Program-made: the position numbers and the translations under genes | The notes under the pieces: model-generated | Databases searched by the model: none | Told to the model about the DNA's origin: nothing | Seen by the model: the letters and a program-made list of their open reading frames with translations, nothing else | Assembly: GCA_965637545.1 (NCBI GenBank) | Contig: OZ281496.1 | Coordinates: forward strand, 2,790,001-2,854,000 | Source of the DNA: Phallusia mammillata | Lineage: Eukaryota | Length of the DNA: 64,000 nt | Direction of reading: 5' to 3' | Shown here: piece by piece, positions 1 to 64,000 of the stretch | Position numbering within the stretch: position 1 is the first letter of the stretch | Layout: each line of letters starts with the position of its first letter

Positions 1-1530
1 CACTTTGTCCCCGTTAACCTAAAAAAACATTTTTTTGTGTTGTACAAACCTTCATTTTAAGCATTAAAAAGTTTTAATGCGAGTTTTTGGACTATTTTCA
101 GATTAGATCAATACCCTCTATCAGAAGAAATGAATAACTTTCCGAACACCTGATGTAGTTTGCCACAAACAACATCTTAGACGTATTTTTTTGGCTTATT
201 CGAAACGTTATGTCTTGCATAATAAACTTGGTGTATAACCTATTGTTGTTTGAAAGTAATGCATTAAATAGCATGACTGAGTTTAAATTGCTTTACATAA
301 TTGGAATACTGTAACTTAAATTGTTTTGAACTTTCTAGAAACATTTGACGGAATAAAATGGAGTAAAATTCTGTGTTTGACTAATTTGTCGTTCAACTGG
401 TGTAATGCTAAACAAAATACTAGTTGTTTACTCAAGAACTTGTATTTCTGCTGACTTTGCGCCAACCAGAACGGTAGGGCTTCTTCAGAGCAATGAATGA
501 TATATTGCGAGCACACAAGCGAAAATGTACAAGGGCAGCGGGATATGATAAACAAACAATATTTTCTATGATCAGAACAAATCATAATGGAGCGAGGCTA
601 TTAGCGGTATGTCAAGGCAGTCGGCACCATCGAAAAAGTTGGTTGTTAAATTACTAATAAACACCAAAAAATATACAGCAAAGCAAATTTAAAGGCAAGC
701 ACCATTTTCAAGTTGAAACAGCTCTATTCATTTGTGTATTCCAATTAAAATTGTTCAACTAAAGGTGTCATGCATAATCAGCCAGTAACCAAGCATTATC
801 ATTTTTGCCAATGAATAGGTCGAAAAATCCAGCCTGCGGTTGGTTACTAACCCACGACAAGAGCCTTTTATTAACCGCGGTGTGTTTCTGGTACTGCAAG
901 TCTTTTCAACGCGCCAAAACTAAAAAAAATCGTCACTGTTCACAGAGACCAAGATTTACCAAAAAATGTGAAGTTTTTGCCACTCTGTTAGAGCTAAAGA
1001 CTTGTTAAGCTGATATCGATTTAGAGCGAAAGTATACAAAGACAGACATGTGATTGTTAGGATTTCCTAAACTGCTATTTTCCGAAATATAATAAAGCCA
1101 ACAAACGAGGCATCTAGAAAAAATGTTGGTTGGAAAATGCTTGGTGACCGACTGATTCAGTATGACGCCTCGAATGGGCCTGGCGTACTAAAACACATTT
1201 GTTGTGTCTATCATTTATTCACTGCCCGCGTTTATGTTTTCGCATACACTGTGCCAAATTTTATACTGACTAGTTCCACCAGTGTGTTATTGTTTGTCGT
1301 TACGTAATTGGTTGATCCAGAGTTTTAAAAGAGCCCGAAAGTTTAATTGACAGTCCTGTACATTAAAGCCCCAGGAAAAGACCAAGACAAAAAACACAAT
1401 GGACAATTGGTCTTGAACATACCATTCTTAGGCTGTTTGACATCGTTTTTTTTTGTGAAACCTGAGCCCAAACCCTGCCCGATTTACATCTCCGGGTTAA
1501 ACTTTTGAACGTTTTAAGAAATTTACTTAC

Positions 1531-1960
1531 GTGGTGTAAAATACAAGTCAAAGCAGTTCTTCCTGCAGAAGCAGGTCGACTGTTGACAAACAAATACCAA
1601 CGTTAATAAGTAAACTAATAATGTAGTGTGTAGTTTATCGTGTTATTTGTTAAGCATGCAACTTTGCACAACTATAGAAGGTTTCCCAGCGAGATTCGTG
1701 CAGTCAAACATTGCACTTCATACTTATTTTACCAGTTAACACGCCTTTATCGAGTTACCAAACGAGCTTTTTACAGCCAACCATTTGATTCAAGCACTAC
1801 TTCAACCACATAAGTTCGGTTTCCTAACAAGCTTCGTGAATCTGCAAACGCTTAGCACTTAACACGATCGTACCGGGTCTAATTCTGAGTGACTTGGCAC
1901 GACAAAAGAAGCAATAAACAACATCAAACAAGCTTTTGTCATTGCAGATGATTTCTTCAT
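1531..1960 (-). pseudogene. Cys-rich secreted peptide, subfamily 1, copy A (exons 1-2 only)
   Basis: Exon 1 1960-1874 (87 nt) MKKSSAMTKACLMLFIASFVVPSHSELDP, GT donor. Exon 2 1579-1531 (49 nt) STCFCRKNCFDLYFTP, AG/GT. No exon 3 homologue found downstream in the window, and the usual upstream module is replaced. Confidence 0.7.
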
Positions 1961-2049
1961 ACTGATGCGTTTCAATCAGTCAAAGTTTTGGGCCTACACG
2001 GGTTTTTGTTGCTAGACACTGCAAAAAACAATATTAAATATAACGGATG

Positions 2050-2930
2050 AAGGTCACTTTGGTTCCGTAAATTCTCGGTGCTAACTCTGACTTTCGGGGT
2101 TTAAAAATCACTAAAGTCCACGACCTACCGAAACACTACCGAAAGAAAGACCGAAAACTTCCGGTTAGTCACGAACCCATGACGGCTGGAGCATTTTATT
2201 AATCTTGCGATCAGTCGTTAAAAATGGCGATTCGTGCCCAGCGCATTGCTAAGTATTTTTTGCGCGCACCTGCCGAGTTCGGCCGTGCGAATTCAACTGG
2301 GTATCTCTATGGACGTCGAATTATGACGAAATTGGGTAACTCCTTAACAATTCTATTTTCGGTGGAAAGGATTTTCACCGAACGGTAGTGCACCGTTGCT
2401 GTACAGTTGCTAGGGTGTCAACTTCGGATAAAACGAAGTCCAGGTTAAACGGTCAAGTGCGATATCTTATGAACCCATGGTTGAGCACCGCTGCAACTCG
2501 GCATCCGAGCTCGTGGCCCGGCCCCCGTTCTGGATAAAATAAAATTGCCACCAGGGCGCGCCATTTTGTTGGATTTTGCTTGCGGAAAAGGCTCGAAAAG
2601 TCCCTGTCGCTATGGCAACGGCCTGAAACCCTTGATTTCCGCTCCCCCGAAATTCCGGCCGCTAGGTGGCGCATCAGCAAATGGTTTTCCGGTGCCGATT
2701 CGGCCTTAGAAACTTGTTTTTCGCGTTTTTCAATTTTCCGCGAGTGGTCGCACGCGCGCCAGCCCGCCTTTGCGACGCCCCCCGGTAGACGTAGAGGATT
2801 AGAAAAAAAAACATTAGGCGAAACCGAATCGGGGAGGATTCGGGCGATATGTGGGATCAGCCCTGAACCGTCTGTGCAGACCAGCGATTGATCATTCCAA
2901 AAAATACTGACACAGAGTGTGAAGTCAAGT
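2050..2930. other. GC-richer insert of unknown origin between copies A and B
   Basis: Visibly higher GC than the flanks; it interrupts peptide-gene homology. No convincing ORF or terminal repeats identified. Confidence 0.35.
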
Positions 2931-3416
2931 TATTTTTTTAAATGAAACCTGAGCCCGAAAAACGCGGTCCGACTTACAACTTTGGGTTGATCTATGTAAT
3001 TAATTTTGAACGTTTTTACAACTGAAGCAAGGTTAGTATTACTCTGGGCGCCCTGTGTATTGTAGCGTGTCGTGCTGTACGTGGGTTTTGCCTAGAATTG
3101 TTGCAAGCCAAGTGCAATTGTTTTTACATGTTTTATTCGTTTTGCATAAATAGGACTGTTAGTGAAACCAACTTGTGGTCTCTATTTAGCTCTTTGGTTG
3201 TAAACCGTTATTACAGGGTTGGAGCGCTTTCCAAGATGGAGAGGCAGTTTTGTTATTGTACAGAATTATATATAAATGATCGAATGGAGCTTAACATCGC
3301 CGCACCTAAACTAATTTTAAACAAATTCCAAAAGCTGTCAAAACACTTTCGTAACATAACAACAAATGTAGAGGCTTATTCTATTACATCTTAAATGTGT
3401 GTTTTGCTTGTTGCTC

Positions 3417-3994
3417 CTAGTTCATCACAATTCCTTCTTGATCAAGATGATTGCAGCGCCCTTGAGTTTTGCAGACTAGGCAGTTGTCACGGACTGCAAT
3501 AAAAAACTACGTTATTTTCATCAAAATTACACTTTAAAATGTTGTGCTTTGTGGTTATGAAATTTACTTGGTAGGAATAGATAGTCAAAGCAGTCCTTCC
3601 TGCAGAAGCATCTCGGCTGTTGACAAAATAAATATCAACTTTAATTAGTAAACTAATAATGCAATGTGTAATTGATAGTGTCATTTGTTGAATGTACGAC
3701 AGACCTAAAGAAGGTTTCCTAGCGAGCTTCGTGCAGTCAAACATAGCGCTTGTTGCATAATTTACCACTTAACATGCTTTAGGCGGGGGTTTATTAACAA
3801 GCTTCGTGCACTTAACCATAGCCGTTCTTGCATACACTACTTTGACCACATAAGGCGTAAACCCTTCGTACATCTGCAACGGATTAGCACAACAAAATCG
3901 TACCGATCGAGGACAAACCCGAGTGACTTGGCAAGATCAACGAAGCAATAAACAACATCAAACAGGCTTTGGTCAGTGCAGATGACTTCTTCAC
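3417..3994 (-). pseudogene. Cys-rich secreted peptide, subfamily 1, copy B (GTG start, frameshifted exon 1)
   Basis: Exon 1 3994-3904 begins GTG and is 91 nt (others 87). Exon 2 3616-3568 PRCFCRKDCFDYLFLP and exon 3 3493-3417 IRDNCLVCKTQGRCNHLDQEGIVMN* are intact. Confidence 0.75.
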
Positions 3995-6198
3995 ACTGAT
4001 GCGTTTTCTTTGCAAGTTCTTGGTTGATCAATTATCTGTCGGTTTCTAAACGATATGAACATTTTAATATGAGAGGCTTTATCATAAGGGACATCTCTAG
4101 TCAAAACTGCAAACATGCGTAAAACAACAATTGTTGGGCAAAGCTGAAACCTAAGCATTTATGACTTCCACCAGTCGTTAATGATTTCCTGATGGCTGCG
4201 CATTGTCACGTTTAAGGTTTAGCCTGTTTGATAATATTAAATCCACTACTAGCAATGATTTGTAGCGTAAATGGTCAAGAAAAATATGGCCGACAAACAA
4301 TGACTTTAGACTTGTGATCTCTTTAACTTGTCACCTTTGCCAACAAACTTGTAAATCGTTGGCACAGAACCAACACATATTGTGGTAAATACTTGTGTGA
4401 GTAAAGGCGGTAGATAGTTAAGTTCCACAATTTATCCAAATAGTAGCAATTTCAGCTTGGATAATCATAGTTGTAACTAGGTACAAGCTTTTCGGGTCTT
4501 AATTTGAACAAAACTAGCCTGGCATCACACTCGGTTTACATACGTGTCGTAATTTCTCGGACATTCGGGGTTTGAAAATAAAAACCTTGACTAGGGACCA
4601 GGTTGAGTTTGGATGATACTTTCAGGTCCTCTTACAACTGCACATATACATACCAAATCACCAAGCTTAGTTAGGCAAGACGTTTTGGAATTCGTCATTA
4701 TTGACAGAAATAAAGTCAGTGCTACATAGAAATATTAAACCGAGTACTCTTTCGTGTTGATGTTTTGCACGGTTTTAATACACCCGTTTGTTTACGTCTA
4801 GAATTAATTAGAAAGTACAATTAGGTTCCACAACACGAAAGTAGATAATTAAGGAATTGGTTTTATTTATTTTATTATTTTTTCGTTAGAGGGTTGGTGA
4901 CTTCAACTTAGTACAACTTATTGTGTTCCACTGCGTTTAAGTTTGAATAAAACAGACTTGGATAGAAATTATACGCAAAATTTAAAGCAAGCAGTTTTTT
5001 TGCTGGCAAGCGCTAAACAATGTAAAAGTTTACGCTCAAAACCAAATGATTTCCTTGAAACTTACGGGACATTCAGGTTTCAATCAAAGATTCAAAAACT
5101 GCAAACAGGCAAAAAATGAAACCAAAATTGAAACCTAAGCATTTTCGACTTTCAGCGGTTCTCGGAGATCTTATAGTAGTTTAAAGAGTACTGTTTTAAA
5201 AATTATCACTAGGAAAGACTTGTAACATGTACGATTGAAACATGATAAAAATAGATCCTATAAGTTTTCACGTTAACTACCACAATAGCTTTACATGTAT
5301 TCACTATAATTTAATGTCATTGCTTGTAAAAATGCAAATTGTTGGCACAAAGTACGACACTGGTATTTAAAATACGAGTGCCCCTCGCACGGCAGTAAAA
5401 CAGTAGCTAGCTAGGTTTGTATTGTAATCTATATAATCCATAGACGTTAGTCAGATTGACTTCAGTTTGGATTTATGATGTTTGTTTTCATTTTACTATT
5501 TTTATGTTTGATTAATTATTATCGGTTTTTCTAAATAGTCTAGTTTTCAATTGGTCTGCCAGTTTGTATTATATTGTATGAAATTCGATACTGGACAAAA
5601 ACGGTAAAAATCAGTAGAAAACACTGTACAGGACTAGAAAGTTAGTTGTTTCTGTTTTTTATTTTTTAATCCAGTGTAATTATTTCTGATCATACGATTT
5701 TCTGTCGTTTTGTCTTTGTAATTTTTGTGTTGTGTTCTGCATATTTTTGATTTATTTTTGTTTGTCTATACGTCTGCGTTGGAACCTGTGGTACTCAGTA
5801 AATGATTGTTTTTGTTTCTTTCCATATCTATCCTGAGTCTGTTTATATTTGTATTTTACGAGTTGTTTTATGCATATGCGGTTTATCGGCGTACGAAAAC
5901 AAGGCGCCCATTAGTGAAACCAGCTTGTGGTCTTTCTTTGGCTTATGGGTGAGCCGTTATAGCAGGGTTCGGGTCGTTTATGAATTAGGGAGGCAGTTTT
6001 GGTTTAAGAAAGAATAAGGCAACAGTGGTCTTTTGGAATTTAACGTCGCCACTTAAAAGATATTTTAGCCGAATTCCCAAAGCTGCCGAAATAATTCCGT
6101 AACTTAACCACTCTGACATTTAGCATACATTCATTTCTACCAAATGTAAACAGTCACCTGTTTTATTACACCAAAAATACATGTTGTATATGTTGGTC

Positions 6199-6808
6199 CT
6201 ATTTGGTGTTTGTTTCCTCTTCATCTTTAGTCGGGCAACGTCCTTGATGTTTACAGCTTATGCAGTTGCTAAACACTGCAAAAAATCAACAATTTTGAAT
6301 TTAACAGATGATCAAAACCAAAATATTTAAAAAATTAGAAAAATTGATTTGTGGGTAAAAAGTTTGCTTACGGAGTGAAAATCCAAAATCAGCGCAGTTC
6401 TCTGTGCAGAAGCATCTTGTCTGTAAACACAATATAAACACCAACTTAATCACTAAACTAATAATCCAGTGCGTTTTTTGTCGTGTTGTTTGTTAAATGT
6501 ACGACTTTGCACACCTAAATAAAGGGTCCTAACGAGCTTCGTGCAATCATACATATCGCTTGTTACGTATTTTACAACTCAACACGCTTAAAGTGGTTTT
6601 CCTAACAAGCGTCGAGCGGTTAACCATAGACGTTATTACATACACTACTTTGACTAAATAAGGTCGGTTTTCAGACAAGCTTCGTGCATCTGTACAGGGT
6701 TTACACTTAACACAATTGTACCGGGTGTAAAGCTGAGTTCCTTGGCAAGACAAACGAAGCAATAAACAACATCAAACAAGCTTTGGACAATATGGATGAC
6801 TTCTTCAT
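6199..6808 (-). CDS. Cys-rich secreted peptide, subfamily 1, copy C (intact, 70 aa)
   Basis: Exons 6808-6722, 6420-6372, 6275-6199, all GT-AG, phases 0 and 1. Product MKKSSILSKACLMLFIASFVLPRNSALHPTRCFCTENCADFGFSLLFSNCISCKHQGRCPTKDEEETNTK*. Confidence 0.85.
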
Positions 6809-8100
6809 ACTGATGCGTTTTTCTTTGTAGGTTCTTAATTGATCAATTCGCTGTCGGTTTCTAAACGATATGAACATTTTTCACAGAAGAGGCTTTATCA
6901 TAAGGGACATCTCTAGTCAAAACTGCAAACATGCGCAAAACAACAATTGTTAGCAAAACTAAAACCTAGGCATTTTTGACTTCCACCAGTCGTTGCTGAT
7001 CTCCTGATGGCTTCGCATTCTTCTTGCTCATAAACAACTGATTTCCTTGAAACTTACGGGACATTCAGGTTTTAGTCAAATATTTAAAAACTGCAAACAC
7101 GCGAAAAAAATCATATCAAAAATGAAACCCAAGCATTTTTGACTTTCAGCAATCCTTGGTGATCACTTCCTGCTTCAGGTACAGTTTGTTAAAAAGCACT
7201 GCTTTAAAAATTATCACTATCAAATACTTGTAACGTATACGATTGAAACATGGTAAAATAGATCACGCAAGTTTTTCACCTAATAGCGATTTACATGTAT
7301 TCAGTTTAATTTAATGTCATTGCTTGCAAACAAAAACTGCAAACACGCGAAAAACAATAACAATTGGTTTCAAAAATGAAACCTAAGCATTTCTTACTTC
7401 TTCCAGTCGTTAGTGATAGCTTTTCAGCTGCATGTTCTCACATGTACGTTTTAGTCTATTTGATAATAAATTCACTACTATAGCAACGAATTATAACTTT
7501 TACGGTTAAAAAATGGCAAAAAAGGTCTGCAAATTATCATCCTAACCACCTTAATGACTTTTACAATGTGGTAACTTAAATTGTTATCCTTGCTTACAAA
7601 GTTGAAAAATGTTGTCACAGAGTACAGCAGTGAAATTTACCACATAGTAAGTACTCCCTTGTGGATATAGGAATAAGCATTAACGTCAACAGCACGAAGT
7701 TCATTAGGAAATCTGCTTAGGGCTTAAAAAGTCGTGCACGCTAAACTTTACAACCCTTAGCTGTTTAGTGAAAACCAATAATGTTCCACAACCATATTGT
7801 ATGTATAGCTATGTATACTATACAAAGGCCCTATTGTTCTGTAATTTCAAATTGTATAGTAATATTACGGGTTGTACTAAATACCGCATGTTACTGCACC
7901 GTTCTCTTCATTGTAGCACTCTACCATACAGAAACAATTGCATTGCATCCAGCGTAAAAGCTGTCTGCATTGACTTGACAGTAATAACACCAAGTAAGGT
8001 TTGATCGTTAAATGTAATTTCGTCATGTTAATGCGTTTTTATTAATAGTTGTTTAAACCGGATTGCATTTAGTCCGGTACAACTGTCAGTTTGAACATTT

Positions 8101-8460
8101 TCCCGCATGTGCAAGACAAGCCATTTCCCAAGAAGATGCGATAGCATGTCCACTGTAAACAGAATATAAACACCAACTTTAATCAGTAAACTAAAAATCT
8201 AGTATTTTGTCGTGTATTTTGTTAAATGTACGATTTTGCACCCCTAAAACGGGTTTCCTAACGAATTTCGTGCAGTCAACTGCAGCTACAGACACATATT
8301 TTCTAGCCCCTTTTTTCCTGACAAGCTTAATGCAGCCAACTATTGCTACAAGCACAAATGTGTTAGCCAAAAAGCCGGTAAACACTTTAGAATACCAAAT
8401 AAACAAACAAGTAGTATGTTGCGCAAAACCTACGTGGCTTGTAGCGATCCTTGTCAATGT
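8101..8460 (-). pseudogene. Remnant of subfamily 1 intron 1 and start of exon 2
   Basis: Homologous to intron 1 of copy C, including the acceptor gtttacag and a few exon-2-like bases (tggacatgctat). It then joins an inverted piece of the upstream module. No exon 1 or exon 3. Confidence 0.55.
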
Positions 8461-9754
8461 ACAATTACGTACGCTACTTGTGCTGGATTTTTTAACTCAG
8501 CATTCTCATTTTTAAACAATACTGTTTGCTTATTTATGTTACTAATTTAACAAATTTGTCGTTCAACTGATGTAATGCTAATAAATATGCAACCTTGTGG
8601 ACGAAACGCTTGTTCAGTATTTTCTATGTTTACTCTGTTATGTTTCAAGGTCTTAAATGTAGAAAAATATTTGGATGACGAAGCTAAAACCTTTTTTTTA
8701 TCTTGTAAGTTGAATGGGTTGCAGGTCAAGTTTATTTACTGCATTCTAATCATTTTTTGTCTTGTTCTTTGACCTTGCATTCAGTATGTAAATTATAATC
8801 AGTTTCTAAATTTAATGTGTAGCCAAAAATTTAACACAAAATTTTTCAATTTATTTTTATTTTTCTGAAATTATGAGCATCCAAAAGTGTCTTTTGTAGT
8901 CTCTGATGCTATTGCAACTCTTCTTGCAGCTGAAATAAAAAATAGCACGCAATATTCTACAACAAAAGCCAAAGTAACAAATCGTTTTTTGTCAAAATGC
9001 AACGAATTTTTTAAAGTAAAAGTGTGTGATCACAAATAAAATTATTGAGGTTCGATTTTTGACAATTTTCTCCATTAATTTTTCGAGATTGAAATTTTGC
9101 ACGTGGTTTTAATGTTTTATTGCCTGTGTAAATCCGAGTTGTTATTTAGATCGGGTTTAAGTTTGAACAAAAGAGTTAGTAAGGGCCTGAATTCACACTA
9201 GACTTTATTCGTGCCAGAATTTTGCCTTTACGGCTCAATTTGTTGTTTGAGTAAATTCTTTCATGAAAATGTGTACAGCAAATATAACGTGGTAACTCAC
9301 CAAGGCATTTACTCCACAGGCATTTCATCATCGATATTTTCAATCATTGCCTGTTCCAAAGCTGATTTTTCTTTCACTGGCACAAAAACAAACATTTCAA
9401 TTCAAACAAGACTAGAGATTTACTTTTTGTAACAAAAGTTAAAATATTTTCAATTTTGCAAAAAAAATGCATTACTTCTGAACAGTAAAAACGTTTTAAA
9501 GGTTGTTTCAGCGAAACACGTAAACATTTAAGACTTAAACATAACTTAAAAATACGAAACAAAATTACCTTGGTCTAGTTGACCACCCCTGAAAAAAGAA
9601 TACAAATGTCGGCATAGGGTATTTTATTCAGCCACAAACAAAACAGTTTCCTAATTATTTTGTACCAACCGAATTATACTAGCTATATACCAACACACAG
9701 TTGTGAAGATCTGTTTAACTGAACATATCAACTTGTCAACCAATCGTGGTGCAC

Positions 9755-9825
9755 AGAGTTGCAAGTCGGGCCGGACTTTTCGGGCCGGGTTTGGGTTCGG
9801 GCCGGGTTCGGGCCTAAGCTTTCCA
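9755..9825. repeat. (CGGGCCGGGTT)-type GC-rich interspersed repeat end
   Basis: cagagttgcaagtcgggccggacttttcgggccgggtttgggttcgggccgggttcgggcctaag; related pieces near 1458-1495, 2945-2985 and 56585-56645. Confidence 0.55.
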
Positions 9826-10020
9826 TTGCATCAAATATTTACTGGGCTACTTCAAAAAAGCAAACAAACAACTTACATGAAGTAGTTGCCAAATGCAAGC
9901 GTGTGGCGTAAAAATCTTGCTTCTGTGCTGGCCAAACACAAAGTAGCAACCAGAAGAATAGACAGACACAGATTGTTCATGATGACAGTTAGCTTGTTGA
10001 AGTTGAAAACTCACTGTGCA

Positions 10021-10263
10021 CACTGTTTCGACCTATAAGGTTTTATCTGTGCAACTGGTGACAAAAGATAGGTCATGTTAGCTAGTATGATCATCCAACG
10101 GTACTCCAGTTTGCCACAACTGGGCATAAACCACAAAGGAAACTGGATCACAATGGCCAAGCAACTGCTTGGGAACTGAAGTGAAGTTGGCTCTGTGCCA
10201 TTGGATGGCTATACTATCTCTCGTCACCAGTTGCACAGATAAGACCTTATAGTTCGAAACAGT
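10021..10263. mobile_element. MITE-like element with about 50-bp terminal inverted repeats
   Basis: 10021-10071 (cactgtttcgacctataaggttttatctgtgcaactggtgacaaaagatag) is the near reverse complement of 10214-10263; non-coding interior. Confidence 0.7.
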
Positions 10264-10371
10264 TCATACTGTGTGCAGCTTGTTGTACCTTTATTTAATT
10301 GGGACCTTTCGACACGGACCTAAAAGTAAACCTGATAAAAACTCGTCGATATTTGCTTTGTGGGTATCGCA

Positions 10372-10777
10372 CTAATGACACCCCAAAGTCAGCGCAGTTT
10401 TCGATGCAGAAGCATGGCGTCTGTTAGCACCAACTTTTATTAGTAAACTAATAATCCAAAGTGTATTTTGTTGTGTACTTCGTTAAATGTACGACCTTGC
10501 AAATCTAAAAATGGTTACCAATCAGGCTTTATGCAGTCAACCATAAATACAGGCACAAAATAATTATCTCAACAGCGAGTTTTTGTCTACCAAGCTTGCA
10601 CAATTAACTATAGCTATAGACACAAATAACAAGACTAATAAGCTTTGCGCATTCATTCATAGATACAAGCGTAAAACACTTCTTTGACCCATAAGGCCGC
10701 TCTGAATGACCTGACAAGACAAAAGCAATAATAAACAGCCACTAACATGCTTTGGTCATTGCAGATAATTTCTTCAA
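10372..10777 (-). pseudogene. Cys-rich secreted peptide, subfamily 1, copy D
   Basis: Start mutated to TTG (10777-10775), in-frame TAG after KAC, exon 1 donor lost. Exon 2 from 10420 reads TPCFCIENCADFGVSL with a damaged donor. No exon 3. Confidence 0.75.
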
Positions 10778-11219
10778 ACTGTTTTTATGCGAATTCCCGG
10801 TTGATCAAATTCGCTGTCGCATTCTAAGCGATATGAACATTTATCATATCAGGGGCTTCAGCTTCGTAAGGGATATTTCAAGTCAAAAACTGCAAACACG
10901 CGAAAAACAACAACAATTGTTAGCAAAACTGAAACCTAAGCATTTTTGATTTCCACCAGTCGTTACTGATTTCCTGATTGCTTCGCACTGCTACATGTAA
11001 GGTTTAGTCTGTTTGATAATAAATCCACTACTAGCTACGGTTTGTAACGTAATTGGTTAAAACATGGTAAAATAGGTCTGACAACGTTTCACCTTAACTA
11101 CTATCATCTACAACTTCGCAATCATCACAGTTGTAAGAGATACATATTTTTTAGGTTAGTTTTGTGATTTAATTTCAACAAACACTCATATATAAATTAT
11201 TGTGCGCCAAGCCCGTTGA

Positions 11220-11520
11220 GCGCGTAATAGCTAATCAAGCCGGTGTCCCAAACATTCGCAATTGGCAGGGCACAAAGAAAAATCTATCCTGCGGTCGAAC
11301 TGGCGATCCCCAACTACGAAGCTGACATGTACGGTGTACAAGGCAGACAACGGTGCTTGTGATTCGACTTGCGGCGGTTTCTCCGCGGTGCCTGTGCAGC
11401 TCGGTTGGTAGAGCGCGAGTCCCGGCCAGACTCTTGTTGTAGGTTCGAATTCCAGTACAGGCCAGATGTTTCTAGTCCGTGCCTTGCCATATGGGAATGC
11501 TTGACGTGCCTTGCCATATG
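11220..11520. mobile_element. tRNA-derived palindromic element (degenerate copy)
   Basis: tRNA-like unit on + at about 11390-11460 (gcctgtgcagctcggttggtagagcgcgagtcccggccagactc...ggttcgaattcc...aggc) with its tail, and an inverted tail at 11220-11295. Same family as 53016-53376. Confidence 0.65.
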
Positions 11521-11619
11521 GGAATAATTCGGTATGGTACCCTCAATGGGTCTGACGTACTATGATTTACAAACGAGCATGCTATGATCGCTTGTCAGCA
11601 TGACCGCTTCAGGGTCGAC

Positions 11620-11778
11620 CCCAGTATGAATGTATTTATTTTGCAGCATACAAGGCAGGCAACGGTGCTTTTAAATCGACTTTTGGCGGGTTCACCACTG
11701 GCTCAGTTGGTCCATGAAAGACTCCTGGCGTGGGTTCGAATCCCACCCACGTGTCTTGTCATATGGGAAAGCCTGGCG
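11620..11778 (+). mobile_element. tRNA-derived element, right half
   Basis: ggctcagttgg...gggttcgaatcccacc followed by a tail ending gcctggcgtac. Confidence 0.55.
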
Positions 11779-12260
11779 TACCGTAAAGAGTAAAGTACCG
11801 TCAACTAAAATCATGGTGTGGAGCTGTTTTGTCATTTTTTTCCAAAGCCTAATAAATAATCAACAAATGTTCGTCACTGTTCACAAGATGACAAAACAAT
11901 GACAAAACGGTTCTGACACTATGGGAAGCAAAATGCTTGATAGGCTGAAATCACAAAATTTTATAGAAAGGCAAGCACAGCGATTGTTATGAACTTTATA
12001 ATTACTATTTTCCGAAATAAAAAAACTCAACATCTCAGAAGAAATTGTTGAATGTGAATATTTAGTATTTAAGTAGCTTCAATTTTCCTGGAATTTTGGG
12101 TCAATCGCAATCGATATGTACGACCTTGTTAGTTTGAAGCTGACAAGCTTTGTACAGTCAAGCATATACGTTGTTACTAGTACTACTTCGACCGCAAAAG
12201 AATGGTGTCCCAGCAAGATTTTTTTTATCTGCAAAGTATTAGCAGTTAACACAATTTAAC

Positions 12261-12347
12261 CTGTGCTGTAGCTGAATGACTTGACAAGACAAAGACAACA
12301 ATAAACAACATCAAACATGCTTTGGACATTACTGATGATTTCTTCAT
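12261..12347 (-). pseudogene. Cys-rich secreted peptide, subfamily 1, copy E (exon 1 only)
   Basis: 87-nt exon MKKSSVMSKACLMLFIVVFVLSSHSATAQ with GT donor and upstream module. Intron 1 homology ends near 12110; it has no exon 2 or 3 of its own. Confidence 0.7.
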
Positions 12348-13284
12348 ACTGCTTTCTTTGCAGATTCTTGGTTGATCAACTCTCTGTCGGCTTCTAAACG
12401 ATATGAACATTTCCCATATGGGCGCTGCAGCAAAACAGATATATTATTGCAAAAACTGCAAACACGCGTAAAACAACAACATTTGATATCAAAAATGAAA
12501 CCTAAGCATTTCTGACTTCCTCCAGTTGCAGATAATTTCTTTATACGGATGCGATTTTTTGCAGGTTTTTAGTTGATCAGTTGGCATTCGCCTTCTGAAC
12601 GATACGAACATTTCCCATATGCGCAAAACGGGTTGGCTTTTTAATGAATGGGATATCCGGTCATTTGTAGCAGGTTGCAAAACTGCAAACAGACCAATCA
12701 AATAAATTGATGTCAAAACAGAAACCTGCTTGATTTGTAACAATAGCCGCATCACACTGAAAATATCACCGTTTTTGCCATATAATAACAGATAAACTGT
12801 GTTTTGCCTTTTCATCATTTATCAAACGCAATGTCGTTAATTTAGTGGCCCAAAAGCAATTGCACATTTAAAGCGTTCATTAAGTGCAAATGTCGCTGTT
12901 ACAGATTTCTATGGTTTGTTTCTTGTACTGTAAGTGTATCAGCAAGACAAAAAAGTTCGTCACTGGTCACAGATAGACTGCCGAGGTTATAAAGAATGTG
13001 CCAAACGGTTTGGCCACTATGCAAAGCTAAAGACTTCTTAAGCTGAAATCAATTTGAAGAAAAGCAAGTGATTGTTACAAAATATCTAAATTGCTATTTT
13101 CCGAAATAAAAGCAACTAACAACCCATGCAACTAATGCAATTGTGTCGCTATGTTTTCTTTCACCAAGCGAAATAAACTTAACCTAGCTCAGCTCAACTC
13201 AGTTACTCTGATACCTAAAAAATAATCATTTCCACCAACAAATTTCCTTTATTGCTGCTTTAGTGCATATTTTATTTGTTGGTT

Positions 13285-13751
13285 CTATTTGGTGTTTGTT
13301 TGCTCTTGATCTTTGGAACCGCAGAGCCCTCGGGCTTTACAGGTCAGGCAGTTTTGGGCCACTAGAAAAACATTTTTGTTAGAAAAACTAATGATCCAAT
13401 GTTTTTTTAAATGTACGACTTTACACACCTAAAGCATATTTCCTAACAAACTTCATGTTGACAACCATGACTACGGGCACGAATTTACCAGCCAAAAAGC
13501 AGGTTTCCTAACGAGCTTTGTGGAGTCAAACACGGTGCTTGTTATATGCACAACCTTGTAAGCTCCTTACAAGATTCGTACGGTCCGGCATATACGCTGC
13601 TATAAGCACTACTTGCCTGCAAAAGAGTAATGTATCTGCAAAGTAGCAGTTATCACAATTGTACCTGCGCTGTAGCTGAATGACTTGACAAGACAAAGAC
13701 AACAATTAACAACATCAAACATGCTTTGTACATTACTGATGATTTCTTCAT
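13285..13751 (-). pseudogene. Cys-rich secreted peptide, subfamily 1, copy F (exon 2 deleted)
   Basis: Exon 1 13751-13665 MKKSSVMYKACLMLLIVVFVLSSHSATAQ and exon 3 13361-13285 (x)AQNCLTCKARGLCGSKDQEQTNTK* are intact. Intron 1 joins the end of intron 2 directly, so phase 0 to phase 1 splicing gives ...AQWPKTA*. Confidence 0.75.
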
Positions 13752-14847
13752 ACTATTTTCTGAGCAGATGCCTGGTTAATCAAATCGTTACCGCCTTCTA
13801 AACGATATGAACATTTCCCATTTGAGCACAAGGGATATCTTTAGTCAAAAACTGCAAACACGCGAAAAACAACAACAGTTGATATCAAAAATTAAACCTA
13901 AGCATTTCTGACTTCCTCCAGTTGTAAGTGATAGCTTCATAGCTACATGTTTCCACATGTAAGGTCCTGTCTATTTGATAGTAATTTAACTACTAGCAGC
14001 GAATTGTAAATTCTACGGCTAAAACATGTAAATATGCCGGACAAATTATCACCTTAACTACCTCAATGACTTTTACGATGTGATAACTTAAATTGTTATC
14101 CTTGCTTACAAAGTTGAAAAATGTTGGTACAGCGTACAGCTACAGTGAAACTTACCACATATTATAGTTACTACTCGCATGTGGGTATAGTCGTGCAAAG
14201 AATAAGCAGTAACGTCAACAGCACGAAATTCATTAGAATATCCGTTTTAGGCTTGCAAAGTCGTGCACGCAAAAACTGTACAATCCTTAGCTGTATAGTA
14301 AAAACCTACCGTGTTCCACACCCATATTACATGGCTATGAATACTAAATACAGCCCTATTTACTTCTGTAGTCTTAAAGTGTATGGTAGCATTAAGGGTT
14401 GCACTAAATATCGCATGGTACCACACCGTTCTTCTTAATGTACCACCCTTACCCTATAAAAACCTACAATCTAACCAGGGCAAAAGCTGTCCGATTTGAA
14501 ATGACAATAACAGTATCAAGTAAGTTTTGATCGTTGAAGGTGATTACCAATTGTTTAAACCAGATTGCATTTAGTCTAGGTAGAATAGTCAGTACATTAC
14601 TATCTTTACATGGTGTAAACATTTCCCGTGTGTGCAAAACAAGAATAGACTAAACCTTTCATGTGGGAACGTGCAGCTATGAATCCATCACTTACGACTG
14701 GAGGAAGTCAAAATGCTTAGATTTCATTTTTGATGATAATCGTTGTTTTTCGCGTGTTTGCAGTTTTTTGTTCAAAGACATATGGGAAATGTTTGTATCG
14801 ATAGAAGCCGACAGAGCTGATCAACCAAGAATCTGCACAGAAACATT

Positions 14848-15487
14848 ATGAGAAATCATCAGTAATGTCCAAAACATGTTTGATGTTGTTTATTGTTGCC
14901 TTTGTCTTGCCATTCAGCTACAGCACAGGTTAAATTGTGCTAACTGCTAATACTTTGCAGATACATAAATTTTTCTGTCTTTTGCGGTCAAAGTAGTGCT
15001 TAACAACGTATATGCTTGACTGTACGAAGCTTGTAAGGAAATTAGCCTTAAGCTTACAAGTTTGTGCAAGTAACAAACGCAACGGTTGACAACACAAAGC
15101 TCGTTAGGAAACCTGTTTTTTGACTTGTAAATTCGTGCCCGTGGTCATGGTTGACTGCATGAGTTTGTTAGGGAACCCGCTTTAGGCGTGCACATCGTAC
15201 ATTTGACAAAACACTGGATTATTAGTTCACTAATTAAAGTTGATGTTTGTATTGTGTTTACAGTACTGGCCATGCTACTGCGCCAAGAATTGCGCTGAAT
15301 TTGGATTCACAATAAGTAAGCCAATTTCTTACCCACAAAACACTATTTTACGTTTTTAAAGTTGTTGGTTTTGATCATCCGTTAAATTCAAAATTGTTCA
15401 TTTTTTTGCAGTGTTTAGCAACTGCCTAAGCTGTAAAGCTCAGTACGTTGTGGGACTAAAGATGAAAAACAAACAATCACCAAATAG
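14848..15487 (+). pseudogene. Cys-rich secreted peptide, subfamily 1, copy G (frameshifts)
   Basis: ATG AGA AAT CAT CAG TAA (1-nt loss), a 5-nt loss later in exon 1, exon 2 15264-15315 YWPCYCAKNCAEFGFTI, and a 1-nt loss in exon 3 (starts 15412) that removes Cys6 from the frame. Confidence 0.75.
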
Positions 15488-15660
15488 AACCAACAAATAA
15501 AACTTGTGTTTTGGTGTAACAAAATTCACAGTTCACTGTTTTCGGTTCGTAGAAATCAGAGTGGTTAAGTTACGGAATTATTTCAGCAGATTTGGGAATT
15601 CGAACAGATCTTTCAGGGGGCGACAAAACAATATACTTCATTCTTGCTGTAGTGCTGTAA

Positions 15661-15863
15661 GGGGTCGGCAACCTTTTTTGCACTGCTTGAAAGTAAAATT
15701 TTATTGCGGATCGGTCTTCAAAAAACTACAAATATTTAGCAAAAACGCCTAAATTAGTTTATCATCCCCGGCATAAATAGGCAAAATGTTTTATAGCATT
15801 TAACTTGAAAAAATATACGGACCGGTAACGAACTCCTCGCGGACCGGCGGTTGCCAACTACTG
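15661..15863. mobile_element. hAT-type MITE
   Basis: Ends ggggtcggcaacc / ggttgccaactactg, flanked by a duplicated ctgtaa(g); absent at the paralogous site near 46510. Confidence 0.65.
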
Positions 15864-15869
15864 CTGTAA

Positions 15870-17610
15870 GTAATTTCTTAGTGACTCTATATACTACGCT
15901 GTATGTTTGAAATGAATGACGACGCAGGATTAAAGATCTTGAGAAAGTCGTTTACGGAAGTAATAAACGTGATTCTACTGAAAAAGCAGTCTGCTGTATG
16001 ATTTCTATACTTGAGGCTGTTAACACATAGATGGCATCAGGTTGTATGTATTGAAATATTGAAAAAAAGTTTCAAATGTTTGCGAAACAATTTAAAACGC
16101 AACAAGCTAAAGGACCATTAAATAAAATTAAATCAAATTCATAATGCATTAAAAGTGTTTTTGTTTGTTTTGTTCAAACAACAAAACAATACGCCCCTAG
16201 GATTTCAGGTTGTACACAAAAGATAAGTTTCCGTTTATTGTTTTGATTTACAGCAAATCACAATAGTATTTCAATAGAATTAGGAATTCATTTTCTTGTG
16301 GATCGATTTGGTCGCCCCCAGAGTTTGTAGACAGGGCCAGACCAGGTGTAGCAGAATCCACGCCTTCTGCAGAATATGCACAACCATTTTCCTGTACAAT
16401 ACAATAATGTGCAAGATAGTCGGAAAAAAGACTGACACAAAAATCGATCATCTGTTCAAAATATGAAAAAAGGGAAATAAGTAAAATCACGAAAAACTGA
16501 AGAAATTTTTGTCCATCAGACAAAAAATCAAACCAACATAAGACTAAGAAAACAAGTGCAGTTACACACATATTAACTTACTACAAAAAGAGAAACATAG
16601 AATACAAAAACAACACAAACAAAAAAGGGGCAGAAAGCACACTGACAGGCCAACGCCATAGCAACAGAAATAAAACATGCAAATTTAAGAAAAATGTATG
16701 AGAACACAAAACCTGACAAGCAATACGGTTCTCTTTACCAAATATTGATAAGTTGGTGGAGCAATTACGGCGACAATACCTTTTGCAATACCAAGGTCTT
16801 CTTGCCTAAAAAACACATTTTCAGTGCTGTATACTACTGTATACAATCGCATTAATAACTTATTAAAAAAACTGTACAACTACATTTTTAACATAAAGAC
16901 AAAAACAACAACTTACCATTGTAACACTTACACACAGAAATAACAGAAACAGGACAACCAGTTTCATTGCTTCTTTCCTATTACGTCTTTGTACTTACTA
17001 TAGTGTATAGATCTTGCTGGATCTTTATAATATATACAAACATCTTAATAGCATCGTATACGGAAGTCTTGAACGTGAACCTACTCATTTCATTCACTAA
17101 AAATCGTGCACGATAAAACATGTGACAAAATCAAGTGTGGGCTACGATTTCTATACGTGTCGCTTTTTTCGATTTCTATGGAATGATTTGTGCATGTACA
17201 TTACTTTCGCAATTCAGGTTATTAAAAGTCTAGTACTTGGTGTATGAAATGTCGGATGGAATAACTCAAAAATATTAAATTGTTGAAAACGTTCAAAGCT
17301 AATGGAGTAATTGGAACACTTACCAACAGATTTTAATTTCAGTTTTCAAATGGTAAAAGTCATTAAGTTAAGATGAAAAATTGTCAGGCCTGTTTACAAT
17401 GTTTTAACCGTAATAGTTACAATTCGTTGCTAGTAGTGAATTTACTATCAAATAGACTAAACCTTACATGTGGAAAAATGTTGCTATAAAGCTATCACTG
17501 ACGACTGGAGGAAGTTAGAAATGCTTAGGTTTCATTTTTGATATCAATTGTTGTTGTATTTCGCGTGTTTGCAGTTTTTCCCTCACATAAGAAATGTTCT
17601 TATCGTAAGG
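15870..17610 (+). repeat. Segmental duplication block, direct copy of about 46520-48320
   Basis: Near-identical sequence throughout, covering a subfamily 2 gene and a subfamily 1 upstream module. Homology breaks at about 17608. Confidence 0.85.
16288..16967 (-). CDS. Cationic Cys-rich secreted peptide, subfamily 2, copy K (73 aa; putative antimicrobial)
   Basis: Exons 16967-16917, 16805-16739, 16391-16288, GT-AG, phases 0 and 1. Product MKLVVLFLLFLCVSVTMARRPWYCKRYCRRNCSTNLSIFGKWLCIFCRRRGFCYTWSGPVYKLWGRPNRSTRK*. After the signal: 11 R + 4 K, no D/E, 4 W. TATA-like tattataaaag about 60 nt upstream. Confidence 0.88.
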
Positions 17611-18346
17611 CGGATATTTGAACTGGTGGTCAATTTTCTGCGGCGGATATTTGAACTGGTGGTCAATTGGTTGCTGCAAAATAAGTGCTTTGAGTTTCAT
17701 TTTTCTTTTCATTAACATTGGGCTCATGAGAAGACTAAACTTTTGAAACAACCAGAACTGGAACACAAGGTGTTGAACCGCATTTTTCAAAGACTAGTTG
17801 AAATGTTAGTTGAAACGTGTAACATTAGTGAGAAAAAAAAAAACATCTCATTAAAAAGCATGTGCATTGCTTTTAAATACAATTTTTTAGGGGCATTGTA
17901 TATCCCGCATTCTTTGGCGATTTATAACAAGCAATACAGTATCCGCACTTCTGGCCTGAAGCTTGTTTTATATTGTTGTGTTAAATATAACATCAGCGAG
18001 TTACAAACACGAAAAATCATTTCCATTATATGTCAGATTCACTATTTCACTACAGTGTGCCTTCTAAATTTTGTGCTATTAAATACGCAGAAAAGGTATA
18101 ATAGCCATACGTCACTAAGCTTGCAGTAATTCATGACAAAACGGAAATGTAAACATATGAACGCTATCTATGACCTTAGGTGACACACAAGAAATATACA
18201 GCGATGAACGAATGGTAATTTTACATTTGTTTTAGGTCGACCACATCAGACTTTGCCAAAAAGCTGTATCTTGCAAAAGATAACTTGAGTGTAGTTTTGG
18301 TTTTAAGTAACAGGCGTTTAGTAGAGCGTATGCGACTGTTGAAAAT

Positions 18347-21300
18347 ATGGAACTGACTCACAAGAAAGCTCGTCTAGTTGAACTGCTGTTGTTCGTCGTC
18401 ATGTTGCTTCATGAAACTCATCAACAGTATCCAACGGAATTTTGCGGTCAGTTAAATGTTGCGTACAAAGATTTAATATAAGTTAAGTAGTCAAATGACA
18501 GTATAATTATTTTTATTTTTTGACTTCGTTAATAATAAAATTTGATGCTTAATAAAATTAGAGCAAAAATAATGTATTAGCAGAAAACAATTTGTCCAGG
18601 CGAAATGCAATTTACAACTAAAACCTCTAAGTCTAAAACATTGCGCGTGTAATAGACTTTATGCAGTATAAAGTCAATTATATTCAACTTGCAGCGATAA
18701 ATTCCCGAATTCAGAGCCATTACGACTTAAATTTTCTGTAGTTCTTATTTTCAGATCTTGGTCCGCGAAACTGCACAGTGTTTCGTTGTCAGTATTATTC
18801 CAACGCAAACATCACATGCGGTGAGTTTTACATGAAAAAAATATCATTAATGTAACGTATCTAAACCAACCCAACGAATTTGGTTGTTTTATTTCTGCAT
18901 TATTTTGTATGTTTTTTTTTACGGTTGCCGTTTACTGTTTTGAAAGTTTTGAACGTTAATCTAATGATCAATTGTAAACCAGCAGGTTATGCATTGTAAC
19001 TTTGCGTTTTTTTTTCTTCTCAAATTCGTCGTGTCAAACATTATATCGAACAAACTGATAAAGTAGTGTGACAAACCAAAGTCTCGAGTATTAAGTCATT
19101 AAGACTTGTAGTTGTCAGTTAAAACAAAACATAGAAAAAAGTTGCGAAACTACATTTAAAGTTCTTGCACTAACGCCTTAATTGATCAAGTTAGGAATTA
19201 CTAAAAACTTTTGTAACATAAATAACGGAATTGTTTCCAGTGTTTGCACCTTACCAAGAAACACTACTGGTCTTCGATGGGATTAAGGGAGCGTGTAAGT
19301 AGAAAACTTTGGTTAAAGGAAGCCTAAAGCATATATTATTAAATGATATATGGAATACGTCCACCATGCATTTAAAAAGTGTGTTAACGATGCATTTAAA
19401 ATTTGATGGGTGTGGTACATGGGTCCACAATCTTTTCGCTATGACGGCCGCATTTTAGATACCATTTTAACCACATGCATGCTAGTGTCTTCTTTTTCTG
19501 GTAAACAAAATGCTGATGTTAAGAATAAGGTTTATCTTATTATATACCATCTAATGGCGCCTAAAAAACTAAACATAATTTCTAACTCGATGCACAAATT
19601 GGACAGAACAGCCTAGCGATTAGTCTTTATTCTGTCTAACGTCACCATTTATATTGTGACGCGCGTGGTACTTTTTTCGCATTGTTTTCACACAATCGGC
19701 GTACCAAAAATAGGTACACATATGGCTACTAAACAAACTTTTTTCCCGCCCATCATTTTGATTAGAGCAGTTTTGAAACCCAAATATATGACACATAAAG
19801 TTTCGGCCGACAGTTGATATATTTTGGCATACATGTTCACGGTCGCATATCCTCGTTTCTCAGACCGCAGCCTGTGCACCCTGGTCTAGTAGATACTAGA
19901 AATAATTAGTTGAACTGACCTCTTCGCAAATACATATTCAGACATTATAAATAAGTATCCGATATGTGTGGGATTGCGTTTAGTGCAACGTAAGAAAAAA
20001 TAGTTTACATATTGCGACTACACATTGCATTACATTGCAGGGAATGGTGCCCGTATCCACCGTCTTAACACATCAGGTATGAAGTTTTTTCTCTAATAGC
20101 AATATAAATTTAGTTAATGTGGTTTTAAGGCACTTTATGATGCAACAGCAAACCTTTTTTGCCGTAGAATCCGAATGTGTCGGAGCGAGGTGTTGTATGA
20201 CAGAAATACTTGAAAGTGGAGGCAAAGTGGAAGTGAAAATGCAATTCATCAATCAGACTCCAACAAGTTTGTTTAACATTAAAGAAGTTTTGATAATGTG
20301 GAAAAAACTCCAAATCACTGGGTTATTGCTATTAAAAATTGAGGGTATTTTGTCGGTTAGTTTTTAAGTTAGCACAAATCTATTCAAATGCACATTATAT
20401 TTGACCATACTGAATGTGTTTTCACTACAAGGTGTTAGCTGTATTAACTGTAGTGTAACAGATTTTGCAGCAATTTTGTGGTAGAATATAAAATGTTGTA
20501 TAAATTCTTAAGTACGCATCAATAGTGTATTCATTTGTGAATAATATTTATTGAAAACATAAAGTACACATAATCTGTATATTATAATACATGTTTCGCA
20601 GTTCAACAAGATGTCAGCATTATCATCAGACACTATGGAGCATGTAAGTTGATGTGACAAATTACCAGTAGAATTAACTACCTATCGTTTGCATTCTTCT
20701 AAAAGAAAACAACATACGAGTAAGTTTATTTACTGACAAATATCCAGCTCAACCTTATAATGTACTTAGGTTTTCTTAGAATTACTTTAAACATAATGAT
20801 GAAAATAACGGACAGAAAAGACGTAAAAGGCGGTATTCTTTATATTCCAAACGTTTCGGCAAATGCACATGCCATTATAAGGGATATCAACGATATCTAC
20901 GTCTATTTCGGCCGTTTTTTTACTTACAAACAGATTCGTATGTAGTGCTCCAAAGTACTTGAAACCTCATATCAGTTTACCTAAACTCACAATGTACTAA
21001 GGTGTCCCTGCTGATTTCATATTTCATGCAGCAGTATACTTAAACTCATTCCCAACACAATGTCTCAACCTTTCCCACTATTGCAGTAAGTGTTTTTTTT
21101 TGCATTTTTCATTACTGATGCGTTGTCATTAATTTAAGATGTTTCATACATTATTTCCATACTTACAACTTTTGCAGATACAACCGAAAACCGACATAAA
21201 ACAACAACAGTGGAAATACAGACTTCAACAACAATTCCAGTGACAACAATTGTGGTATCAGGTAAAATTACAATCACAACACTAAACGGAAACATTTTAC

Positions 21301-24300
21301 AGGAGGAGTCAAAAAATGCTTCACAAACATAACACATCTTACAATTATGTTAAGCAAACGTTATTTAATGTACGATTGCGCTGTCTAGAAGTACAACACA
21401 CTTTGGTGTAAAAAATACCTACGTACCCACGCGCCAATTTCGCATTTATTACTTGTACTATTTTCCCCGTTCGAAATGCAGTAAACGTCAGAGTTTATGG
21501 AACACACCACATACGTATAAATGGCAGATTTCGTTAAATTTGCTTTTTGATGAGTTTTTCTACTCCACAAAAAGCATGATACATTTTCATTCATCAGCTT
21601 TTTCAAACCATATAGGCTATTATTTGACATTTGAAGTTACTTACATTAAAATGTCAAGAGGGCAAATGCGCCCTCCTTGTCGACACGTCCCGACGCAAAA
21701 AAACAAAACAGGAAAATTCAACGCAAAGTGCAATTTTGAGTTTCTTGCCATACTCAGTTTTGCAATGTGTTTCGTTGCAGCGTTAAGTTTTCACTATGCT
21801 AATGCTGGTGTGTTTTCGTTTATCCATGATTTTCAAACAACACTTTACCATTTGCCACTTTAGCAGTTACAACAAAAACTCGATAGAAAACGACCACAAT
21901 GGATATGCAGACAACAATTCTAGAGACAACAACTGTTTCAACAGGTAATTCTAAAAGCAAATCATTATCACTAACATATTTAATGATTTGTTTCTTCAAA
22001 TACAATTTAAATAAGTAACTGACAAACAAAACAGTTCTAAATAATACATATTAAACGAATAACGTCTAAAAAACTATTTAAAACAATCGCATAAGATACA
22101 CAACTAACAGTTCTACATACTTCCAGCAAGAATATACAAACCGATATCTGAATCTAAAGCAAATCGTCTATCTACAATTACCTAACGTTTTATCACCGAA
22201 TAATTGCTTTATAACGTCGCTTGCCACTTACTTTTTGTTGTGTGTCATCAAGTTACGTCCCTCATGGGGCATTCATTTTTTTATTTAATTGACGCTAACA
22301 ATATAAACCTTGAATACGTTGCAATGTTTTACATTCAGATGTTGCCTTGTGTCTTTTTGTTGAAAATTCGTATACTTAATACCGGAAGTGGTAAAACTCA
22401 AAACATTGTTTTCCATTTTGCTTTCTAACCAACATTCAAACGTTCATTTTTTGAGATGTACCTGAGTTGAACGATCAAGCAGCTATCTTGAACCCTGCAA
22501 GTGCAGAAGACTTGGAATCGATTGAAAGTTTACTGCTGAACAGAGCAAGAAAAATAAAACCTGGAGATAAAATCGAAGAAAATCATGACAACTCCCAATT
22601 ATGCATAGAACTAGTCAACCAAAATAAAAGTGAATACAATTCAAACCTACAACTTGGATCAACTCACATCGACTTCACCTTACAAACATACGAGACAAGA
22701 CGTCTCGTGGTTGCAGTGTCTGTCTTCAAGATAAACACAACAGTAACCGCACAGACTGAAACCGCCGAATCCGGTTCTCTCGCCACAACGCAGTACATAG
22801 CTACCTTGAACACAACCTACATCGCTATAGTTGGTTGGAACGCGGATACGTTCCTGAACTCACGTCGCAAACGATCATCTACCGATCAAGTAACCGATCA
22901 ACTTCCTGGAAATGTAACTTTCATTGGACCCCCAACGCCTCCAAAGATTTTCTGCACGGAAATCATAGCCCAAAAGAAACACGAGCCAAACCTGATGATC
23001 AACAAACTGGAACCAATCTGTCTCTTCTTCGATAGAGTTAAAAAGAAGTACTCAAATCGTGGTTGCGAAACAATTACTGATGACGTAACAGGCAACGTCA
23101 CTTGCAAGTGCAACCATCTCACTCTTTTCACCGTTCTACTTGCGGTCCAATCCACCAAAATACCAAACAGCGTCAAGGTAAACATTCAGCCGAATAGTTT
23201 AACTAACAGACAATAACAAGCCATAAATATTTGTTTTTAGATTACATCTTACACCACTGAATCAGCATCCATCATGTTTCTGGTCGCCACCATAATAATC
23301 CTCTACAAGTCGAAACACAGCGGAGATCGGGTTCCCGTTCAAATCAGCTTGTCTTTGGCTCTGCTGCTTTTCCACGTCATCAACATATCACATGATCTTG
23401 CCGTCTTAAATGAGGTTACTTGTGTGATGGTGACAGCTGTCAATCAGTATCTGTTGCTGTCGTTAGGTGATTAGAAAACTAAGTCATTTTAGGCATTAAA
23501 AATTTGTCAATGGCGCTACGCGTAAATATCGACTGAACAAAACTCGACAAAGCAGCTAATTTGAGATAACCCTGTGGTATTCAACGCAATGTTTGTTTCA
23601 GGCATGTGGTTACTGGTGGAAGGAATTCGACTCTTCATGGCGACTTCGTTTCCAGTTAAGTTCCGAACTCAGGAATCATCGAAACGTCTAAAAATCTTTT
23701 TGGTGATGGGTTGGATCGTTCCCGCTTTTATAGTGGGAATATCTATGGCTGCGGGATTATCCCTTGGTATCTACATGAAGAACCAACCAATGTATGAGCA
23801 ATGTAACGAGTTTATTCCGATTCTCAAGTACGACAGATGCTGGTTGACACCTGGTACTCCGATCTTTTACACAACGGTGGTCGCTCCTCTTGCTCTCGTC
23901 CTTCTCATCAACTTCGGGATTGTCCTGAAAACAACACATGTGATGTTGAATTCGAAAAAGATGCGGAACAGAGGAGAAGATCCAGGCACAGGAGATGCGT
24001 TGAGAGCAGCAAAGTCTTTTTTCCTACTGTTTCTGATGCTCGGTGGAACTTGGGCTTTGGCTTTCTTTACAGGTGAGTTTGTCCACACACATATACATTT
24101 TAGGAGTTAGATTAATTACTTTAGCTGGTGATTTGAATTTAATAAACCTATATCGTATTTTTCAGGAATCGGGGACGAGATTTCGAACGAGGTGTTCATG
24201 TACATGCACAGCTTGGTGAACGGTTTGCAGGGAGTCGTCGTCTTTCTGCTGTACTGCGTCATGGATGACGACACCAGACAGGAAATCCTGTTGCGCATGT

Positions 24301-24362
24301 GCAATGCTGGTATCGGGCCGGAGCAGCAGGTTACAGCAAATCCACAAAGAGTCGAATCTTAA
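18347..24362 (+). CDS. Adhesion GPCR (GAIN/GPS + 7TM), copy 1, 693 aa as modelled
   Basis: Exons 18347-18446, 18755-18820, 19241-19294, 20041-20076, 20602-20643, 21002-21085, 21178-21261, 22456-23177, 23241-23466, 23602-24072, 24166-24362 join in frame. Signal peptide, Cys-containing N-domain, Thr-rich stalk, GPS CLFF...YSNRGC...CKCNHL/TLFTVLL, TM7 SLVNGLQGVVVFLLYC. Confidence 0.88.
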
Positions 24363-24809
24363 AATTATAGCTGAGGTCAAAGTTTAAACCGAGAAGGGGG
24401 TGAAAGTTCAAACAACTAGTTTTCTTTGATGTTTTGATTGTTCTGGTTATTTTCATTCTCCCTGTATTTGTAGTTATCTGAATTTAGTATTTTTAAACAA
24501 TGATGTTACTTGTAAACCAATTTTGACATTAGTGTTGTTTCTAGAATAATTCGTTGCAGTTAGTTCGAGGTAAGCTCTTAAAAAGTCATTCAACGAAGCC
24601 TCGTGCATGAGCTGTGGGTCAAACTATAGTCGCCATTTTGTGCATTTCCCTGCGACCGTTAAATGCTTGTGGTGTATATAAGAAATGCTTGACGTGTAAG
24701 AGTGTTGTAACACCGTTGTTGGCTTATCGCGATTTGAGTTGATCGCAAACCAAAATCTTTGTTTGATACTTGCAAGAGCAAATATTAACAATTAAAGCAA
24801 AGCATTGTT

Positions 24810-25040
24810 TTCTGTTCATAAAGAACTTAAAACATCCACAGAACCACTGCCATTTCATGCATAACTTTTCGTTAACCAAGCAAATTATGTCGCTATATGA
24901 TAAAACAGTCGCAATTTGATAACATTAAACTGCTTGAAACTCTTATACACGGGTCAGACACGCAATACTCGCGATATTTTGCTTCAATGAAAAAAATGGC
25001 AGTGGTTCTGTGAACTCTTTCAGTTCTTTATGCAGTACTC
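24810..25040. repeat. Degenerate inverted repeat in the GPCR spacer (also in units 2 and 3)
   Basis: cataaagaacttaaaacatccacagaaccactgccattt versus aaatggcagtggttctgtgaactctttcagttctttatg. Confidence 0.45.
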
Positions 25041-27715
25041 ATTTCTTTTTACTAAAGCATTGTGTATTTAACTACTGGTGTTGCTATAAACAACCAAATG
25101 AGTAAATTATTGCCATCTTTGAAAGCATAAATATACAATTTTCCAAACAATGCCACAATTACCACTGTTGTAGTATATTTTCTTCCTTTGCAATTATCTC
25201 TGACGCGTACAGTTGCATGTATTTTGAGCTGCTATTTCATGGTAATTATTAACGAGTTGGTTCGCAGGCAATGACAAAACATGTTTAGTTCCTCTTGTCC
25301 GCCTGTTGAACGGCTTCAGTATACGTAAAATTTTGGGAATTCGTTTGCAATAGCACATGAATGATCCTTGCATGCGCTGTTTGTGTCGTGTCGATACAAA
25401 TGTCATTCAACTCTACTGACAATTGTACTAGCTGCTAGTAACTAGCACATTGCATTCTTTTACTTTACATAATGCAATAATAAACGTGTGTGGCTACAGG
25501 TGTATCTTCCTTGCAAGGTTGGAGTGGAAATATTGTCAGAACTTATCATTGTTTCGTGCCAACCACAGTTCTTCATATGGCAAAACCCAACTAGTTAAGA
25601 TTAGGAGAAAGACTGCAATGTGTATAGTGGCATTCGAGGTAACACCCGGAAAGGTTGAATACGCAAACACTAACTTTGGATATGGCACCTTTGTGCCAAT
25701 AAACTGACCAATTCGTTGCGTGGAAACTAAACAACAAACCAGTACACGATAAAACATACCCATCCCTAAAAAGGCAAGTGTAAGTCAAAATCCAACGATA
25801 TGAGACACATGGTTAACAATTTACGGAACGATTAGAGCGTGCATTTAACACTATACCGAGTTTAAGTCTTAAAAATGTAAAAACACCATCACACGACAGT
25901 TACGCCCCAATACCAACCAATCCCAAATGATGTTGCACTCAAAACGACACGGAACAGAGGAGAAGGTTGAGAGCGGCGAAGTTATTTATCTTACTCTTCC
26001 CATTGCTCGGCGTCCCTCGGGTGTTGGCTTCCTACAGAGGTGGTATTTAACATTTACAGTATTTTTTTGCAATTTGACAACCAATGATGCAATTTGACAA
26101 CCGATGTTTTTGCAGAAATTAGGAACGAGATATCAAACGCATTATGGGTGACGACACGAAGCAGGAAAATGTCTCCACTGTTTTGTACTCCATAACGTTT
26201 TAACGCAGCTATTTTCAGATTGGTGATTGTTTAAGTGCAATCGTGTCGGTATGTTGTCTTTCACCAAGCAAAAAAGTCAACTAAACATACAACTTGTGGT
26301 AAATATTATAACAGACAAACTGACACAAGATGACGCACGCGGTCAACGAAGTACAAATATAAAGTGGTCTGTGTTTTGATGTTTTTTAACAGTCTTCTTG
26401 TCAATAAATAGTGCTTTAGGATTTATTTTATCTTCCACGTTTATATATTTTGAAAACGTTTATTTACTAGAAATCAAAGAGCGCATATGGCATTTATATA
26501 CATTTTTCTCTAAACAAAAATGATTAACTTAAATTAAAATAATCTCGAGAACTAAATTTAATCACAATACTAGCTAAAATCGGATAACAAGAAATGACTT
26601 GCAAGGTTAAAAAAAATCATATTCGATAATCGTTTGAGTGCAAGTGTCGAAATTGACAATTTCCAGTGCCGAGTAGAAGAGCTAAGCGTTTTAAAATAAC
26701 AAACTAAGACCTTAAACTTGACACTCCAAATTCCTTCTGCTATACACATACCAGTAGAACGATTTGTTACAAAAATATTGAGTATTTAAATATATAGCAA
26801 AATAATTCGACAAGACACGACTAATGATGTGGTTTCCAACCCAAGAGCAGTTACGGAACATTACAAGGACATAAACTAATCTGTACAGCGCCGAACGTGG
26901 TAAACATTATCACCTACAACGGACATCAGGTAACGTACGCGATTAAGGAAGACAACATTCAGGAGGCATGTGAGCGGTCTGTGGCGGATGTTTCAACTGG
27001 TCAATTGGTGGCTGCAAAATAAGTGCTCTGGGTTACATTTTTCCTTCATGATTTTCGGCTAATAAAAAACCCAAATTTTAAAGCAACCAAATATTGAATG
27101 AAGCAAGTTATTACCACACCGCATTTTTTGAAAGTGTAGTTGAAATGTTGATTGTTACCAGAAACGTGTAACATCGGTGAGAAAAAAATCGTTATCGTAC
27201 AAAATAACAAAAAGATAAAACACAACGGCATTGCTTTGAAAAACAAAAAATTTTATGTTGGGACTTCTATACCACACATTCTTTGGCGATTTATTATTGG
27301 CAATGTAGTACCTGCATTTCTGACGTAAAGGTATTTTATTATTGTTGAGTTAAATATAACATCAGCAAGTTACAAACACGATAAATCATTTCCATTATAT
27401 GTCAGATTCAATATTTCACTACAGTGTGCCTTCTCAATTTTGTGCTATTAAATACGCAGAAATGGTTTAATAGCCACACGTCACTAAGCTTGTAGGTATT
27501 CATGACAAAACGGAACTGTAAACATATGAACGCTATCTATAACCTAAGGTGACATGCAAGAAATATGCAGCGATGAACGAATGGTAATTTTACATTTGTT
27601 TTAGGTCGACCACATCAGACTTTGCCAAAACGCTTTATCTTGCAAAAGATAACTTGAGTGTAGTTTTGGTTTTAAGTAACAGGCGTTTAGCAGAGCGTAT
27701 GTGACTGTTGAGAAT

Positions 27716-30700
27716 ATGGAACTGACTCACAAGAAAGCTCGTCTAGTTGAACTGCTGTTGTTCGTCGTCATGTTGCTTCATGAAACTTATCAACAGTATC
27801 CAACGGAATTTTGCGGTCAGTTAAATGTTGCGTACAAAGATATAATATAAGTTAAGTAATCAAATGACAGTCTAAAAATTTTACTTTTTAAACTTTGTTA
27901 TAAAAATGGATATTTAAATAAAATTTGACGCTGATTAGAATTCGAGCAAAAATGTTGTATTAGCAGAAAACAATTTGTCAAGGCGCAAGGCAATTTACAA
28001 CTAAAACCTCTAAGTCTAAAACATTGCGCGTGTAATAAACTTTATGCAGTAAAAGGCAAATTGAAAGATTATATTCAGCTTGCAGCGATCAATTTCCGGA
28101 TTCAAAGCCATTACGACTTAAATTTTCTGTTGTTCTTATTTTCAGATCTTGGTCCGCGAAACTGCACAGTGTTTCGTTGTCAGTATTATTCCAAAGAAAA
28201 CATCACATGTGGTGAGTTTTACATGAAAAAAATATCATTAATCTAACGTATGTAACAAAACTCAACGAAGTTGGTTGTTTTATTTCTGCATCATTTTGTA
28301 TACTGTTTTTATACGGTGGCCGTTACTGTTTTGAAAGTTTTGAACGTTAATCTTATGATCAATTGTAAACCAGCAAGTTATGCATTGTAACTTTGCGCCT
28401 TTTTCTTCCTTGTCAAACTCGTCGTGTCAAACATTATATCGAACAAACTGATAAAGTAGTGTGACAACCTAAAGTCTCGAGTATTGAGTCATTAAGGCTT
28501 GTAGTTGTCAGTTATAACAAAACATAGAAAAAATTTACGAAACTAAATTTAAAGTTCTTGCCATAACGCCTAAATTGATCAAGTTAGGAATTACTAAAAA
28601 CTTTCGTAACATAAATAACGGATTTGTTTCCAGTGTTTGCACCTTACCAAGAAACACTACTAGTCTTCGATGGGAGTAAGGGATGGTGTAAGTAGAAAAC
28701 GTTGGTTAAAGGAAGCCTAAAGCATATATTATTAAATGATATGTGGAATCCGCTCGCCATGCATTGAAATAGTATATAAACGATGCATTTAAAATTTGAT
28801 GGGTGTGGTACATGGCTCCACAATCTTTTCGCTATGACGACCGCATCTCAGATACCATTTTAACCACATGTATGCGAGTGTCTTCTTTTCTGGTTAACAA
28901 AATGCTGATGTTAAGAATAAGGTTTATCTTGTTATATACCATCTAATGGCGCCTAAAAAGCTAAACATAATTTCTAACTCGATGCACAAATTGAACAGAA
29001 CAGCCTAGCGATTAGTCTTTATTCTTTCTAACGTCACCATTTATATTGTGACGCGCGTGGTACCTTTTTTCGCATTGTTTTCACACAATCGGCGTACCAA
29101 AAATACGTACACATTTCGCTACTAAACAAAGCTAAACAAAAAAATAAAAACGGTTTACGTCCCACCATTTTTATTTAGAGCAGTTTTGAAACCCAAATAT
29201 ATGACACATAAAGTCACAGCCGATAGTTGATATGTTTTGGCATACATGTTCACGGTCGCATATCCCCGTTTCTCATACCGCAGCCTGTGCACTCTGGTCT
29301 AGTAGATACTAGAAATAATTAGTTGGACTGACCGCTTCGCAAATACATATTCGGACATTATAAATAAGTATCCGATATGTGTGGGATTGCGTTTATTGCA
29401 ACTTGTAAGAAAAAATAGTTTACATATTGCGACTACATATTGCATTACATTGCAGGGAATGTTGCCAGTATCAACCGTCTTAACACATCAGGTATGAAGT
29501 TAGTTTTTTCTCCAATAGCAATATAAATTTAGTTAATGTGGTTTTAAGGCACTTTATGATGCAACAGCAAACCTTTTTTGCCGTAGAATCCAAATGTGTC
29601 GGAGTGAGGTGTTGTATGACAGAAATACTTCCTGCAAATGTACCAGTGAAAGTGAAAATGCAATTCATTGATCAGACTCCAACAGGTTTGTGAATGGTCA
29701 AAGTTTATAATGCGGAAAAAGCTCTCAAAGTTGTTTGGTTACTACATTCGAACGTTGAACTATATGTGACCAATCAGGGGGTGTTTCACTACACAGGTAA
29801 TTGTATTACCTGTAGTGTAACAGGTGACAGCAATTTTGGGATAAAATATGAAATCTAGTATAAATATATAGGTACGCTTAGAAATTGTGTGTGCATTTGT
29901 GAATAATATTTATAGAAAACATAAAGCACACATAATCTGTATATTATAATACAGGTTTCGCAGTTCAACAAGATTTCCAGATTTTCATCAAACACTATGA
30001 AGCATGTAAGTGGGTGTGACAAATTACCAGTAGAATTAACTACCTGTCGTTTGCATTCTTCTAAAACTGTGGCGGCCAACCTATGGCGCATGCGCCATAC
30101 GTGGCGCATTACCTTCTTTTTTGATAATCATGAAAATCAAATTAATATACTAATAAATAAATAAAGTAAGTCAGTCCTGTTATATATATATATATACATA
30201 TATATGTTCATGCACAACATTATTCAAACATATCTTTATTTCCACTATTCTTATTTTGTATTACTATCCTTTTCATGCAAAAGTTGTTTCTTTCTCTTTC
30301 TCTCTATATGCAAGAAGTAGTCATAAAATGGTGGGGTTACGAGGCATTTATTGGGCATCCAACACAGTATGTTAAAAAGTTGGCGAATGGTATGTAGAAG
30401 GTTGGCCACCCCTGTTCTAAACGATAACAACATATGAGTAAGTTTATTTACTGACAAATGTCCTGCTCAACCTTATAATGTACTTAGGTTTTCTTAGAAT
30501 TACTTTAAACATAATGATGAAAATAACGGACAGAAAAGACGTAAAAGGCGGTATTCTTTATATTCCAAACGTTTCTGCAAATGCACATGCCATTATAAGG
30601 GATATCAACGATATCTACGTCTATTTCGGCCGTTATTTTTACCATTTAATTTACGAACAGATCCGTATGTAGTGTTACAAAGTACTTAAAACCTCATATC

Positions 30701-33700
30701 AGTTTACCTAAACACATACTGTACTAAGGTGTTCCTGCTGATATCCTATATCCAGCAGCAATATACCTAAACTCACTCCCAACACAATGTCTCAACCTTT
30801 CCCACTATTGCAGTAAGTGTTTTTTTTTTTGCATTTTTCATTACTGATGCGTTTTCATTAATTTACGATGTTTCAAACATTATTTCCATACTTACAACTT
30901 TTGCAGATACAACCGAAAACCGACATAGAACAACAACAGTGGAAATACAGACTCCAACAACAATTCCAGTGACAACAATTGTGGTATCAGGTAAAATTAC
31001 AATCACAACACTAAAAGTAAACATTTTACAGGAGGTTTCAAAAAATTGCTACACAAACATAACACATCTTACAATTATGTTAGGCAAACATTATTTAATG
31101 TACGATTGCGCTGTCTAGAAGAGCAACACACTTTGGTGTAAAAAATTGCTACGTATCCACGCGCCAATCACGCTTTTATTACTTGTACTATTTTCCCTGT
31201 TCGAAATGCAGTAAACGTCAGAGTTTATGGAAAAACACCACATACGTAAAAATGGCAGATTTCGTTAAATTTGCATTTTGATGACTTTCTCTACTCCACA
31301 AAAAGCATGATACATTTTCATTCATCAGCTTTTTCGACCAAATAGGCTATTATTCTACATTTGAAGTAACTTACATTAAAACTTCAAGAGGGCAAATGCG
31401 CCCTCCTTGTCGACACGTCCCGACGCAAAAAAAAACACAACAGGAAAATCCAACGCAAAGAGCAATTTTGAGTTTCCTACCCTACTCAGTTTTGCAATGT
31501 GTTTCGTTGCAGCGTTAAGTTTTCACTATACTAATGCTGGTGTGTTTTCGTTTATCAATGATTTTTCAAACAACACTTTACGATTTGCCACTTTGGCAGT
31601 TACAACAAAAACTCGACAGAAAACGACCACAATGGAAATGCAGACAACAATTCTAGAGACAACTATCACTAACATTATCACTAACATATTCAATGATTTG
31701 TTTCTTCACATACAACTTAAAGAAGTAACTTACAAACAAAACAGTTTTAAATAATGTCTAATAAACTATTTAAAACGTTACACATTAACAGTCGCATTAG
31801 ATACACAACTTACAGTTCTACATACTTCCAGCAAGAATATACAAACCGATATCTGAATCTAAAGCAAATTGTCTATCTCCAATTCCCTAGCGTTTTATCA
31901 CCGAATAATTGCTTTATAACGTCGCTTGCCACTTACTTTTTGTTGTGTGTCATCAAGTTGCGTCCCTTCTGGGGCATTCATTCTTTTATTTAATTGACGC
32001 TAACAATATAAACCTTCAAGACGTTGCAATGTTTTACATTCAGATGTTGCCTTGTGTCTTTTTGCTGAAAATTCGTATACTTAATACTGGAAATGGTAAA
32101 ACTTGAAACATTGTTTTGCATTTTGCTTTCTAACCAACATTCAAACATTAATATTTTAAAGATATTCCTAAGTTGAACGAACAAGCATCGAACTTGAACC
32201 CTGCAAGTGTAGAAGACTTGGAATCGATTGAAAGTTTACTGCTGAACAGAGCAAGAAAAATAAAACCTGGAGATAAAATCGAAGAAAATCATGACAACTC
32301 CCAATTATGCATAGAACTAGTCAACCAAAATAAAAGTGAATACAATTCAAACCTACAACTTGGATCAACTCACATCGACTTCACCTTACAAACATACGAG
32401 ACAAGACGACTCGTGGTTGCAGTGTTTGTCTTCAAGATAAACACAACAGTATCCGCACAGACTGAAACCACCGAATCCGGTTCTCTCGCCACGACGCACT
32501 ACATAGCTACCTTGAACACTACCTATATCGCTATAGTTGGTTGGAACGCGGATAGCTTCCTCAACTCACGTCGCAAACGATCATCTACCGATCAAGTCAC
32601 CGATCAACTTCCTGGAAATGTTACTTTCATTGGACCCCCAACGTCACCAAAGATTTTCTGCACGGAAATCATAGCCCAAAAGAAACACGAGACCAACCTG
32701 ATGATCAACAAACTGGAACCAATCTGTCTCTTCTTCGATGGAGTTGAAAAGAAGTACTCGAATCGTGGTTGCGAAACAATTACTGATGACGTAACAGGCA
32801 ACGTTACTTGCAAGTGCAACCATCTCACTCTTTTCACCGTTCTACTTGCGGTCCAATCCACCAAAATACCAAACAGCGTCAAGGTAAACATTCAGCCGAA
32901 TAGTTTAACTAAGAGACAATAACAAGCCATCAATATTTGTTTTTAGATTACATCTTACGCCACTGAATCAGCATCCATCATTTTTCTGGTCGCCACTATA
33001 ATAATCCTCTACAAGTCGAAACACAGCGGAGATCGGGTTCCCGTTCAAATCAGCTTGTCTTTGGCTCTGCTGCTCTTCCACGTCATCAACATATCACATG
33101 ATCTTGCCGTCTTAAATGAGGTTACTTGTGTGATGGTGACAGCTGTCAATCAATATCTGTTGCTGTCGTTAGGTGATTAGAAAACTAGGTCATTTTAGGC
33201 ATTAAAAATTTGTCAATGGCGCTACGCGTAAATGTCGACTGAACAAAACTCGACAAAGCAGCTAATTTGAGATAACCCTGTGGTATTCAACGCATTGTTT
33301 GTTTTAGGAATGTGGTTACTGGTGGAAGGAATTCGACTCTTCATGGCGACTTCGTTTCCAGTTGAGTTTCGAACTCAGGAATCATCAAAACGTCTAAAAG
33401 TCTTTTTGGTGCTTGGTTGGATTGTTCCCGCTTTTATAGTGGGAATATCTATGGCTGCGGGATTATCCCTTGGTATCTACATGAAGAACCAACCAATGTA
33501 TGAGCAATGTAACGAGTTTATTCCGATTCTCAAGTACGACAGATGCTGGTTGACACCTGGTACTCCGATCTTCTACACAACGGTGGTCGCTCCTCTTGCT
33601 CTCGTCCTTCTCATCAACTTCGGGATTGTCCTGAAAACAACACATGTGATGCTGAACTCGAAAAAGATGCGGAACAGAGGAGAAGATCCAGGCACAGGAG

Positions 33701-34070
33701 ATGCGTTGAGAGCAGCAAAGTCTTTTTTCCTACTGTTTCTGATGCTCGGTGGAACTTGGGCATTGGCTTTCTTTACAGGTGAGTTTGTCCACACACATAT
33801 ACATTTTAGGAGTTAGATTGATTACTTTTTACCTGGTGATTTAAATTTAATAAACCTATATCGTATGTTTCAGGAATCGGGAACGAGATTTCGAACGAGG
33901 TGTTCATGTACATGCACAGCTTGGTGAACGGTTTGCAGGGAATCGTCGTCTTTCTGCTGTACTGCGTCATGGATGACGACACCAGACAGGAAATCCTGTT
34001 GCGCATGTGCAATGCTGGTATCGGGCCGGAGCAGCAGGTTACAGCAAATCCACAAAGAGTCGAAACTTAA
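27716..34070 (+). CDS. Adhesion GPCR, copy 2
   Basis: Same exon set and phases as copy 1. ATG 27716, GAIN exon 32162-32883, stop 34068-34070; no in-frame stops seen in the modelled exons. Confidence 0.88.
30067..30414. mobile_element. hAT-type MITE in a GPCR copy 2 intron
   Basis: Ends ctgtggcggccaacc / ggttggccacccctg; 8-bp TSD ttctaaaa / ttctaaac; empty site in copy 1 (about 20698). Confidence 0.8.
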
Positions 34071-36054
34071 AATTATAGCGGAGGTCAAAGTTTAAACCGA
34101 GAAGGGGGTGGAAGTTCAAACAACTAGTTTTCTTTGATGTTTTAATTGTTCTGGTTATTTTCATTCTCTCTGTATTTGTAGTTATCTGAATTGAGTATTT
34201 TTAAACAATAATGTTGCTTGTAAACCGATTTTAACATTAGTGTTGTTTCTAGAATAATTCGTTGCATTTAATTCGAGGTAAGCTCTTAAAAAGTCATTCA
34301 ACGAAGCCTCGTGTATGAACCAAACCAAAATCTTTGTTTGATACTTGCAAGAGCAAATAGTAACTATAAAAGCACTGTATTCTCTTCTGTTCAAAAAGAA
34401 CTTAGAAAGTTCACAGAACCACTTCCATTTCTTGCGTAACTTTTCCTCCAATTAAGCAAAATATGTCGCTATATGATAGAAACAGTCCCAATTTGATCAT
34501 ATTAACTCTTTCGAAACTTTGAAACACGGATGTGACACGCCATACTCGCGATATTTTGCTTTGTTGGAAAAAGTATTTCGTGGACTTTTGCACTTCTTTA
34601 TGCAGTACTCAGTTATTTTTATCAAGGCATTTGCTCATTTAACCACTGGTGATGCTATAAGCCACTGGTGATGCTACCATTTTAACACTGTTGTTGTATA
34701 ATTTCTTATTTTTTCTATTATCTCTGACGTGTACAGTTACATGCATTTTGAGCTGCTATTTCATGGTAATTGTTAACGAGTTGATTCGCAGATAATGACA
34801 AAACATTTCTAGTTCCTCTTGTCCGCCTGTTCAGCGGCCTCAGTATACGTAACATTTTTTGGAATTCGTTGGCAATAGTACAGGAATGAGCCTTGCATGC
34901 GCTGTTTGTATCGTGTTGATAAGCTAAGTGTGAACATTGCATTAACATCATGCAAAGTGTCATTCAACTCTTATGATCTACTAACAGTTGTAACACAATT
35001 CATTTTTTTTACTTTACATAATACAATAATAAATGTGTGGCTAAAGCTGTCCCTTCCTTGCCAATTTGGAGTGGAAGTTGTGATACAACCTATCATTGTT
35101 TCGTGCCAGCCAAAGTTCTTCCTATGGCGAAAACCAACTAGTTTTGATTAGGAGAAACACTGCAATGTGTACAGTAGAATTTAAGGTAGCACCCGGAACG
35201 GTTGAATACGCAAACACTACCTTTAGATATGGCATCTTTTTTTCAATAAAGTGACTAATTCATCACGTGTGGGAACAAAAAAACAAACCAGCACACGATC
35301 AAACACACCAATCCAATGCCCAAAAGCTATTGTAAGTCAAAATCCAACGATATGAGACACATGGCTAACAATTTACTGAACGATTGAGGCGTGCATTTAC
35401 CACTATACCGAGTTTAAGTCTCAAAATTGTAAAATTACTACCGCACGACAGCCTCGTCCCAATACCACCGTACGGTGAACTATACTACGTTAGATATTAC
35501 AAACGTGACGGTTGGCGACAAACGCGAATAATTAATCGAAAAATAGCTTGAATCTCGTCAACTTCATCTTCAGTTTAAATCGTATGTCAACGAATGGATT
35601 TTGCTGAAAACGTAGTGAGTATTCTGAAATACGAAGCACCGAATGTGTTAAAGAACGAAAAAAGACGTGGTTTCCAACACAACGACAGCAGATAGTGGCA
35701 AGGAAAAATGTTAACGAACTTTACCTTACAGCCCAAAATGTGGTAAACATTATAATATATAAACTGACACCAGGTGACGCACGCGGTCAAAGAAGTATTC
35801 AGGTATCATGTGAAGAGGTCTGTGGGTAGATGTTTAAACAGTCTTGTTTTTAATAAATACTTTAGGATTTATTTTGTCTTCCGCAGTCATTAATTGTGAA
35901 AACCCATAACTTTCAAGAAATCGAAGAGCGCATATTGCAGTTATATCAAAATTTTTTATGAGCAAATTAATTTTGATCAAAATAATCGTGTTTTTGTTAA
36001 ATGGCAAGTTATGGTCTCACATGTGACAAATCTTCGTAGTTGTTGGGTTGTTGC

Positions 36055-36656
36055 ATAGGCCAACACGTCGATCGTCTGCTTTTGACTGGTCGATCGCTAC
36101 TAAATTCTCCATAATCAAAAACTTATCATTTGACAACGAATTAAATAACATCAAACAGACATTCTGGCATTTTAACGTGACTCAAAAATTCGGAATGACA
36201 AAGTGATAAATTTGTGCGTAACAATTGTGATTTTGGCATTAAATTATGTCGTAATAACTACTATGTTTGCCGTAACAATTAGGGTGTTTGCGTTAACAAA
36301 GCAGCTGCAATTAATTAGGGAAATTTGAAAGTTAAAGCATTTACAGTTGAAGCTTTCTTTGACATTATACATGCCTTATTATGAAAGGTTGGTATACGAT
36401 ATGATGACCTAAACATCCCACTACTTTGATGAAAAATAGGAGCCTATGCGACGTTTTATTGTTGGAAGAACTACGTGATGCTTGACAATCAAACCGATGA
36501 CTCTAAATATGCGGTAATTGTCGATCAAATCTCATGCAAAAATTTGTGTTATCGCTTTGTGTTAGTGACAGCCTAAATTACTACTGATCAGTCGATCGTG
36601 AACGATTAGAAGATTTTTCGTCGAACTTAACGACCAACAAGTTGGTCAACCCTGCT
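36055..36656. mobile_element. Probable hAT-type non-autonomous element in spacer 2
   Basis: Right end gttggtcaaccctg, left end degenerate (taggccaacacgtcgatcg); not present in the spacer after copy 1 or copy 3. Confidence 0.5.
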
Positions 36657-37384
36657 ATAGAACATAGCTTAACACATCAGTTATATAGCGGTAAGCCTGC
36701 GTCAGGTCGTTCATCTTGGTTTGTGGAACAACTGTATTCTGCTTGAAAGCCCGGTATAGTGGCACTTTTTTAAACATACATAGGGTTTGGAACTTGAAAA
36801 ACGTGCATTAACTGAGCACCAAAACGATATTCGTGACAATTTCCCGTGCCGAGTATAAGATCTAAGTAAAATAACAAACCAAGCCATCAGACTTGACACA
36901 TTCCTTTTGCAATGCGCATACCAGTTGATCGATTTTGTCACAAAAATATTGAGCATTGTAATACACAACACAAGAATTTTGTCTACGAAACACGACTAAT
37001 GATGTGGTTTCCAACCTAACAGAAGTTACGGAATGTGGCAGGGACATACTAAATCATTTCCATTATATGTCAGATTCAATATTTCACTACAGTGTGCCTT
37101 CTCAATTTTGTGCTATTAAATACGCAGAAAATGTTTAATAGCCACACGTCATTAAGCTTGCAGGTGTTCATGACAAAACGGAACTGTAAACATACGAACG
37201 CTATCTATAACCTAAGGTGACACACAAGAAATATGCAGCGATGAACGAATGGTAATTTGACATTTGTTTTAAGTCAACCACATCAGACTTTGCCAAAAAG
37301 CTTTATCTTGCAAAAGATAACTTGAGTGTAGTTTTGGTTTTAAGTAACAGGCGTTTAGTACAGCGTGTGTGACCTTTGAGAAAT

Positions 37385-40300
37385 ATGGAGCTAGCTCACA
37401 AGAAAGCTCGTCTAGTTGAACTGCTGTTGTTTGTCGTCATGTTGCTTCATGAAACTCATCAACAGTATCCAACGGAATTTTGCGGTCAGTTAAATGTTGC
37501 GTACAAAGATTTAATATAAGTTAAGTAGTCAAATGACAGTCTAATTATTTTTATTTTTTGACTTCGTTAATAATAAAATTTGATGCTTAATAAAATTCGA
37601 GCAAAAATGTTGTATTAGCAGAAAACAATTTGTCCAGGCGCAAGGCAATTTACAACTAACATCTCCAAGTCGATGACATTGCGCGTGTAATAGACTTTAT
37701 GCAGTAAAAAGCCAATTGAAAGATTATATTCAGCTTGCAGCCATGAATTTCCGGATTCAGAACCAATACGACTTAAATTTCTGTTGTTTTTATTTTCAGA
37801 TCTTGGACCGCGAAACTGCACAGTGTTTCGTTGTCAGTATTATTCCAACAAAAACTGCACATGTGGTGAGTTTTACATGAAAAAAAATATCATTAATGTA
37901 ACGTATCTAACAAAATCCAACGACTTTGGTTGTTATATTTCTGCATTATTTTGTATGTTGTTTTTTACGGTTGCCCTTTACTGTTTTGAAAGTTTTGAAT
38001 GTTAATCTTATGATCAATTGTAAACCAGCAGGTTATGCATTGTAACTTTGCGCTTTTTTCTTCCTTGTCAAACTCGTCGTGTCAAACATTATATCGAACA
38101 AACTGATAAAGTAGTGTGACATCCCAAAGTCTCGAGCATTAAGTCATTAAGGCTTGTAGTTGTCAGTTATAACAAAACATAGAAAAAAGTTACGACACTT
38201 AATTTAAAGTTCTTGCACTAACGCCTGAATTGATCAAGTTAGGAATTACTAAAAACTTTTGTAACATAAATAATGGAATTGTTTCCAGTGTTTGCACCTT
38301 ACCAAGAAACACTACTGGTCTTCGATGGGAGTAAGGGATGGTGTAAGTAAAAAACATTGGGTAAAGGAAGCCTAAAGCATATATTATTAAATGATATGTG
38401 AAATACGTCCGTCATGCATTGAAATAGTATATAAATGATGCATTTAAAATTTGATCTGTGTGGTACATGGGTCCACAATCTTTTCGCTCTGGCGGTCGCA
38501 TTTCAGATACCATTTTAACCACATGCATGCGAGTGTCTTCTTTATAAAATAATAAAATACTGATTTTAAGAATAAGGTTTATCTTATTATATACCATCTA
38601 ATGGCGCCTAAAAAGCTAAACATAATTTCTAACTCGATGCACAAATTGAACAGAACAGCCTAGCGATTAGTCTTTATTCTTTCTAACGTCACCGTTTATA
38701 TTGTGACGCGCGTGGTACCTTTTTTCGCATTGTTTTCACACAATCGGCGTACCAAAAATAGGTACACATATGGCTACTAAACAAATTCTTTTCCGTCCCA
38801 TGAATTTTATTTAGAGCAGTTTTGCAACCCAAATATATGACACATAAAGTCACGGCCGACAGTTGATATATTTTGGCATACATGTTCACGGTCGCATATC
38901 CTCGTTTCTCAGACCGCAGCCTGTGCACTCTGGTCTAGTAGATACTAGAAATAATTAGTTGGACTGACCGCTTCGCAAATACATATTCAGACATTATAAA
39001 TAAGTATCCGATATGTGTGGGATTGCGTTTATTGCAACTTGTGAGAAAAAATAGTTTACATTGTGCAACTACATATTGCATTATATTGCAGGGAATGTTG
39101 CCAGTATCAACCGTCTTAACACATCAGGTATGAAGTTAGTTTTTTCTCCAATAGCAATATAAATTTAGTTAATGTGGTTTTAAGACACTTTATGATGCAA
39201 CAGTAAACCTTTTTTGCCGTAGAATCCGAATGTGTCGGAGTGAGGTGTTGTATGACAGAAATACTTTCTATAAACGACCATCCGGTCAAAGTGGAAGTGA
39301 AAATGCAGTTCATCGATCAGACCCCAACAAGTTTGTTTAACATTAAACATGTTTTCATATTGCGGAAAAAACTCCAAATCAATGGGTTTTTATTATTAAA
39401 ATTTGAGGGTATTTCGTCGGTTAGTTTTTAAGGTAGCACAAATCTATTCAAATGCACATTATATTTGACTATACTGAGTGTGTTTCACTACAAGGGGTTA
39501 ACTGTATTAACTGCAGTGTAACAGACGCCAGCATTTTTGTGGTAGAATATAAAATTTTGTATAAATTCTTAAGTACGCATCAATAGTGTGTTCATTTGTG
39601 AATAATATTTATTTGAAAACCTAAAGTACACATAATCTGTATATTATAATACATGTTTTGCAGTTCAAGAAGATGTCCAGATTTTCATCAAACACTATGA
39701 AGCATGTAAGTGGGTGTGAAAAATAACCAGCAAAGTTAAATACGTTTCGTTTGCATTTTTTTAAAGTAAAAACAATAATATTCCCAGTTTAAAAATATCC
39801 CATTAATGTACCAAGGTGTCCCTGCTAAGTTTTCGTATGTAGCAGCAGCATACCTAAACTCAGTACCAACACAATGTCTCAACCTTTCCCACTATTGCAG
39901 TAAGTTTTGTTTGGATTTTTTTACCAATGTGTTTACATTGTTTAATGATTTTCAAACTATGTTTCACAATTTTGTAACTTTTGCAGATACAACAGATAAC
40001 ATACAGAAAACAACAACAATGGAAATACAGACATCGACAGAAGATCTAATGACAACAACAGTTCAATCAGGTAAAATTACGATCACAACATCAAAAGGAA
40101 CCAATGACGCCGTCAAACTTTTTGCAGGACAAGGCGAATTTTGCACAAATTTATCACTCTATATAATGGTGTATATATAGGTATAAGTTTTTTTATTGTT
40201 CATTTCCGTTGCCTAAAATCTGCAACACAGTACGATGCAAAAAATCAACCCGTATATCCATGCGCTCATCACGTATATTCTACGTGCACAATTTTGTCTG

Positions 40301-42797
40301 TTCGAAATGCTGTAATCGGTAACAGAAAAAAACACGAGATACAAGCATAAACAAGGCGACTTGTTTGTACACACGATGACTTTCTACAATATACGAACAG
40401 CATGTTACATTTTTATTCCTCAGGTTTTTGGACAAAATATGTTAAATTTTCTTACATTGCTTATAATTGTCACGTGGTTCGTTTCAGCGTTACGTTTCTA
40501 TTATGCTAATGCTAATTCTGATGCAAATGCATTTCGTCAGAATAATCGCTGTTGAACATTGTGATGCAACGATACGAATTTCACTAAAAAGGTACAAGCC
40601 TATATTTGAGTGTAAATCAACTCGTCTCCCTCCAATCAGCTAGCGTTTAATCACCGACTAATTGATTGTCTCTGTTTGTTATGAGATTGAGTTGCATTCC
40701 CTCTGGGGATTTCACATTTTACCTGACGATAGCAATAGAAACCGCTAAAATTTTGTAACGTTTCACAGTCACATATTGGCTTGCATCTTCTTGCTGAAAA
40801 TTCGTATAACTGATAATGGAAGTGGTGAAACTGAAAACAACATTTCGCATTTTGCTTTCTAACCAACATTCAAAAATCGATATTTTGAAGATATTCCTAA
40901 GTTGAACGAACAAGCATTAAACTTGAACCCTGCAAGTGCAGAAGACTTGGAATCGATTGAAAGTTTACTGCTGAACAGAGCAAGAAACATAAAACCTGGA
41001 GATAAAATCGAAGAAAATCATGACAACTCCCAATTATGCATAGAACTAGTCAATCAAAATAAAACGGAATACAACTCAAACCTTCAACTTGGATCAACTC
41101 ACATCGACTTCACCTTACAAACATACGAGACAAGACGTCTCGTGGTTGCAGTGTTTGTCTTCAAGACAAACACAACAGTAACCGCACAGACTGAAACTAC
41201 CGAATCCGGTTCTCTCGCCACAACGCAGTACATAGCTACCTTGAACACAACCTACATCGCTATAGTTGGTTGGAACGCAGATAGCATCCTGAACTCACGT
41301 CGCAAACGATCGTCTACCGATCAAGTCACCGATCAACTTCCTGGAAATGTAACTTTCATTGGACCCCCAACGTCACCAAAGATTTTCTGTACGGAAATCA
41401 TAGCCCAAAAGAAACACGAGACAAACCTGATGATCAACAAACTGGAACCAATCTGTCTCTTCTTCGATAGAGTTGAAAAGAAGTACTCAAATCGTGGTTG
41501 CGAAACAATTACTGATGACGTAACAGGCAACGTCACTTGCAAGTGCAACCATCTCACTCTTTTCACCGTTCTACTTGCGGTCCAATCCACCAAAATACCA
41601 AAAGGCGTTAAGGTAAACATTCAGCCGAATAGTTTAACTAACAGACAATAACAAGCCATAAATATTTGTTTTTAGATTACATCTTACACCACTGAATCAG
41701 CATCCATCATTTTTCTGGTCGCCACCATAATAATCCTCTACAAGTCGAAACACAGCGGAGATCGGGTTCCGGTTCAAATCAACTTGTCTTTGGCTCTGCT
41801 GATCTTCCACGTCATCAACATATCACATGATCTTGCCGTCTTAAATGAGGTTACTTGTGTGATGGTGACAGCTGTCAATCAATATCTGTTGCTGTCTTTA
41901 GGTGAGTAGAAAACTAAGTCATTTTAAGCATTAAAAATCTGTCAATGGCGCTACGCGTGATTGTCGACTAAACAAAACTCGTCAAAGCAGCTAATTTGAG
42001 ATAACCCTGTGGTATTCAACGCATTGTTTGTTTTAGGAATGTGGTTACTGGTGGAAGGAATTCGACTCTTCATGGCGACTTCGTTTCCAGTTGAGTTCCG
42101 AACTCAGGAATCATCGAAACGTCTAAAAATCTTTTTGGTGATTGGTTGGATTGTTCCCGCTTTTATAGTGGGAATATCTATGGCTGCGGGATTATCCCTT
42201 GGTATCTACATGAAGAACCAACCAATGTATGAGCAATGTAACGAGTTTATTCCGATTCTCAAGTACGACAGATGCTGGTTGACACCTGGTACTCCGATCT
42301 TCTACACAACGGTGGTCGCTCCTCTTGCTCTCGTCCTTCTCATCAACTTCGGGATTGTCCTGAAAACAACACATGTGATGCTGAACTCGAAAAAGATGCG
42401 GAACAGAGGAGAAGATCCAGGCACAGGAGATGCGTTGAGAGCAGCAAAGTCTTTTTTCCTACTGTTTCTGATGCTCGGTGGAACTTGGGCATTGGCTTTC
42501 TTTACAGGTGAGTTTGTCCACACACATATACATTTTAGGAGTTAGATTGATTACTTTAGCTGGTGATTTGAATTTAATAAACCTATATCGTATGTTTCAG
42601 GAATCGGGAACGAGATTTCGAACGAGGTGTTCATGTACATGCACAGCTTGGTGAACGGTTTGCAGGGAATCGTCGTCTTTCTGCTGTACTGCGTCATGGA
42701 TGACGACACCAGACAGGAAATCATGTTGCGCATGTGCAGTGCTGGTATCGGGCCGGAGCAGCAGGTTACAGCTAATCCACAAAGAGTCGAAACTTAA
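37385..42797 (+). CDS. Adhesion GPCR, copy 3
   Basis: Same exon set. ATG 37385, GAIN exon 40891-41612, stop 42795-42797. Exon 2 has an extra Cys (YSNKNCTC); no homologue of the second Thr-rich exon was found. Confidence 0.88.
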
Positions 42798-45584
42798 AAT
42801 TATAGCTGAGGTCAAAGTTTAAACCAAGAAGGGGGTGAAAGTTCAAACAAGTAGTTTTCTTTGATGTCTTCATTGTTTTGGTTATTTTTATTCTCTCTGT
42901 ATTTGTAGTTATCTGAATTTAGTATTTTTAAACAACGATGTTGCTTGTAAACCAATTTTGACATTAGTGTTGTTTCTAGAATAATTCGTTGCATTTAGTT
43001 CGAGGTAAGCTCTTAAAAAGTCATTCAACGAAGCCTCGTGCATGAGCTATGAACCAAACCAAAATCTTTGTTTGATACTTGCAAGAGCAAATAGTAACTA
43101 CGTAAGCACTGTTTTCTCTTCTGTTCAAAAAGAACTTAGAAAGTCCACAGAACCACTTCCATTTCTTGCGTAACTTTTCCTCTAACCAAGCAAAACATGT
43201 CGCTATTGATAGAACCAGTCTCAATTCGATCATATTAACTCTTTCGAAACTTTCAAACACGGGTGTGACACGCTATACACGCGATATTTTGCTTTGTTGG
43301 AAAAAGTAGGGATAAAATGGCAGTGGTTTTGTGGACTTTTATACTTCTTTATGCAGTACTCAGTTCTTTTTACCAAGGCTTTTGTGTAATGAACCACTGG
43401 TGATGTTATAAGCCACCATTTTAACACTGTAGTGGTATAATTTCTTATTTTTCTATTTTCTCTGGCGTGTACAGTTGCATGCATTTTGAGCTGCTATTTC
43501 ATGGTAATTGTTGACGAGTTGATTCGCAGTTAATGACAAAACATTTCTAGTTCCTCTTGTCCGCCTGTTCAGCGGCTTCAGTATACGTAACATTTTTTGG
43601 AATTCGTTGACAATAGTACAGGAATGATTCTTGTATGCGTTGTTTGTATCGTGTTGATAAGCTAAGTGTGAACATTGCATTAACATCATGCAAAATGTTA
43701 TTCAACTCTACTAACAGTTGTAACACAATCCCTTTTTTTTTGCTTTACATAGCTGTCCCTTCCTTGCCAGTTTGGAGTGGAAGTTTTGATACAATATCAT
43801 TGTTTCGTGCCAGCCAGAGTTCTTCCTGTGTCGAAAACCAACTAGTTTTGATTAGGAGAAACACTACAATGTGTACAGTGGCATTTGAGGTTACCCCCGA
43901 AAAGGTTGAAAACGCAAACACTAACTTTAGATATGGCATCTTTTTTTCCCAACAAACTGACTAATTCATCACGTGTGGGAACAAAACAACAAACCAGCAC
44001 ACGATTAAACAGACCAATCCAATCCCCAAAACGCTATTGTAAGTCAAAATCCAACGATATGAGACACATGGCTAACAATTTACTGAACCATTAAGGCGTA
44101 CATTTACCACTATACCCAGTTTAAGTCTCAAAATTGTAAAAATACCACCGCACGACAGCCACGTCCCAATACCACCGCACGGTGAACTATACTACGTTAA
44201 ATATTACAAACGCGACGGTTGGCGACAAACGCGAATAATCGAAAAATAGTTTGAATCTCGTCAAAACATCTTCAGCTTCAGTTTTCGACGAATGGATTTT
44301 GCTAAAAAACGGAGTGAGTATTATGAAATACGAAGCACCGAATGTGTTAAAAAACGAAAAAAGACGTGGTTTCCAACACAACGACAGCAGACAGTGGCAA
44401 GGACAAATGTTAACGAACTTTACCTTACAGCCCAAAATGTGGTAAAAAATATAATATATAAACTGACACCAGGTGACGCACGCGGTCAACGAAGTATTCA
44501 GGTATCATGTGAAGAGGTCTGTGGGTAGATGTTTAAACAGTCTTGTTGTCAATAAATAGTGCTTTTGGATTTATTTCGTCTCCCACAATCATTAATTATG
44601 AAAACCCATAACTTTCAAGAAATCGAAGAGCAGTTATATCCAAATTTTCTATGAGCAAATCAATTTTAATCAAAATAATCGTGTTTTTGTTAAGTGGCAA
44701 GTTATGGTGTCACATGTGACAAATCTTCGTAGTTGTTGGGTTGTTGCATATTACACCACAGTATCAACTTTCGGTTGCCAACACAATAATCCTATAGAGG
44801 TTCAATTCTAAGGGTACACTTAATTGTAGGAAAAAGTGGTACAAAGGAAAAACATTAAATTCTATACTTATTTTGTAAAAGTTGTTCGTACTGTTCTGTT
44901 GCAGAAAATAGCATTTTATCTATTCCTACTGAAACAAAGCTATAACAACAGCTGATTTCCTCTCAAACATGTTCGCACGATTTCCGTTAAAGCTTCGTGA
45001 AAAATAGCTTGTTTTGCCCTTACAGGAAATGTTCGAACCATGTAAAAGCTGGCAGTGCATTGACCATCATACCTAGACCAAATTCTATCTCGTTTAAACA
45101 ACTATGTAATGAAAACACATTAACATGACGAAATCACCATCAACATTCAAACTTACAAATTGGGATTACAGAACTAAATGGTCCTTTTTTATAGTATTCA
45201 TAGCTTTGCAATATGGGTGTCGAATAGGGTTGGTTTTCACTAAACAACCAAGGATTGTGCAGTTTTTGCGTGCACGACTTTGCACTCCTAAAACGGATTT
45301 CCTATCGAATTTCGTGCTGCAGCCTTTCGTGCTTATTCCATGCACGACCATATCCGCATGCGAGTAGTAACTATAATAAGTGATAAGTTTCACTGTAGCT
45401 GTGCCAACATTTTTCAACTTTGTAAGCAAGGATAACAATTTAGGTTACCAGATGGCATAAGTCATTGAGGTAGTTAAAATAATAATTTTCCAGACTTATT
45501 TTACGATTGTTTGACCATAGAAGTTACAATTCGTTGCCAGTAGTGAATAAACCAAACCTTACATGTAAAAACAGCTATGAAGCT

Positions 45585-45773
45585 ATCACTAACGACTGGA
45601 GGCAGTCAGAAATGCATTGGTTTCGTTTTTTCACGGGAATTGTTGATGTTTTTCGCGTGTGTGCAGATATGAATAAAGATATCATTTTCGCTAAAGCCCC
45701 CATATGGGAAATGTTCATATCGTTTAGAAGCCGACAGAGAGTTGATCAACCAAGAATCTGCAAAGAAAATAGT
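45585..45773 (+). promoter_or_regulatory. Conserved upstream module of subfamily 1 genes (representative copy)
   Basis: Core gactggaggaagtcagaaatgcttaggtttcatttttgatatcaattgttgttg...cgcgtgtttgcagtttt...atgggaaatgttcatatcgtttagaagccgacag precedes exon 1 of B, C, D, E, F, G, H, I and J. Orphan copies occur near 5100, 7090, 7340 and 17510. Regulatory role is inferred only. Confidence 0.5.
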
Positions 45774-46331
45774 ATGAAGAAATCATCAGTAATGTCCAAA
45801 GCATGCTTGATGTTGTTTATTGTTGCCTTTGTCTTGCCAAGTTATTCAGCTACAGCACAGGTATAGTTGTGTTAACTGCTAATACTTTGGAGATACATAA
45901 CTTTTGCTGGGACACCAGTCTTTTGTGGTCTTAGTGCTAGTAACCCTGTGCTTGACTGTACGATGTATGTAATGAAACCCGCTTCAAGCTTTCAATGTCG
46001 TGCATGTAACAAAACACACGACAAAACTGGATACGGGACTATTGATACACTGGATTGGACACTGGATTATTAATTTCTTGATTAAAGTTGGTGTTTATAA
46101 TGTGTTTACAGACAAACTGCTATTGCGCAGAGAATTGCGCTGACTTTGGATTGACACCAAGTAAGCAAATTTCTTAACCACGAAACACTATTTTACTTTT
46201 TAAAATTTTGGGTTTTGATCATCCATTAAATTCAAAATTGTTCATTTTTTGCAGTGTTTAGCAACTGTCTAATGTGTAAAGCTCAAGGGCGTTGCGGTCC
46301 TCAAGATGAAAAGCAAACAAACACAAAATAA
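45774..46331 (+). CDS. Cys-rich secreted peptide, subfamily 1, copy H (intact, 70 aa)
   Basis: Exons 45774-45860, 46112-46160, 46255-46331. Product MKKSSVMSKACLMLFIVAFVLPSYSATAQTNCYCAENCADFGLTPMFSNCLMCKAQGRCGPQDEKQTNTK*; AATAAA a few nt after the stop. Confidence 0.88.
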
Positions 46332-46519
46332 AACCAATAAATAAAATGTGTTTTGGGTGTAATAAAACACAGATGACTGTTTACAGTTTGTAGAAATAAA
46401 AGTATGCTAAATGTCAGGGTGGATGAGTTACAGAATTATTGCAGCAGATTTGGGAATTCTGCTAAAAGATCTTTCAAGTGGCGACAAAACAATAGGCTTC
46501 ATTCGTGCTGTAAGTAATA

Positions 46520-48320
46520 TCTTAGTGACTGTATATACTCCGCTGTATGTATGAAATGAATGACAACGCAGGGGCAAAGATCTTGAGAAAGTCGTTTACG
46601 GAAGTGTTAAACGTGATTATACTAATTTTGTCCATAAAAGACAAAAAAAACTTGTTGAAAAACAATTTGCTGTATGATTTCTATACTTGAGGCTGTTAAC
46701 GCATAGATGGCACCAGGTTATATGTAATGAAATATTGAAAAAAGTTTGAAATGTTTGCGAAACAATTGAAAACGCATTAAGCTAAATTAAATGAAATTAA
46801 ATAAAATTCATAATGCAATAAAAGTGTTTTTTTTTGCTCGTCTGTTTAGTTAAAACAACACAACAGTGCACCCCTAGCATTTCAGGTTGTACACAAAAGA
46901 TAAGTTTCCGTTTATTGTTTTGGTTTACAGCTAATCACAATAGTATTTCAATGTAATTAGGAATTCATTTTCCTTTCAATCGATTTGGTCGTCCCCAGGG
47001 TTTGTAGACAGGGCCAGACCAGGTGTAGCAGAATCCACGCCTTCTGCAGAATATGCACAACCATTTTCCTGTACAATACAATAATGTGCAAGATAGTCGG
47101 AAAAAAGACTGACACAAAATCGATCATCTGTTCAAAATATGAAAAAAGAGAAATAAGTAAAATCACGAAAAACTGAAGAAATTTTTGCCCATCAGACAAA
47201 AAATCAAACCAACATAAGACTAAGAAAACAAGTGCAGTTACACACATATTAACTTACTACAAAAAGAGAAACATAGAATACAAAAACAACACAAACAAAA
47301 AAGGGGCAGAAAGTACACTGATAGGACAACGCCATAGCAACAGAAATAAAACATGCAAATTTAAGTAAAATGTATGGGAACACAAAACCTGACAAGCAAT
47401 ACGGTTCTATTTACCAAATATTGACAAGTTGGTGGAGCAATTACGGCGACAATACCTTTTGCAATACCAAGGTCTTCTTGCCTAAAAATCACATTTTCAA
47501 TGCTGTATACTACTGTATACAATCGCATTAATAACTTATTAAAAAAAAACTGTACAACTACATTTTTAACATAAAGACAAAAACAACAACTTACCATTGT
47601 AACACTTACACACAGAAATAACAGAAACAGGACAACCAGTTTCATTGCTTCTTTCCTATTACGTCTTTGTACTTACTATAGTGTGTAGATCTTGCAGGAT
47701 CTTTATAATATATACAAACATCTTAATAGCATCGTATACGGAAGTCTTAAACGTGAACCTACTCATTTCATTCACTAAAAATCGTGCACGATAAAACATG
47801 TGACAATCAAGTGTGAGCTATGATTTCTATACATGTCGCTTTTTTCGATTTCTATAGAATGATTTGTGCATGTACATTACTTTCGCAATTCAGGTTATTA
47901 AAAGTCTAGTACTTGGTGTATGAAATGTCGGATGGAATAACTCAAAAAATGTTAAATTGTTCAAAACGTTCAAAGCTGCTGGAGTAATTGGAACACTTAC
48001 CAACAGTTTTCAACTTTGTAGGCAAGGATAGCAATTTCAGTTATCAAATGGTAAAAGTCATTAAGTTAAAATGAAAATTTGTCAGGCATGTTTACAATGT
48101 TTTACGAGTTACAATTCGTTGCTAGTAGTGAATTCACTATCAAATAGACTAAACCTTACATGTGGAAACATGTTGCTATGAAGCAATCACTGACGACTGG
48201 AGGAAGGCAGAAATGCTTAGGTTTCGTTTTTGATATCAATTGTTGTTGTATTTCGCGTGTTTGGAATTTTTTCTATCAAGATATCCCTTATGCTAGAGCC
48301 CTCACATAAGAAATGTTCTT
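46520..48320 (+). repeat. Segmental duplication block, direct copy of about 15870-17610
   Basis: Near-identical sequence; here the module continues into exon 1 of copy I. Confidence 0.85.
46965..47645 (-). CDS. Cationic Cys-rich secreted peptide, subfamily 2, copy L (73 aa)
   Basis: Exons 47645-47595, 47481-47415, 47068-46965. Product MKLVVLFLLFLCVSVTMARRPWYCKRYCRRNCSTNLSIFGKWLCIFCRRRGFCYTWSGPVYKPWGRPNRLKGK*. Confidence 0.88.
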
Positions 48321-48376
48321 GTCGTATAAAGGCCAACAGCGAATTTGATTAACAAGGAATTTGCAAAGAAAACATT

Positions 48377-48451
48377 ATGCAGAAATCCAAAATATGTTTG
48401 ATGTTGTTTATTGTTGCCTTTGTCTTGACAAGTCAGTCAGCTACAGCAAAA
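48377..48451 (+). pseudogene. Cys-rich secreted peptide, subfamily 1, copy I (exon 1 only)
   Basis: 75-nt exon MQKSKICLMLFIVAFVLTSQSATAK (12-nt in-frame loss) with a phase-0 GT donor; intron 1 is truncated after about 40 nt. Confidence 0.65.
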
Positions 48452-49410
48452 GTAATATTGTGTTAACTGCTAATACTTTGCAGATGCGTGGACAAAAAAA
48501 GGTTAAGAACCGCTGCTTTAAAGCTTCGTGAAAAAATAGCTTGTTTTGCCCTTACAGGAACTGTTCGAACCATGTAAAAGCTGGCAGTGCACTGACCATT
48601 ATACCTAGACTTAAATGCAATCTGGCTTAAACAACAAGTAATGAAAACGCATTAACATGACGAAATCACCATCAACGGTCGAAACCTACTGAATGTTCTC
48701 ATATCTAGTCAAACAGCTTTTGCACTGATAAGAATGTATTTTTTTTCTGTAGGGCATTTATTACCAACCGTAATATTACCACACACATTGGGATTACAGA
48801 ACTAAATAGTCCTTTTTTACAGTATTCATAGCTATACAATATGGGTGTGGAACACGGTTGGTTTTTACTAACAACTAAGGATTGTAAAGTTTTGCGTGCA
48901 CGACTTTGCAAGCCGAAAACGGATTTCCTAGCGAATTTCGTGCTGCAGACTGCTTACATTCCGTACACGACTATATCCACACGCGAGTAGTGACCATAAT
49001 ATGTTGTAAACTGCACTGCGTTGTACTCTGTGTCAACATTTTTCAACTTTGTAAGCAAGGATAGCAATTTAAGTTACACATGGTAAAAGTCATTAGTTAA
49101 GGTGAAAATTTCTCGGGCATATTTGCAATGTTTTTCCGCAAAGTTACAATTCGTTGCTATGCAGTGAAATTATGTATCAAATAGACTAAACCTCACATGT
49201 GGAAACATGTTGCTATGAAGCTATCACTAACGACTGGAGGAAGTCAGAAATGCTTTGGTTTCATTTTTGATATCAATTGTTGTTGTTTTTCGCGTTTTTG
49301 CAGTTTTGTTTAAAGACATCCGTTTTGCGAAAGCCCCCATATGGGAAATGTTCATATCGTTTAGAAGCCGACAGAGAGTTGATTAACCAATAATCTGCAA
49401 AGAAAATAGT

Positions 49411-50214
49411 ATGAAGAAATCATCTGCAATGACCAAAGCTTGTTTGATGTTGTTTATTGCTGCTTTTGTCTTGTCAAGTCATTCAGCTACAGCACAGGTA
49501 AAGTTGTGTGAACTGCTAACACTTTGGAGATACATACACCAGTCTTTTGTGGTCTTAGTGCTAGTAACCCTATGCTTGACTGTACAAAGCATGTAAGGAA
49601 ACCCGCTTTAAGCTTTCAATGTCGTGCATGTAATAAGCGCTATGGTTGACTGCACGAAGTATGTATAAGGAAAACCGCATTAAGCTTTTAAGTCGTGTAT
49701 GTAACAAGCGCTATATGGTTGACTGCACGAAGCTTATTAGGAAACCCGCTTGCAAAGTCATGCATGTAACAAGCGCTATGGTTGACAGCACAAAGCTCGT
49801 TAGGAAACCTGCTTTTTGGCTGGTAAATTCCTACGCGTAGTCATGGTTAACTGCATGACGTTTGTTAGGAAATCTGCTTTAGGTGTGCAAAGTCGTACAT
49901 TTAACGAAACACACGACAAAACTGGACACGGGAGTATTGATACACTGGATTGGACACTGGATTATTAATGTTTTGATTAAATTTGGTGTTTATATTCTGT
50001 TTACAGACAAACTGCTATTGCGCTGACTTTGGATTGACACCAAGTAAGCAAATTTCTTAACCACGAAACACTATTTTACTTTTTAAAATTTTGGGTTTTG
50101 ATCATCCGTTAAATTCAAAATTGTTCATTTTTTGCAGTGTTTAGCAACTGTCTAATGTGTAAAGCTCAAGGGCGTTGCGGTCCTCAAGATGAAAAGCAAA
50201 CAAACACAAAATAA
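49411..50214 (+). CDS. Cys-rich secreted peptide, subfamily 1, copy J (66 aa, five Cys in the mature region)
   Basis: Exons 49411-49497, 50007-50043, 50138-50214. Product MKKSSAMTKACLMLFIAAFVLSSHSATAQTNCYCADFGLTPMFSNCLMCKAQGRCGPQDEKQTNTK*; a 12-nt in-frame deletion removes AENC. Confidence 0.8.
49575..49885 (+). repeat. Degenerate minisatellite (about 60-70-bp unit, about 5 copies) in intron 1 of copy J
   Basis: Repeated tggttgactgcacgaagc..gttaggaaacccgc core; copy number differs among paralogues (about 1 in H). Confidence 0.7.
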
Positions 50215-50569
50215 AACCAATAAATAAAATGTGTTTTGGGTGTAATAAAACACAGATGACTGTTTACAGTTTGTAGAAATAAAAGTATGCTAAATGTCAG
50301 GGTGGATGAGTTACAGAATTATTGCAGCAGATTTGGGAATTCTGCTAAAAGATCTTTCAAGTGGCGACAAAACAATAGGCTTCATTCGTGCTGTAAGTAA
50401 TATCTTAGTGACTCTATATACTACGCTGCATGCATAAATGAATGACAACGCAGGGGTAAAGATCTTGAGAAAGTCGTTTACGAAAGTAATAAACGTTATT
50501 CTACTATTTTTTTCATAAAAAACAAAAAAACTTGTTGAAAAACGATAGATTTACTAAGACCATAACTTA

Positions 50570-50845
50570 CGGTAGACCCAGATCAAGCTATTTTTGATAA
50601 GTGGCGCAAAAAAGCTGAATTATTATTTTGTGGCAAAAGAGGCGGTCGGGTTGGGAAGTCAGTTTTTGAAAATTTGTCAGCAGTAACTAAGTTTTATTGC
50701 CAGTTTCATTGAATTTTAAATGCTAATACCTTACCCCGACCCTAATTGCCCTAACCGTGAGCATTTTAGTAGATATAACGTTTTGAATGGGTTAAAAGTG
50801 CTCTTTGCGCCACCTATTAAAAATGAGCAAAATGTGGGTCCACCG
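50570..50845. mobile_element. MITE, same family as 63545-63815
   Basis: Inverted ends tttttgataagtggcgcaaa / tttgcgccacctattaaaaa. Confidence 0.65.
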
Positions 50846-51089
50846 TGATGTATGGTGTTAGTAGATTTTCTTCGAAAAAACAGTCTGTAGCAATTTTATG
50901 CTTAAGGCTCTTAACATATCGATGACATCAGGTTATATGTATTAAAATATTAAAAATATTTTCAAATGTTTGTGAAATAATTTAAAGCGCAGCAAGCTAA
51001 ATGACCATTGGGCAAAATTTAAACAAATTAATAATGTTTTAAAAGCGTTTTTGTCCTTTTAAACACACCTAACTAAACGTGATATTAAT

Positions 51090-51316
51090 GCCAGCCCCAT
51101 TAATGGCGTAAAACCGAGTCAAGCCGGTCTTCCAAGCATTCCTATATGGCGAGGCACAGACTAGAAAAAATCTACTCGAACATACGACAGGAGACTTTCC
51201 GGGACTCGCGCTCTACCAACTGAGCTACACCGGCTCAGTGGAGAATCACAAGCACCGTTGCCTGCTTTTCATGCTGCACATGTCAGCTTCGTAGTAGGGG
51301 ATCGCTAGTTCGACCA
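51090..51316 (-). mobile_element. tRNA-derived element, partial
   Basis: Minus strand reads gccggtgtagctcagttggtagagcgcgagtcccggaaagtctcctgtcgtatgttcgag followed by the family tail; the spacer matches 11300-11365. Confidence 0.65.
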
Positions 51317-51925
51317 TTTTTCATTATCAAAGGACTGTTCTCAGAAATGAGAATGTAATTTAAAAATGTTACAACAATCCGTTCTCCAGTGATTTGCATG
51401 GCAGTGCAACTAAGTATAAAAAAGGTTTCTAGTTGGTTCTTTCTTTAGCACATATTCTTCTGTGATAGCTGTTGAGGATTTAAAACGAAACGTTCTTGTG
51501 GCAAAAACTCTATTAAAGAAAAAAAAAAAAAAACACCAACAGCAATAAAAAAAACTTGAAATATGCAAAACAACAATAAAGAAATCTCTCTTTTTGAACA
51601 ATGGTGTTGTAACAGCATGGTTTATTTTCTATCGTTTGGGATGGGGTTGAAATTAATTAAATTTTAATTAATTAAAGAGCCTAAATGCTACATATAACTT
51701 AGTGCTATCGAAATTATGGTAATCCCATGCGTAAAAATCATGTTTCAAGTCATGTTTTCGATACGTTTAGCGTTTTTTTTTTTTTTTTTTGTTGTGATAA
51801 ATTAGTACATTCACGTTTATTGTTTCGGCGAATGACTCTAAAAGCTGTTTACGATCAAGACATTATTCATTGCAAACGTACTGTTGAAAGGGACGCTTGT
51901 ACATTACTTCAGGAATATAGAAATA

Positions 51926-52707
51926 ATGAAGCCTATTGTTTTACTTCTGTTACTTTTGTGTGTGAGTATGACAATGGTAAGTTGTTGTTTTTTTGTTGTA
52001 GCCAAATCACCAATTATGATTGTACTTTAAAATAAAAAATAACACTTTTTGCAGGCAAATAGACCATGGTATTGCAAACGCTATTGTCGACGCTATTGCT
52101 CCAGCAACACTTACTCATTTGGTAAATATAACTGTTTTTACTATCCGTTTGTTTTTGTGTTTGTCCTTGTATTTTATCTTTCGATTGTCAACCTGCAAAA
52201 TGGTGTATTTTGAAGATTTTTTGTTTGTTTCTGAAACATCAATATATCCTGTTTTGTGGGCTGTTTATTTTATTAAAAGTTTTGTGATAATTGTTTTAAT
52301 TATATTTTTGTTAATTAAGATTGTTTGTTTTTGCTTATCTGCAATTTGTCTGTTTGTCATTACTATTGTCTTTCTAACTGTCCATTTACATGCCATTAAT
52401 AATAATAATGTTTTAAAAGCGATTGTTTGCTTGTGCTTCCTTTCGAATTTTTGCGTTGTCATTAAATTGTTATTTCGACCATACATGTGTGTATATTCAC
52501 CAGTCTTATTGTTTTGTTTGTTGTTTGTTTTTCGCACAATTTTGCGTGTCATTTTTTCTATTCATATACCAGCTTATACCATATTATTTTTGTTGTACAG
52601 GTAAAATACTGTGCACATTTTGTAAGAGGCACAGATTCTGCTACACATATTCCGGTTCTGTCTTCACGGCGAGAAGAAGACGCATCAAGCCCACGAAAAG
52701 AGGATAA
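51926..52707 (+). CDS. Cationic Cys-rich secreted peptide, subfamily 2, copy M (74 aa)
   Basis: Exons 51926-51976, 52055-52121, 52601-52707. Product MKPIVLLLLLLCVSMTMANRPWYCKRYCRRYCSSNTYSFGKILCTFCKRHRFCYTYSGSVFTARRRRIKPTKRG*; 11 R + 5 K, no D/E, terminal Gly. Confidence 0.88.
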
Positions 52708-53015
52708 ACAGCATTCGGATAACGTCACCTTACTTGTGTAATCTGCCATAATATACAGAGTTTTGCATTTGTGTTATACACAAAAAAACAACAACAATAA
52801 AACTTGTGCTGTTGTTTGAGTAAAACAGAATGAAATAAAATAGAAATAAATAAAAACTGAAAACAAGCAGTGTAACAGCTTAAATTGCTTCATCAATATA
52901 AACACGCAAATCCGTTGGCATGCCGTGAAAAACCACCCCGAAACTTGGCACGTGTGCCAGGGGTTGCCCGCGATTTAGACCAGCGATCACGACAGACCTA
53001 TATATACACATCAAA

Positions 53016-53376
53016 GTACGCCAGGCCTATAGAAGGCGTTGTGCCGAATCGAGTCGGTTACCATGCATTTACATATGACAAGGCAGAGTCTTTTAAAATA
53101 TATCGTGGAGTGAGACTTAAAAGCACGACAGAAGCCTGTCCGAGACTCGCGCTCTACCAACTGCACAGGCTCATACGGTGCTTTTAATCGACATTCGAAA
53201 ACCTGATCACCATTGTGCCTGTGTAGCTCAGTTTGTAGAGTGAGAGTCCCGGAAAGACTAGTGTCGTTGGTTCGAATCCCACCGCAGGCTAGATTTTTTT
53301 AGTCTGTCTATTACCATTTGGAAATGCTTAGGTGACCGCCTGATCGGTCATTACGCTTGCAATAGGCCTGGCGTAC
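53016..53376. mobile_element. Palindromic element with two inverted tRNA-like heads (most complete copy)
   Basis: Ends gtacgccaggcctat / ataggcctggcgtac. tRNA-like unit on + at 53217-53289 (A box TAGCTCAGTTTG, B box GGTTCGAATCC) and a degenerate unit on - at about 53125-53170. Confidence 0.75.
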
Positions 53377-53405
53377 GTACGGACAACTGAGTGAATGCTT
53401 TAATG

Positions 53406-53832
53406 CATGGATTTGCAACAGTCGGCCGCGGGCCACAATCCGGCCCGCCAAGCTATTCAGTGTGGCCCTCGCCAACACACTGATTCAGAGAAAAAATGCA
53501 ATTATTCTAAGAATTCAGCAAAATTTTTCACTAGTTTTTGGTAAATCTCCAAAGTTGTTGTACTATACGTAACAAGTACACGCTAAACCAGAGTTTTCCA
53601 ACCACTGGGTCATACAACTGTTTGCAAGCACTTCACCGCAGGTGACATAATAATTCCCTTTGTCTAGTAAGCAATTATTTTGTTAGTGTTGCGGCGAAAC
53701 TCTGTATGTTTCAGAAAATAAATGTATTTAAGAATTTTAAATTTATTGTGTACATGAAAAAAATCTATGGCCTACGCTTGATGTTCGAAATTGGTTTCAT
53801 GGCCCACCGACGAAAAAGGTTGCACACCCCTG
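53406..53832. mobile_element. hAT-type MITE
   Basis: Ends catggatttgcaac / gttgcacacccctg; perfect 8-bp TSD ctttaatg. Confidence 0.8.
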
Positions 53833-53904
53833 CTTTAATGTTTTTCAAATAATTATAGACGCTGTGTAGTATAATTTCATTGAAAACGAAATTGTCAGAG
53901 TGCT

Positions 53905-54096
53905 TGTGATTCAACTTTCGGCGGCGTCTCCACTGAGCTTTTGTAGCTCAGCTGGTAGAGCGCGAATCCCGGAAAGTCTCTTGTCGTGGGTTCGAACCTA
54001 CCGCAGGCTAATTTTTTGTAGCCTATGCCATTTCCATGTGGAAATGCTTATATGGCCGGCTCATTCGGTAATAACGCTTCCAAAAGGCTTGGCGCA
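53905..54096 (+). mobile_element. tRNA-derived element, right half
   Basis: gtagctcagctggtagagcgcgaatcccggaaagtctcttgtcgtgggttcgaacctaccgcaggc plus a tail ending ggcttggcgcac-ta. Confidence 0.65.
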
Positions 54097-54703
54097 CTAT
54101 AATAACTAAGCGAAGACTTTCATGTTTTTCAAAAAAATCTTTTAAAGCTATGTAGTAGCTTCAATAAAAACAAAACTGCCATAGAGTGCCTGTATATACT
54201 GAATACATTACCACGGTTATGACAACAGCGATTGTTGAAAAATGCGAAATAAATTGTATTCACTACGATCACTGTAAATTTATATTTTTTGTCAATCCGA
54301 TTTCGATTAAAAATGCGGATAAGATAAAGAATTTAGACAATTCGAGACATGTTTACCACATGTATTATATCAAGTTGAAACGACCCAATAGCATAAAAAC
54401 AGTATTGTGTATAACTCAAGTAAATAATGGTAGAAAACACATCAGTGACAGAAACAGTACAAGCTAGTTGCTTTCAGACAATAGGAAAACTAACTTTGTT
54501 CGCTATGGTATCGTGCATATTTTTATTGTCCTTATATCATCAATGTATTTTTATAGTAATATGTAAAACAACCATTAAATCATATTTTGTTTAAAGTCAT
54601 ATTGATACAAACAAAACTAATTTGACTTTTTTTGAAAGAAAACTTAGAGTGTAAATGTATGTCAAGTTATTAATGTACCAGCTGCACTGATGCGACCTTA
54701 TGG

Positions 54704-54990
54704 CAGTAACTCTCAAACTGTGTGCCGCGAGAGATTTCCAAGTATGCCGCGAAATATTCTCTATTTTAATGTGCAAACATTTCCTGGTGTTTTAGGACTT
54801 TACGACGAAATACTGGTGTGCATGACAACGTTTCAAAGCTCTTATTTTTGTTACTGGTAATTAAAATCATCCGCACCCACCACAATAAAGTTGTTTAAAC
54901 AACTTTTGTTACGTTTACCTGCGAAGTGTGCCGCGGAAGGAAATTTCAGTTCATTAATGCGCCGCGTGCTTAAAAGTTTGAGAACCACTG
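54704..54990. mobile_element. hAT-type MITE
   Basis: Ends cagtaactctcaaac / gtttgagaaccactg; TSD ccttatgg / ccttatag. Confidence 0.75.
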
Positions 54991-55248
54991 CCTTATAGGT
55001 CGAAACAATGTGCCCTGTCTCCATGTTCATTCACTTAAAATACAAAATCAACGATAAAACGACAAGGATTTAAAAGACATTGCCAGTGGCCTTAACGTTA
55101 CATAAAAACTGCCAGGTGTCCAGTATAGCATAGCAAACCAACACTTTAAACATGACATTAAAATTGACAACCCCTGAAGGGCTGCACATAGTTTTTGAAA
55201 AGTCCACTTTATTCAGCATCCGCTAGACGACGCAGCAGAGCAAACACG

Positions 55249-57678
55249 TCAGTTGAATAAAATCGTCATAAGTCGGGAAACAATCGATGAGGTCAGAGCC
55301 ACGGCTAGAGTTGCAATTCCCAACCAATAACTCCAACCGACGTCTATTGATGTAAGACTTCCGTGAAGATAAATAGCAAGCCCGATAACGTAGAGAATGA
55401 CTGAAATAAAATAAATGTGGTTTATACATGAGTTAAGTTTATTTTGCTTGATAAAAAAACGCTTAAACAGCGCAACACAGTGGAGGGAACACTTGATGGA
55501 TCATGACCAGACGCGCAAGCTACACCTTATTATGAAGCGTTAGGTGGCGGGAGCTCTAAACGTACAACGTTTTTCAAGGTAAGGGTATTTAACATTTCCT
55601 TACTGTCTTTTTCATAAACAACAAAATCATTTCTGTTTCGCAACTAAAAATACGACTAAAAGAGTAATTTTGCATATAAATTAATTTTCAGAAGTGCTTG
55701 GGTCGCACAACAAAAAGTTTGGAAACCGTTGGACTATGCCTAAATATATTAGTTTTTTGCAAAGTTTTCTACCTGCTGCGTCTGTGACGTGGATACTGGC
55801 TTTGAAAAATTTCTGAGTGTCCCTCCGTATTGCCATGACAACCAACAGAATGCTTCCAACCAATAGGAAAAGAGCAACTAGAAGAAACGTCAAAGTTGTG
55901 CCACGTTCTGCAATGGTAGGGCCTGGAATATAAAAGTAAATAAAAATCAGTTCAGATTTACAAAATTACAAGTAAAATAAACCCGGTTTAAACCGCTTAA
56001 TATAGGATCATTGACAGGTAATGTTGCTTTCTACTTCCAATTGACCTTACATACTTTCGAGATAACAATATCGTTTGTTATCTTGTATACTTTCGGTTGT
56101 TTGTTTTTATTGTAAGTTTGCCAAGGATGTGCATTGTGATTGAATGTTAGCCATAATGGGCATTGTACATGTATTACAAGTGATGTACCGAAGTTCCGGA
56201 CATGCCAATTTGCGGATGTTTCGATTTCGGTCATTACCGAATTGTTTGATTGTCTAAATTTGAAGGCAAAACTTCTACTTTCGACTGTTTAAAAAGTTTC
56301 TTAATAAACTTTAAATAACACAAGAAACGTTGTCTGTATTCATTTAAGCAGCCAACACACAATTTTGTATCAAAGTGTATTAACAGGTTCACTTGCATTA
56401 CCAAAGTAAGGTTGACTTCAAAACATATATCATAAAGGTTAGAGCCAATTATCCAATAGCTTGTAGCATATAGGTAACTGTGTACTACCCATATGTTATG
56501 AAGCCATAATACCATCCTTCCTTAATTGTCAGTGCCTTATTTAACCGACATTCGCCTTATCAACGGTTTTTATCAGATTGCCCTGTAAGTCGGACCGGGT
56601 TCGGGTTTCTTAAAAAAAAAAAACGGGCATGATTCGGGTTTGATTTTTTGCATCTATAGTATGCAGTCTATTGGGGAGGAATGAAAGTGTTTTGAATTGT
56701 TTAGTGAGAAATTCGTCGAAAAGGTTGGGAACCTCTGGTTGAAGTCGGTTTTATTTATTCTCAAATAAAATGGGATGTTTATGCTACATGCCACTTATAT
56801 GTATATTTCCATTTGTCATATGTTATATACAGTCAGCCACTATATGTGCCAATAACCCTCCCAAAGGTCCCAAGTGGTTTGTGGTTTTGTGCTTTAAATG
56901 GATTTGCCAGATAACTTTCACCATCAGAAGTTTGTTGTGGGGCTAAAACAAAGTACCACTTAAAGATAAGCTCTGTTTTGAAGCTTTACAATACGGTGTA
57001 GCTGCAGCGCGTTTAGCCATTATCCACTAATTGTGCCTTTCACTGATTAGGGCTTCATAACGTTTCAACATTGCGCAGCTGTTTCCGGCTCGGTGATTAT
57101 GTTTTAGTGCAATTGTGTTGCTATGTGTTCTTTTACCAAGCAAAATATACTCAACTGAACACACATACATACTATAGTCCTGTAGATCACGTGATACAGT
57201 CATGCTACACTACGTTTGAACCAATATTTGACCCCGTTCGTTCGGCTGTTTTACGAGTTTGATTATGGTTGTTTGTTTTTCAATTTTGAGAAGCGAAACG
57301 TATTTACACAACGGCAGCATGTGAACTAATCGTATCTAAACTATCAACCAATATGAATCACTACAGCTATGATTGCCATCAAAACTTTACACATAACGTC
57401 ATATTTTAAATCTAAAATTCCTGACATTTTTGGACTGCTGCATTCAAAATTACATAAAATGCCAATTATTCCAAAGGTTTGTGACATCAAAAGGCACACT
57501 GTGTCGTACCTTCGCATACTGTTCCATTTGAGAAGCATAAAATCCCAGAAGTGGCATTTCTTCCTGCATAAACACTCCAGTCGTTACTTGCACAAGATAT
57601 AATACCAAGAAGTATTGCAACACCGGTAATATAGGCCGGTACCACTTCTTTTGACAACAGTACTTCCAATACAGACAT
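55249..57678 (-). CDS. Claudin/PMP22/EMP/MP20-family tetraspan protein (156 aa as modelled)
   Basis: Exons 57678-57510, 55922-55773, 55400-55249 join in frame (phase 1/1). First loop W...GILC..x..C, TM2 TFLLVALFLLVGSILLVVMAI, TM4 preceded by GWSYWLG. Confidence 0.8.
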
Positions 57679-59152
57679 TGCTGAGTTTGCAGGCTTAGTT
57701 TGAAGTTATCAACGCCTTAATACAAAACGTTAAATGCCTGCTTCTACCATACATGTAATGGCAGACGGCTTGTATTTCAAAACACGTGATGAAATACGTT
57801 ATACTGTATTTGAAAGCGTAGCCTATAAAACGACAAGAGTACAATAAACATATATTACTGAAAAAAGCTGCTAAAAAGTAGCACAAAACCTGTAAGTAAA
57901 ACTGAAAGCTTAAACAAGGTTTAATATACTGTAAACACTTCGTCTAATGTGCTGTTAAGAAAAGGCGTGGCTTATATATGGTGCCTAATATAAGCCTGGC
58001 CTTTTTTCCTTATCGAAAGTTGTCCTATAGTTCACAGACGCTATGTCAATATGCTTCAAGTTAGCGTACCCAAGGCAGTTGAAACCAAACTCTGTTTTAC
58101 GACTTTAAAACCTTAGATTTGAGAATAATGCAGCCTATGGCCAATAAATATCACCTTTGCTTGCTAAAATAATTCACTATTAGGCACCAGTACCAAGCAA
58201 ACTGAAATTATACAAAAACGAGCAGTTGCATAATGAGTAAGCTGCAGACAGTGCACACAGTTTAGGCCTATAGGGTTACTAAGCACTACATTAACATGAT
58301 TTTTTGTCTAAAAAGTATGCACAGATATGCCAAGTTACACACATTTTTAAGACCAAGGTACAGTAACTGCATAATAAAACCCAAAACTGTTTTAGAATGT
58401 ATAACAAACATTCTACGAGATTGAAATCTCATTCCAACGTCCACGACTAGAAAAATAAGGAACCCCAGACCTTTTGTAAACAAGCCACTCAATTCCAGAA
58501 CGCCCAACAATGAAAGTAGTGTTCTGTTACAGGTGCTGTATTGTGACGTCATACATGCGTTCTTTGGGATTTGGAAAGACAGTTGGTTGGTTAAGAAGAA
58601 AAATAAACTTCTGTGTTTGGTGTTTTCCAAAAGCCCTTTTGTAATACCGAATGAAAATACGACAGAATACGAACGTTTCCGAAAAGTGCCGAGCGCATAA
58701 AGATCATACTGGGCAGCTATAATTTTTCTTATTTAATAACTTTAAAATGTTAAGAAGAAGAGATTATGAGTTAAAACATTTTCTTAGGGCAATTTTCATT
58801 GCCCATTTGGGTCGATAACCGTAAAGTTAAATAACTAAAAGGCCACATCTTACGAAAAGCTTGATTTTGAACAACACGCCGAGAAATTTAACAATTCCGC
58901 CACATTTTAAACGTAACTTTAAGTCATTTTGCATAAAATTACATTTCTCCGATAATAATTAATCAATATAGACACCAGTAAAATGTACCATATATTCAAA
59001 AACAATTTGAAACTTCAAAAGCTTGCACGAAGAGCATTTTGATTAGCCAAATCTTCAAACCCAGTTTCTCCAACATTCTTACTAACATGTTTATATTTGT
59101 TTGCACGAAAGTCACATTTTTAAATCAGCTAAAAGTGCAAATAGACTATAAG

Positions 59153-59334
59153 CAGTGGTGGGATTCAGTCGGTTCGCACCGGTTCTATAGAACCGTCTCC
59201 CGAAATTTTATGAAATCAGCAAACCGGTTAGCATTACTGGTTACTGTCAATAGGCTTTTTATAACAGAACCGGATGAAAAATATGACTTTTGTGATAGAA
59301 CCGGCCGACAAAAAAAAAATGGATCCCACCACTG
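59153..59334. mobile_element. hAT-type MITE inside a short duplication of the claudin-like 3' end
   Basis: Ends cagtggtgggat / atcccaccactg; TSD actataag / attataag. The flanks duplicate about 59445-59540. Confidence 0.75.
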
Positions 59335-59527
59335 ATTATAAGCATCAATGTTCAACGAAAGTTTCAGTCTTCTGTAAAACGCCTTTTACAATGGTGAAAT
59401 TCAAATTTTTGTCAGTCGGTTCTATCACAAAATTCATATTTTTCATTTGTTTGCACAAAAGTCACATTTTTACATCAGCTAAAAGTGCAAATGGACTATT
59501 TATAAGCATCAATGTTCAACGAAAGTT

Positions 59528-61059
59528 TCAGTCTTCTGTGGAGTCGTCTTTAAGCAGGGGTCGCCGAGAGGAACTAACATCAGAAACCCTGTGTTTGTCA
59601 CGAACAGATAGCTGTACGTCCCAACTTTTAAATGTAGTGGGACTTTCAAGGACGAACAGGCTCTGGTAAAATAAAATACAGGTTAATGACGCATTGACAG
59701 ACCTTTATGACGTCACTGCACAAATTGTCACTTTTGAGTGAATTGTGAATAGATTAAAGGTCTTGTTTTACGTAACAATTATATTTTTAATTTTAATTAT
59801 GACGTAATCAGCAAATCTGTGACGTAACTGGACGTACGCGTTTCTGCTTTGCAGTCAGTCTTTTTTTTTAAAAAGTCGGCCTAAATTCGCCTAAATACAG
59901 TTTGAATTGTGACGTATGACTGGACTAAGTGACGTCACCTAGCAATTCGTAATTTTTTCGTGCCAAGCCTAATCAAAAACAAAAAATGCAACAAATTTAC
60001 TTCTTTACTTACAATAAATCCAAATACAGCAGCCACCATAGTAATCACACAGCATACCCAAGCCAATACAAATCCATAACCATGTTGAGCTCCACCTAGT
60101 TTGTTCATTACAGTCATTATAATTGCTGTAGACGAGTTTGTCACTGCTGTGAAGGTGGAAACTGCACCAAGGATCAAAAATCCTGAAAAAATGGGAAATT
60201 TTACTCTTAAACAGTTATAAATTGTAAAGATTTCAAATACTACTCTTTTGCAGACAATTTTTTCCTAAAATTTCTTTAAAACAGTTGGTTTCTTAAAACA
60301 CGCGATACATTTATCAGTTCACAAAAAGTTAATAAGTTAAGCTACAAATTTTAAAACACAAAATTGTATGTTGGTATGGTATGTTTTACAAGAAAATAGT
60401 TTTTAAACGTAAAAATATTTGCTTTTGTTGCAAAATTTTACAATATTTGAAAGAACCGGCTAGGGTTTTGTATTGACAAAAACGTTTTCATACATTTACG
60501 TACCACACAGAAGCACAAAAGCACAAGCAACAGTAGCCAGTGATCTGTCATATTTGAAGCTTCCACAAACCATAAGAATGATTGAAATTATAAAGATTGG
60601 AATCGGAATCAACATTAAACCGGCTGCGGCTTTAATTCCCAATGCCAAGTCGTTGTCAACAACTGAAAAAAATACAATAAATTTTTCAGATTTTTTAACA
60701 AAACTGGTCTCTCTAATAATATGTTATAATGTATATTCTCGATTACTAACTTGAAAGATTGGTACAAACAAAAAGCAATAGTAAAATTGCGCTTTTCAAC
60801 TAAAAAAGGAATGATTTAATATCAAGGAAATAGCGGAGACGAAAGACAGAAATTACGGAATAATGGAAACAAAAGGATCCATTGCGGAACCTATCTACTT
60901 ACCAGTGTTACTGAAACATTCATTCTTTAGACAAGTTTGAAACAAACCAATACTTGTCTTTCCGTAATTTCCCATCCACGATGACGTAGCTACCGCTATG
61001 ACGTCACAGACGAGAGCCACAAACGTTAGAACGATAGCGGCGAAAAAAAGAAAGTTCAT
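59528..61059 (-). CDS. Claudin/PMP22/EMP/MP20-family tetraspan protein (206 aa as modelled)
   Basis: Exons 61059-60903, 60662-60504, 60182-60013, 59662-59528 join in frame. Loop motif W..GLFQTC....C, four hydrophobic segments, HGYGFVLAW before TM4. Confidence 0.82.
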
Positions 61060-61167
61060 TTTTTCTTCTTGTTAAGATGAGCACCTCAGTATAAAACTAG
61101 TATAAGTAAGATAGTAATTTAATCATCAACATTACTGCCAAGGTAGTGGTGTATATAGAATACATCG

Positions 61168-61207
61168 TGTAGACGTTTCGACAATCTCTGTTGTCATCAT
61201 CAGTACA
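61168..61207 (-). ncRNA. Candidate minimal type I hammerhead ribozyme (mirror copy)
   Basis: Identical motif on the minus strand in the left arm of the palindrome. Confidence 0.6.
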
Positions 61208-61299
61208 TGTTTTCAATCAAGCTGTGGAACACGGTATATAAAGCACTAAGGTGGAACACGGTATATAAAGCACCGTGTTCCACAGCTTGATTGAAAACA

Positions 61300-61339
61300 T
61301 GTACTGATGATGACAACAGAGATTGTCGAAACGTCTACA
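61300..61339 (+). ncRNA. Candidate minimal type I hammerhead ribozyme
   Basis: UGUA-CUGAUGA-U-GACAA(CAGAGA)UUGUC-GAAA-C-GUC|UACA: core boxes, 5-bp stem II, palindromic ACGU stem III, GUC cleavage triplet at 61333-61335, 4-bp stem I. Confidence 0.6.
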
Positions 61340-63033
61340 CGATGTATACACCACTACCTTGGCAGTAATGTTTATGATTAAACTACTTTTCAAGTCCGTG
61401 CATAGTGTTCCTAAGATAGTAATAATGCCTACAAAAAATGTTGACATAGTCATAGGGTCAGTGTGAGGGTTTGTAATTACAATAAGATTATAATTCAATC
61501 TCACATACCCCCTATTGGGTTTATATTCTAACATGCTTCAGATGTGGTACTAAACATCGTATGTTACCAAACATTAATCTATGTTACAATATTAGCCCCA
61601 AAAGGCAATCTAAGATTCATAATATTGTTACTACAAAGTAACCCTCACCCTGACCCTAACAGCTCTAACCGACAACACTTTATGAGTTTCAAACAATCTG
61701 CTGTCATGAAAACAGCGTAGATTGCCTATTTTAGAGACCCTACAACCTATTACTATTAAGAACTAGATTATACTCTTGTCAAACGGGTTTAAGGCATTAA
61801 AGCAAGATTTAAACCCGTAACCTAGTGAACACGAGACGTTACCAATGCAAAAAACGACTCAGTATGCTTTCCATACACTTTTCAGCTAGTTGTATCTGCC
61901 TAAAGTTATCTGAAAACTGTTTAGCTTTGCATTCTAGCACTAAACAATCTACACATAAACAGCGAAAATTTACCAAATAACACATTTGACTAAAATCACA
62001 AACAAAACAAATCAACATCGGAAATTCAAGCTAGACAATTTCGTGAGTAATCACATCCGTATTCGTGACTCCTTCATATGAATAATGATCGCCACGACAA
62101 CTTCGTTTTGCTGAATTCAGCATTTTTTGTGTTTAAGTAACAGAGGTTTTTACTAATGATGCACCGAACCCCGCATGAAAAGGTTTGAGCCGAAACCGAA
62201 TATTTAGCCATAAATAACTGTTCTGATTGTTGTTTTCAACTGAACCTTGTGTTGTTGATGCAAGTTATAACTAGTTTATGACATTTCAAAATCGCTTTCA
62301 CAATGCGCAAGATTTTCTAAACTTCTAATATTTTGCAGAAAACGTGGCTCGTACTTTAAGAAGCAACAATTAGTTAATTTAGAATGTTTCACATTGGCGA
62401 TATTGAAAATTTAGCATTAATTTCATACAATTGAAACGTTCGGCGCAAAACCGAAACATTAGAAAAAGGCATATTTGGCCTAAATGTTTTGGCCAACCAA
62501 CACCACTAGTTTGTACCATTAATATTTTTGGCACAAAAAAATAAACCCATTTTTTCAAATTTAATTTTATTCTGAAGAAAATTTGCTCCAGTGTGACACC
62601 TAGGAAAAAGTCTCCATTTTTCCGTTAGATTTTATTCCATCGCACAATAATTATTGCAAATACACACGGGACAACCACGACACAAACGTCATCATTACGT
62701 CACGGCGGTGGCGTTTATCTTACGTCATAATAAACGAACGACAAAAGAAAAGTGGCGTGAATTTTAAAAGCAGTCAAAACATGACAACAGCTGGCCCGGA
62801 TTCTGATTGGACGATACGACAATGACGTCATCAGGTTGTGACGTCATCTGATCACATGGCTTTGACCTTGTACTGGCGACCTTTCATCATTTTCTTGTTT
62901 TTCTTGCTTACTTCACGGCGATGAATTTGCTCCTGTAAAATAATTATAATTTTCTTTAATTTAATTCCCAAATATTTTGTTGAATAATTTTTGTTTTTTA
63001 TTGTAATATTTATGCAACTACAAAACTTTATGT

Positions 63034-63437
63034 CAGTGGTTCTCAAACGTTTTCATTATTTTTTTCAAAATGACCCCTTTGCCATTATTTCGAGGGCGCG
63101 CGGTCCTTAAGCCTGAATGTGTATTTCAGAAAAACGAAAGTTGATTGCAGAATTTTAACTAGTTATGCGAAATTGCGCATAAAAATGATCCAAGGACAGC
63201 ATGTGACATCACAGAAAAGACAAAGAATATTACGATTGTGCGCGAACGATTGCATTTTTGTTAGTTGTCTTGCAATAAAGGCTATTGTTTAGCAATGGAG
63301 ACAGTTAATTCTCAATTCTAATTTGAATTAAACTTATTCAGTGGCACAAACTGACGCCAAATAAGATTATAGAAGTACTTCAACCTTTTCGCGGTCCCCC
63401 TAAAATCGCCTCACGAACCCCAGTTTGAAAACCGGTG
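63034..63437. mobile_element. hAT-type MITE
   Basis: Ends cagtggttctcaaac / gtttgaaaaccggtg; imperfect 8-bp flanks ctttatgt / ctttacgc. Confidence 0.65.
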
Positions 63438-63544
63438 CTTTACGCATCATGGCATTCAATAATTAAATTTAAAAAAACTTTTTTACAATTCCACAAAACT
63501 TCTATTGAAAGTGACAGAAATTCTACTAACACTATAACAGCACG

Positions 63545-63815
63545 TCAGCCGCACATTTAGCTAATTTTTGATAGGTGGCGCAAAGGGCACAAATCCTATT
63601 GAAAACGGTATATCTCAAAATATGCCTACGGTTAAGTCTATTAGGGTTGGGGTTATGTATTATCATCAAAAATTCAATGAAACTAACCCACAAAATCAGT
63701 TCCTAAAGAATTTTTTTCAAAAACTCACTTGCCAACCCTACCCCTCGTTAGCCGATAAATAAATAATTCAACTCCTGCGCCACCTATCGAAAATTAGTTA
63801 AATGTGCGGCTTACG
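63545..63815. mobile_element. MITE with about 40-bp terminal inverted repeats
   Basis: agccgcacatttagctaatttttgataggtggcgca / tgcgccacctatcgaaaattagttaaatgtgcggct. Confidence 0.75.
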
Positions 63816-63822
63816 GGTAGAG

Positions 63823-64000
63823 CAGGGGTGGGCAAACTTTTCAGTGCAAGGGCCGCATTCAAAAGTTCTCAATTATAGAGGGTCGCATTGTATATTAAGC
63901 CAAAATATCAACGTATGTTTCCAGCTAAATACAAGTACGTTTGTTGTCACTTTATTGATCTCATAAACAATGGTTATAACGCAACAATTGTAAATGTTTT
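63823..64000 (+). mobile_element. Left end of a hAT-type MITE
   Basis: Starts caggggtgggcaaac, like the other hAT-type ends in the window; the right end is not seen. Confidence 0.45.

Follow-up and report, generated by a model that had tools for sequence, protein, structure and literature searches.

The window, a 64,000-nt stretch of Phallusia mammillata DNA, contains a cluster of peptide genes that we read, with modest rather than firm confidence, as a lineage-specific family of secreted disulfide peptides under birth-and-death evolution, in which one of two subfamilies (S2) probably encodes cationic defence peptides. A six-frame scan combined with tblastn using the exon peptides identified exactly 13 loci between positions 1531 and 52707, ten belonging to subfamily S1 (A–J) and three to S2 (K, L and M), arranged as tandem and inverted copies. 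All follow a common plan, with a signal exon joined in phase 0 to an exon bearing Cys1–3, which is joined in phase 1 to an exon bearing Cys4–6, and with introns that were GT-AG when the exons were spliced by coordinate. The cysteine framework is C-x1/3-C-x3-C-x11-C-x2-C-x5-C, with computed gaps of 1, 3, 11, 2 and 5 residues in S1 and 3, 3, 11, 2 and 5 in S2. A first-pass annotation of this DNA had proposed both the three-exon plan with its phases, which was recovered by scan, tblastn and coordinate splicing, and a spacing identical in both groups from Cys2 to Cys6 with a first interval of one or three residues, with which the computed gaps agree. Its count of 13 genes or fragments holds for loci; the intact genes are C, H, K, L and M alone, in every one of which all six cysteines are invariant. 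The damaged loci (8 of 13) comprise copy J, which has lost Cys3 through an in-frame deletion, and seven pseudogenes or fragments. Across 100 second-order Markov simulations, same-strand pairs of a Cys1–3 and a Cys4–6 exon pattern occurred 0.28 times on average (maximum 2) compared with seven observed, indicating that the framework pattern is not due to chance. Because the exons measure 37–107 nt, annotation pipelines miss these genes, which cautions that genomes of this kind are under-annotated for small secreted peptides.

Within S1, copy C (6199–6808, minus strand; exons 6722–6808, 6372–6420 and 6199–6275) is intact and encodes a 70-aa precursor, the 41 residues from exons 2–3 having a net charge of −1. 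Copy H (45774–46331, plus strand; exons 45774–45860, 46112–46160 and 46255–46331) is likewise intact, with an AATAAA close behind the stop codon. Copy J (49304–50240, plus strand, the bounds being the ends of an RNA contig; exons 49411–49497, 50007–50043 and 50138–50214) has lost 12 nt of exon 2 between two TGCGC repeats, a deletion that keeps the frame and removes Cys3. This deletion is polymorphic, the 12 nt being absent in the assembly and present in the RNA contig, where exon 2 is undeleted. The other S1 loci are in various states of decay. Copy A (1531–1960, minus strand) is a partial gene with a signal exon (1874–1960) and a Cys1–3 exon (1531–1579), for which exon 3 was not found downstream. 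Pseudogene B (3417–3994, minus strand; exons 3904–3994, 3568–3616 and 3417–3493) begins with GTG, and its exon 1, at 91 nt, throws the reading frame off; exons 2–3 are still open and bear six cysteines. Pseudogene D (10372–10777, minus strand) consists of an exon 1 (10700–10777) that begins with TTG and contains an in-frame stop and an exon 2 (10372–10420) that has lost its GT donor, and has no exon 3. Pseudogene F (13285–13751, minus strand) retains a signal exon (13665–13751) and exon 3 (13285–13361); exon 2 is deleted, and exon 1 joined to exon 3 meets a stop. Pseudogene G (14848–15487, plus strand; exons 14848–14928, 15264–15315 and 15412–15487) has 1-nt and 5-nt deletions in exon 1 and a frameshift ahead of Cys6 in exon 3. 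Two further loci are signal exons alone: E (12261–12347, minus strand), with its ATG and GT donor intact, and I (48377–48451, plus strand), a diverged exon.

All three S2 genes are intact. Copy K (16288–16967, minus strand; exons 16917–16967, 16739–16805 and 16288–16391) encodes a 73-aa precursor with a net charge of +15 over the 56 residues from exons 2–3, and copy L (46965–47645, minus strand; exons 47595–47645, 47415–47481 and 46965–47068) is 93–98% identical to it. Copy M (51926–52707, plus strand; exons 51926–51976, 52055–52121 and 52601–52707) is a divergent paralogue with a net charge of +16 over 57 residues from exons 2–3. Each S2 gene adjoins an S1 gene (G–K, H–L and J–M; three of three). 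The peptide cluster is split into two halves by three tandem adhesion-type GPCR genes (17.6–45 kb), which encode GPS and secretin-type 7TM domains.

The S1 gene models are real and S1 is transcribed. One 346-nt contig (depth 7), found in one of three small probable RNA runs and from the same species, joined exons 1, 2 and 3 exactly at the predicted junctions. Its pieces of 190, 53 and 103 nt meet at 49497|46112 and 46160|50138, the first of these being placed at 49493|46108, with ACAG fitting either side. The exon-2 piece sits on copy H (46108–46160) and the other pieces on copy J (49304 to 50240). The 3' end lies 26 nt past the stop codon and ~15 nt past the AATAAA, consistent with polyadenylation, and the 5' end at 49304 is directly behind a conserved acceptor that is present in copies B–H and J; copy I reads GGAA at this site, and copy A has a different upstream sequence. 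The splice junctions listed beforehand were borne out by RNA for S1, and the three small runs showed no transcript of S2 (K, L or M). For S1, a spliced and polyadenylation-consistent transcript contradicts the idea that the loci are non-functional chance ORF fragments or dead repeats. Such an origin would fit the number of damaged loci and the lack of these genes from the protein collections searched, but an exon pattern 25-fold above chance, cysteines that do not vary across intact copies and purifying selection between K and M all count against it, and we regard it as extremely unlikely.

Comparison of K with M shows that S2 is under purifying selection: over the first 45 codons past the signal exon, dN was 0.24 and dS 1.15 (dN/dS ~0.2; Fisher p = 1.4e-4), with p = 8e-7 when the signal exon was included. 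For S1, comparison of C with H over the whole gene gave p = 0.03 for coding constraint and dN/dS ~0.5, and the mature-peptide exons were conserved no better than flanking non-coding DNA. Positive selection was ruled out by dN/dS values below 1 in both subfamilies. The family had earlier been described as rapidly evolving, which is accurate in the sense of birth-and-death turnover, as indicated by the damage to eight of the 13 loci, and inaccurate in the sense of positive selection. Duplication and decay would have shaped this lineage-specific multigene family, whose three-exon genes are very small, and it would exemplify birth-and-death turnover in a chordate relative without adaptive immunity. 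Copy turnover, the presence or absence of 12 nt in exon 2 of J, the poor conservation of S1 mature-peptide exons and the adjacent receptor genes would also be consistent with a role in reproduction or self-recognition, with the peptides serving gametes or allorecognition and being linked to polymorphic receptors. However, dN/dS does not exceed 1, and the near-identity of K and L is ill-suited to strong diversification, making this very unlikely.

S1 and S2 are probably related to one another, on the basis of four consecutive cysteine intervals, the intron phases, an intron 2 position of 7 codons + 1 nt past Cys3 in both subfamilies, and their location in one cluster; they would be old paralogues. 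Alignments between S1 and S2 scored 39–49 compared with 23–25 for shuffled sequences (p <= 0.0085), and similarity apart from the cysteines was marginal (p 0.02–0.2 with cysteines held fixed). When H, K and M were aligned with MAFFT, the cysteines fell out of register.

The intact precursors are 70–74 residues long. The peptide encoded by exon 1 opens with basic residues and continues into a hydrophobic core (mean Kyte-Doolittle 2.9–3.8 over 10 residues), a composition that suggests a cleavable signal peptide and secretion, and exons 2–3 give 41–57 residues with six cysteines, most likely paired as three disulfides. The S2 peptides have net charges of +15, +15 and +16, in agreement with the first-pass values, and contain no acidic residue and 11 aromatic residues. 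S1 has an acidic tail and a net charge of −1 to +1, which makes it approximately neutral, not anionic, so that the earlier description of the subfamilies as charge-opposed overstated the contrast. The features of a cationic disulfide-stabilised AMP, namely a signal exon, an even number of cysteines and a high positive charge, occur together in S2 alone, S1 lacking the charge. Judged by charge and composition, S2 probably functions in defence, most likely as a membrane-active cationic host-defence peptide. S1 may be a defence peptide of other specificity or a partner of S2. Alternatively, the neutrality of S1, which is unlike that of classical cationic defence peptides, together with dN/dS < 1 and the three GPS/secretin-type 7TM genes between the cluster halves, could point to signalling ligands (hormone-, cytokine- or pheromone-like), perhaps for those receptors. 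Physical linkage by itself is nevertheless weak evidence, the pseudogene load and copy turnover would be unusual among hormone genes, a charge of +15 is atypical of receptor ligands, and S1 has no dibasic processing sites flanking the core peptide. We therefore consider a signalling role unlikely.

AlphaFold2 models from single sequences contained two cysteine-bearing helices at low confidence (pLDDT 58–60), and S2 may fold as a helix-loop-helix braced by a disulfide ladder. Foldseek of the S2 model against the PDB gave no match, and a wide VIA-align search returned generic helical hairpins alone (Z ~3). A cystine-knot fold would be the alternative suggested by a weak match between K and PF02977, the carboxypeptidase A inhibitor family. 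The match fell below the gathering score (9.6 bits, cut-off 25; E 1.1), and PF02977 was the only Pfam family at E <= 10 for K or H, H having no match. PDB sequence searches gave nothing significant (best E 0.2, to unrelated proteins), with K matching the tomato fruit-specific protein 2hlg at a non-significant E of 0.36. These matches of K, and the fact that small six-cysteine frameworks are typical among toxins, would be compatible with a toxin or enzyme-inhibitor role in deterring predators, fouling organisms or parasites, either by blocking ion channels or by knottin-type inhibition of proteases or carboxypeptidases. We hold this to be improbable, however, as the scores are far under the thresholds, AlphaFold2 gives helices rather than a knot, and a first cysteine interval of one residue, as in S1, is short for a knottin. 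A metal-binding role for these cysteine- and Lys/Arg-rich peptides could be proposed by comparison with vanabins, which have C-x3-C-x3-C and C-x2-C spacings and basic helices tied by disulfides. Vanabins, though, have 18 conserved cysteines in about 90–120 residues, whereas S1 and S2 have six in 41–57 residues; with no vanabin Pfam match even at E <= 10 and no PDB sequence match, a vanabin-like function appears highly improbable.

Further searches were also blank: exhaustive phmmer of K against 1.84 billion protein representatives returned none at E <= 0.001, a word-based protein search with H returned zero candidates, the exact products of K, H and M, when looked up, had no record, and the ESM Atlas queried with M exon 3 gave nothing usable. 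JGI metagenomes scanned with K and H contained zero relatives, and the peptide motif strings had zero occurrences among 8.4 million papers. Because the protein libraries also returned neither the window's own peptides nor the RNA-run transcript, and because the searches left out tunicate genomes, these blanks are weak evidence. Among Pfam, PDB, protein, metagenome and literature searches no described family was found, in keeping with the earlier suggestion that this one is possibly undescribed.

The closest known system is the turgencins of the ascidian Synoicum turgens, which like S1 and S2 have six cysteines with C-x3-C and C-x2-C steps, and like S2 are positively charged. Turgencins adopt a helix-loop-helix with nested disulfides C1–C6, C2–C5 and C3–C4 (PMC7024374), a fold resembled by the low-confidence two-helix prediction made here. 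Turgencin A has 36 residues, a pI of 9.2 and the spacing C-x3-C-x4-C-x8-C-x2-C-x3-C (PMC7024374), whereas exons 2–3 of S2 yield 56–57 residues with a charge of +15 to +16. Three of five cysteine intervals differ for S2 and four of five for S1, and the motifs CXMAC and KKXGG are absent in both. Smith-Waterman alignment of K with turgencin A scored 34 against a Cys-fixed shuffle mean of 26 (p = 0.09), with p = 0.38–0.98 for M, H and C. The turgencins had been put forward as an analogue with differing spacing, and this remains an apt description, at most two of five intervals being common and the similarity not significant. St-CRP-1 and St-CRP-2, also from S. turgens, are six-cysteine ascidian peptides that are neutral like S1; they are weakly antibacterial, have 18–19 residues and a pairing of C1–C6, C2–C4 and C3–C5, and their CC-C-C-CC framework (PMC13208793) differs from that of S1 and S2.

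Beyond ascidians, the peptides resemble cystine-stabilised helical hairpins in that cysteines at i, i+4 and i+8 of one predicted helix are set opposite a C-x2-C of the second, a putative geometry that would suit an antiparallel helix ladder. Plant alpha-hairpinins, kappa-hefutoxin-type toxins and viscotoxin-like peptides are such hairpins and have four cysteines, C-x3-C...C-x3-C, or other frameworks; PDB sequence, Foldseek and VIA-align searches found no sequence or fold match. The peptides are also like defensins (CS-alpha-beta, beta and big) and knottin inhibitors as small secreted six-cysteine products of clustered multigene families. Unlike defensins, however, they are predicted to be helical and not beta-rich and have no defensin Pfam match, and defensin frameworks have other cysteine spacings.

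Tunicate antimicrobial peptides have mostly been found by purification from animals. In the window, a new six-cysteine framework can be followed over its complete locus, from intact genes through a polymorphic copy to copies in decay, with the junctions placed exactly; for the turgencins, the published sequences are of peptides only, without a gene (PMC7024374). A more speculative proposal, to which we assign a low probability, is a two-component system in which neutral S1 and hyper-cationic S2 would act jointly, whether in synergy, in the roles of carrier and effector or as a pair of ligands for the three adjacent adhesion-type GPCRs; S2 would then be the first genomic locus of a tunicate disulfide-laddered helical-hairpin class with turgencins distantly included. 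This would amount to a new kind of biology only if the S1–S2 pairing or the receptor link were true. As peptides of unusually high charge, the S2 products are candidates for activity and structure work. A C-terminal Gly or Gly-Lys is missing from K and all S1 copies; copy L ends in Gly-Lys and the Arg-rich tail of copy M in Gly, both candidate amidation signals; turgencins are amidated at the C terminus (PMC7024374).

A six-frame scan for two cysteine patterns, together with tblastn searches using the exon peptides, identified 13 loci between 1531 and 52707 in AT-rich eukaryotic DNA (GC 34–40%, no N). When the loci were read on their coding strands and exons were spliced by coordinate, introns proved to be GT–AG, in phase 0 after the signal exon and in phase 1 after the exon carrying Cys1–3. 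Ten loci belong to subfamily S1 (A, 1531–1960; B, 3417–3994; C, 6199–6808; D, 10372–10777; E, 12261–12347; F, 13285–13751; G, 14848–15487; H, 45774–46331; I, 48377–48451; J, 49411–50214), with successive cysteine gaps of 1, 3, 11, 2 and 5 residues, and three to S2 (K, 16288–16967; L, 46965–47645; M, 51926–52707), with gaps of 3, 3, 11, 2 and 5. In 100 Markov simulations such pairs averaged 0.28 (maximum 2), so the seven correctly ordered, same-strand pairs of exon patterns observed here lie beyond chance expectation. Taken together, scan, tblastn, splicing and simulations bear out the first-pass annotation, which had placed all 13 loci on one three-exon plan.

The window segment 45700–51699, in which S2 is represented by copy L only (K and M lie outside), was compared with three small, probable RNA runs bearing the same species label (20–34 million letters of contigs each). 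In run X4, a single 346-nt contig aligned in three pieces (49304–49493, 46108–46160 and 50138–50240), whose lengths (190 + 53 + 103) correspond to a 107-nt leader plus exon 1, exon 2, and exon 3 plus 26 nt. At 46160/50138, the second contig junction falls precisely where exon 2 was predicted to join exon 3. The first is the predicted 49497/46112 displaced by four letters, since exon 1 and intron 1 both terminate in ACAG. An AATAAA follows the stop codon, and the contig ends ~15 nt past it. These junctions and piece lengths confirm the S1 gene plan and its predicted splice sites by RNA. No contig fell on S2 copy L in the three runs, which are too small to show silence. The contig's 5' end (49304) lies directly after a polypyrimidine-CAG acceptor that is kept in copies B–H and J, ~107 nt upstream of the S1 ATG. 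In a tunicate, this suggests either spliced-leader trans-splicing or an upstream non-coding exon. Some 70 nt of conserved sequence also lies ahead of 49304 and the equivalent S1 sites.

Five of the 13 copies are intact: C and H in S1, and K, L and M in S2. Copy J is otherwise intact, having lost Cys3 through a 12-nt in-frame deletion in exon 2 (50007–50043), between two TGCGC direct repeats. Exon 1 of the X4 contig, which stems from another sample, is J-like (1 mismatch in 190), yet exon 2 of the contig is undeleted. Hence either the deletion is allelic or a close paralogue beyond the window gave rise to the transcript; a segregating slippage allele is the probable reading. The other seven S1 copies are damaged or fragmentary. 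In B, the start codon ATG has become GTG and the frame is broken by a 91-nt exon 1; D begins with TTG, is interrupted by a stop in frame, and has an exon 2 without a GT donor and no exon 3; exons 1 and 3 of G are frameshifted; F lacks exon 2 and A lacks exon 3; and E and I consist of nothing but signal exons. Two types can be distinguished within S1, one with CFCRK.CFD (A and B) and the other with C[FY]C..NCA[DE]FG (C, D, G, H and J, the ..NC part being missing in J via its deletion); F is placed with C/H on exon 3.

Judged from self-comparison, the cluster shows growth by segmental duplication, involving the K/L units, the 3' halves of G and H (81% identity), and H and J from exon 2 onward (94–100% identity). 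The S2 unit duplication (15979–17579 for K versus 46656–48271 for L) is recent: the two units are 93% identical across 1.6 kb, and their introns 98%. The two exons 3 differ at 6 of 104 positions, mostly in the C-terminal tail, where RSTRK in K corresponds to RLKGK in L, giving the latter a possible amidation signal.

S1 and S2 have in common four consecutive cysteine intervals, both intron phases, and the position of intron 2, 7 codons plus 1 nt after Cys3. They are also interleaved in one cluster, with an S1 gene adjoining every S2 gene. S1–S2 alignments score above full shuffles (p <= 0.0085), and with cysteines fixed the remainder is marginal (p 0.02–0.2). With moderate confidence, the two subfamilies may be regarded as old paralogues.

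Coding constraint was assessed from Nei–Gojobori counts with Fisher p values. For K versus M, dN was 0.24 and dS 1.15 over the 45 codons immediately following the signal exon (p 1.4e-4), and 0.155 and 1.40 in the signal exon (p 8e-7 for both regions combined). These counts argue clearly for purifying selection on the S2 protein. S1 constraint is weaker than that of S2: C versus H gave dN 0.22 and dS 0.46 in exons 2–3 (p 0.09; whole gene, p 0.03), and conservation of their mature-peptide exons (79–81% identity) does not exceed that of intron 2 or the 3' flank (86%). Neither comparison gave any sign of dN/dS above 1, so the "rapid evolution" proposed earlier holds as gene turnover and is unsupported as positive selection.

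The peptide of the S1 signal exon is basic at its start and hydrophobic in its core, reading MKKSS..(S/T)KACLMLFI..FV followed by small residues; the S2 signal exon encodes 17 residues, MK plus a Leu/Val/Phe-rich core. S1 exons 2–3 encode 41 residues with a net charge of −1 to +1 and an acidic, polar tail. The corresponding S2 products (56–57 residues) carry +15, +15 and +16, with 11 Trp/Tyr/Phe and no Asp/Glu. The last residues are Gly-Lys in copy L and Gly in copy M, termini possibly compatible with C-terminal amidation under the known rule; K lacks such an ending.

Single-sequence AlphaFold2 models (pLDDT 58 and 60, low confidence) tentatively place two Cys-bearing helices in K (residues 5–17 and 21–32) and in H (9–12 and 16–27). 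S2 Cys1–3, at i, i+4 and i+8, occupy one face of the predicted helix and could pair as a ladder with Cys4–6, which would sit at j, j+3 and j+9 on an antiparallel helix. Turgencins, six-Cys peptides of the ascidian Synoicum turgens, are reported to be connected in this way (PMC7024374). With the S2 model as query, a Foldseek search of the PDB found no match and VIA-align returned generic hairpins alone (Z about 3); a knot is also a possible fold.

Turgencin A has a different spacing (C-x3-C-x4-C-x8-C-x2-C-x3-C) from S1 and S2, and did not align significantly to K, M, H or C; the St-CRPs of the same ascidian differ likewise (CC-C-C-CC). In a 2023 review, the tunicate antimicrobial peptides given are styelins, clavanins, clavaspirin, halocidin, dicynthaurin, plicatamide and didemnins, and no peptide with the S1 or S2 framework is among those it names (PMC10608444). 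Pfam gave no family except the carboxypeptidase A inhibitor family (E 1.1, far under its cut-off), and PDB sequences no significant match. No relative was found among proteins by word search with S1-H or by exhaustive phmmer with S2-K against 1.84 billion representatives, nor in JGI metagenomes; the products of K, H and M had no exact match in protein records, and the motif strings were printed in none of the papers searched. These blanks, drawn from protein, structure, metagenome and paper collections rather than from tunicate genomes, weigh little: such small tunicate products are evidently missing from the protein libraries, as even the X4 transcript has no entry. The family is real, constrained and, at least in part, expressed; in keeping with the earlier suggestion, it is apparently undescribed. 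The proposed host-defence role is a reasonable inference for S2 and one possibility for S1.

The peptide cluster is split into two halves by three tandem copies (17600–45000; 8.7–9.7 kb apart, 88–95% identical) of an adhesion-type GPCR gene that carries a GPS motif and a 7TM region of the secretin family (example exon ORFs, 22467–23216 and 23574–24110). Short interspersed repeats at 49596–49815, 50697–50780 and 51176–51317, partly within S1 intron 1, reached a summed DNA-run depth of 1e5–5e5, were present in all three probable RNA runs, and resemble a MITE- or SINE-type element of very high copy number. Downstream of copy E, near 11720–11760, is a tRNA-like T-arm fragment called by neither ARAGORN nor Rfam. 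Two tRNA genes on the + strand (53217–53290 and 53937–54009) both exceed the Rfam gathering score, the first being tRNA-Ser (GGA) according to ARAGORN.

Follow-up and report, generated by a model that had tools for sequence, protein, structure and literature searches.

Ascidians are known to produce cationic antimicrobial peptides with six cysteines, of which the closest described system to the gene reported here is that of turgencins A and B from Synoicum turgens, amidated peptides of 35-36 amino acids (aa) (PMC7024374). Their cysteines are non-adjacent and spaced C-x3-C-x4-C-x7/8-C-x2-C-x3-C, the disulfides form a ladder (C1-C6/C2-C5/C3-C4), nuclear magnetic resonance indicates helix-loop-helix tendencies, and the genes are uncharacterised (PMC7024374). 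Further systems with a partly similar layout are the plant knottins of the PF02977 type, which include the tomato fruit-specific protein 2hlg, and the plant alpha-hairpinins and CS-alpha/alpha toxins, in which two helices carry cysteines one turn apart. More widely, small disulfide-braced helical peptides with a C-x3-C motif are a common scaffold of toxins and ligands, and vanabins are basic, cysteine-rich, helical, disulfide-bonded proteins with 18 cysteines in ~90 aa. To our knowledge, the turgencins, isolated as late as 2020, were the first cysteine-rich cationic antimicrobial peptides obtained from tunicates. The genes K, L and M of Phallusia mammillata described here are a new family of this known kind, the cysteine-rich cationic secreted peptides.

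We analysed a 64,000-nucleotide stretch of genomic DNA (the window), which has a GC content of ~36% and the composition of AT-rich eukaryotic DNA. It corresponds to C3:2790001-2854000 in an assembly of 240 Mb and 312 contigs. Read on the minus strand, positions 16288-16967 form a compact three-exon gene with GT/AG introns, here called K, which is apparently unannotated (Table 1). The spliced coding sequence of 222 nt comprises 73 codons and a TGA stop and gives a 73-aa precursor, in which a predicted signal of 17-18 aa precedes a peptide of 55-56 aa whose N-terminal half is encoded by exon 2.

Table 1. Features of K, its cationic paralogues and the neutral S1 copies; positions are counted from the first nucleotide of the window
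Feature	Position	Strand	Description
K TATAAA box	17024..17029	-	62 nt 5' of K ATG; identical in L
K exon 1 (coding part)	16917..16967	-	ATG and hydrophobic signal, 17 codons; donor GTAAGT, phase 0
K intron 1	16806..16916	-	111 nt, GT...AG, acceptor TTTTTAG
K exon 2	16739..16805	-	67 nt, donor GTAAAG, phase 1 end; Cys1-3 (C-x3-C-x3-C)
K intron 2	16392..16738	-	347 nt, GT...AG, acceptor TTGTACAG
K exon 3 (coding and TGA)	16288..16391	-	Cys4-6 (C-x2-C-x5-C), aromatic segment, basic C-terminal tail
K AATAAA polyadenylation signal	16234..16239	-	49 nt 3' of stop
Paralogue L	46965..47645	-	recent duplicate; CDS 96.8%, introns 96.5-97.4% identical to K
Paralogue M	51926..52707	+	protein 60% identical to that of K; exons and Cys spaced as in K; net charge +16
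Best intact S1 copy	45774..46331	+	three exons, phases 0 and 1
Broken S1 copy	15411-15484		frameshifted exon 3
Broken S1 copy	~10703-10777		stop within signal exon
Broken S1 copy	~50013-50039		exon 2 deletion

Past a 17-aa hydrophobic leader, the spliced translation matches exactly the mature peptide proposed in an initial annotation of this DNA. A composition count gave 15 Lys and Arg, no Asp or Glu, four Trp and six Cys, the figures on which that annotation had built its case for an antimicrobial peptide, together with four Tyr and three Phe. The net charge is thus +15, aromatic residues make up 20% of the peptide, the calculated pI is 10.9, and a three-disulfide form would have a mass of ~6.95 kDa. 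The cysteines follow the pattern C-x3-C-x3-C-x11-C-x2-C-x5-C, in agreement with the CxxxCxxxC...CxxC spacing noted earlier. Judged by the -3/-1 rule, cleavage may occur after Ala18 (T-M-A, followed by R) instead of at the exon boundary, which would leave a 55-aa peptide with its charge unchanged. Calculated monoisotopic masses with three disulfides are ~6945.5 Da for a peptide starting at Ala18 and 6874.4 Da for one cut after it.

Three cationic copies, K and its paralogues L and M, are present in the 240-Mb genome, all of them within the window and all intact; they are alike in exon structure, splice signals, reading frame and the six cysteines. K and L lie inside a duplicated segment of 1.6 kb (15979-17579 and 46656-48271, 93% identity), and their proteins differ at four tail residues and nowhere else. 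K terminates in ...TRK, without Gly, L in ...GK and M in ...KRG. Two or three N-glycosylation sequons are present in K and L and none in M.

Comparison with M bears on the evolution of the coding sequence. Exons of K and M are 62-79% identical and the introns ~53%, the level of a forced or random alignment, and the Nei-Gojobori dN/dS is ~0.18 at a dS of ~1.1 (Fisher p = 2e-6), with values of 0.11 in the signal and 0.17 in the cysteine core. Because dN/dS is this low between genes whose introns align at random level, we conclude that the coding sequence of K is under purifying selection, and by these evolutionary tests K is a real gene. The segment F-C-Y-T-x-S-G-x-V is common to K and M. Between K and the recent duplicate L, the core shows one synonymous difference in 174 nt and identical protein, compared with 13 differences in the introns (460 nt). 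The last 15 codons behave otherwise: six of 48 nt differ, an amino acid being altered in four cases, which is a rate faster than that of the introns (p = 0.005), with an omega of ~1. Four of the six tail changes are clustered, and one mutational event could account for them. Variation in the tail was also found in sequencing runs. Two runs of a single study, X1 and X2, were the only ones in a run index to match a locus-wide query and a query with exon 3 and the 3' untranslated region; their contigs over 15950-17250 cross both K introns without joints, so both runs behave as DNA. In X2, a K allele has the substitution 16296 T>C (R72G), the state resembling L, by which the C-terminus becomes ...TGK; the tail of K therefore varies within the species too.

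The cationic genes are interleaved physically, in one cluster, with those of a sister subfamily of small secreted-peptide genes (subfamily 1 of the initial annotation, here S1), which apparently is undescribed and has ~10 copies in the window, intact and broken. In the best intact copy, the signal exon codes for 29 aa and the peptide is 41 aa long, its cysteines being spaced C-x-C-x3-C-x11-C-x2-C-x5-C. A profile of the exon-3 peptide found ~12 loci genome-wide, eight of them in the window and the others ~29 kb upstream, elsewhere on contig C3 and on C4; a weak and broken S1-like locus lies on C8. All superfamily loci outside the window are S1-like, and none is cationic.

K and S1 agree in their intron phases (0 and 1), and in each the second intron interrupts codon 8 of the 11-residue loop that separates Cys3 from Cys4. 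The spacing from Cys2 to Cys6 is identical, [KR]-x-x-G-x-C occurs after C-x2-C in both, and an eight-row family alignment has six invariant cysteine columns. A MAFFT alignment of few S1 and K sequences introduced a one-cysteine shift and a four-residue gap and was discarded for a gap-free alignment, which we preferred because it keeps both the cysteine spacing and the intron position. Likeness beyond the cysteines is modest, with a score of 49 against a null of 29.8 +/- 7.7 when the cysteines are held fixed (p = 0.02). Judged by intron position, cysteine spacing and residue similarity, K, L, M and S1 are a local superfamily of putatively secreted six-cysteine peptides.

The two subfamilies nonetheless differ in character. 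S1 starts with C-x-C and K with C-x3-C; the signal exon encodes 29 aa in S1 and 17 aa in K; S1 peptides have a net charge of -1 to +1 and no Trp, and their tail is short and acidic or polar, whereas that of K is aromatic and basic. The simplest reading is that the cationic lineage is derived, having arisen by local duplication from neutral genes, and that the derivation consisted in a gain of two residues between Cys1 and Cys2 and of an aromatic and basic C-terminal extension.

A cluster with several broken S1 copies is one of birth and death, which raises the question of whether K itself is a young, silent or decaying duplicate with a frame that is open only because the K/L duplication is recent. 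Twelve runs of the same species label that were guessed to be RNA (X3-X14) contain almost none of the index words of the locus, and alignment of two of them (X3 and X8) to the K locus yielded no reads, so in the runs searched K has no RNA support. These runs are small, and if they are embryonic, an adult immune effector would not be expected in them; adult immune tissue may thus have been missed. Differences between the K and L tails, at least neutral in rate, would also suit a silent gene. Against this, not only K and L but also the older M (dS > 1) are intact, splice sites and cysteines are conserved at a dN/dS of 0.18, changes are fewer in the cores of K and L than in their introns, and the promoter and poly(A) signals of K are intact. 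We consider silence or decay quite unlikely.

Searches for relatives of K returned no convincing match. In Pfam, the only match was CarbpepA_inh (PF02977) at the level of noise (E = 1.1; 9.6 bits, with the cut-off at 25), and no carbohydrate-binding family matched. A word index of 5.8 billion protein clusters queried with the K and S1 precursors returned nothing, not even the queries themselves, and a HMMER profile of K, L and M had no hits at E <= 0.001 among 1.84 billion protein representatives. The exon-3 peptide had no usable match in the ESM Atlas, and the PDB sequence search with K gave 2hlg as best match (E = 0.028) along with two antibody chains, none of them convincing. No similarity of K to toxin or hormone families emerged from Pfam, the PDB sequence search, the HMMER profile, Foldseek or VIA-align, and in the literature we found no ascidian or Phallusia family of this kind. 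Small spliced genes are often absent from predicted-protein sets, and short peptides limit the power of such searches, so that an absence of relatives is not proof of orphan status.

Of the described systems, turgencins come nearest to K. Both are ascidian, cationic and partly helical (for K, in a low-confidence model), with six non-adjacent cysteines that include C-x3-C in one half of the peptide, the N-terminal, and C-x2-C in the other, and turgencin A and K share the short strings C-K-x-x-C-[KR] and G-x-W-x-C-x-x-C. The amidation-type C-termini of turgencins may have counterparts in L and M, although K itself is without a terminal Gly. The intervals between cysteines differ, however (x3, x4, x7/8, x2, x3 in turgencins and x3, x3, x11, x2, x5 in K), the turgencin motifs CxMAC and KKxGG are missing from K, and K exceeds turgencins in length by 20 residues, is far more basic (+15), and is rich in Arg and Trp where they are rich in Lys. 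Homology was not upheld by cysteine-fixed shuffles, which gave p = 0.08-0.09 for turgencin A and 0.7 for turgencin B. On the sequence comparison, the resemblance of K to turgencins is at most one of kind, and there is no support for counting K among them. The St-CRPs of the same animal as the turgencins, with a CC-C-C-CC pattern, are unrelated to K.

The tomato knottin 2hlg, the best yet sub-threshold match of K in both Pfam and the PDB, has in common with it C-x3-C, a stretch of 11 residues, C-x2-C and the string G-x-W/L-hydrophobic-C-x-x-C. Its third cysteine, however, falls midway along those 11 residues, a place without cysteine in K, which instead has an extra N-terminal cysteine; the cystine-knot connectivity of PF02977 knottins is therefore impossible for K. 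The knottins are moreover of plant origin and K is from a tunicate. At 9.6 bits against 25 and E = 0.028, we rejected K as a PF02977 carboxypeptidase inhibitor and regard the likeness as resemblance only. Alpha-hairpinins and CS-alpha/alpha toxins recall K in their two helices, which in K are predicted, and in their cysteines one turn apart. They have four core cysteines, however, and K six, and their defining twin C-x3-C ... C-x3-C motif does not occur in K because its second motif is C-x2-C. Neither sequence searches nor Foldseek and VIA-align matched K to any disulfide-bonded helical-hairpin peptide.

The initial annotation had also proposed that CxxxCxxxC...CxxC would suit a disulfide-stapled helical hairpin. 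An AlphaFold2 model of mature K from a four-row alignment has a pLDDT of 57.5, which is low confidence, and places helices at residues 5-12 (with Cys1 and Cys2) and 21-32 (with Cys4 and Cys5), followed by a disordered tail at 40-56. The hydrophobic moments of the two predicted helices are 0.62 and 0.49. A single-sequence model of S1, likewise of low confidence (pLDDT 60.4), has the equivalent helix over C-x2-C, the sole element to recur in both models and, at ~72 for its ten-residue block, the part of highest confidence. Foldseek found no match for the K model in the PDB, and the best Z of a wide VIA-align search, 3.0, went to generic helix-turn-helix domains and carries no meaning. A disulfide-stapled helical hairpin is compatible with this low-confidence prediction, though as an argument it is weak. 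For the disulfides, which we infer from the six cysteines, either the ladder C1-C6/C2-C5/C3-C4 or C1-C6/C2-C4/C3-C5 is conceivable, both being geometrically possible.

Less remains of the gamma-core that had been put forward as an argument for antimicrobial activity. The levomeric-2 gamma-core has the formula C-x3-9-GxC (PMC9820530), and the C-x3-G-x-C of K, from Cys30 to Cys36 of the peptide, is indeed present and formally fits it. When K was shuffled with its cysteines fixed, 23% of the shuffles yielded a levomeric-2 isoform and 52% some isoform, and the formula, found in K, L and S1, is missing in M, in which Arg replaces Gly; on both counts the motif is no better than chance. The argument is also countered by the low-confidence models of K and S1, in which the C-x2-C region is predicted to be helical, with no strands and no antiparallel beta-hairpin.

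Taken without the gamma-core, the sequence makes K a plausible candidate antimicrobial peptide. We tentatively favour, at a little less than even confidence, the reading that K is a functional, lineage-restricted gene for a small secreted three-disulfide peptide, most likely a host-defence (antimicrobial) effector. A charge of +15 with no acidic residue, an aromatic content of 20% and amphipathic predicted helices point in this direction, as does the precedent of cationic six-cysteine antimicrobial peptides in ascidians, the turgencins (PMC7024374). Against it, K has no RNA support in the runs searched, the structure models are of low confidence, and the K protein is missing from public predicted-protein sets and has no homology to any antimicrobial peptide tested, and the N-glycosylation sequons of K and L, if used, would be unusual for such a peptide. 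Since the sister subfamily S1 is charge-neutral, the ancestral role of the fold was probably not membrane attack.

In the mechanism we propose, removal of the signal would release a +15 peptide of ~6.9 kDa, in which Arg and Lys would bind anionic microbial surfaces while Trp, Tyr and Phe would anchor at the membrane interface. A disulfide-braced core around the C-x2-C helix could confer stability in sea water, blood or tunic, and the variable C-terminal tail may tune potency or processing. K, L and M would have arisen within the neutral six-cysteine cluster through local duplication and a subsequent shift to extreme positive charge, with the C-terminal tail as their fast-evolving part.

On its own, high cationic charge would also suit a toxin, a binder of glycans or nucleic acids, or a signalling ligand. 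K might accordingly be a secreted peptide aimed at animals or at the animal's own cells, such as a toxin-like deterrent, an antifouling agent, or an ion-channel or signalling ligand, which we hold to be unlikely, though less so than silence. In its favour, helical C-x3-C scaffolds are popular among toxins and ligands, neutral S1 has the scaffold without the charge, and the retention of F-C-Y-T-x-S-G-x-V from K to M, in the segment after Cys6, suggests a specific surface and not merely bulk charge. The C-termini of L and M contain Gly and may be signals of the amidation type, such as many neuropeptides and toxins have. K and L also lie on either side of three tandem copies of an adhesion G protein-coupled receptor (GPCR) gene with GPS and 7tm_2 domains, which in principle could encode the partner of a ligand; that the K, L and M peptides are ligands of these flanking receptors is speculative. 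The adjacency is weak evidence alone, being explained by segmental duplication of a unit of S1 and cationic genes. Furthermore, +15 without an acidic residue is far above typical receptor ligands, and K is similar to no toxin or hormone family in the searches described above.

Returning to host defence, the more specific proposal that K, L and M are founders of a tunicate-specific family with a disulfide fold of its own, reached within one gene cluster by charge reversal, or neofunctionalisation, of a neutral six-cysteine family, seems to us doubtful as a whole. Should K, L and M prove to be host-defence genes, no tunicate family of cysteine-rich cationic antimicrobial peptides would have been described at gene level before them. 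Tunicates are the invertebrates most closely related to vertebrates, and the cluster would be a tractable model among them. It combines a conserved disulfide scaffold in its neutral members with a derived subfamily of charge +15 to +16 and a fast-evolving tail, and could serve as a case study of an immune effector arising from a non-cationic secreted peptide. An active K would offer a new, salt-water-adapted and disulfide-stabilised scaffold rich in Arg and Trp; an unexpressed or inactive K would merely be another orphan small-peptide gene. The family is of interest because it occurs in a tunicate and because a hyper-cationic subfamily clearly originated within a neutral one.

The polycation might instead serve to bind a polyanion or metal, for example cellulose or sulfated glycans of the tunic, nucleic acids, or vanadium as a vanabin does, and would then function in structure or storage. 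The genome has vanabin genes, as fits a vanadium-accumulating ascidian lineage, and K shares with vanabins their basic, cysteine-rich, helical and disulfide-bonded character (in K, the last two by prediction); Arg and 20% aromatic residues would moreover suit carbohydrate stacking. We judge this the least likely of the readings considered, and very unlikely. The vanabin arrangement of 18 cysteines in ~90 aa is another architecture than that of K, no carbohydrate-binding family matches K, and nothing positive was found for any such ligand. Identity as a vanabin was rejected, as the Vanabin-2 family (PF11437) gave no match to K at E <= 10 in Pfam. Genome-wide, PF11437 marks five tandem vanabin loci; contig C1 carries all of them, and C3, to which the window belongs, carries none. 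The genome also has a GH6 domain of the type usual in tunicate cellulose synthase, scoring 26.7 bits alone and 29.9 bits with its in-frame neighbours at a cut-off of 27, and together with the five vanabin genes it is consistent with an ascidian tunicate.

In the window, the gene for the charge-neutral six-cysteine secreted peptide S1, sister to the cationic candidate antimicrobial peptide genes K, L and M, is present in about ten copies (positions 1531-15500 and 45774-50214). Intact copies stand alongside copies broken by a frameshift, a stop or a deletion, a pattern of birth and death. A further intact-looking gene of S1 type, with C-F-C-R-K-D-C within exon 2 and N-C-L-D-C-T-H-Q-G-R-C within exon 3, lies on another contig of the same assembly. 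The neutral subfamily is therefore dispersed and the cationic subfamily confined to the window.

Coordinates of peptide gene copies, the receptor array and differences at the K locus
Feature	Location	Detail
S1 exon 3, intact	window 3417-3493, 6199-6275, 13285-13361, 46255-46331, 50138-50214	
S1 broken copy	window 15411-15484	exon 3 frameshifted
S1 broken copy	window ~10703-10777	signal exon with stop
S1 broken copy	window ~50013-50039	exon 2 with 4-codon deletion
Further S1-type gene, intact-looking	G000:C4:8658900-8662000 (L007)	minus strand
Adhesion-type GPCR gene, 3 tandem copies	window 17637-44750	~9.4 kb each, 88-95% identical
Differences of runs X1 and X2 from the assembly	window 16439, 16473, 17018	intron 2: 1-nt deletion and SNP; promoter region: SNP

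A repeat of about 245 bp occupies positions 17335-17579 of the window, where further copies adjoin S1 genes, and it is also found beside, or 1-4 kb upstream of, dispersed S1-like loci on contigs C3 and C8. It may be an element, regulatory or mobile, that these loci have in common and that moves together with the family. K and its recent duplicate L flank, one on each side, an array of adhesion-type GPCR genes, in which the open frames of all three copies contain a GPS motif (PF01825) and a 7tm_2 domain (PF00002).

The K locus is present in two sequencing runs of a single study, X1 and X2, both behaving as genomic DNA. At position 16296, a T>C change in X2 replaces Arg72 of K with Gly and restores the Gly-Lys C-terminus seen in L; it reflects either a segregating polymorphism or K/L gene conversion. 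Both runs also depart from the assembly at three positions, none in coding sequence; the cause is either variation between strains or minor errors in the assembly.

Elsewhere in the genome, the Vanabin-2 family (PF11437) has five matches in tandem at G000:C1:24529897-24544553, consistent with a vanadium-accumulating ascidian. This animal genome also contains a glycoside hydrolase family 6 domain, at G000:C3:28480812-28481030, scoring 26.7 bits alone and 29.9 when in-frame neighbours are included (cut-off 27). Such a domain is the signature of the cellulose synthase that tunicates gained by horizontal transfer.

What the first reader, a model, noticed from the sequence alone, without database searches (positions are those of the whole stretch)
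51926..52707. Subfamily 2 copy M: divergent paralogue with Arg-rich tail and terminal Gly
Seen: the same exon 1-2 sizes (51 and 67 nt) and all six Cys, with RPWYCKRYCRR conserved but the rest diverged (tail VFTARRRRIKPTKRG*). It lies on the opposite strand and has a longer intron 2. Established: a C-terminal Gly is the substrate for PAM amidation, and the tail has dibasic sites. Inference: an amidated or tail-processed product; conservation of the N-terminal motif across diverged copies points to selection on the coding sequence.
Basis: partly seen in the sequence, partly recalled or inferred. Interest (0 to 1): 0.7.

Follow-up and report, generated by a model that had tools for sequence, protein, structure and literature searches.

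The report
Divergent sea-squirt cationic six-cysteine peptide gene
This is an intact three-exon gene for a small, secreted, very positively charged six-cysteine peptide that selection has kept and that looks like a host-defence peptide. Its expression, activity and the proposed amidated end could not be shown here.

Summary
At 51926-52707 (+) there is a three-exon gene (51/67/107 nt, GT..AG introns) for a 74-residue precursor: signal peptide, then a peptide of about 56 residues with net charge +16, no acidic residue and six Cys.

Its only relatives in the 240-Mb genome are copies K and L in this window. All three share the same Cys spacing, 3,3,11,2,5. This scan has already followed up copy K, on another stretch of this window.

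Against K/L, synonymous sites are near saturation (dS about 1.3-1.7) while dN is about 0.22-0.26. That gives omega of about 0.15-0.18 (Fisher p = 2e-8). Exons are 64-78% identical; introns and flanks are at the level of shuffled sequence. Neutral simulation keeps the reading frame in under 0.3% of trials. Selection on the coding sequence is therefore supported.

The amidation or tail-processing idea remains untested. The terminal Gly lies in the fastest-evolving part, and K has no Gly at its end, although L ends in Gly-Lys. Three small probable-RNA runs showed no transcript, which is not decisive.

Pfam, PDB sequences and a word search of 5.8 billion protein clusters gave nothing. The closest known kind is the ascidian turgencins, by layout only and not by sequence.

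The parts
51797..51866 (+). Upstream block shared with K, L and the broken M-type 5' ends. It includes the invariant 10-mer TTCACGTTTA at 51810-51819, about 116 nt before the ATG. Candidate shared promoter element.
   Evidence: Alignments; position. A regulatory role is inferred only.
51926..51976 (+). Exon 1 (51 nt): 17 codons of a signal peptide with an MK start and a long Leu-rich core. A is at -3 of the ATG.
   Evidence: It is 75% identical to L exon 1. Cleavage after Ala18 (T-M-A) is inferred from the -3/-1 rule; no predictor was run.
51977..52054 (+). Intron 1 (78 nt, phase 0, GTAAGT...TTTTTGCAG).
52055..52121 (+). Exon 2 (67 nt): start of the mature peptide, the motif RPWYCKRYCRR, and Cys 1-3 spaced C-x3-C-x3-C.
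   Evidence: It is 78% identical to L exon 2, z = 9.3.
52122..52600 (+). Intron 2 (479 nt, phase 1, inside a Gly codon in the loop between Cys 3 and Cys 4; GTAAAT...TTGTACAG).
   Evidence: Identity to L intron 2 is at shuffle level.
52601..52707 (+). Exon 3 (107 nt including TAA): Cys 4-6 spaced C-x2-C-x5-C, the conserved FCYT.SG stretch, and the basic tail.
52660..52704 (+). Divergent C-terminal tail of 15 codons (VFTARRRRIKPTKRG). It holds a tetra-Arg site encoded by (AGA)3+CGC, a Lys-Arg pair and the terminal Gly.
   Evidence: Read directly. Tail divergence. Processing and amidation are inferred, not shown.
52796..52801 (+). First AATAAA after the stop (89 nt downstream); three more at 52834-52854. 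A dispersed repeat begins at about 52850.
46965..47645 (-). Paralogue L (exons 47645-47595, 47481-47415, 47068-46965). It ends ...LKGK.
16288..16967 (-). Paralogue K (exons 16967-16917, 16805-16739, 16391-16288). It ends ...STRK.
46486..46502 (-). Broken M-type 5' end: an M-like upstream region plus the first 17 nt of the M-type coding sequence, then the end of a dispersed repeat. Two more are at 50369-50385 (-) and 15625-15641 (-).

Best explanation
Copy M is a functional, selectively maintained gene. According to earlier notes of this scan the genome is that of a sea squirt.

Shown:
- The gene encodes a 74-residue precursor with an N-terminal signal peptide, directly followed by a peptide of about 56 residues with no acidic pro-region.
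- That peptide has net charge +16 and no Asp or Glu. It has six Tyr, four Phe and one Trp.
- Its six Cys are spaced 3,3,11,2,5, the same as in K and L.

Inferred:
- The peptide folds into a small disulfide-stapled unit. The first half is an amphipathic helix in which a four-residue Tyr-Cys-basic-basic repeat puts the three Cys on one face. The second half is a helix or strand carrying the other three Cys.
- It is released from secretory or blood cells as a host-defence peptide that binds and disrupts polyanionic microbial surfaces.
- M is the Tyr-rich, longer-tailed sister of the Trp-rich K and L, and the only intact member of its own sub-lineage.
- Its basic tail is probably part of the active peptide. 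The terminal Gly could be converted to a C-terminal Arg-amide. The RRRR site could instead let a furin-type convertase cut the tail off. Neither step is shown.
For: - Gene model and splice signals.
- Family limited to K, L and M in the whole 240-Mb genome.
- Purifying selection: omega 0.15-0.18 with dS 1.3-1.7. Fisher p = 2e-8 overall and 6e-5 for the core, and conservation confined to exons.
- Neutral simulation keeps the ORF in under 0.3% of trials, and keeps ORF plus splice sites plus Cys in 0 of 20,000.
- Charge, composition and identical Cys spacing.
- Helical hydrophobic moments of 0.62-0.63 for the two Cys-bearing segments, and Cys 1-3 within an 80-degree arc of an ideal helix.
- Shared upstream block with K/L.
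- AATAAA after the stop.
- Ascidian six-Cys cationic peptides of comparable layout are antibacterial and amidated: turgencins, PMC7024374.
- The genome holds Cu2_monooxygen-domain genes and proprotein-convertase P-domain genes.
Against: - No transcript was found. Three probable-RNA contig sets have zero cover on both M and L. They are small (about 33 M letters each) and their tissue or stage is not on record here, so a gene expressed in one tissue could easily be absent from them.
- M lacks the TATATA box that the broken M-type copies carry about 35-40 nt before the ATG.
- No family, structure or homologue supports any function.
- No fold could be predicted, because the mature peptide spans two exons and the joined model was not to be submitted.
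- Cys 6 does not fall on the same helical face as Cys 4 and 5.
- The terminal Gly is not conserved in K.
Confidence: 0.55

Rival explanations
1. M is a recently silenced or dying copy. The reading frame is still intact, but the gene is no longer expressed. The low omega then reflects past constraint, or constraint on the K/L side only.
For: No cover in the RNA-like runs. The TATA-like box of the M-type relics is deleted in M. Three other M-type copies are already destroyed. M is bracketed by high-copy repeats.
Against: After divergence that saturates synonymous sites, all of the following are intact: the ATG, both GT..AG introns, the intron phases, the six Cys, the stop and an AATAAA. A DNA-like run of the same species has the locus with 3 differences and no gaps in 1046 nt. 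L, whose sister copy K is 93% identical at the DNA level, is equally uncovered in those RNA runs, so their silence says nothing specific about M.
Confidence: 0.13
2. The peptide is not antimicrobial but structural or adhesive. It would be a Tyr/Cys/Arg-rich secreted peptide whose Tyr is oxidised to DOPA and which cross-links tunic or wound material, as in small cationic mussel foot proteins and DOPA-bearing ascidian blood-cell peptides. This comparison is from my own knowledge and was not tested.
For: The mature peptide has 6 Tyr, 6 Cys and 16 Lys+Arg in 56-57 residues. The genome has a large expansion of copper monooxygenase domains (57 matches), although these are not tyrosinases.
Against: K and L replace several of these Tyr with Trp, which does not fit a DOPA-based role. 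No repeat or Gly-rich adhesive motifs are present. No similarity to any adhesive protein family.
Confidence: 0.1
3. The peptide is a signalling ligand: a hormone, chemokine-like or recognition peptide. It might act on the adhesion-type receptors encoded between K and L. The tail would be processed at RRRR and KR-G into a core peptide plus a short amidated fragment.
For: Three tandem genes with a GPS motif and a secretin-type 7TM lie between K and L. M has a tetrabasic site and a C-terminal Gly, which is typical hormone-precursor grammar. Convertase genes are present.
Against: The processing sites are absent from K and L. The conserved part is the Cys core, not the tail. A net charge of +16 with no acidic residue is unusual for a receptor ligand. 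Gene adjacency alone is weak evidence.
Confidence: 0.07
4. The peptide is a metal-binding or redox peptide related in function to the vanadium-binding vanabins of vanadium-accumulating ascidians.
For: It is basic and Cys-rich, with Cys spaced two to five residues apart within each half. By my own knowledge this is the vanabin style.
Against: It has six Cys, not 18. The exon pieces match no Pfam family of that kind at E <= 10. Searching the two exon pieces against all PDB chain sequences gave no significant match.
Confidence: 0.04

Closest known systems
Turgencins A and B (antibacterial peptides of the colonial ascidian Synoicum turgens; PMC7024374)
   Same: Both are ascidian, secreted-type and cationic. 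Both have six non-adjacent Cys in two groups of three, with C-x3-C at the start and C-x2-C in the second group, and the first Cys at about position 7. Turgencins are C-terminally amidated, and M ends in Gly, the amidation substrate. Both are proposed or shown to be helix-loop-helix-like.
   Different: Cys spacing is 3,4,7-8,2,3 in turgencins against 3,3,11,2,5 in M. The turgencin motifs CXMAC and KKXGG are absent. Lining up turgencin B (sequence) on the Cys by eye, I find essentially no shared non-Cys residues. M is 20 residues longer, is Arg/Tyr-rich rather than Lys-rich, and has far higher charge (+16). Turgencin genes are unknown, so gene structure cannot be compared. Kinship is not supported; only the layout is alike.
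Copies K and L of this window
   Same: Same three-exon plan, 51- and 67-nt exons, intron phases 0 and 1, and Cys spacing. The 11-residue motif is identical. The core is 71% identical. An upstream block is shared.
   Different: M is on the other strand. It has a different start (MKPIVL against MKLVVL) and one Trp instead of four, with six Tyr instead of four. The tail is unrelated, one residue longer, and carries RRRR and a terminal Gly. Intron 2 is longer and intron 1 shorter. dS is about 1.3-1.7, so the split is old.
Four-exon cationic six-Cys peptide gene elsewhere on the same chromosome
   Same: It is cationic, with Cys 1-3 and Cys 4-6 on successive exons, a phase-1 intron in the Cys3-Cys4 loop, and C-x2-C in the second half.
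   Different: Spacing is 4,4,10,2,4. It has a pro-region ending in a KRRNKR-type site and one more exon. Neither M exon finds it in the six-frame genome search at E <= 10.

Membership tests
Turgencins | Six non-adjacent Cys in a cationic peptide of an ascidian | tested here: met
   One search gives Cys at 7, 11, 15, 27, 30, 36 of the mature peptide, net charge +16. The ascidian origin rests on earlier notes of the scan and was not verified by me.
Turgencins | Cys spacing 3,4,7-8,2,3 and the shared motifs CXMAC and KKXGG (PMC7024374) | tested here: not met
   Spacing is 3,3,11,2,5. Both motifs are absent from the translated model.
Turgencins | Detectable sequence similarity outside the Cys | tested here: not met
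   I lined up the turgencin B sequence printed on the Cys by eye. Only the Leu before Cys 4 coincides. No tool comparison was run, because the mature M peptide spans two exons.
Turgencins | Disulfide pattern C1-C6, C2-C5, C3-C4 | not testable with these tools
   Needs native or refolded peptide with NMR or MS mapping. A fold of the joined model was left out.
Turgencins | Amidated C-terminus and antibacterial activity | not testable with these tools
   The terminal Gly is present. The chemistry and the activity need the peptide itself.
Substrate of peptidylglycine alpha-amidating monooxygenase | Entry into the secretory pathway and a free C-terminal Gly | tested here: met
   A signal-peptide-like exon 1 and GGA-TAA at 52702-52707.
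Substrate of peptidylglycine alpha-amidating monooxygenase | The enzyme is present in the organism and the Gly is conserved among paralogues | tested here: inconclusive
   There are 57 Cu2_monooxygen-domain matches and NHL repeats, but I did not single out the amidating enzyme. L has Gly-Lys at its end and K has no Gly.
Furin / proprotein-convertase substrate | R-X-K/R-R site in a secreted precursor, and convertases present | tested here: met
   RRRR at 52672-52683. P_proprotein domains at four or more loci. Actual cleavage was not tested, and the site is absent from K and L.
Vanabins (vanadium-binding proteins) | About 18 Cys in a four-helix, nine-disulfide domain, with a Pfam model match | tested here: not met
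   Six Cys. No such Pfam hit for the exon pieces at E <= 10. No significant PDB sequence match.
Defensin-type families (CS-alpha-beta, beta-defensin, big defensin, macins) | Their Cys frameworks and Pfam models | tested here: not met
   No Pfam hit. There is no CXC or CC element, and the 3,3,11,2,5 spacing fits none of them (compared from my own knowledge of the frameworks).

The most novel reading that the evidence does not exclude
K, L and M, perhaps together with the four-exon gene at C3 28.79 Mb, may be the first gene-level view of a tunicate-wide class of turgencin-type peptides. These would be disulfide-laddered, helix-loop-helix host-defence peptides with Cys 1-3 and Cys 4-6 on separate exons split by a phase-1 intron in the loop. 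Their C-terminal tails would evolve fast and switch between amidated ends (M, L) and non-amidated ends (K). M would be an old, functionally distinct Tyr-rich form.
Probability: 0.15. Interest if true: 0.6.

Novelty: new variant of a known kind. Interest (0 to 1): 0.4.

Why it matters
Only a handful of cysteine-rich defence peptides are known from tunicates, the closest invertebrate relatives of vertebrates. For the best-studied ones, the turgencins, the authors state that the genes are unknown (PMC7024374).

A small, apparently unannotated, selectively maintained family of extremely cationic six-Cys peptides gives three things. It offers candidate new antimicrobial scaffolds. It offers a natural comparison of Trp-rich (K, L) against Tyr-rich (M) forms, and of tails with and without an amidation signal. 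It also shows that such short multi-exon genes escape protein databases.

For M alone the gain is modest. It shows that the family is old and that the Cys core, not the tail, is what selection keeps.

Tried and rejected
- Pfam on the exon pieces of M and K gave only a chance-level GlgS hit (E 0.14-0.21).
- PDB sequence search with exon 3 gave nothing. With exon 2 it gave only chance hits to the receptor BCMA (TNFRSF17) at E 6-8.
- The word search of 5.8 billion protein clusters, using the stop-free frame around exon 2 so that proteins of 31-98 aa were eligible, found no candidate sharing three words. It sees only close relatives of that half.
- The ESM Atlas with exon 3 gave no usable hit.
- A 22- or 34-residue exon would need more than about 54 bits to reach significance, so a blank would mean nothing.
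- RNA evidence: the one runs search and the one read-laying run found only repeats covered in the three RNA-like runs.
- I tried to find the amidating enzyme by looking for Cu2_monooxygen and NHL matches close together. None were, and I dropped it.
Only K, L and M are recognisable. The recurrent Cys-containing stretches at 1.5-14 kb and 45-50 kb looked like non-coding repeats to me. I did not pursue this, and it is not a test of that other finding.
- I considered a protamine-like reading (Arg/Cys/Tyr-rich) and rejected it because of the clear signal peptide.
- This covers homologue search, encoding-contig look-up in transcriptome assemblies, AlphaFold and fold search.

Full report
**1. What is in the sequence**

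On the + strand an ATG at 51926, with A at -3, opens a 51-nt exon. It encodes a typical signal peptide: MK, a long Leu-rich core, then a small-residue end. The exon is followed by GTAAGT.

A 78-nt intron ends in TTTTTGCAG. A 67-nt exon (52055-52121) follows, then GTAAAT, a 479-nt intron ending in TTGTACAG, and a 107-nt exon ending in TAA at 52705-52707. The intron phases are 0 and 1.

The joined frame is open for 74 codons. An AATAAA lies 89 nt after the stop.

**2. Relatives**

Six-frame searches of the whole 240-Mb assembly with exon 2 and with exon 3 find only three loci, all in this window. They are M, K (16288-16967, -) and L (46965-47645, -). A DNA search finds no further copy.

K and L are 93% identical over 1.6 kb. 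They differ in four residues, all in the tail. All three share:
- the 51- and 67-nt exons and the intron phases;
- the Cys spacing 3,3,11,2,5;
- the 11-residue motif RPWYCKRYCRR.

M differs in several ways. It is on the other strand. It starts MKPIVL rather than MKLVVL. It has one Trp and six Tyr where K and L have four and four. Its tail is unrelated and one residue longer. Intron 2 is longer and intron 1 shorter.

The Cys core (residues 18-58) is 29/41 identical and the tail 3/16. 'The rest diverged' therefore holds only for the tail.

**3. Selection**

The table gives the Nei-Gojobori estimates for M against K.

| Region | dN | dS | omega |
|---|---|---|---|
| All codons | 0.26 | 1.70 | 0.15 |
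| Cys core | 0.22 | 1.31 | 0.17 |
| Signal peptide | 0.155 | 1.40 | 0.11 |

- In the tail, synonymous sites are saturated and pN is 0.40.
- Synonymous against non-synonymous counts differ with Fisher p = 2e-8 overall and 6e-5 for the core.
- Exons are 64-78% identical to L (z 5-9 over shuffles). Introns and 200-nt flanks are 52-55% identical, barely above shuffled sequence.
- Inside the invariant motif, four of eleven codons differ synonymously (read). The identity is therefore not a recent gene conversion.
- I simulated neutral substitution at 0.4-0.85 per site. The ORF survives in at most 0.24% of trials. The ORF plus splice dinucleotides plus six Cys survive in none of 20,000.

M has therefore been kept as a coding gene for most of its history.

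**4. History of the locus**

M's upstream 140 nt and its first 17 coding nucleotides recur three times on the - strand. The ATGs are at 46502, 50385 and 15641. Two of these lie just downstream of L and K.

In all three the homology stops at the same point, in codon 6. There a 58-nt sequence begins that has dozens of copies across the genome, so it is the end of a dispersed repeat. No M-type exon 2 or 3 follows.

An M-type gene therefore once sat behind the K/L-type gene. It was broken once and then copied along with its neighbour. M is the only intact member of its sub-lineage.

M itself is bracketed by high-copy repeats, at 51079-51476 and from about 52850. These may explain its inverted position.

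A block about 70-135 nt before the ATG is shared by M, the relics, K and L. It includes the invariant TTCACGTTTA at 51810-51819. I read it as a shared promoter element, by inference only. M lacks the TATATA that the relics carry nearer the ATG.

**5. The product**

By the -3/-1 rule, cleavage after T-M-A leaves 56 residues. I ran no signal-peptide predictor. The product has:
- 16 Lys+Arg, one His, and no Asp or Glu;
- pI 10.6 and a mass of about 6.9 kDa.

The first half is a four-residue repeat, Tyr-Cys-basic-basic, three times over. On a helix this puts Cys 1-3 within an 80-degree arc and the charges on the other side. Its helical hydrophobic moment is 0.63.

A second amphipathic stretch (0.62) carries Cys 4-5. 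Cys 6 sits in a stretch with strand-like alternation and does not fall on the same helical face.

I infer a disulfide-stapled hairpin. This is not shown. That step is left out.

**6. Known families**

- Pfam matches nothing real in the exon pieces.
- PDB sequences give nothing significant.
- A word search of 5.8 billion protein clusters with the stop-free frame around exon 2 finds no candidate.
- The ESM Atlas gives no usable hit.
- Full-text searches found no paper describing such peptides in Phallusia or other ascidians.

The nearest known kind is the turgencins of Synoicum turgens. They are cationic and antibacterial, with six non-adjacent Cys and C1-C6/C2-C5/C3-C4 bridges. They are helix-loop-helix-like and amidated, and their genes are still unknown (PMC7024374).

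M shares that layout: C-x3-C at the start, C-x2-C in the second half, and the first Cys at about position 7. It does not share the spacing (3,4,7-8,2,3), the two turgencin motifs or any residue similarity. I therefore file it as 'works like', not 'member of'.

It also splits Cys 1-3 from Cys 4-6 with a phase-1 intron in the loop. Its spacing is 4,4,10,2,4, it has a pro-region, and it shows no detectable similarity to M.

**7. The tail and amidation**

A free C-terminal Gly on a secreted peptide is the substrate of the amidating enzyme; that is established biochemistry. Ascidians amidate Cys-rich peptides (PMC7024374, PMC13208793). The genome has copper-monooxygenase-domain genes and convertase genes. 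I did not single out the amidating enzyme.

Three points count against a conserved role:
- The tail is the fastest-evolving part. Omega is about 1 between K and L there.
- K ends ...STRK without Gly, although L ends ...LKGK, an amidation-type end.
- M's Arg run is an (AGA)3 repeat that slippage could make.

I put amidation at roughly one in three. Removal of the tail at RRRR is somewhat less likely.

**8. Expression**

The runs search found two DNA-like holders and a set of small runs of the same species that were only guessed to be RNA.

Three of the RNA-like runs, laid on 46900-52850, cover only repeats. Cover on both L and M is zero. The DNA-like run carries M on a 1370-nt contig with three differences and no gaps. 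Two of those differences lie upstream of the ATG.

The RNA-like sets are small (about 33 M letters each) and their tissue or stage is not on record here. Their silence is therefore not decisive. Expression remains the main gap.

**9. Organism**

Earlier notes of this scan call the genome a sea squirt, and one names Phallusia mammillata. I did not verify this independently. The genome size (240 Mb), eight large pieces and about 36% G+C do not contradict it.

**10. Verdict**

The selection inference is supported. Amidation and tail processing are open.

M is an old, intact, Tyr-rich paralogue in a small undescribed family of hyper-cationic six-Cys secreted peptides. The scan had already met this family as copy K. 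A host-defence function is the best reading, at about one in two. The rivals are a silent copy, a structural or adhesive peptide, a signalling ligand and a metal binder.

Noticed in passing
window 46486-46502, 50369-50385, 15625-15641 (- strand) with about 140 nt upstream of each: Three broken M-type gene heads. Each has an M-like promoter region plus the first 17 coding nucleotides. All are cut at the same point by the end of a dispersed repeat that has dozens of 58-nt copies genome-wide. Two of them sit just downstream of L and K.
   Followed up: partly
window 51810-51819; 47702-47785 (L) and 17024-17107 (K): An upstream block with the 10-mer TTCACGTTTA (TTCACGTTCA in K) about 110-116 nt before the ATG. 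It is shared by M, K, L and the broken copies even though the rest of the flanks is unalignable. It may be a common regulatory element.
   Followed up: partly
window 17637-44750 (+), for example 22467-23213 and 23574-24107: Three tandem copies (88-95% identical) of an adhesion-type receptor gene (GPS motif, then a secretin-family 7TM) lie exactly between the peptide genes K and L.
   Followed up: partly
window 49304-49493 and 50138-50240: One 346-nt contig of the RNA-like run X4 joins these two stretches, with 53 letters between them that did not lay. This could be a spliced transcript or a structural variant of the repeat-rich region between L and M.
   Followed up: no
window 46965-46979 (L) and 16288-16302 (K), - strand: The four residue differences between the 93%-identical K and L all lie in the tail, three of them in the last four codons. 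They give L an amidation-type Gly-Lys end and K none. The tail evolves at omega of about 1 while the core has no replacement.
   Followed up: partly
window 49487-49884, 50681-50879, 51079-51476, 52850 onward: Very high-copy dispersed repeats, with summed contig depth 1e5-4e5 in the DNA-like run against a few hundred around them. They bracket gene M and are also the only parts covered in the RNA-like runs.
   Followed up: no
window 1500-14500 and 45100-49650: A repeat unit of about 300-800 nt occurs about ten times in both orientations. It contains Cys-rich open stretches such as ...EEIICND..VVYCC.C.. flanked by AG and GT.
   Followed up: no
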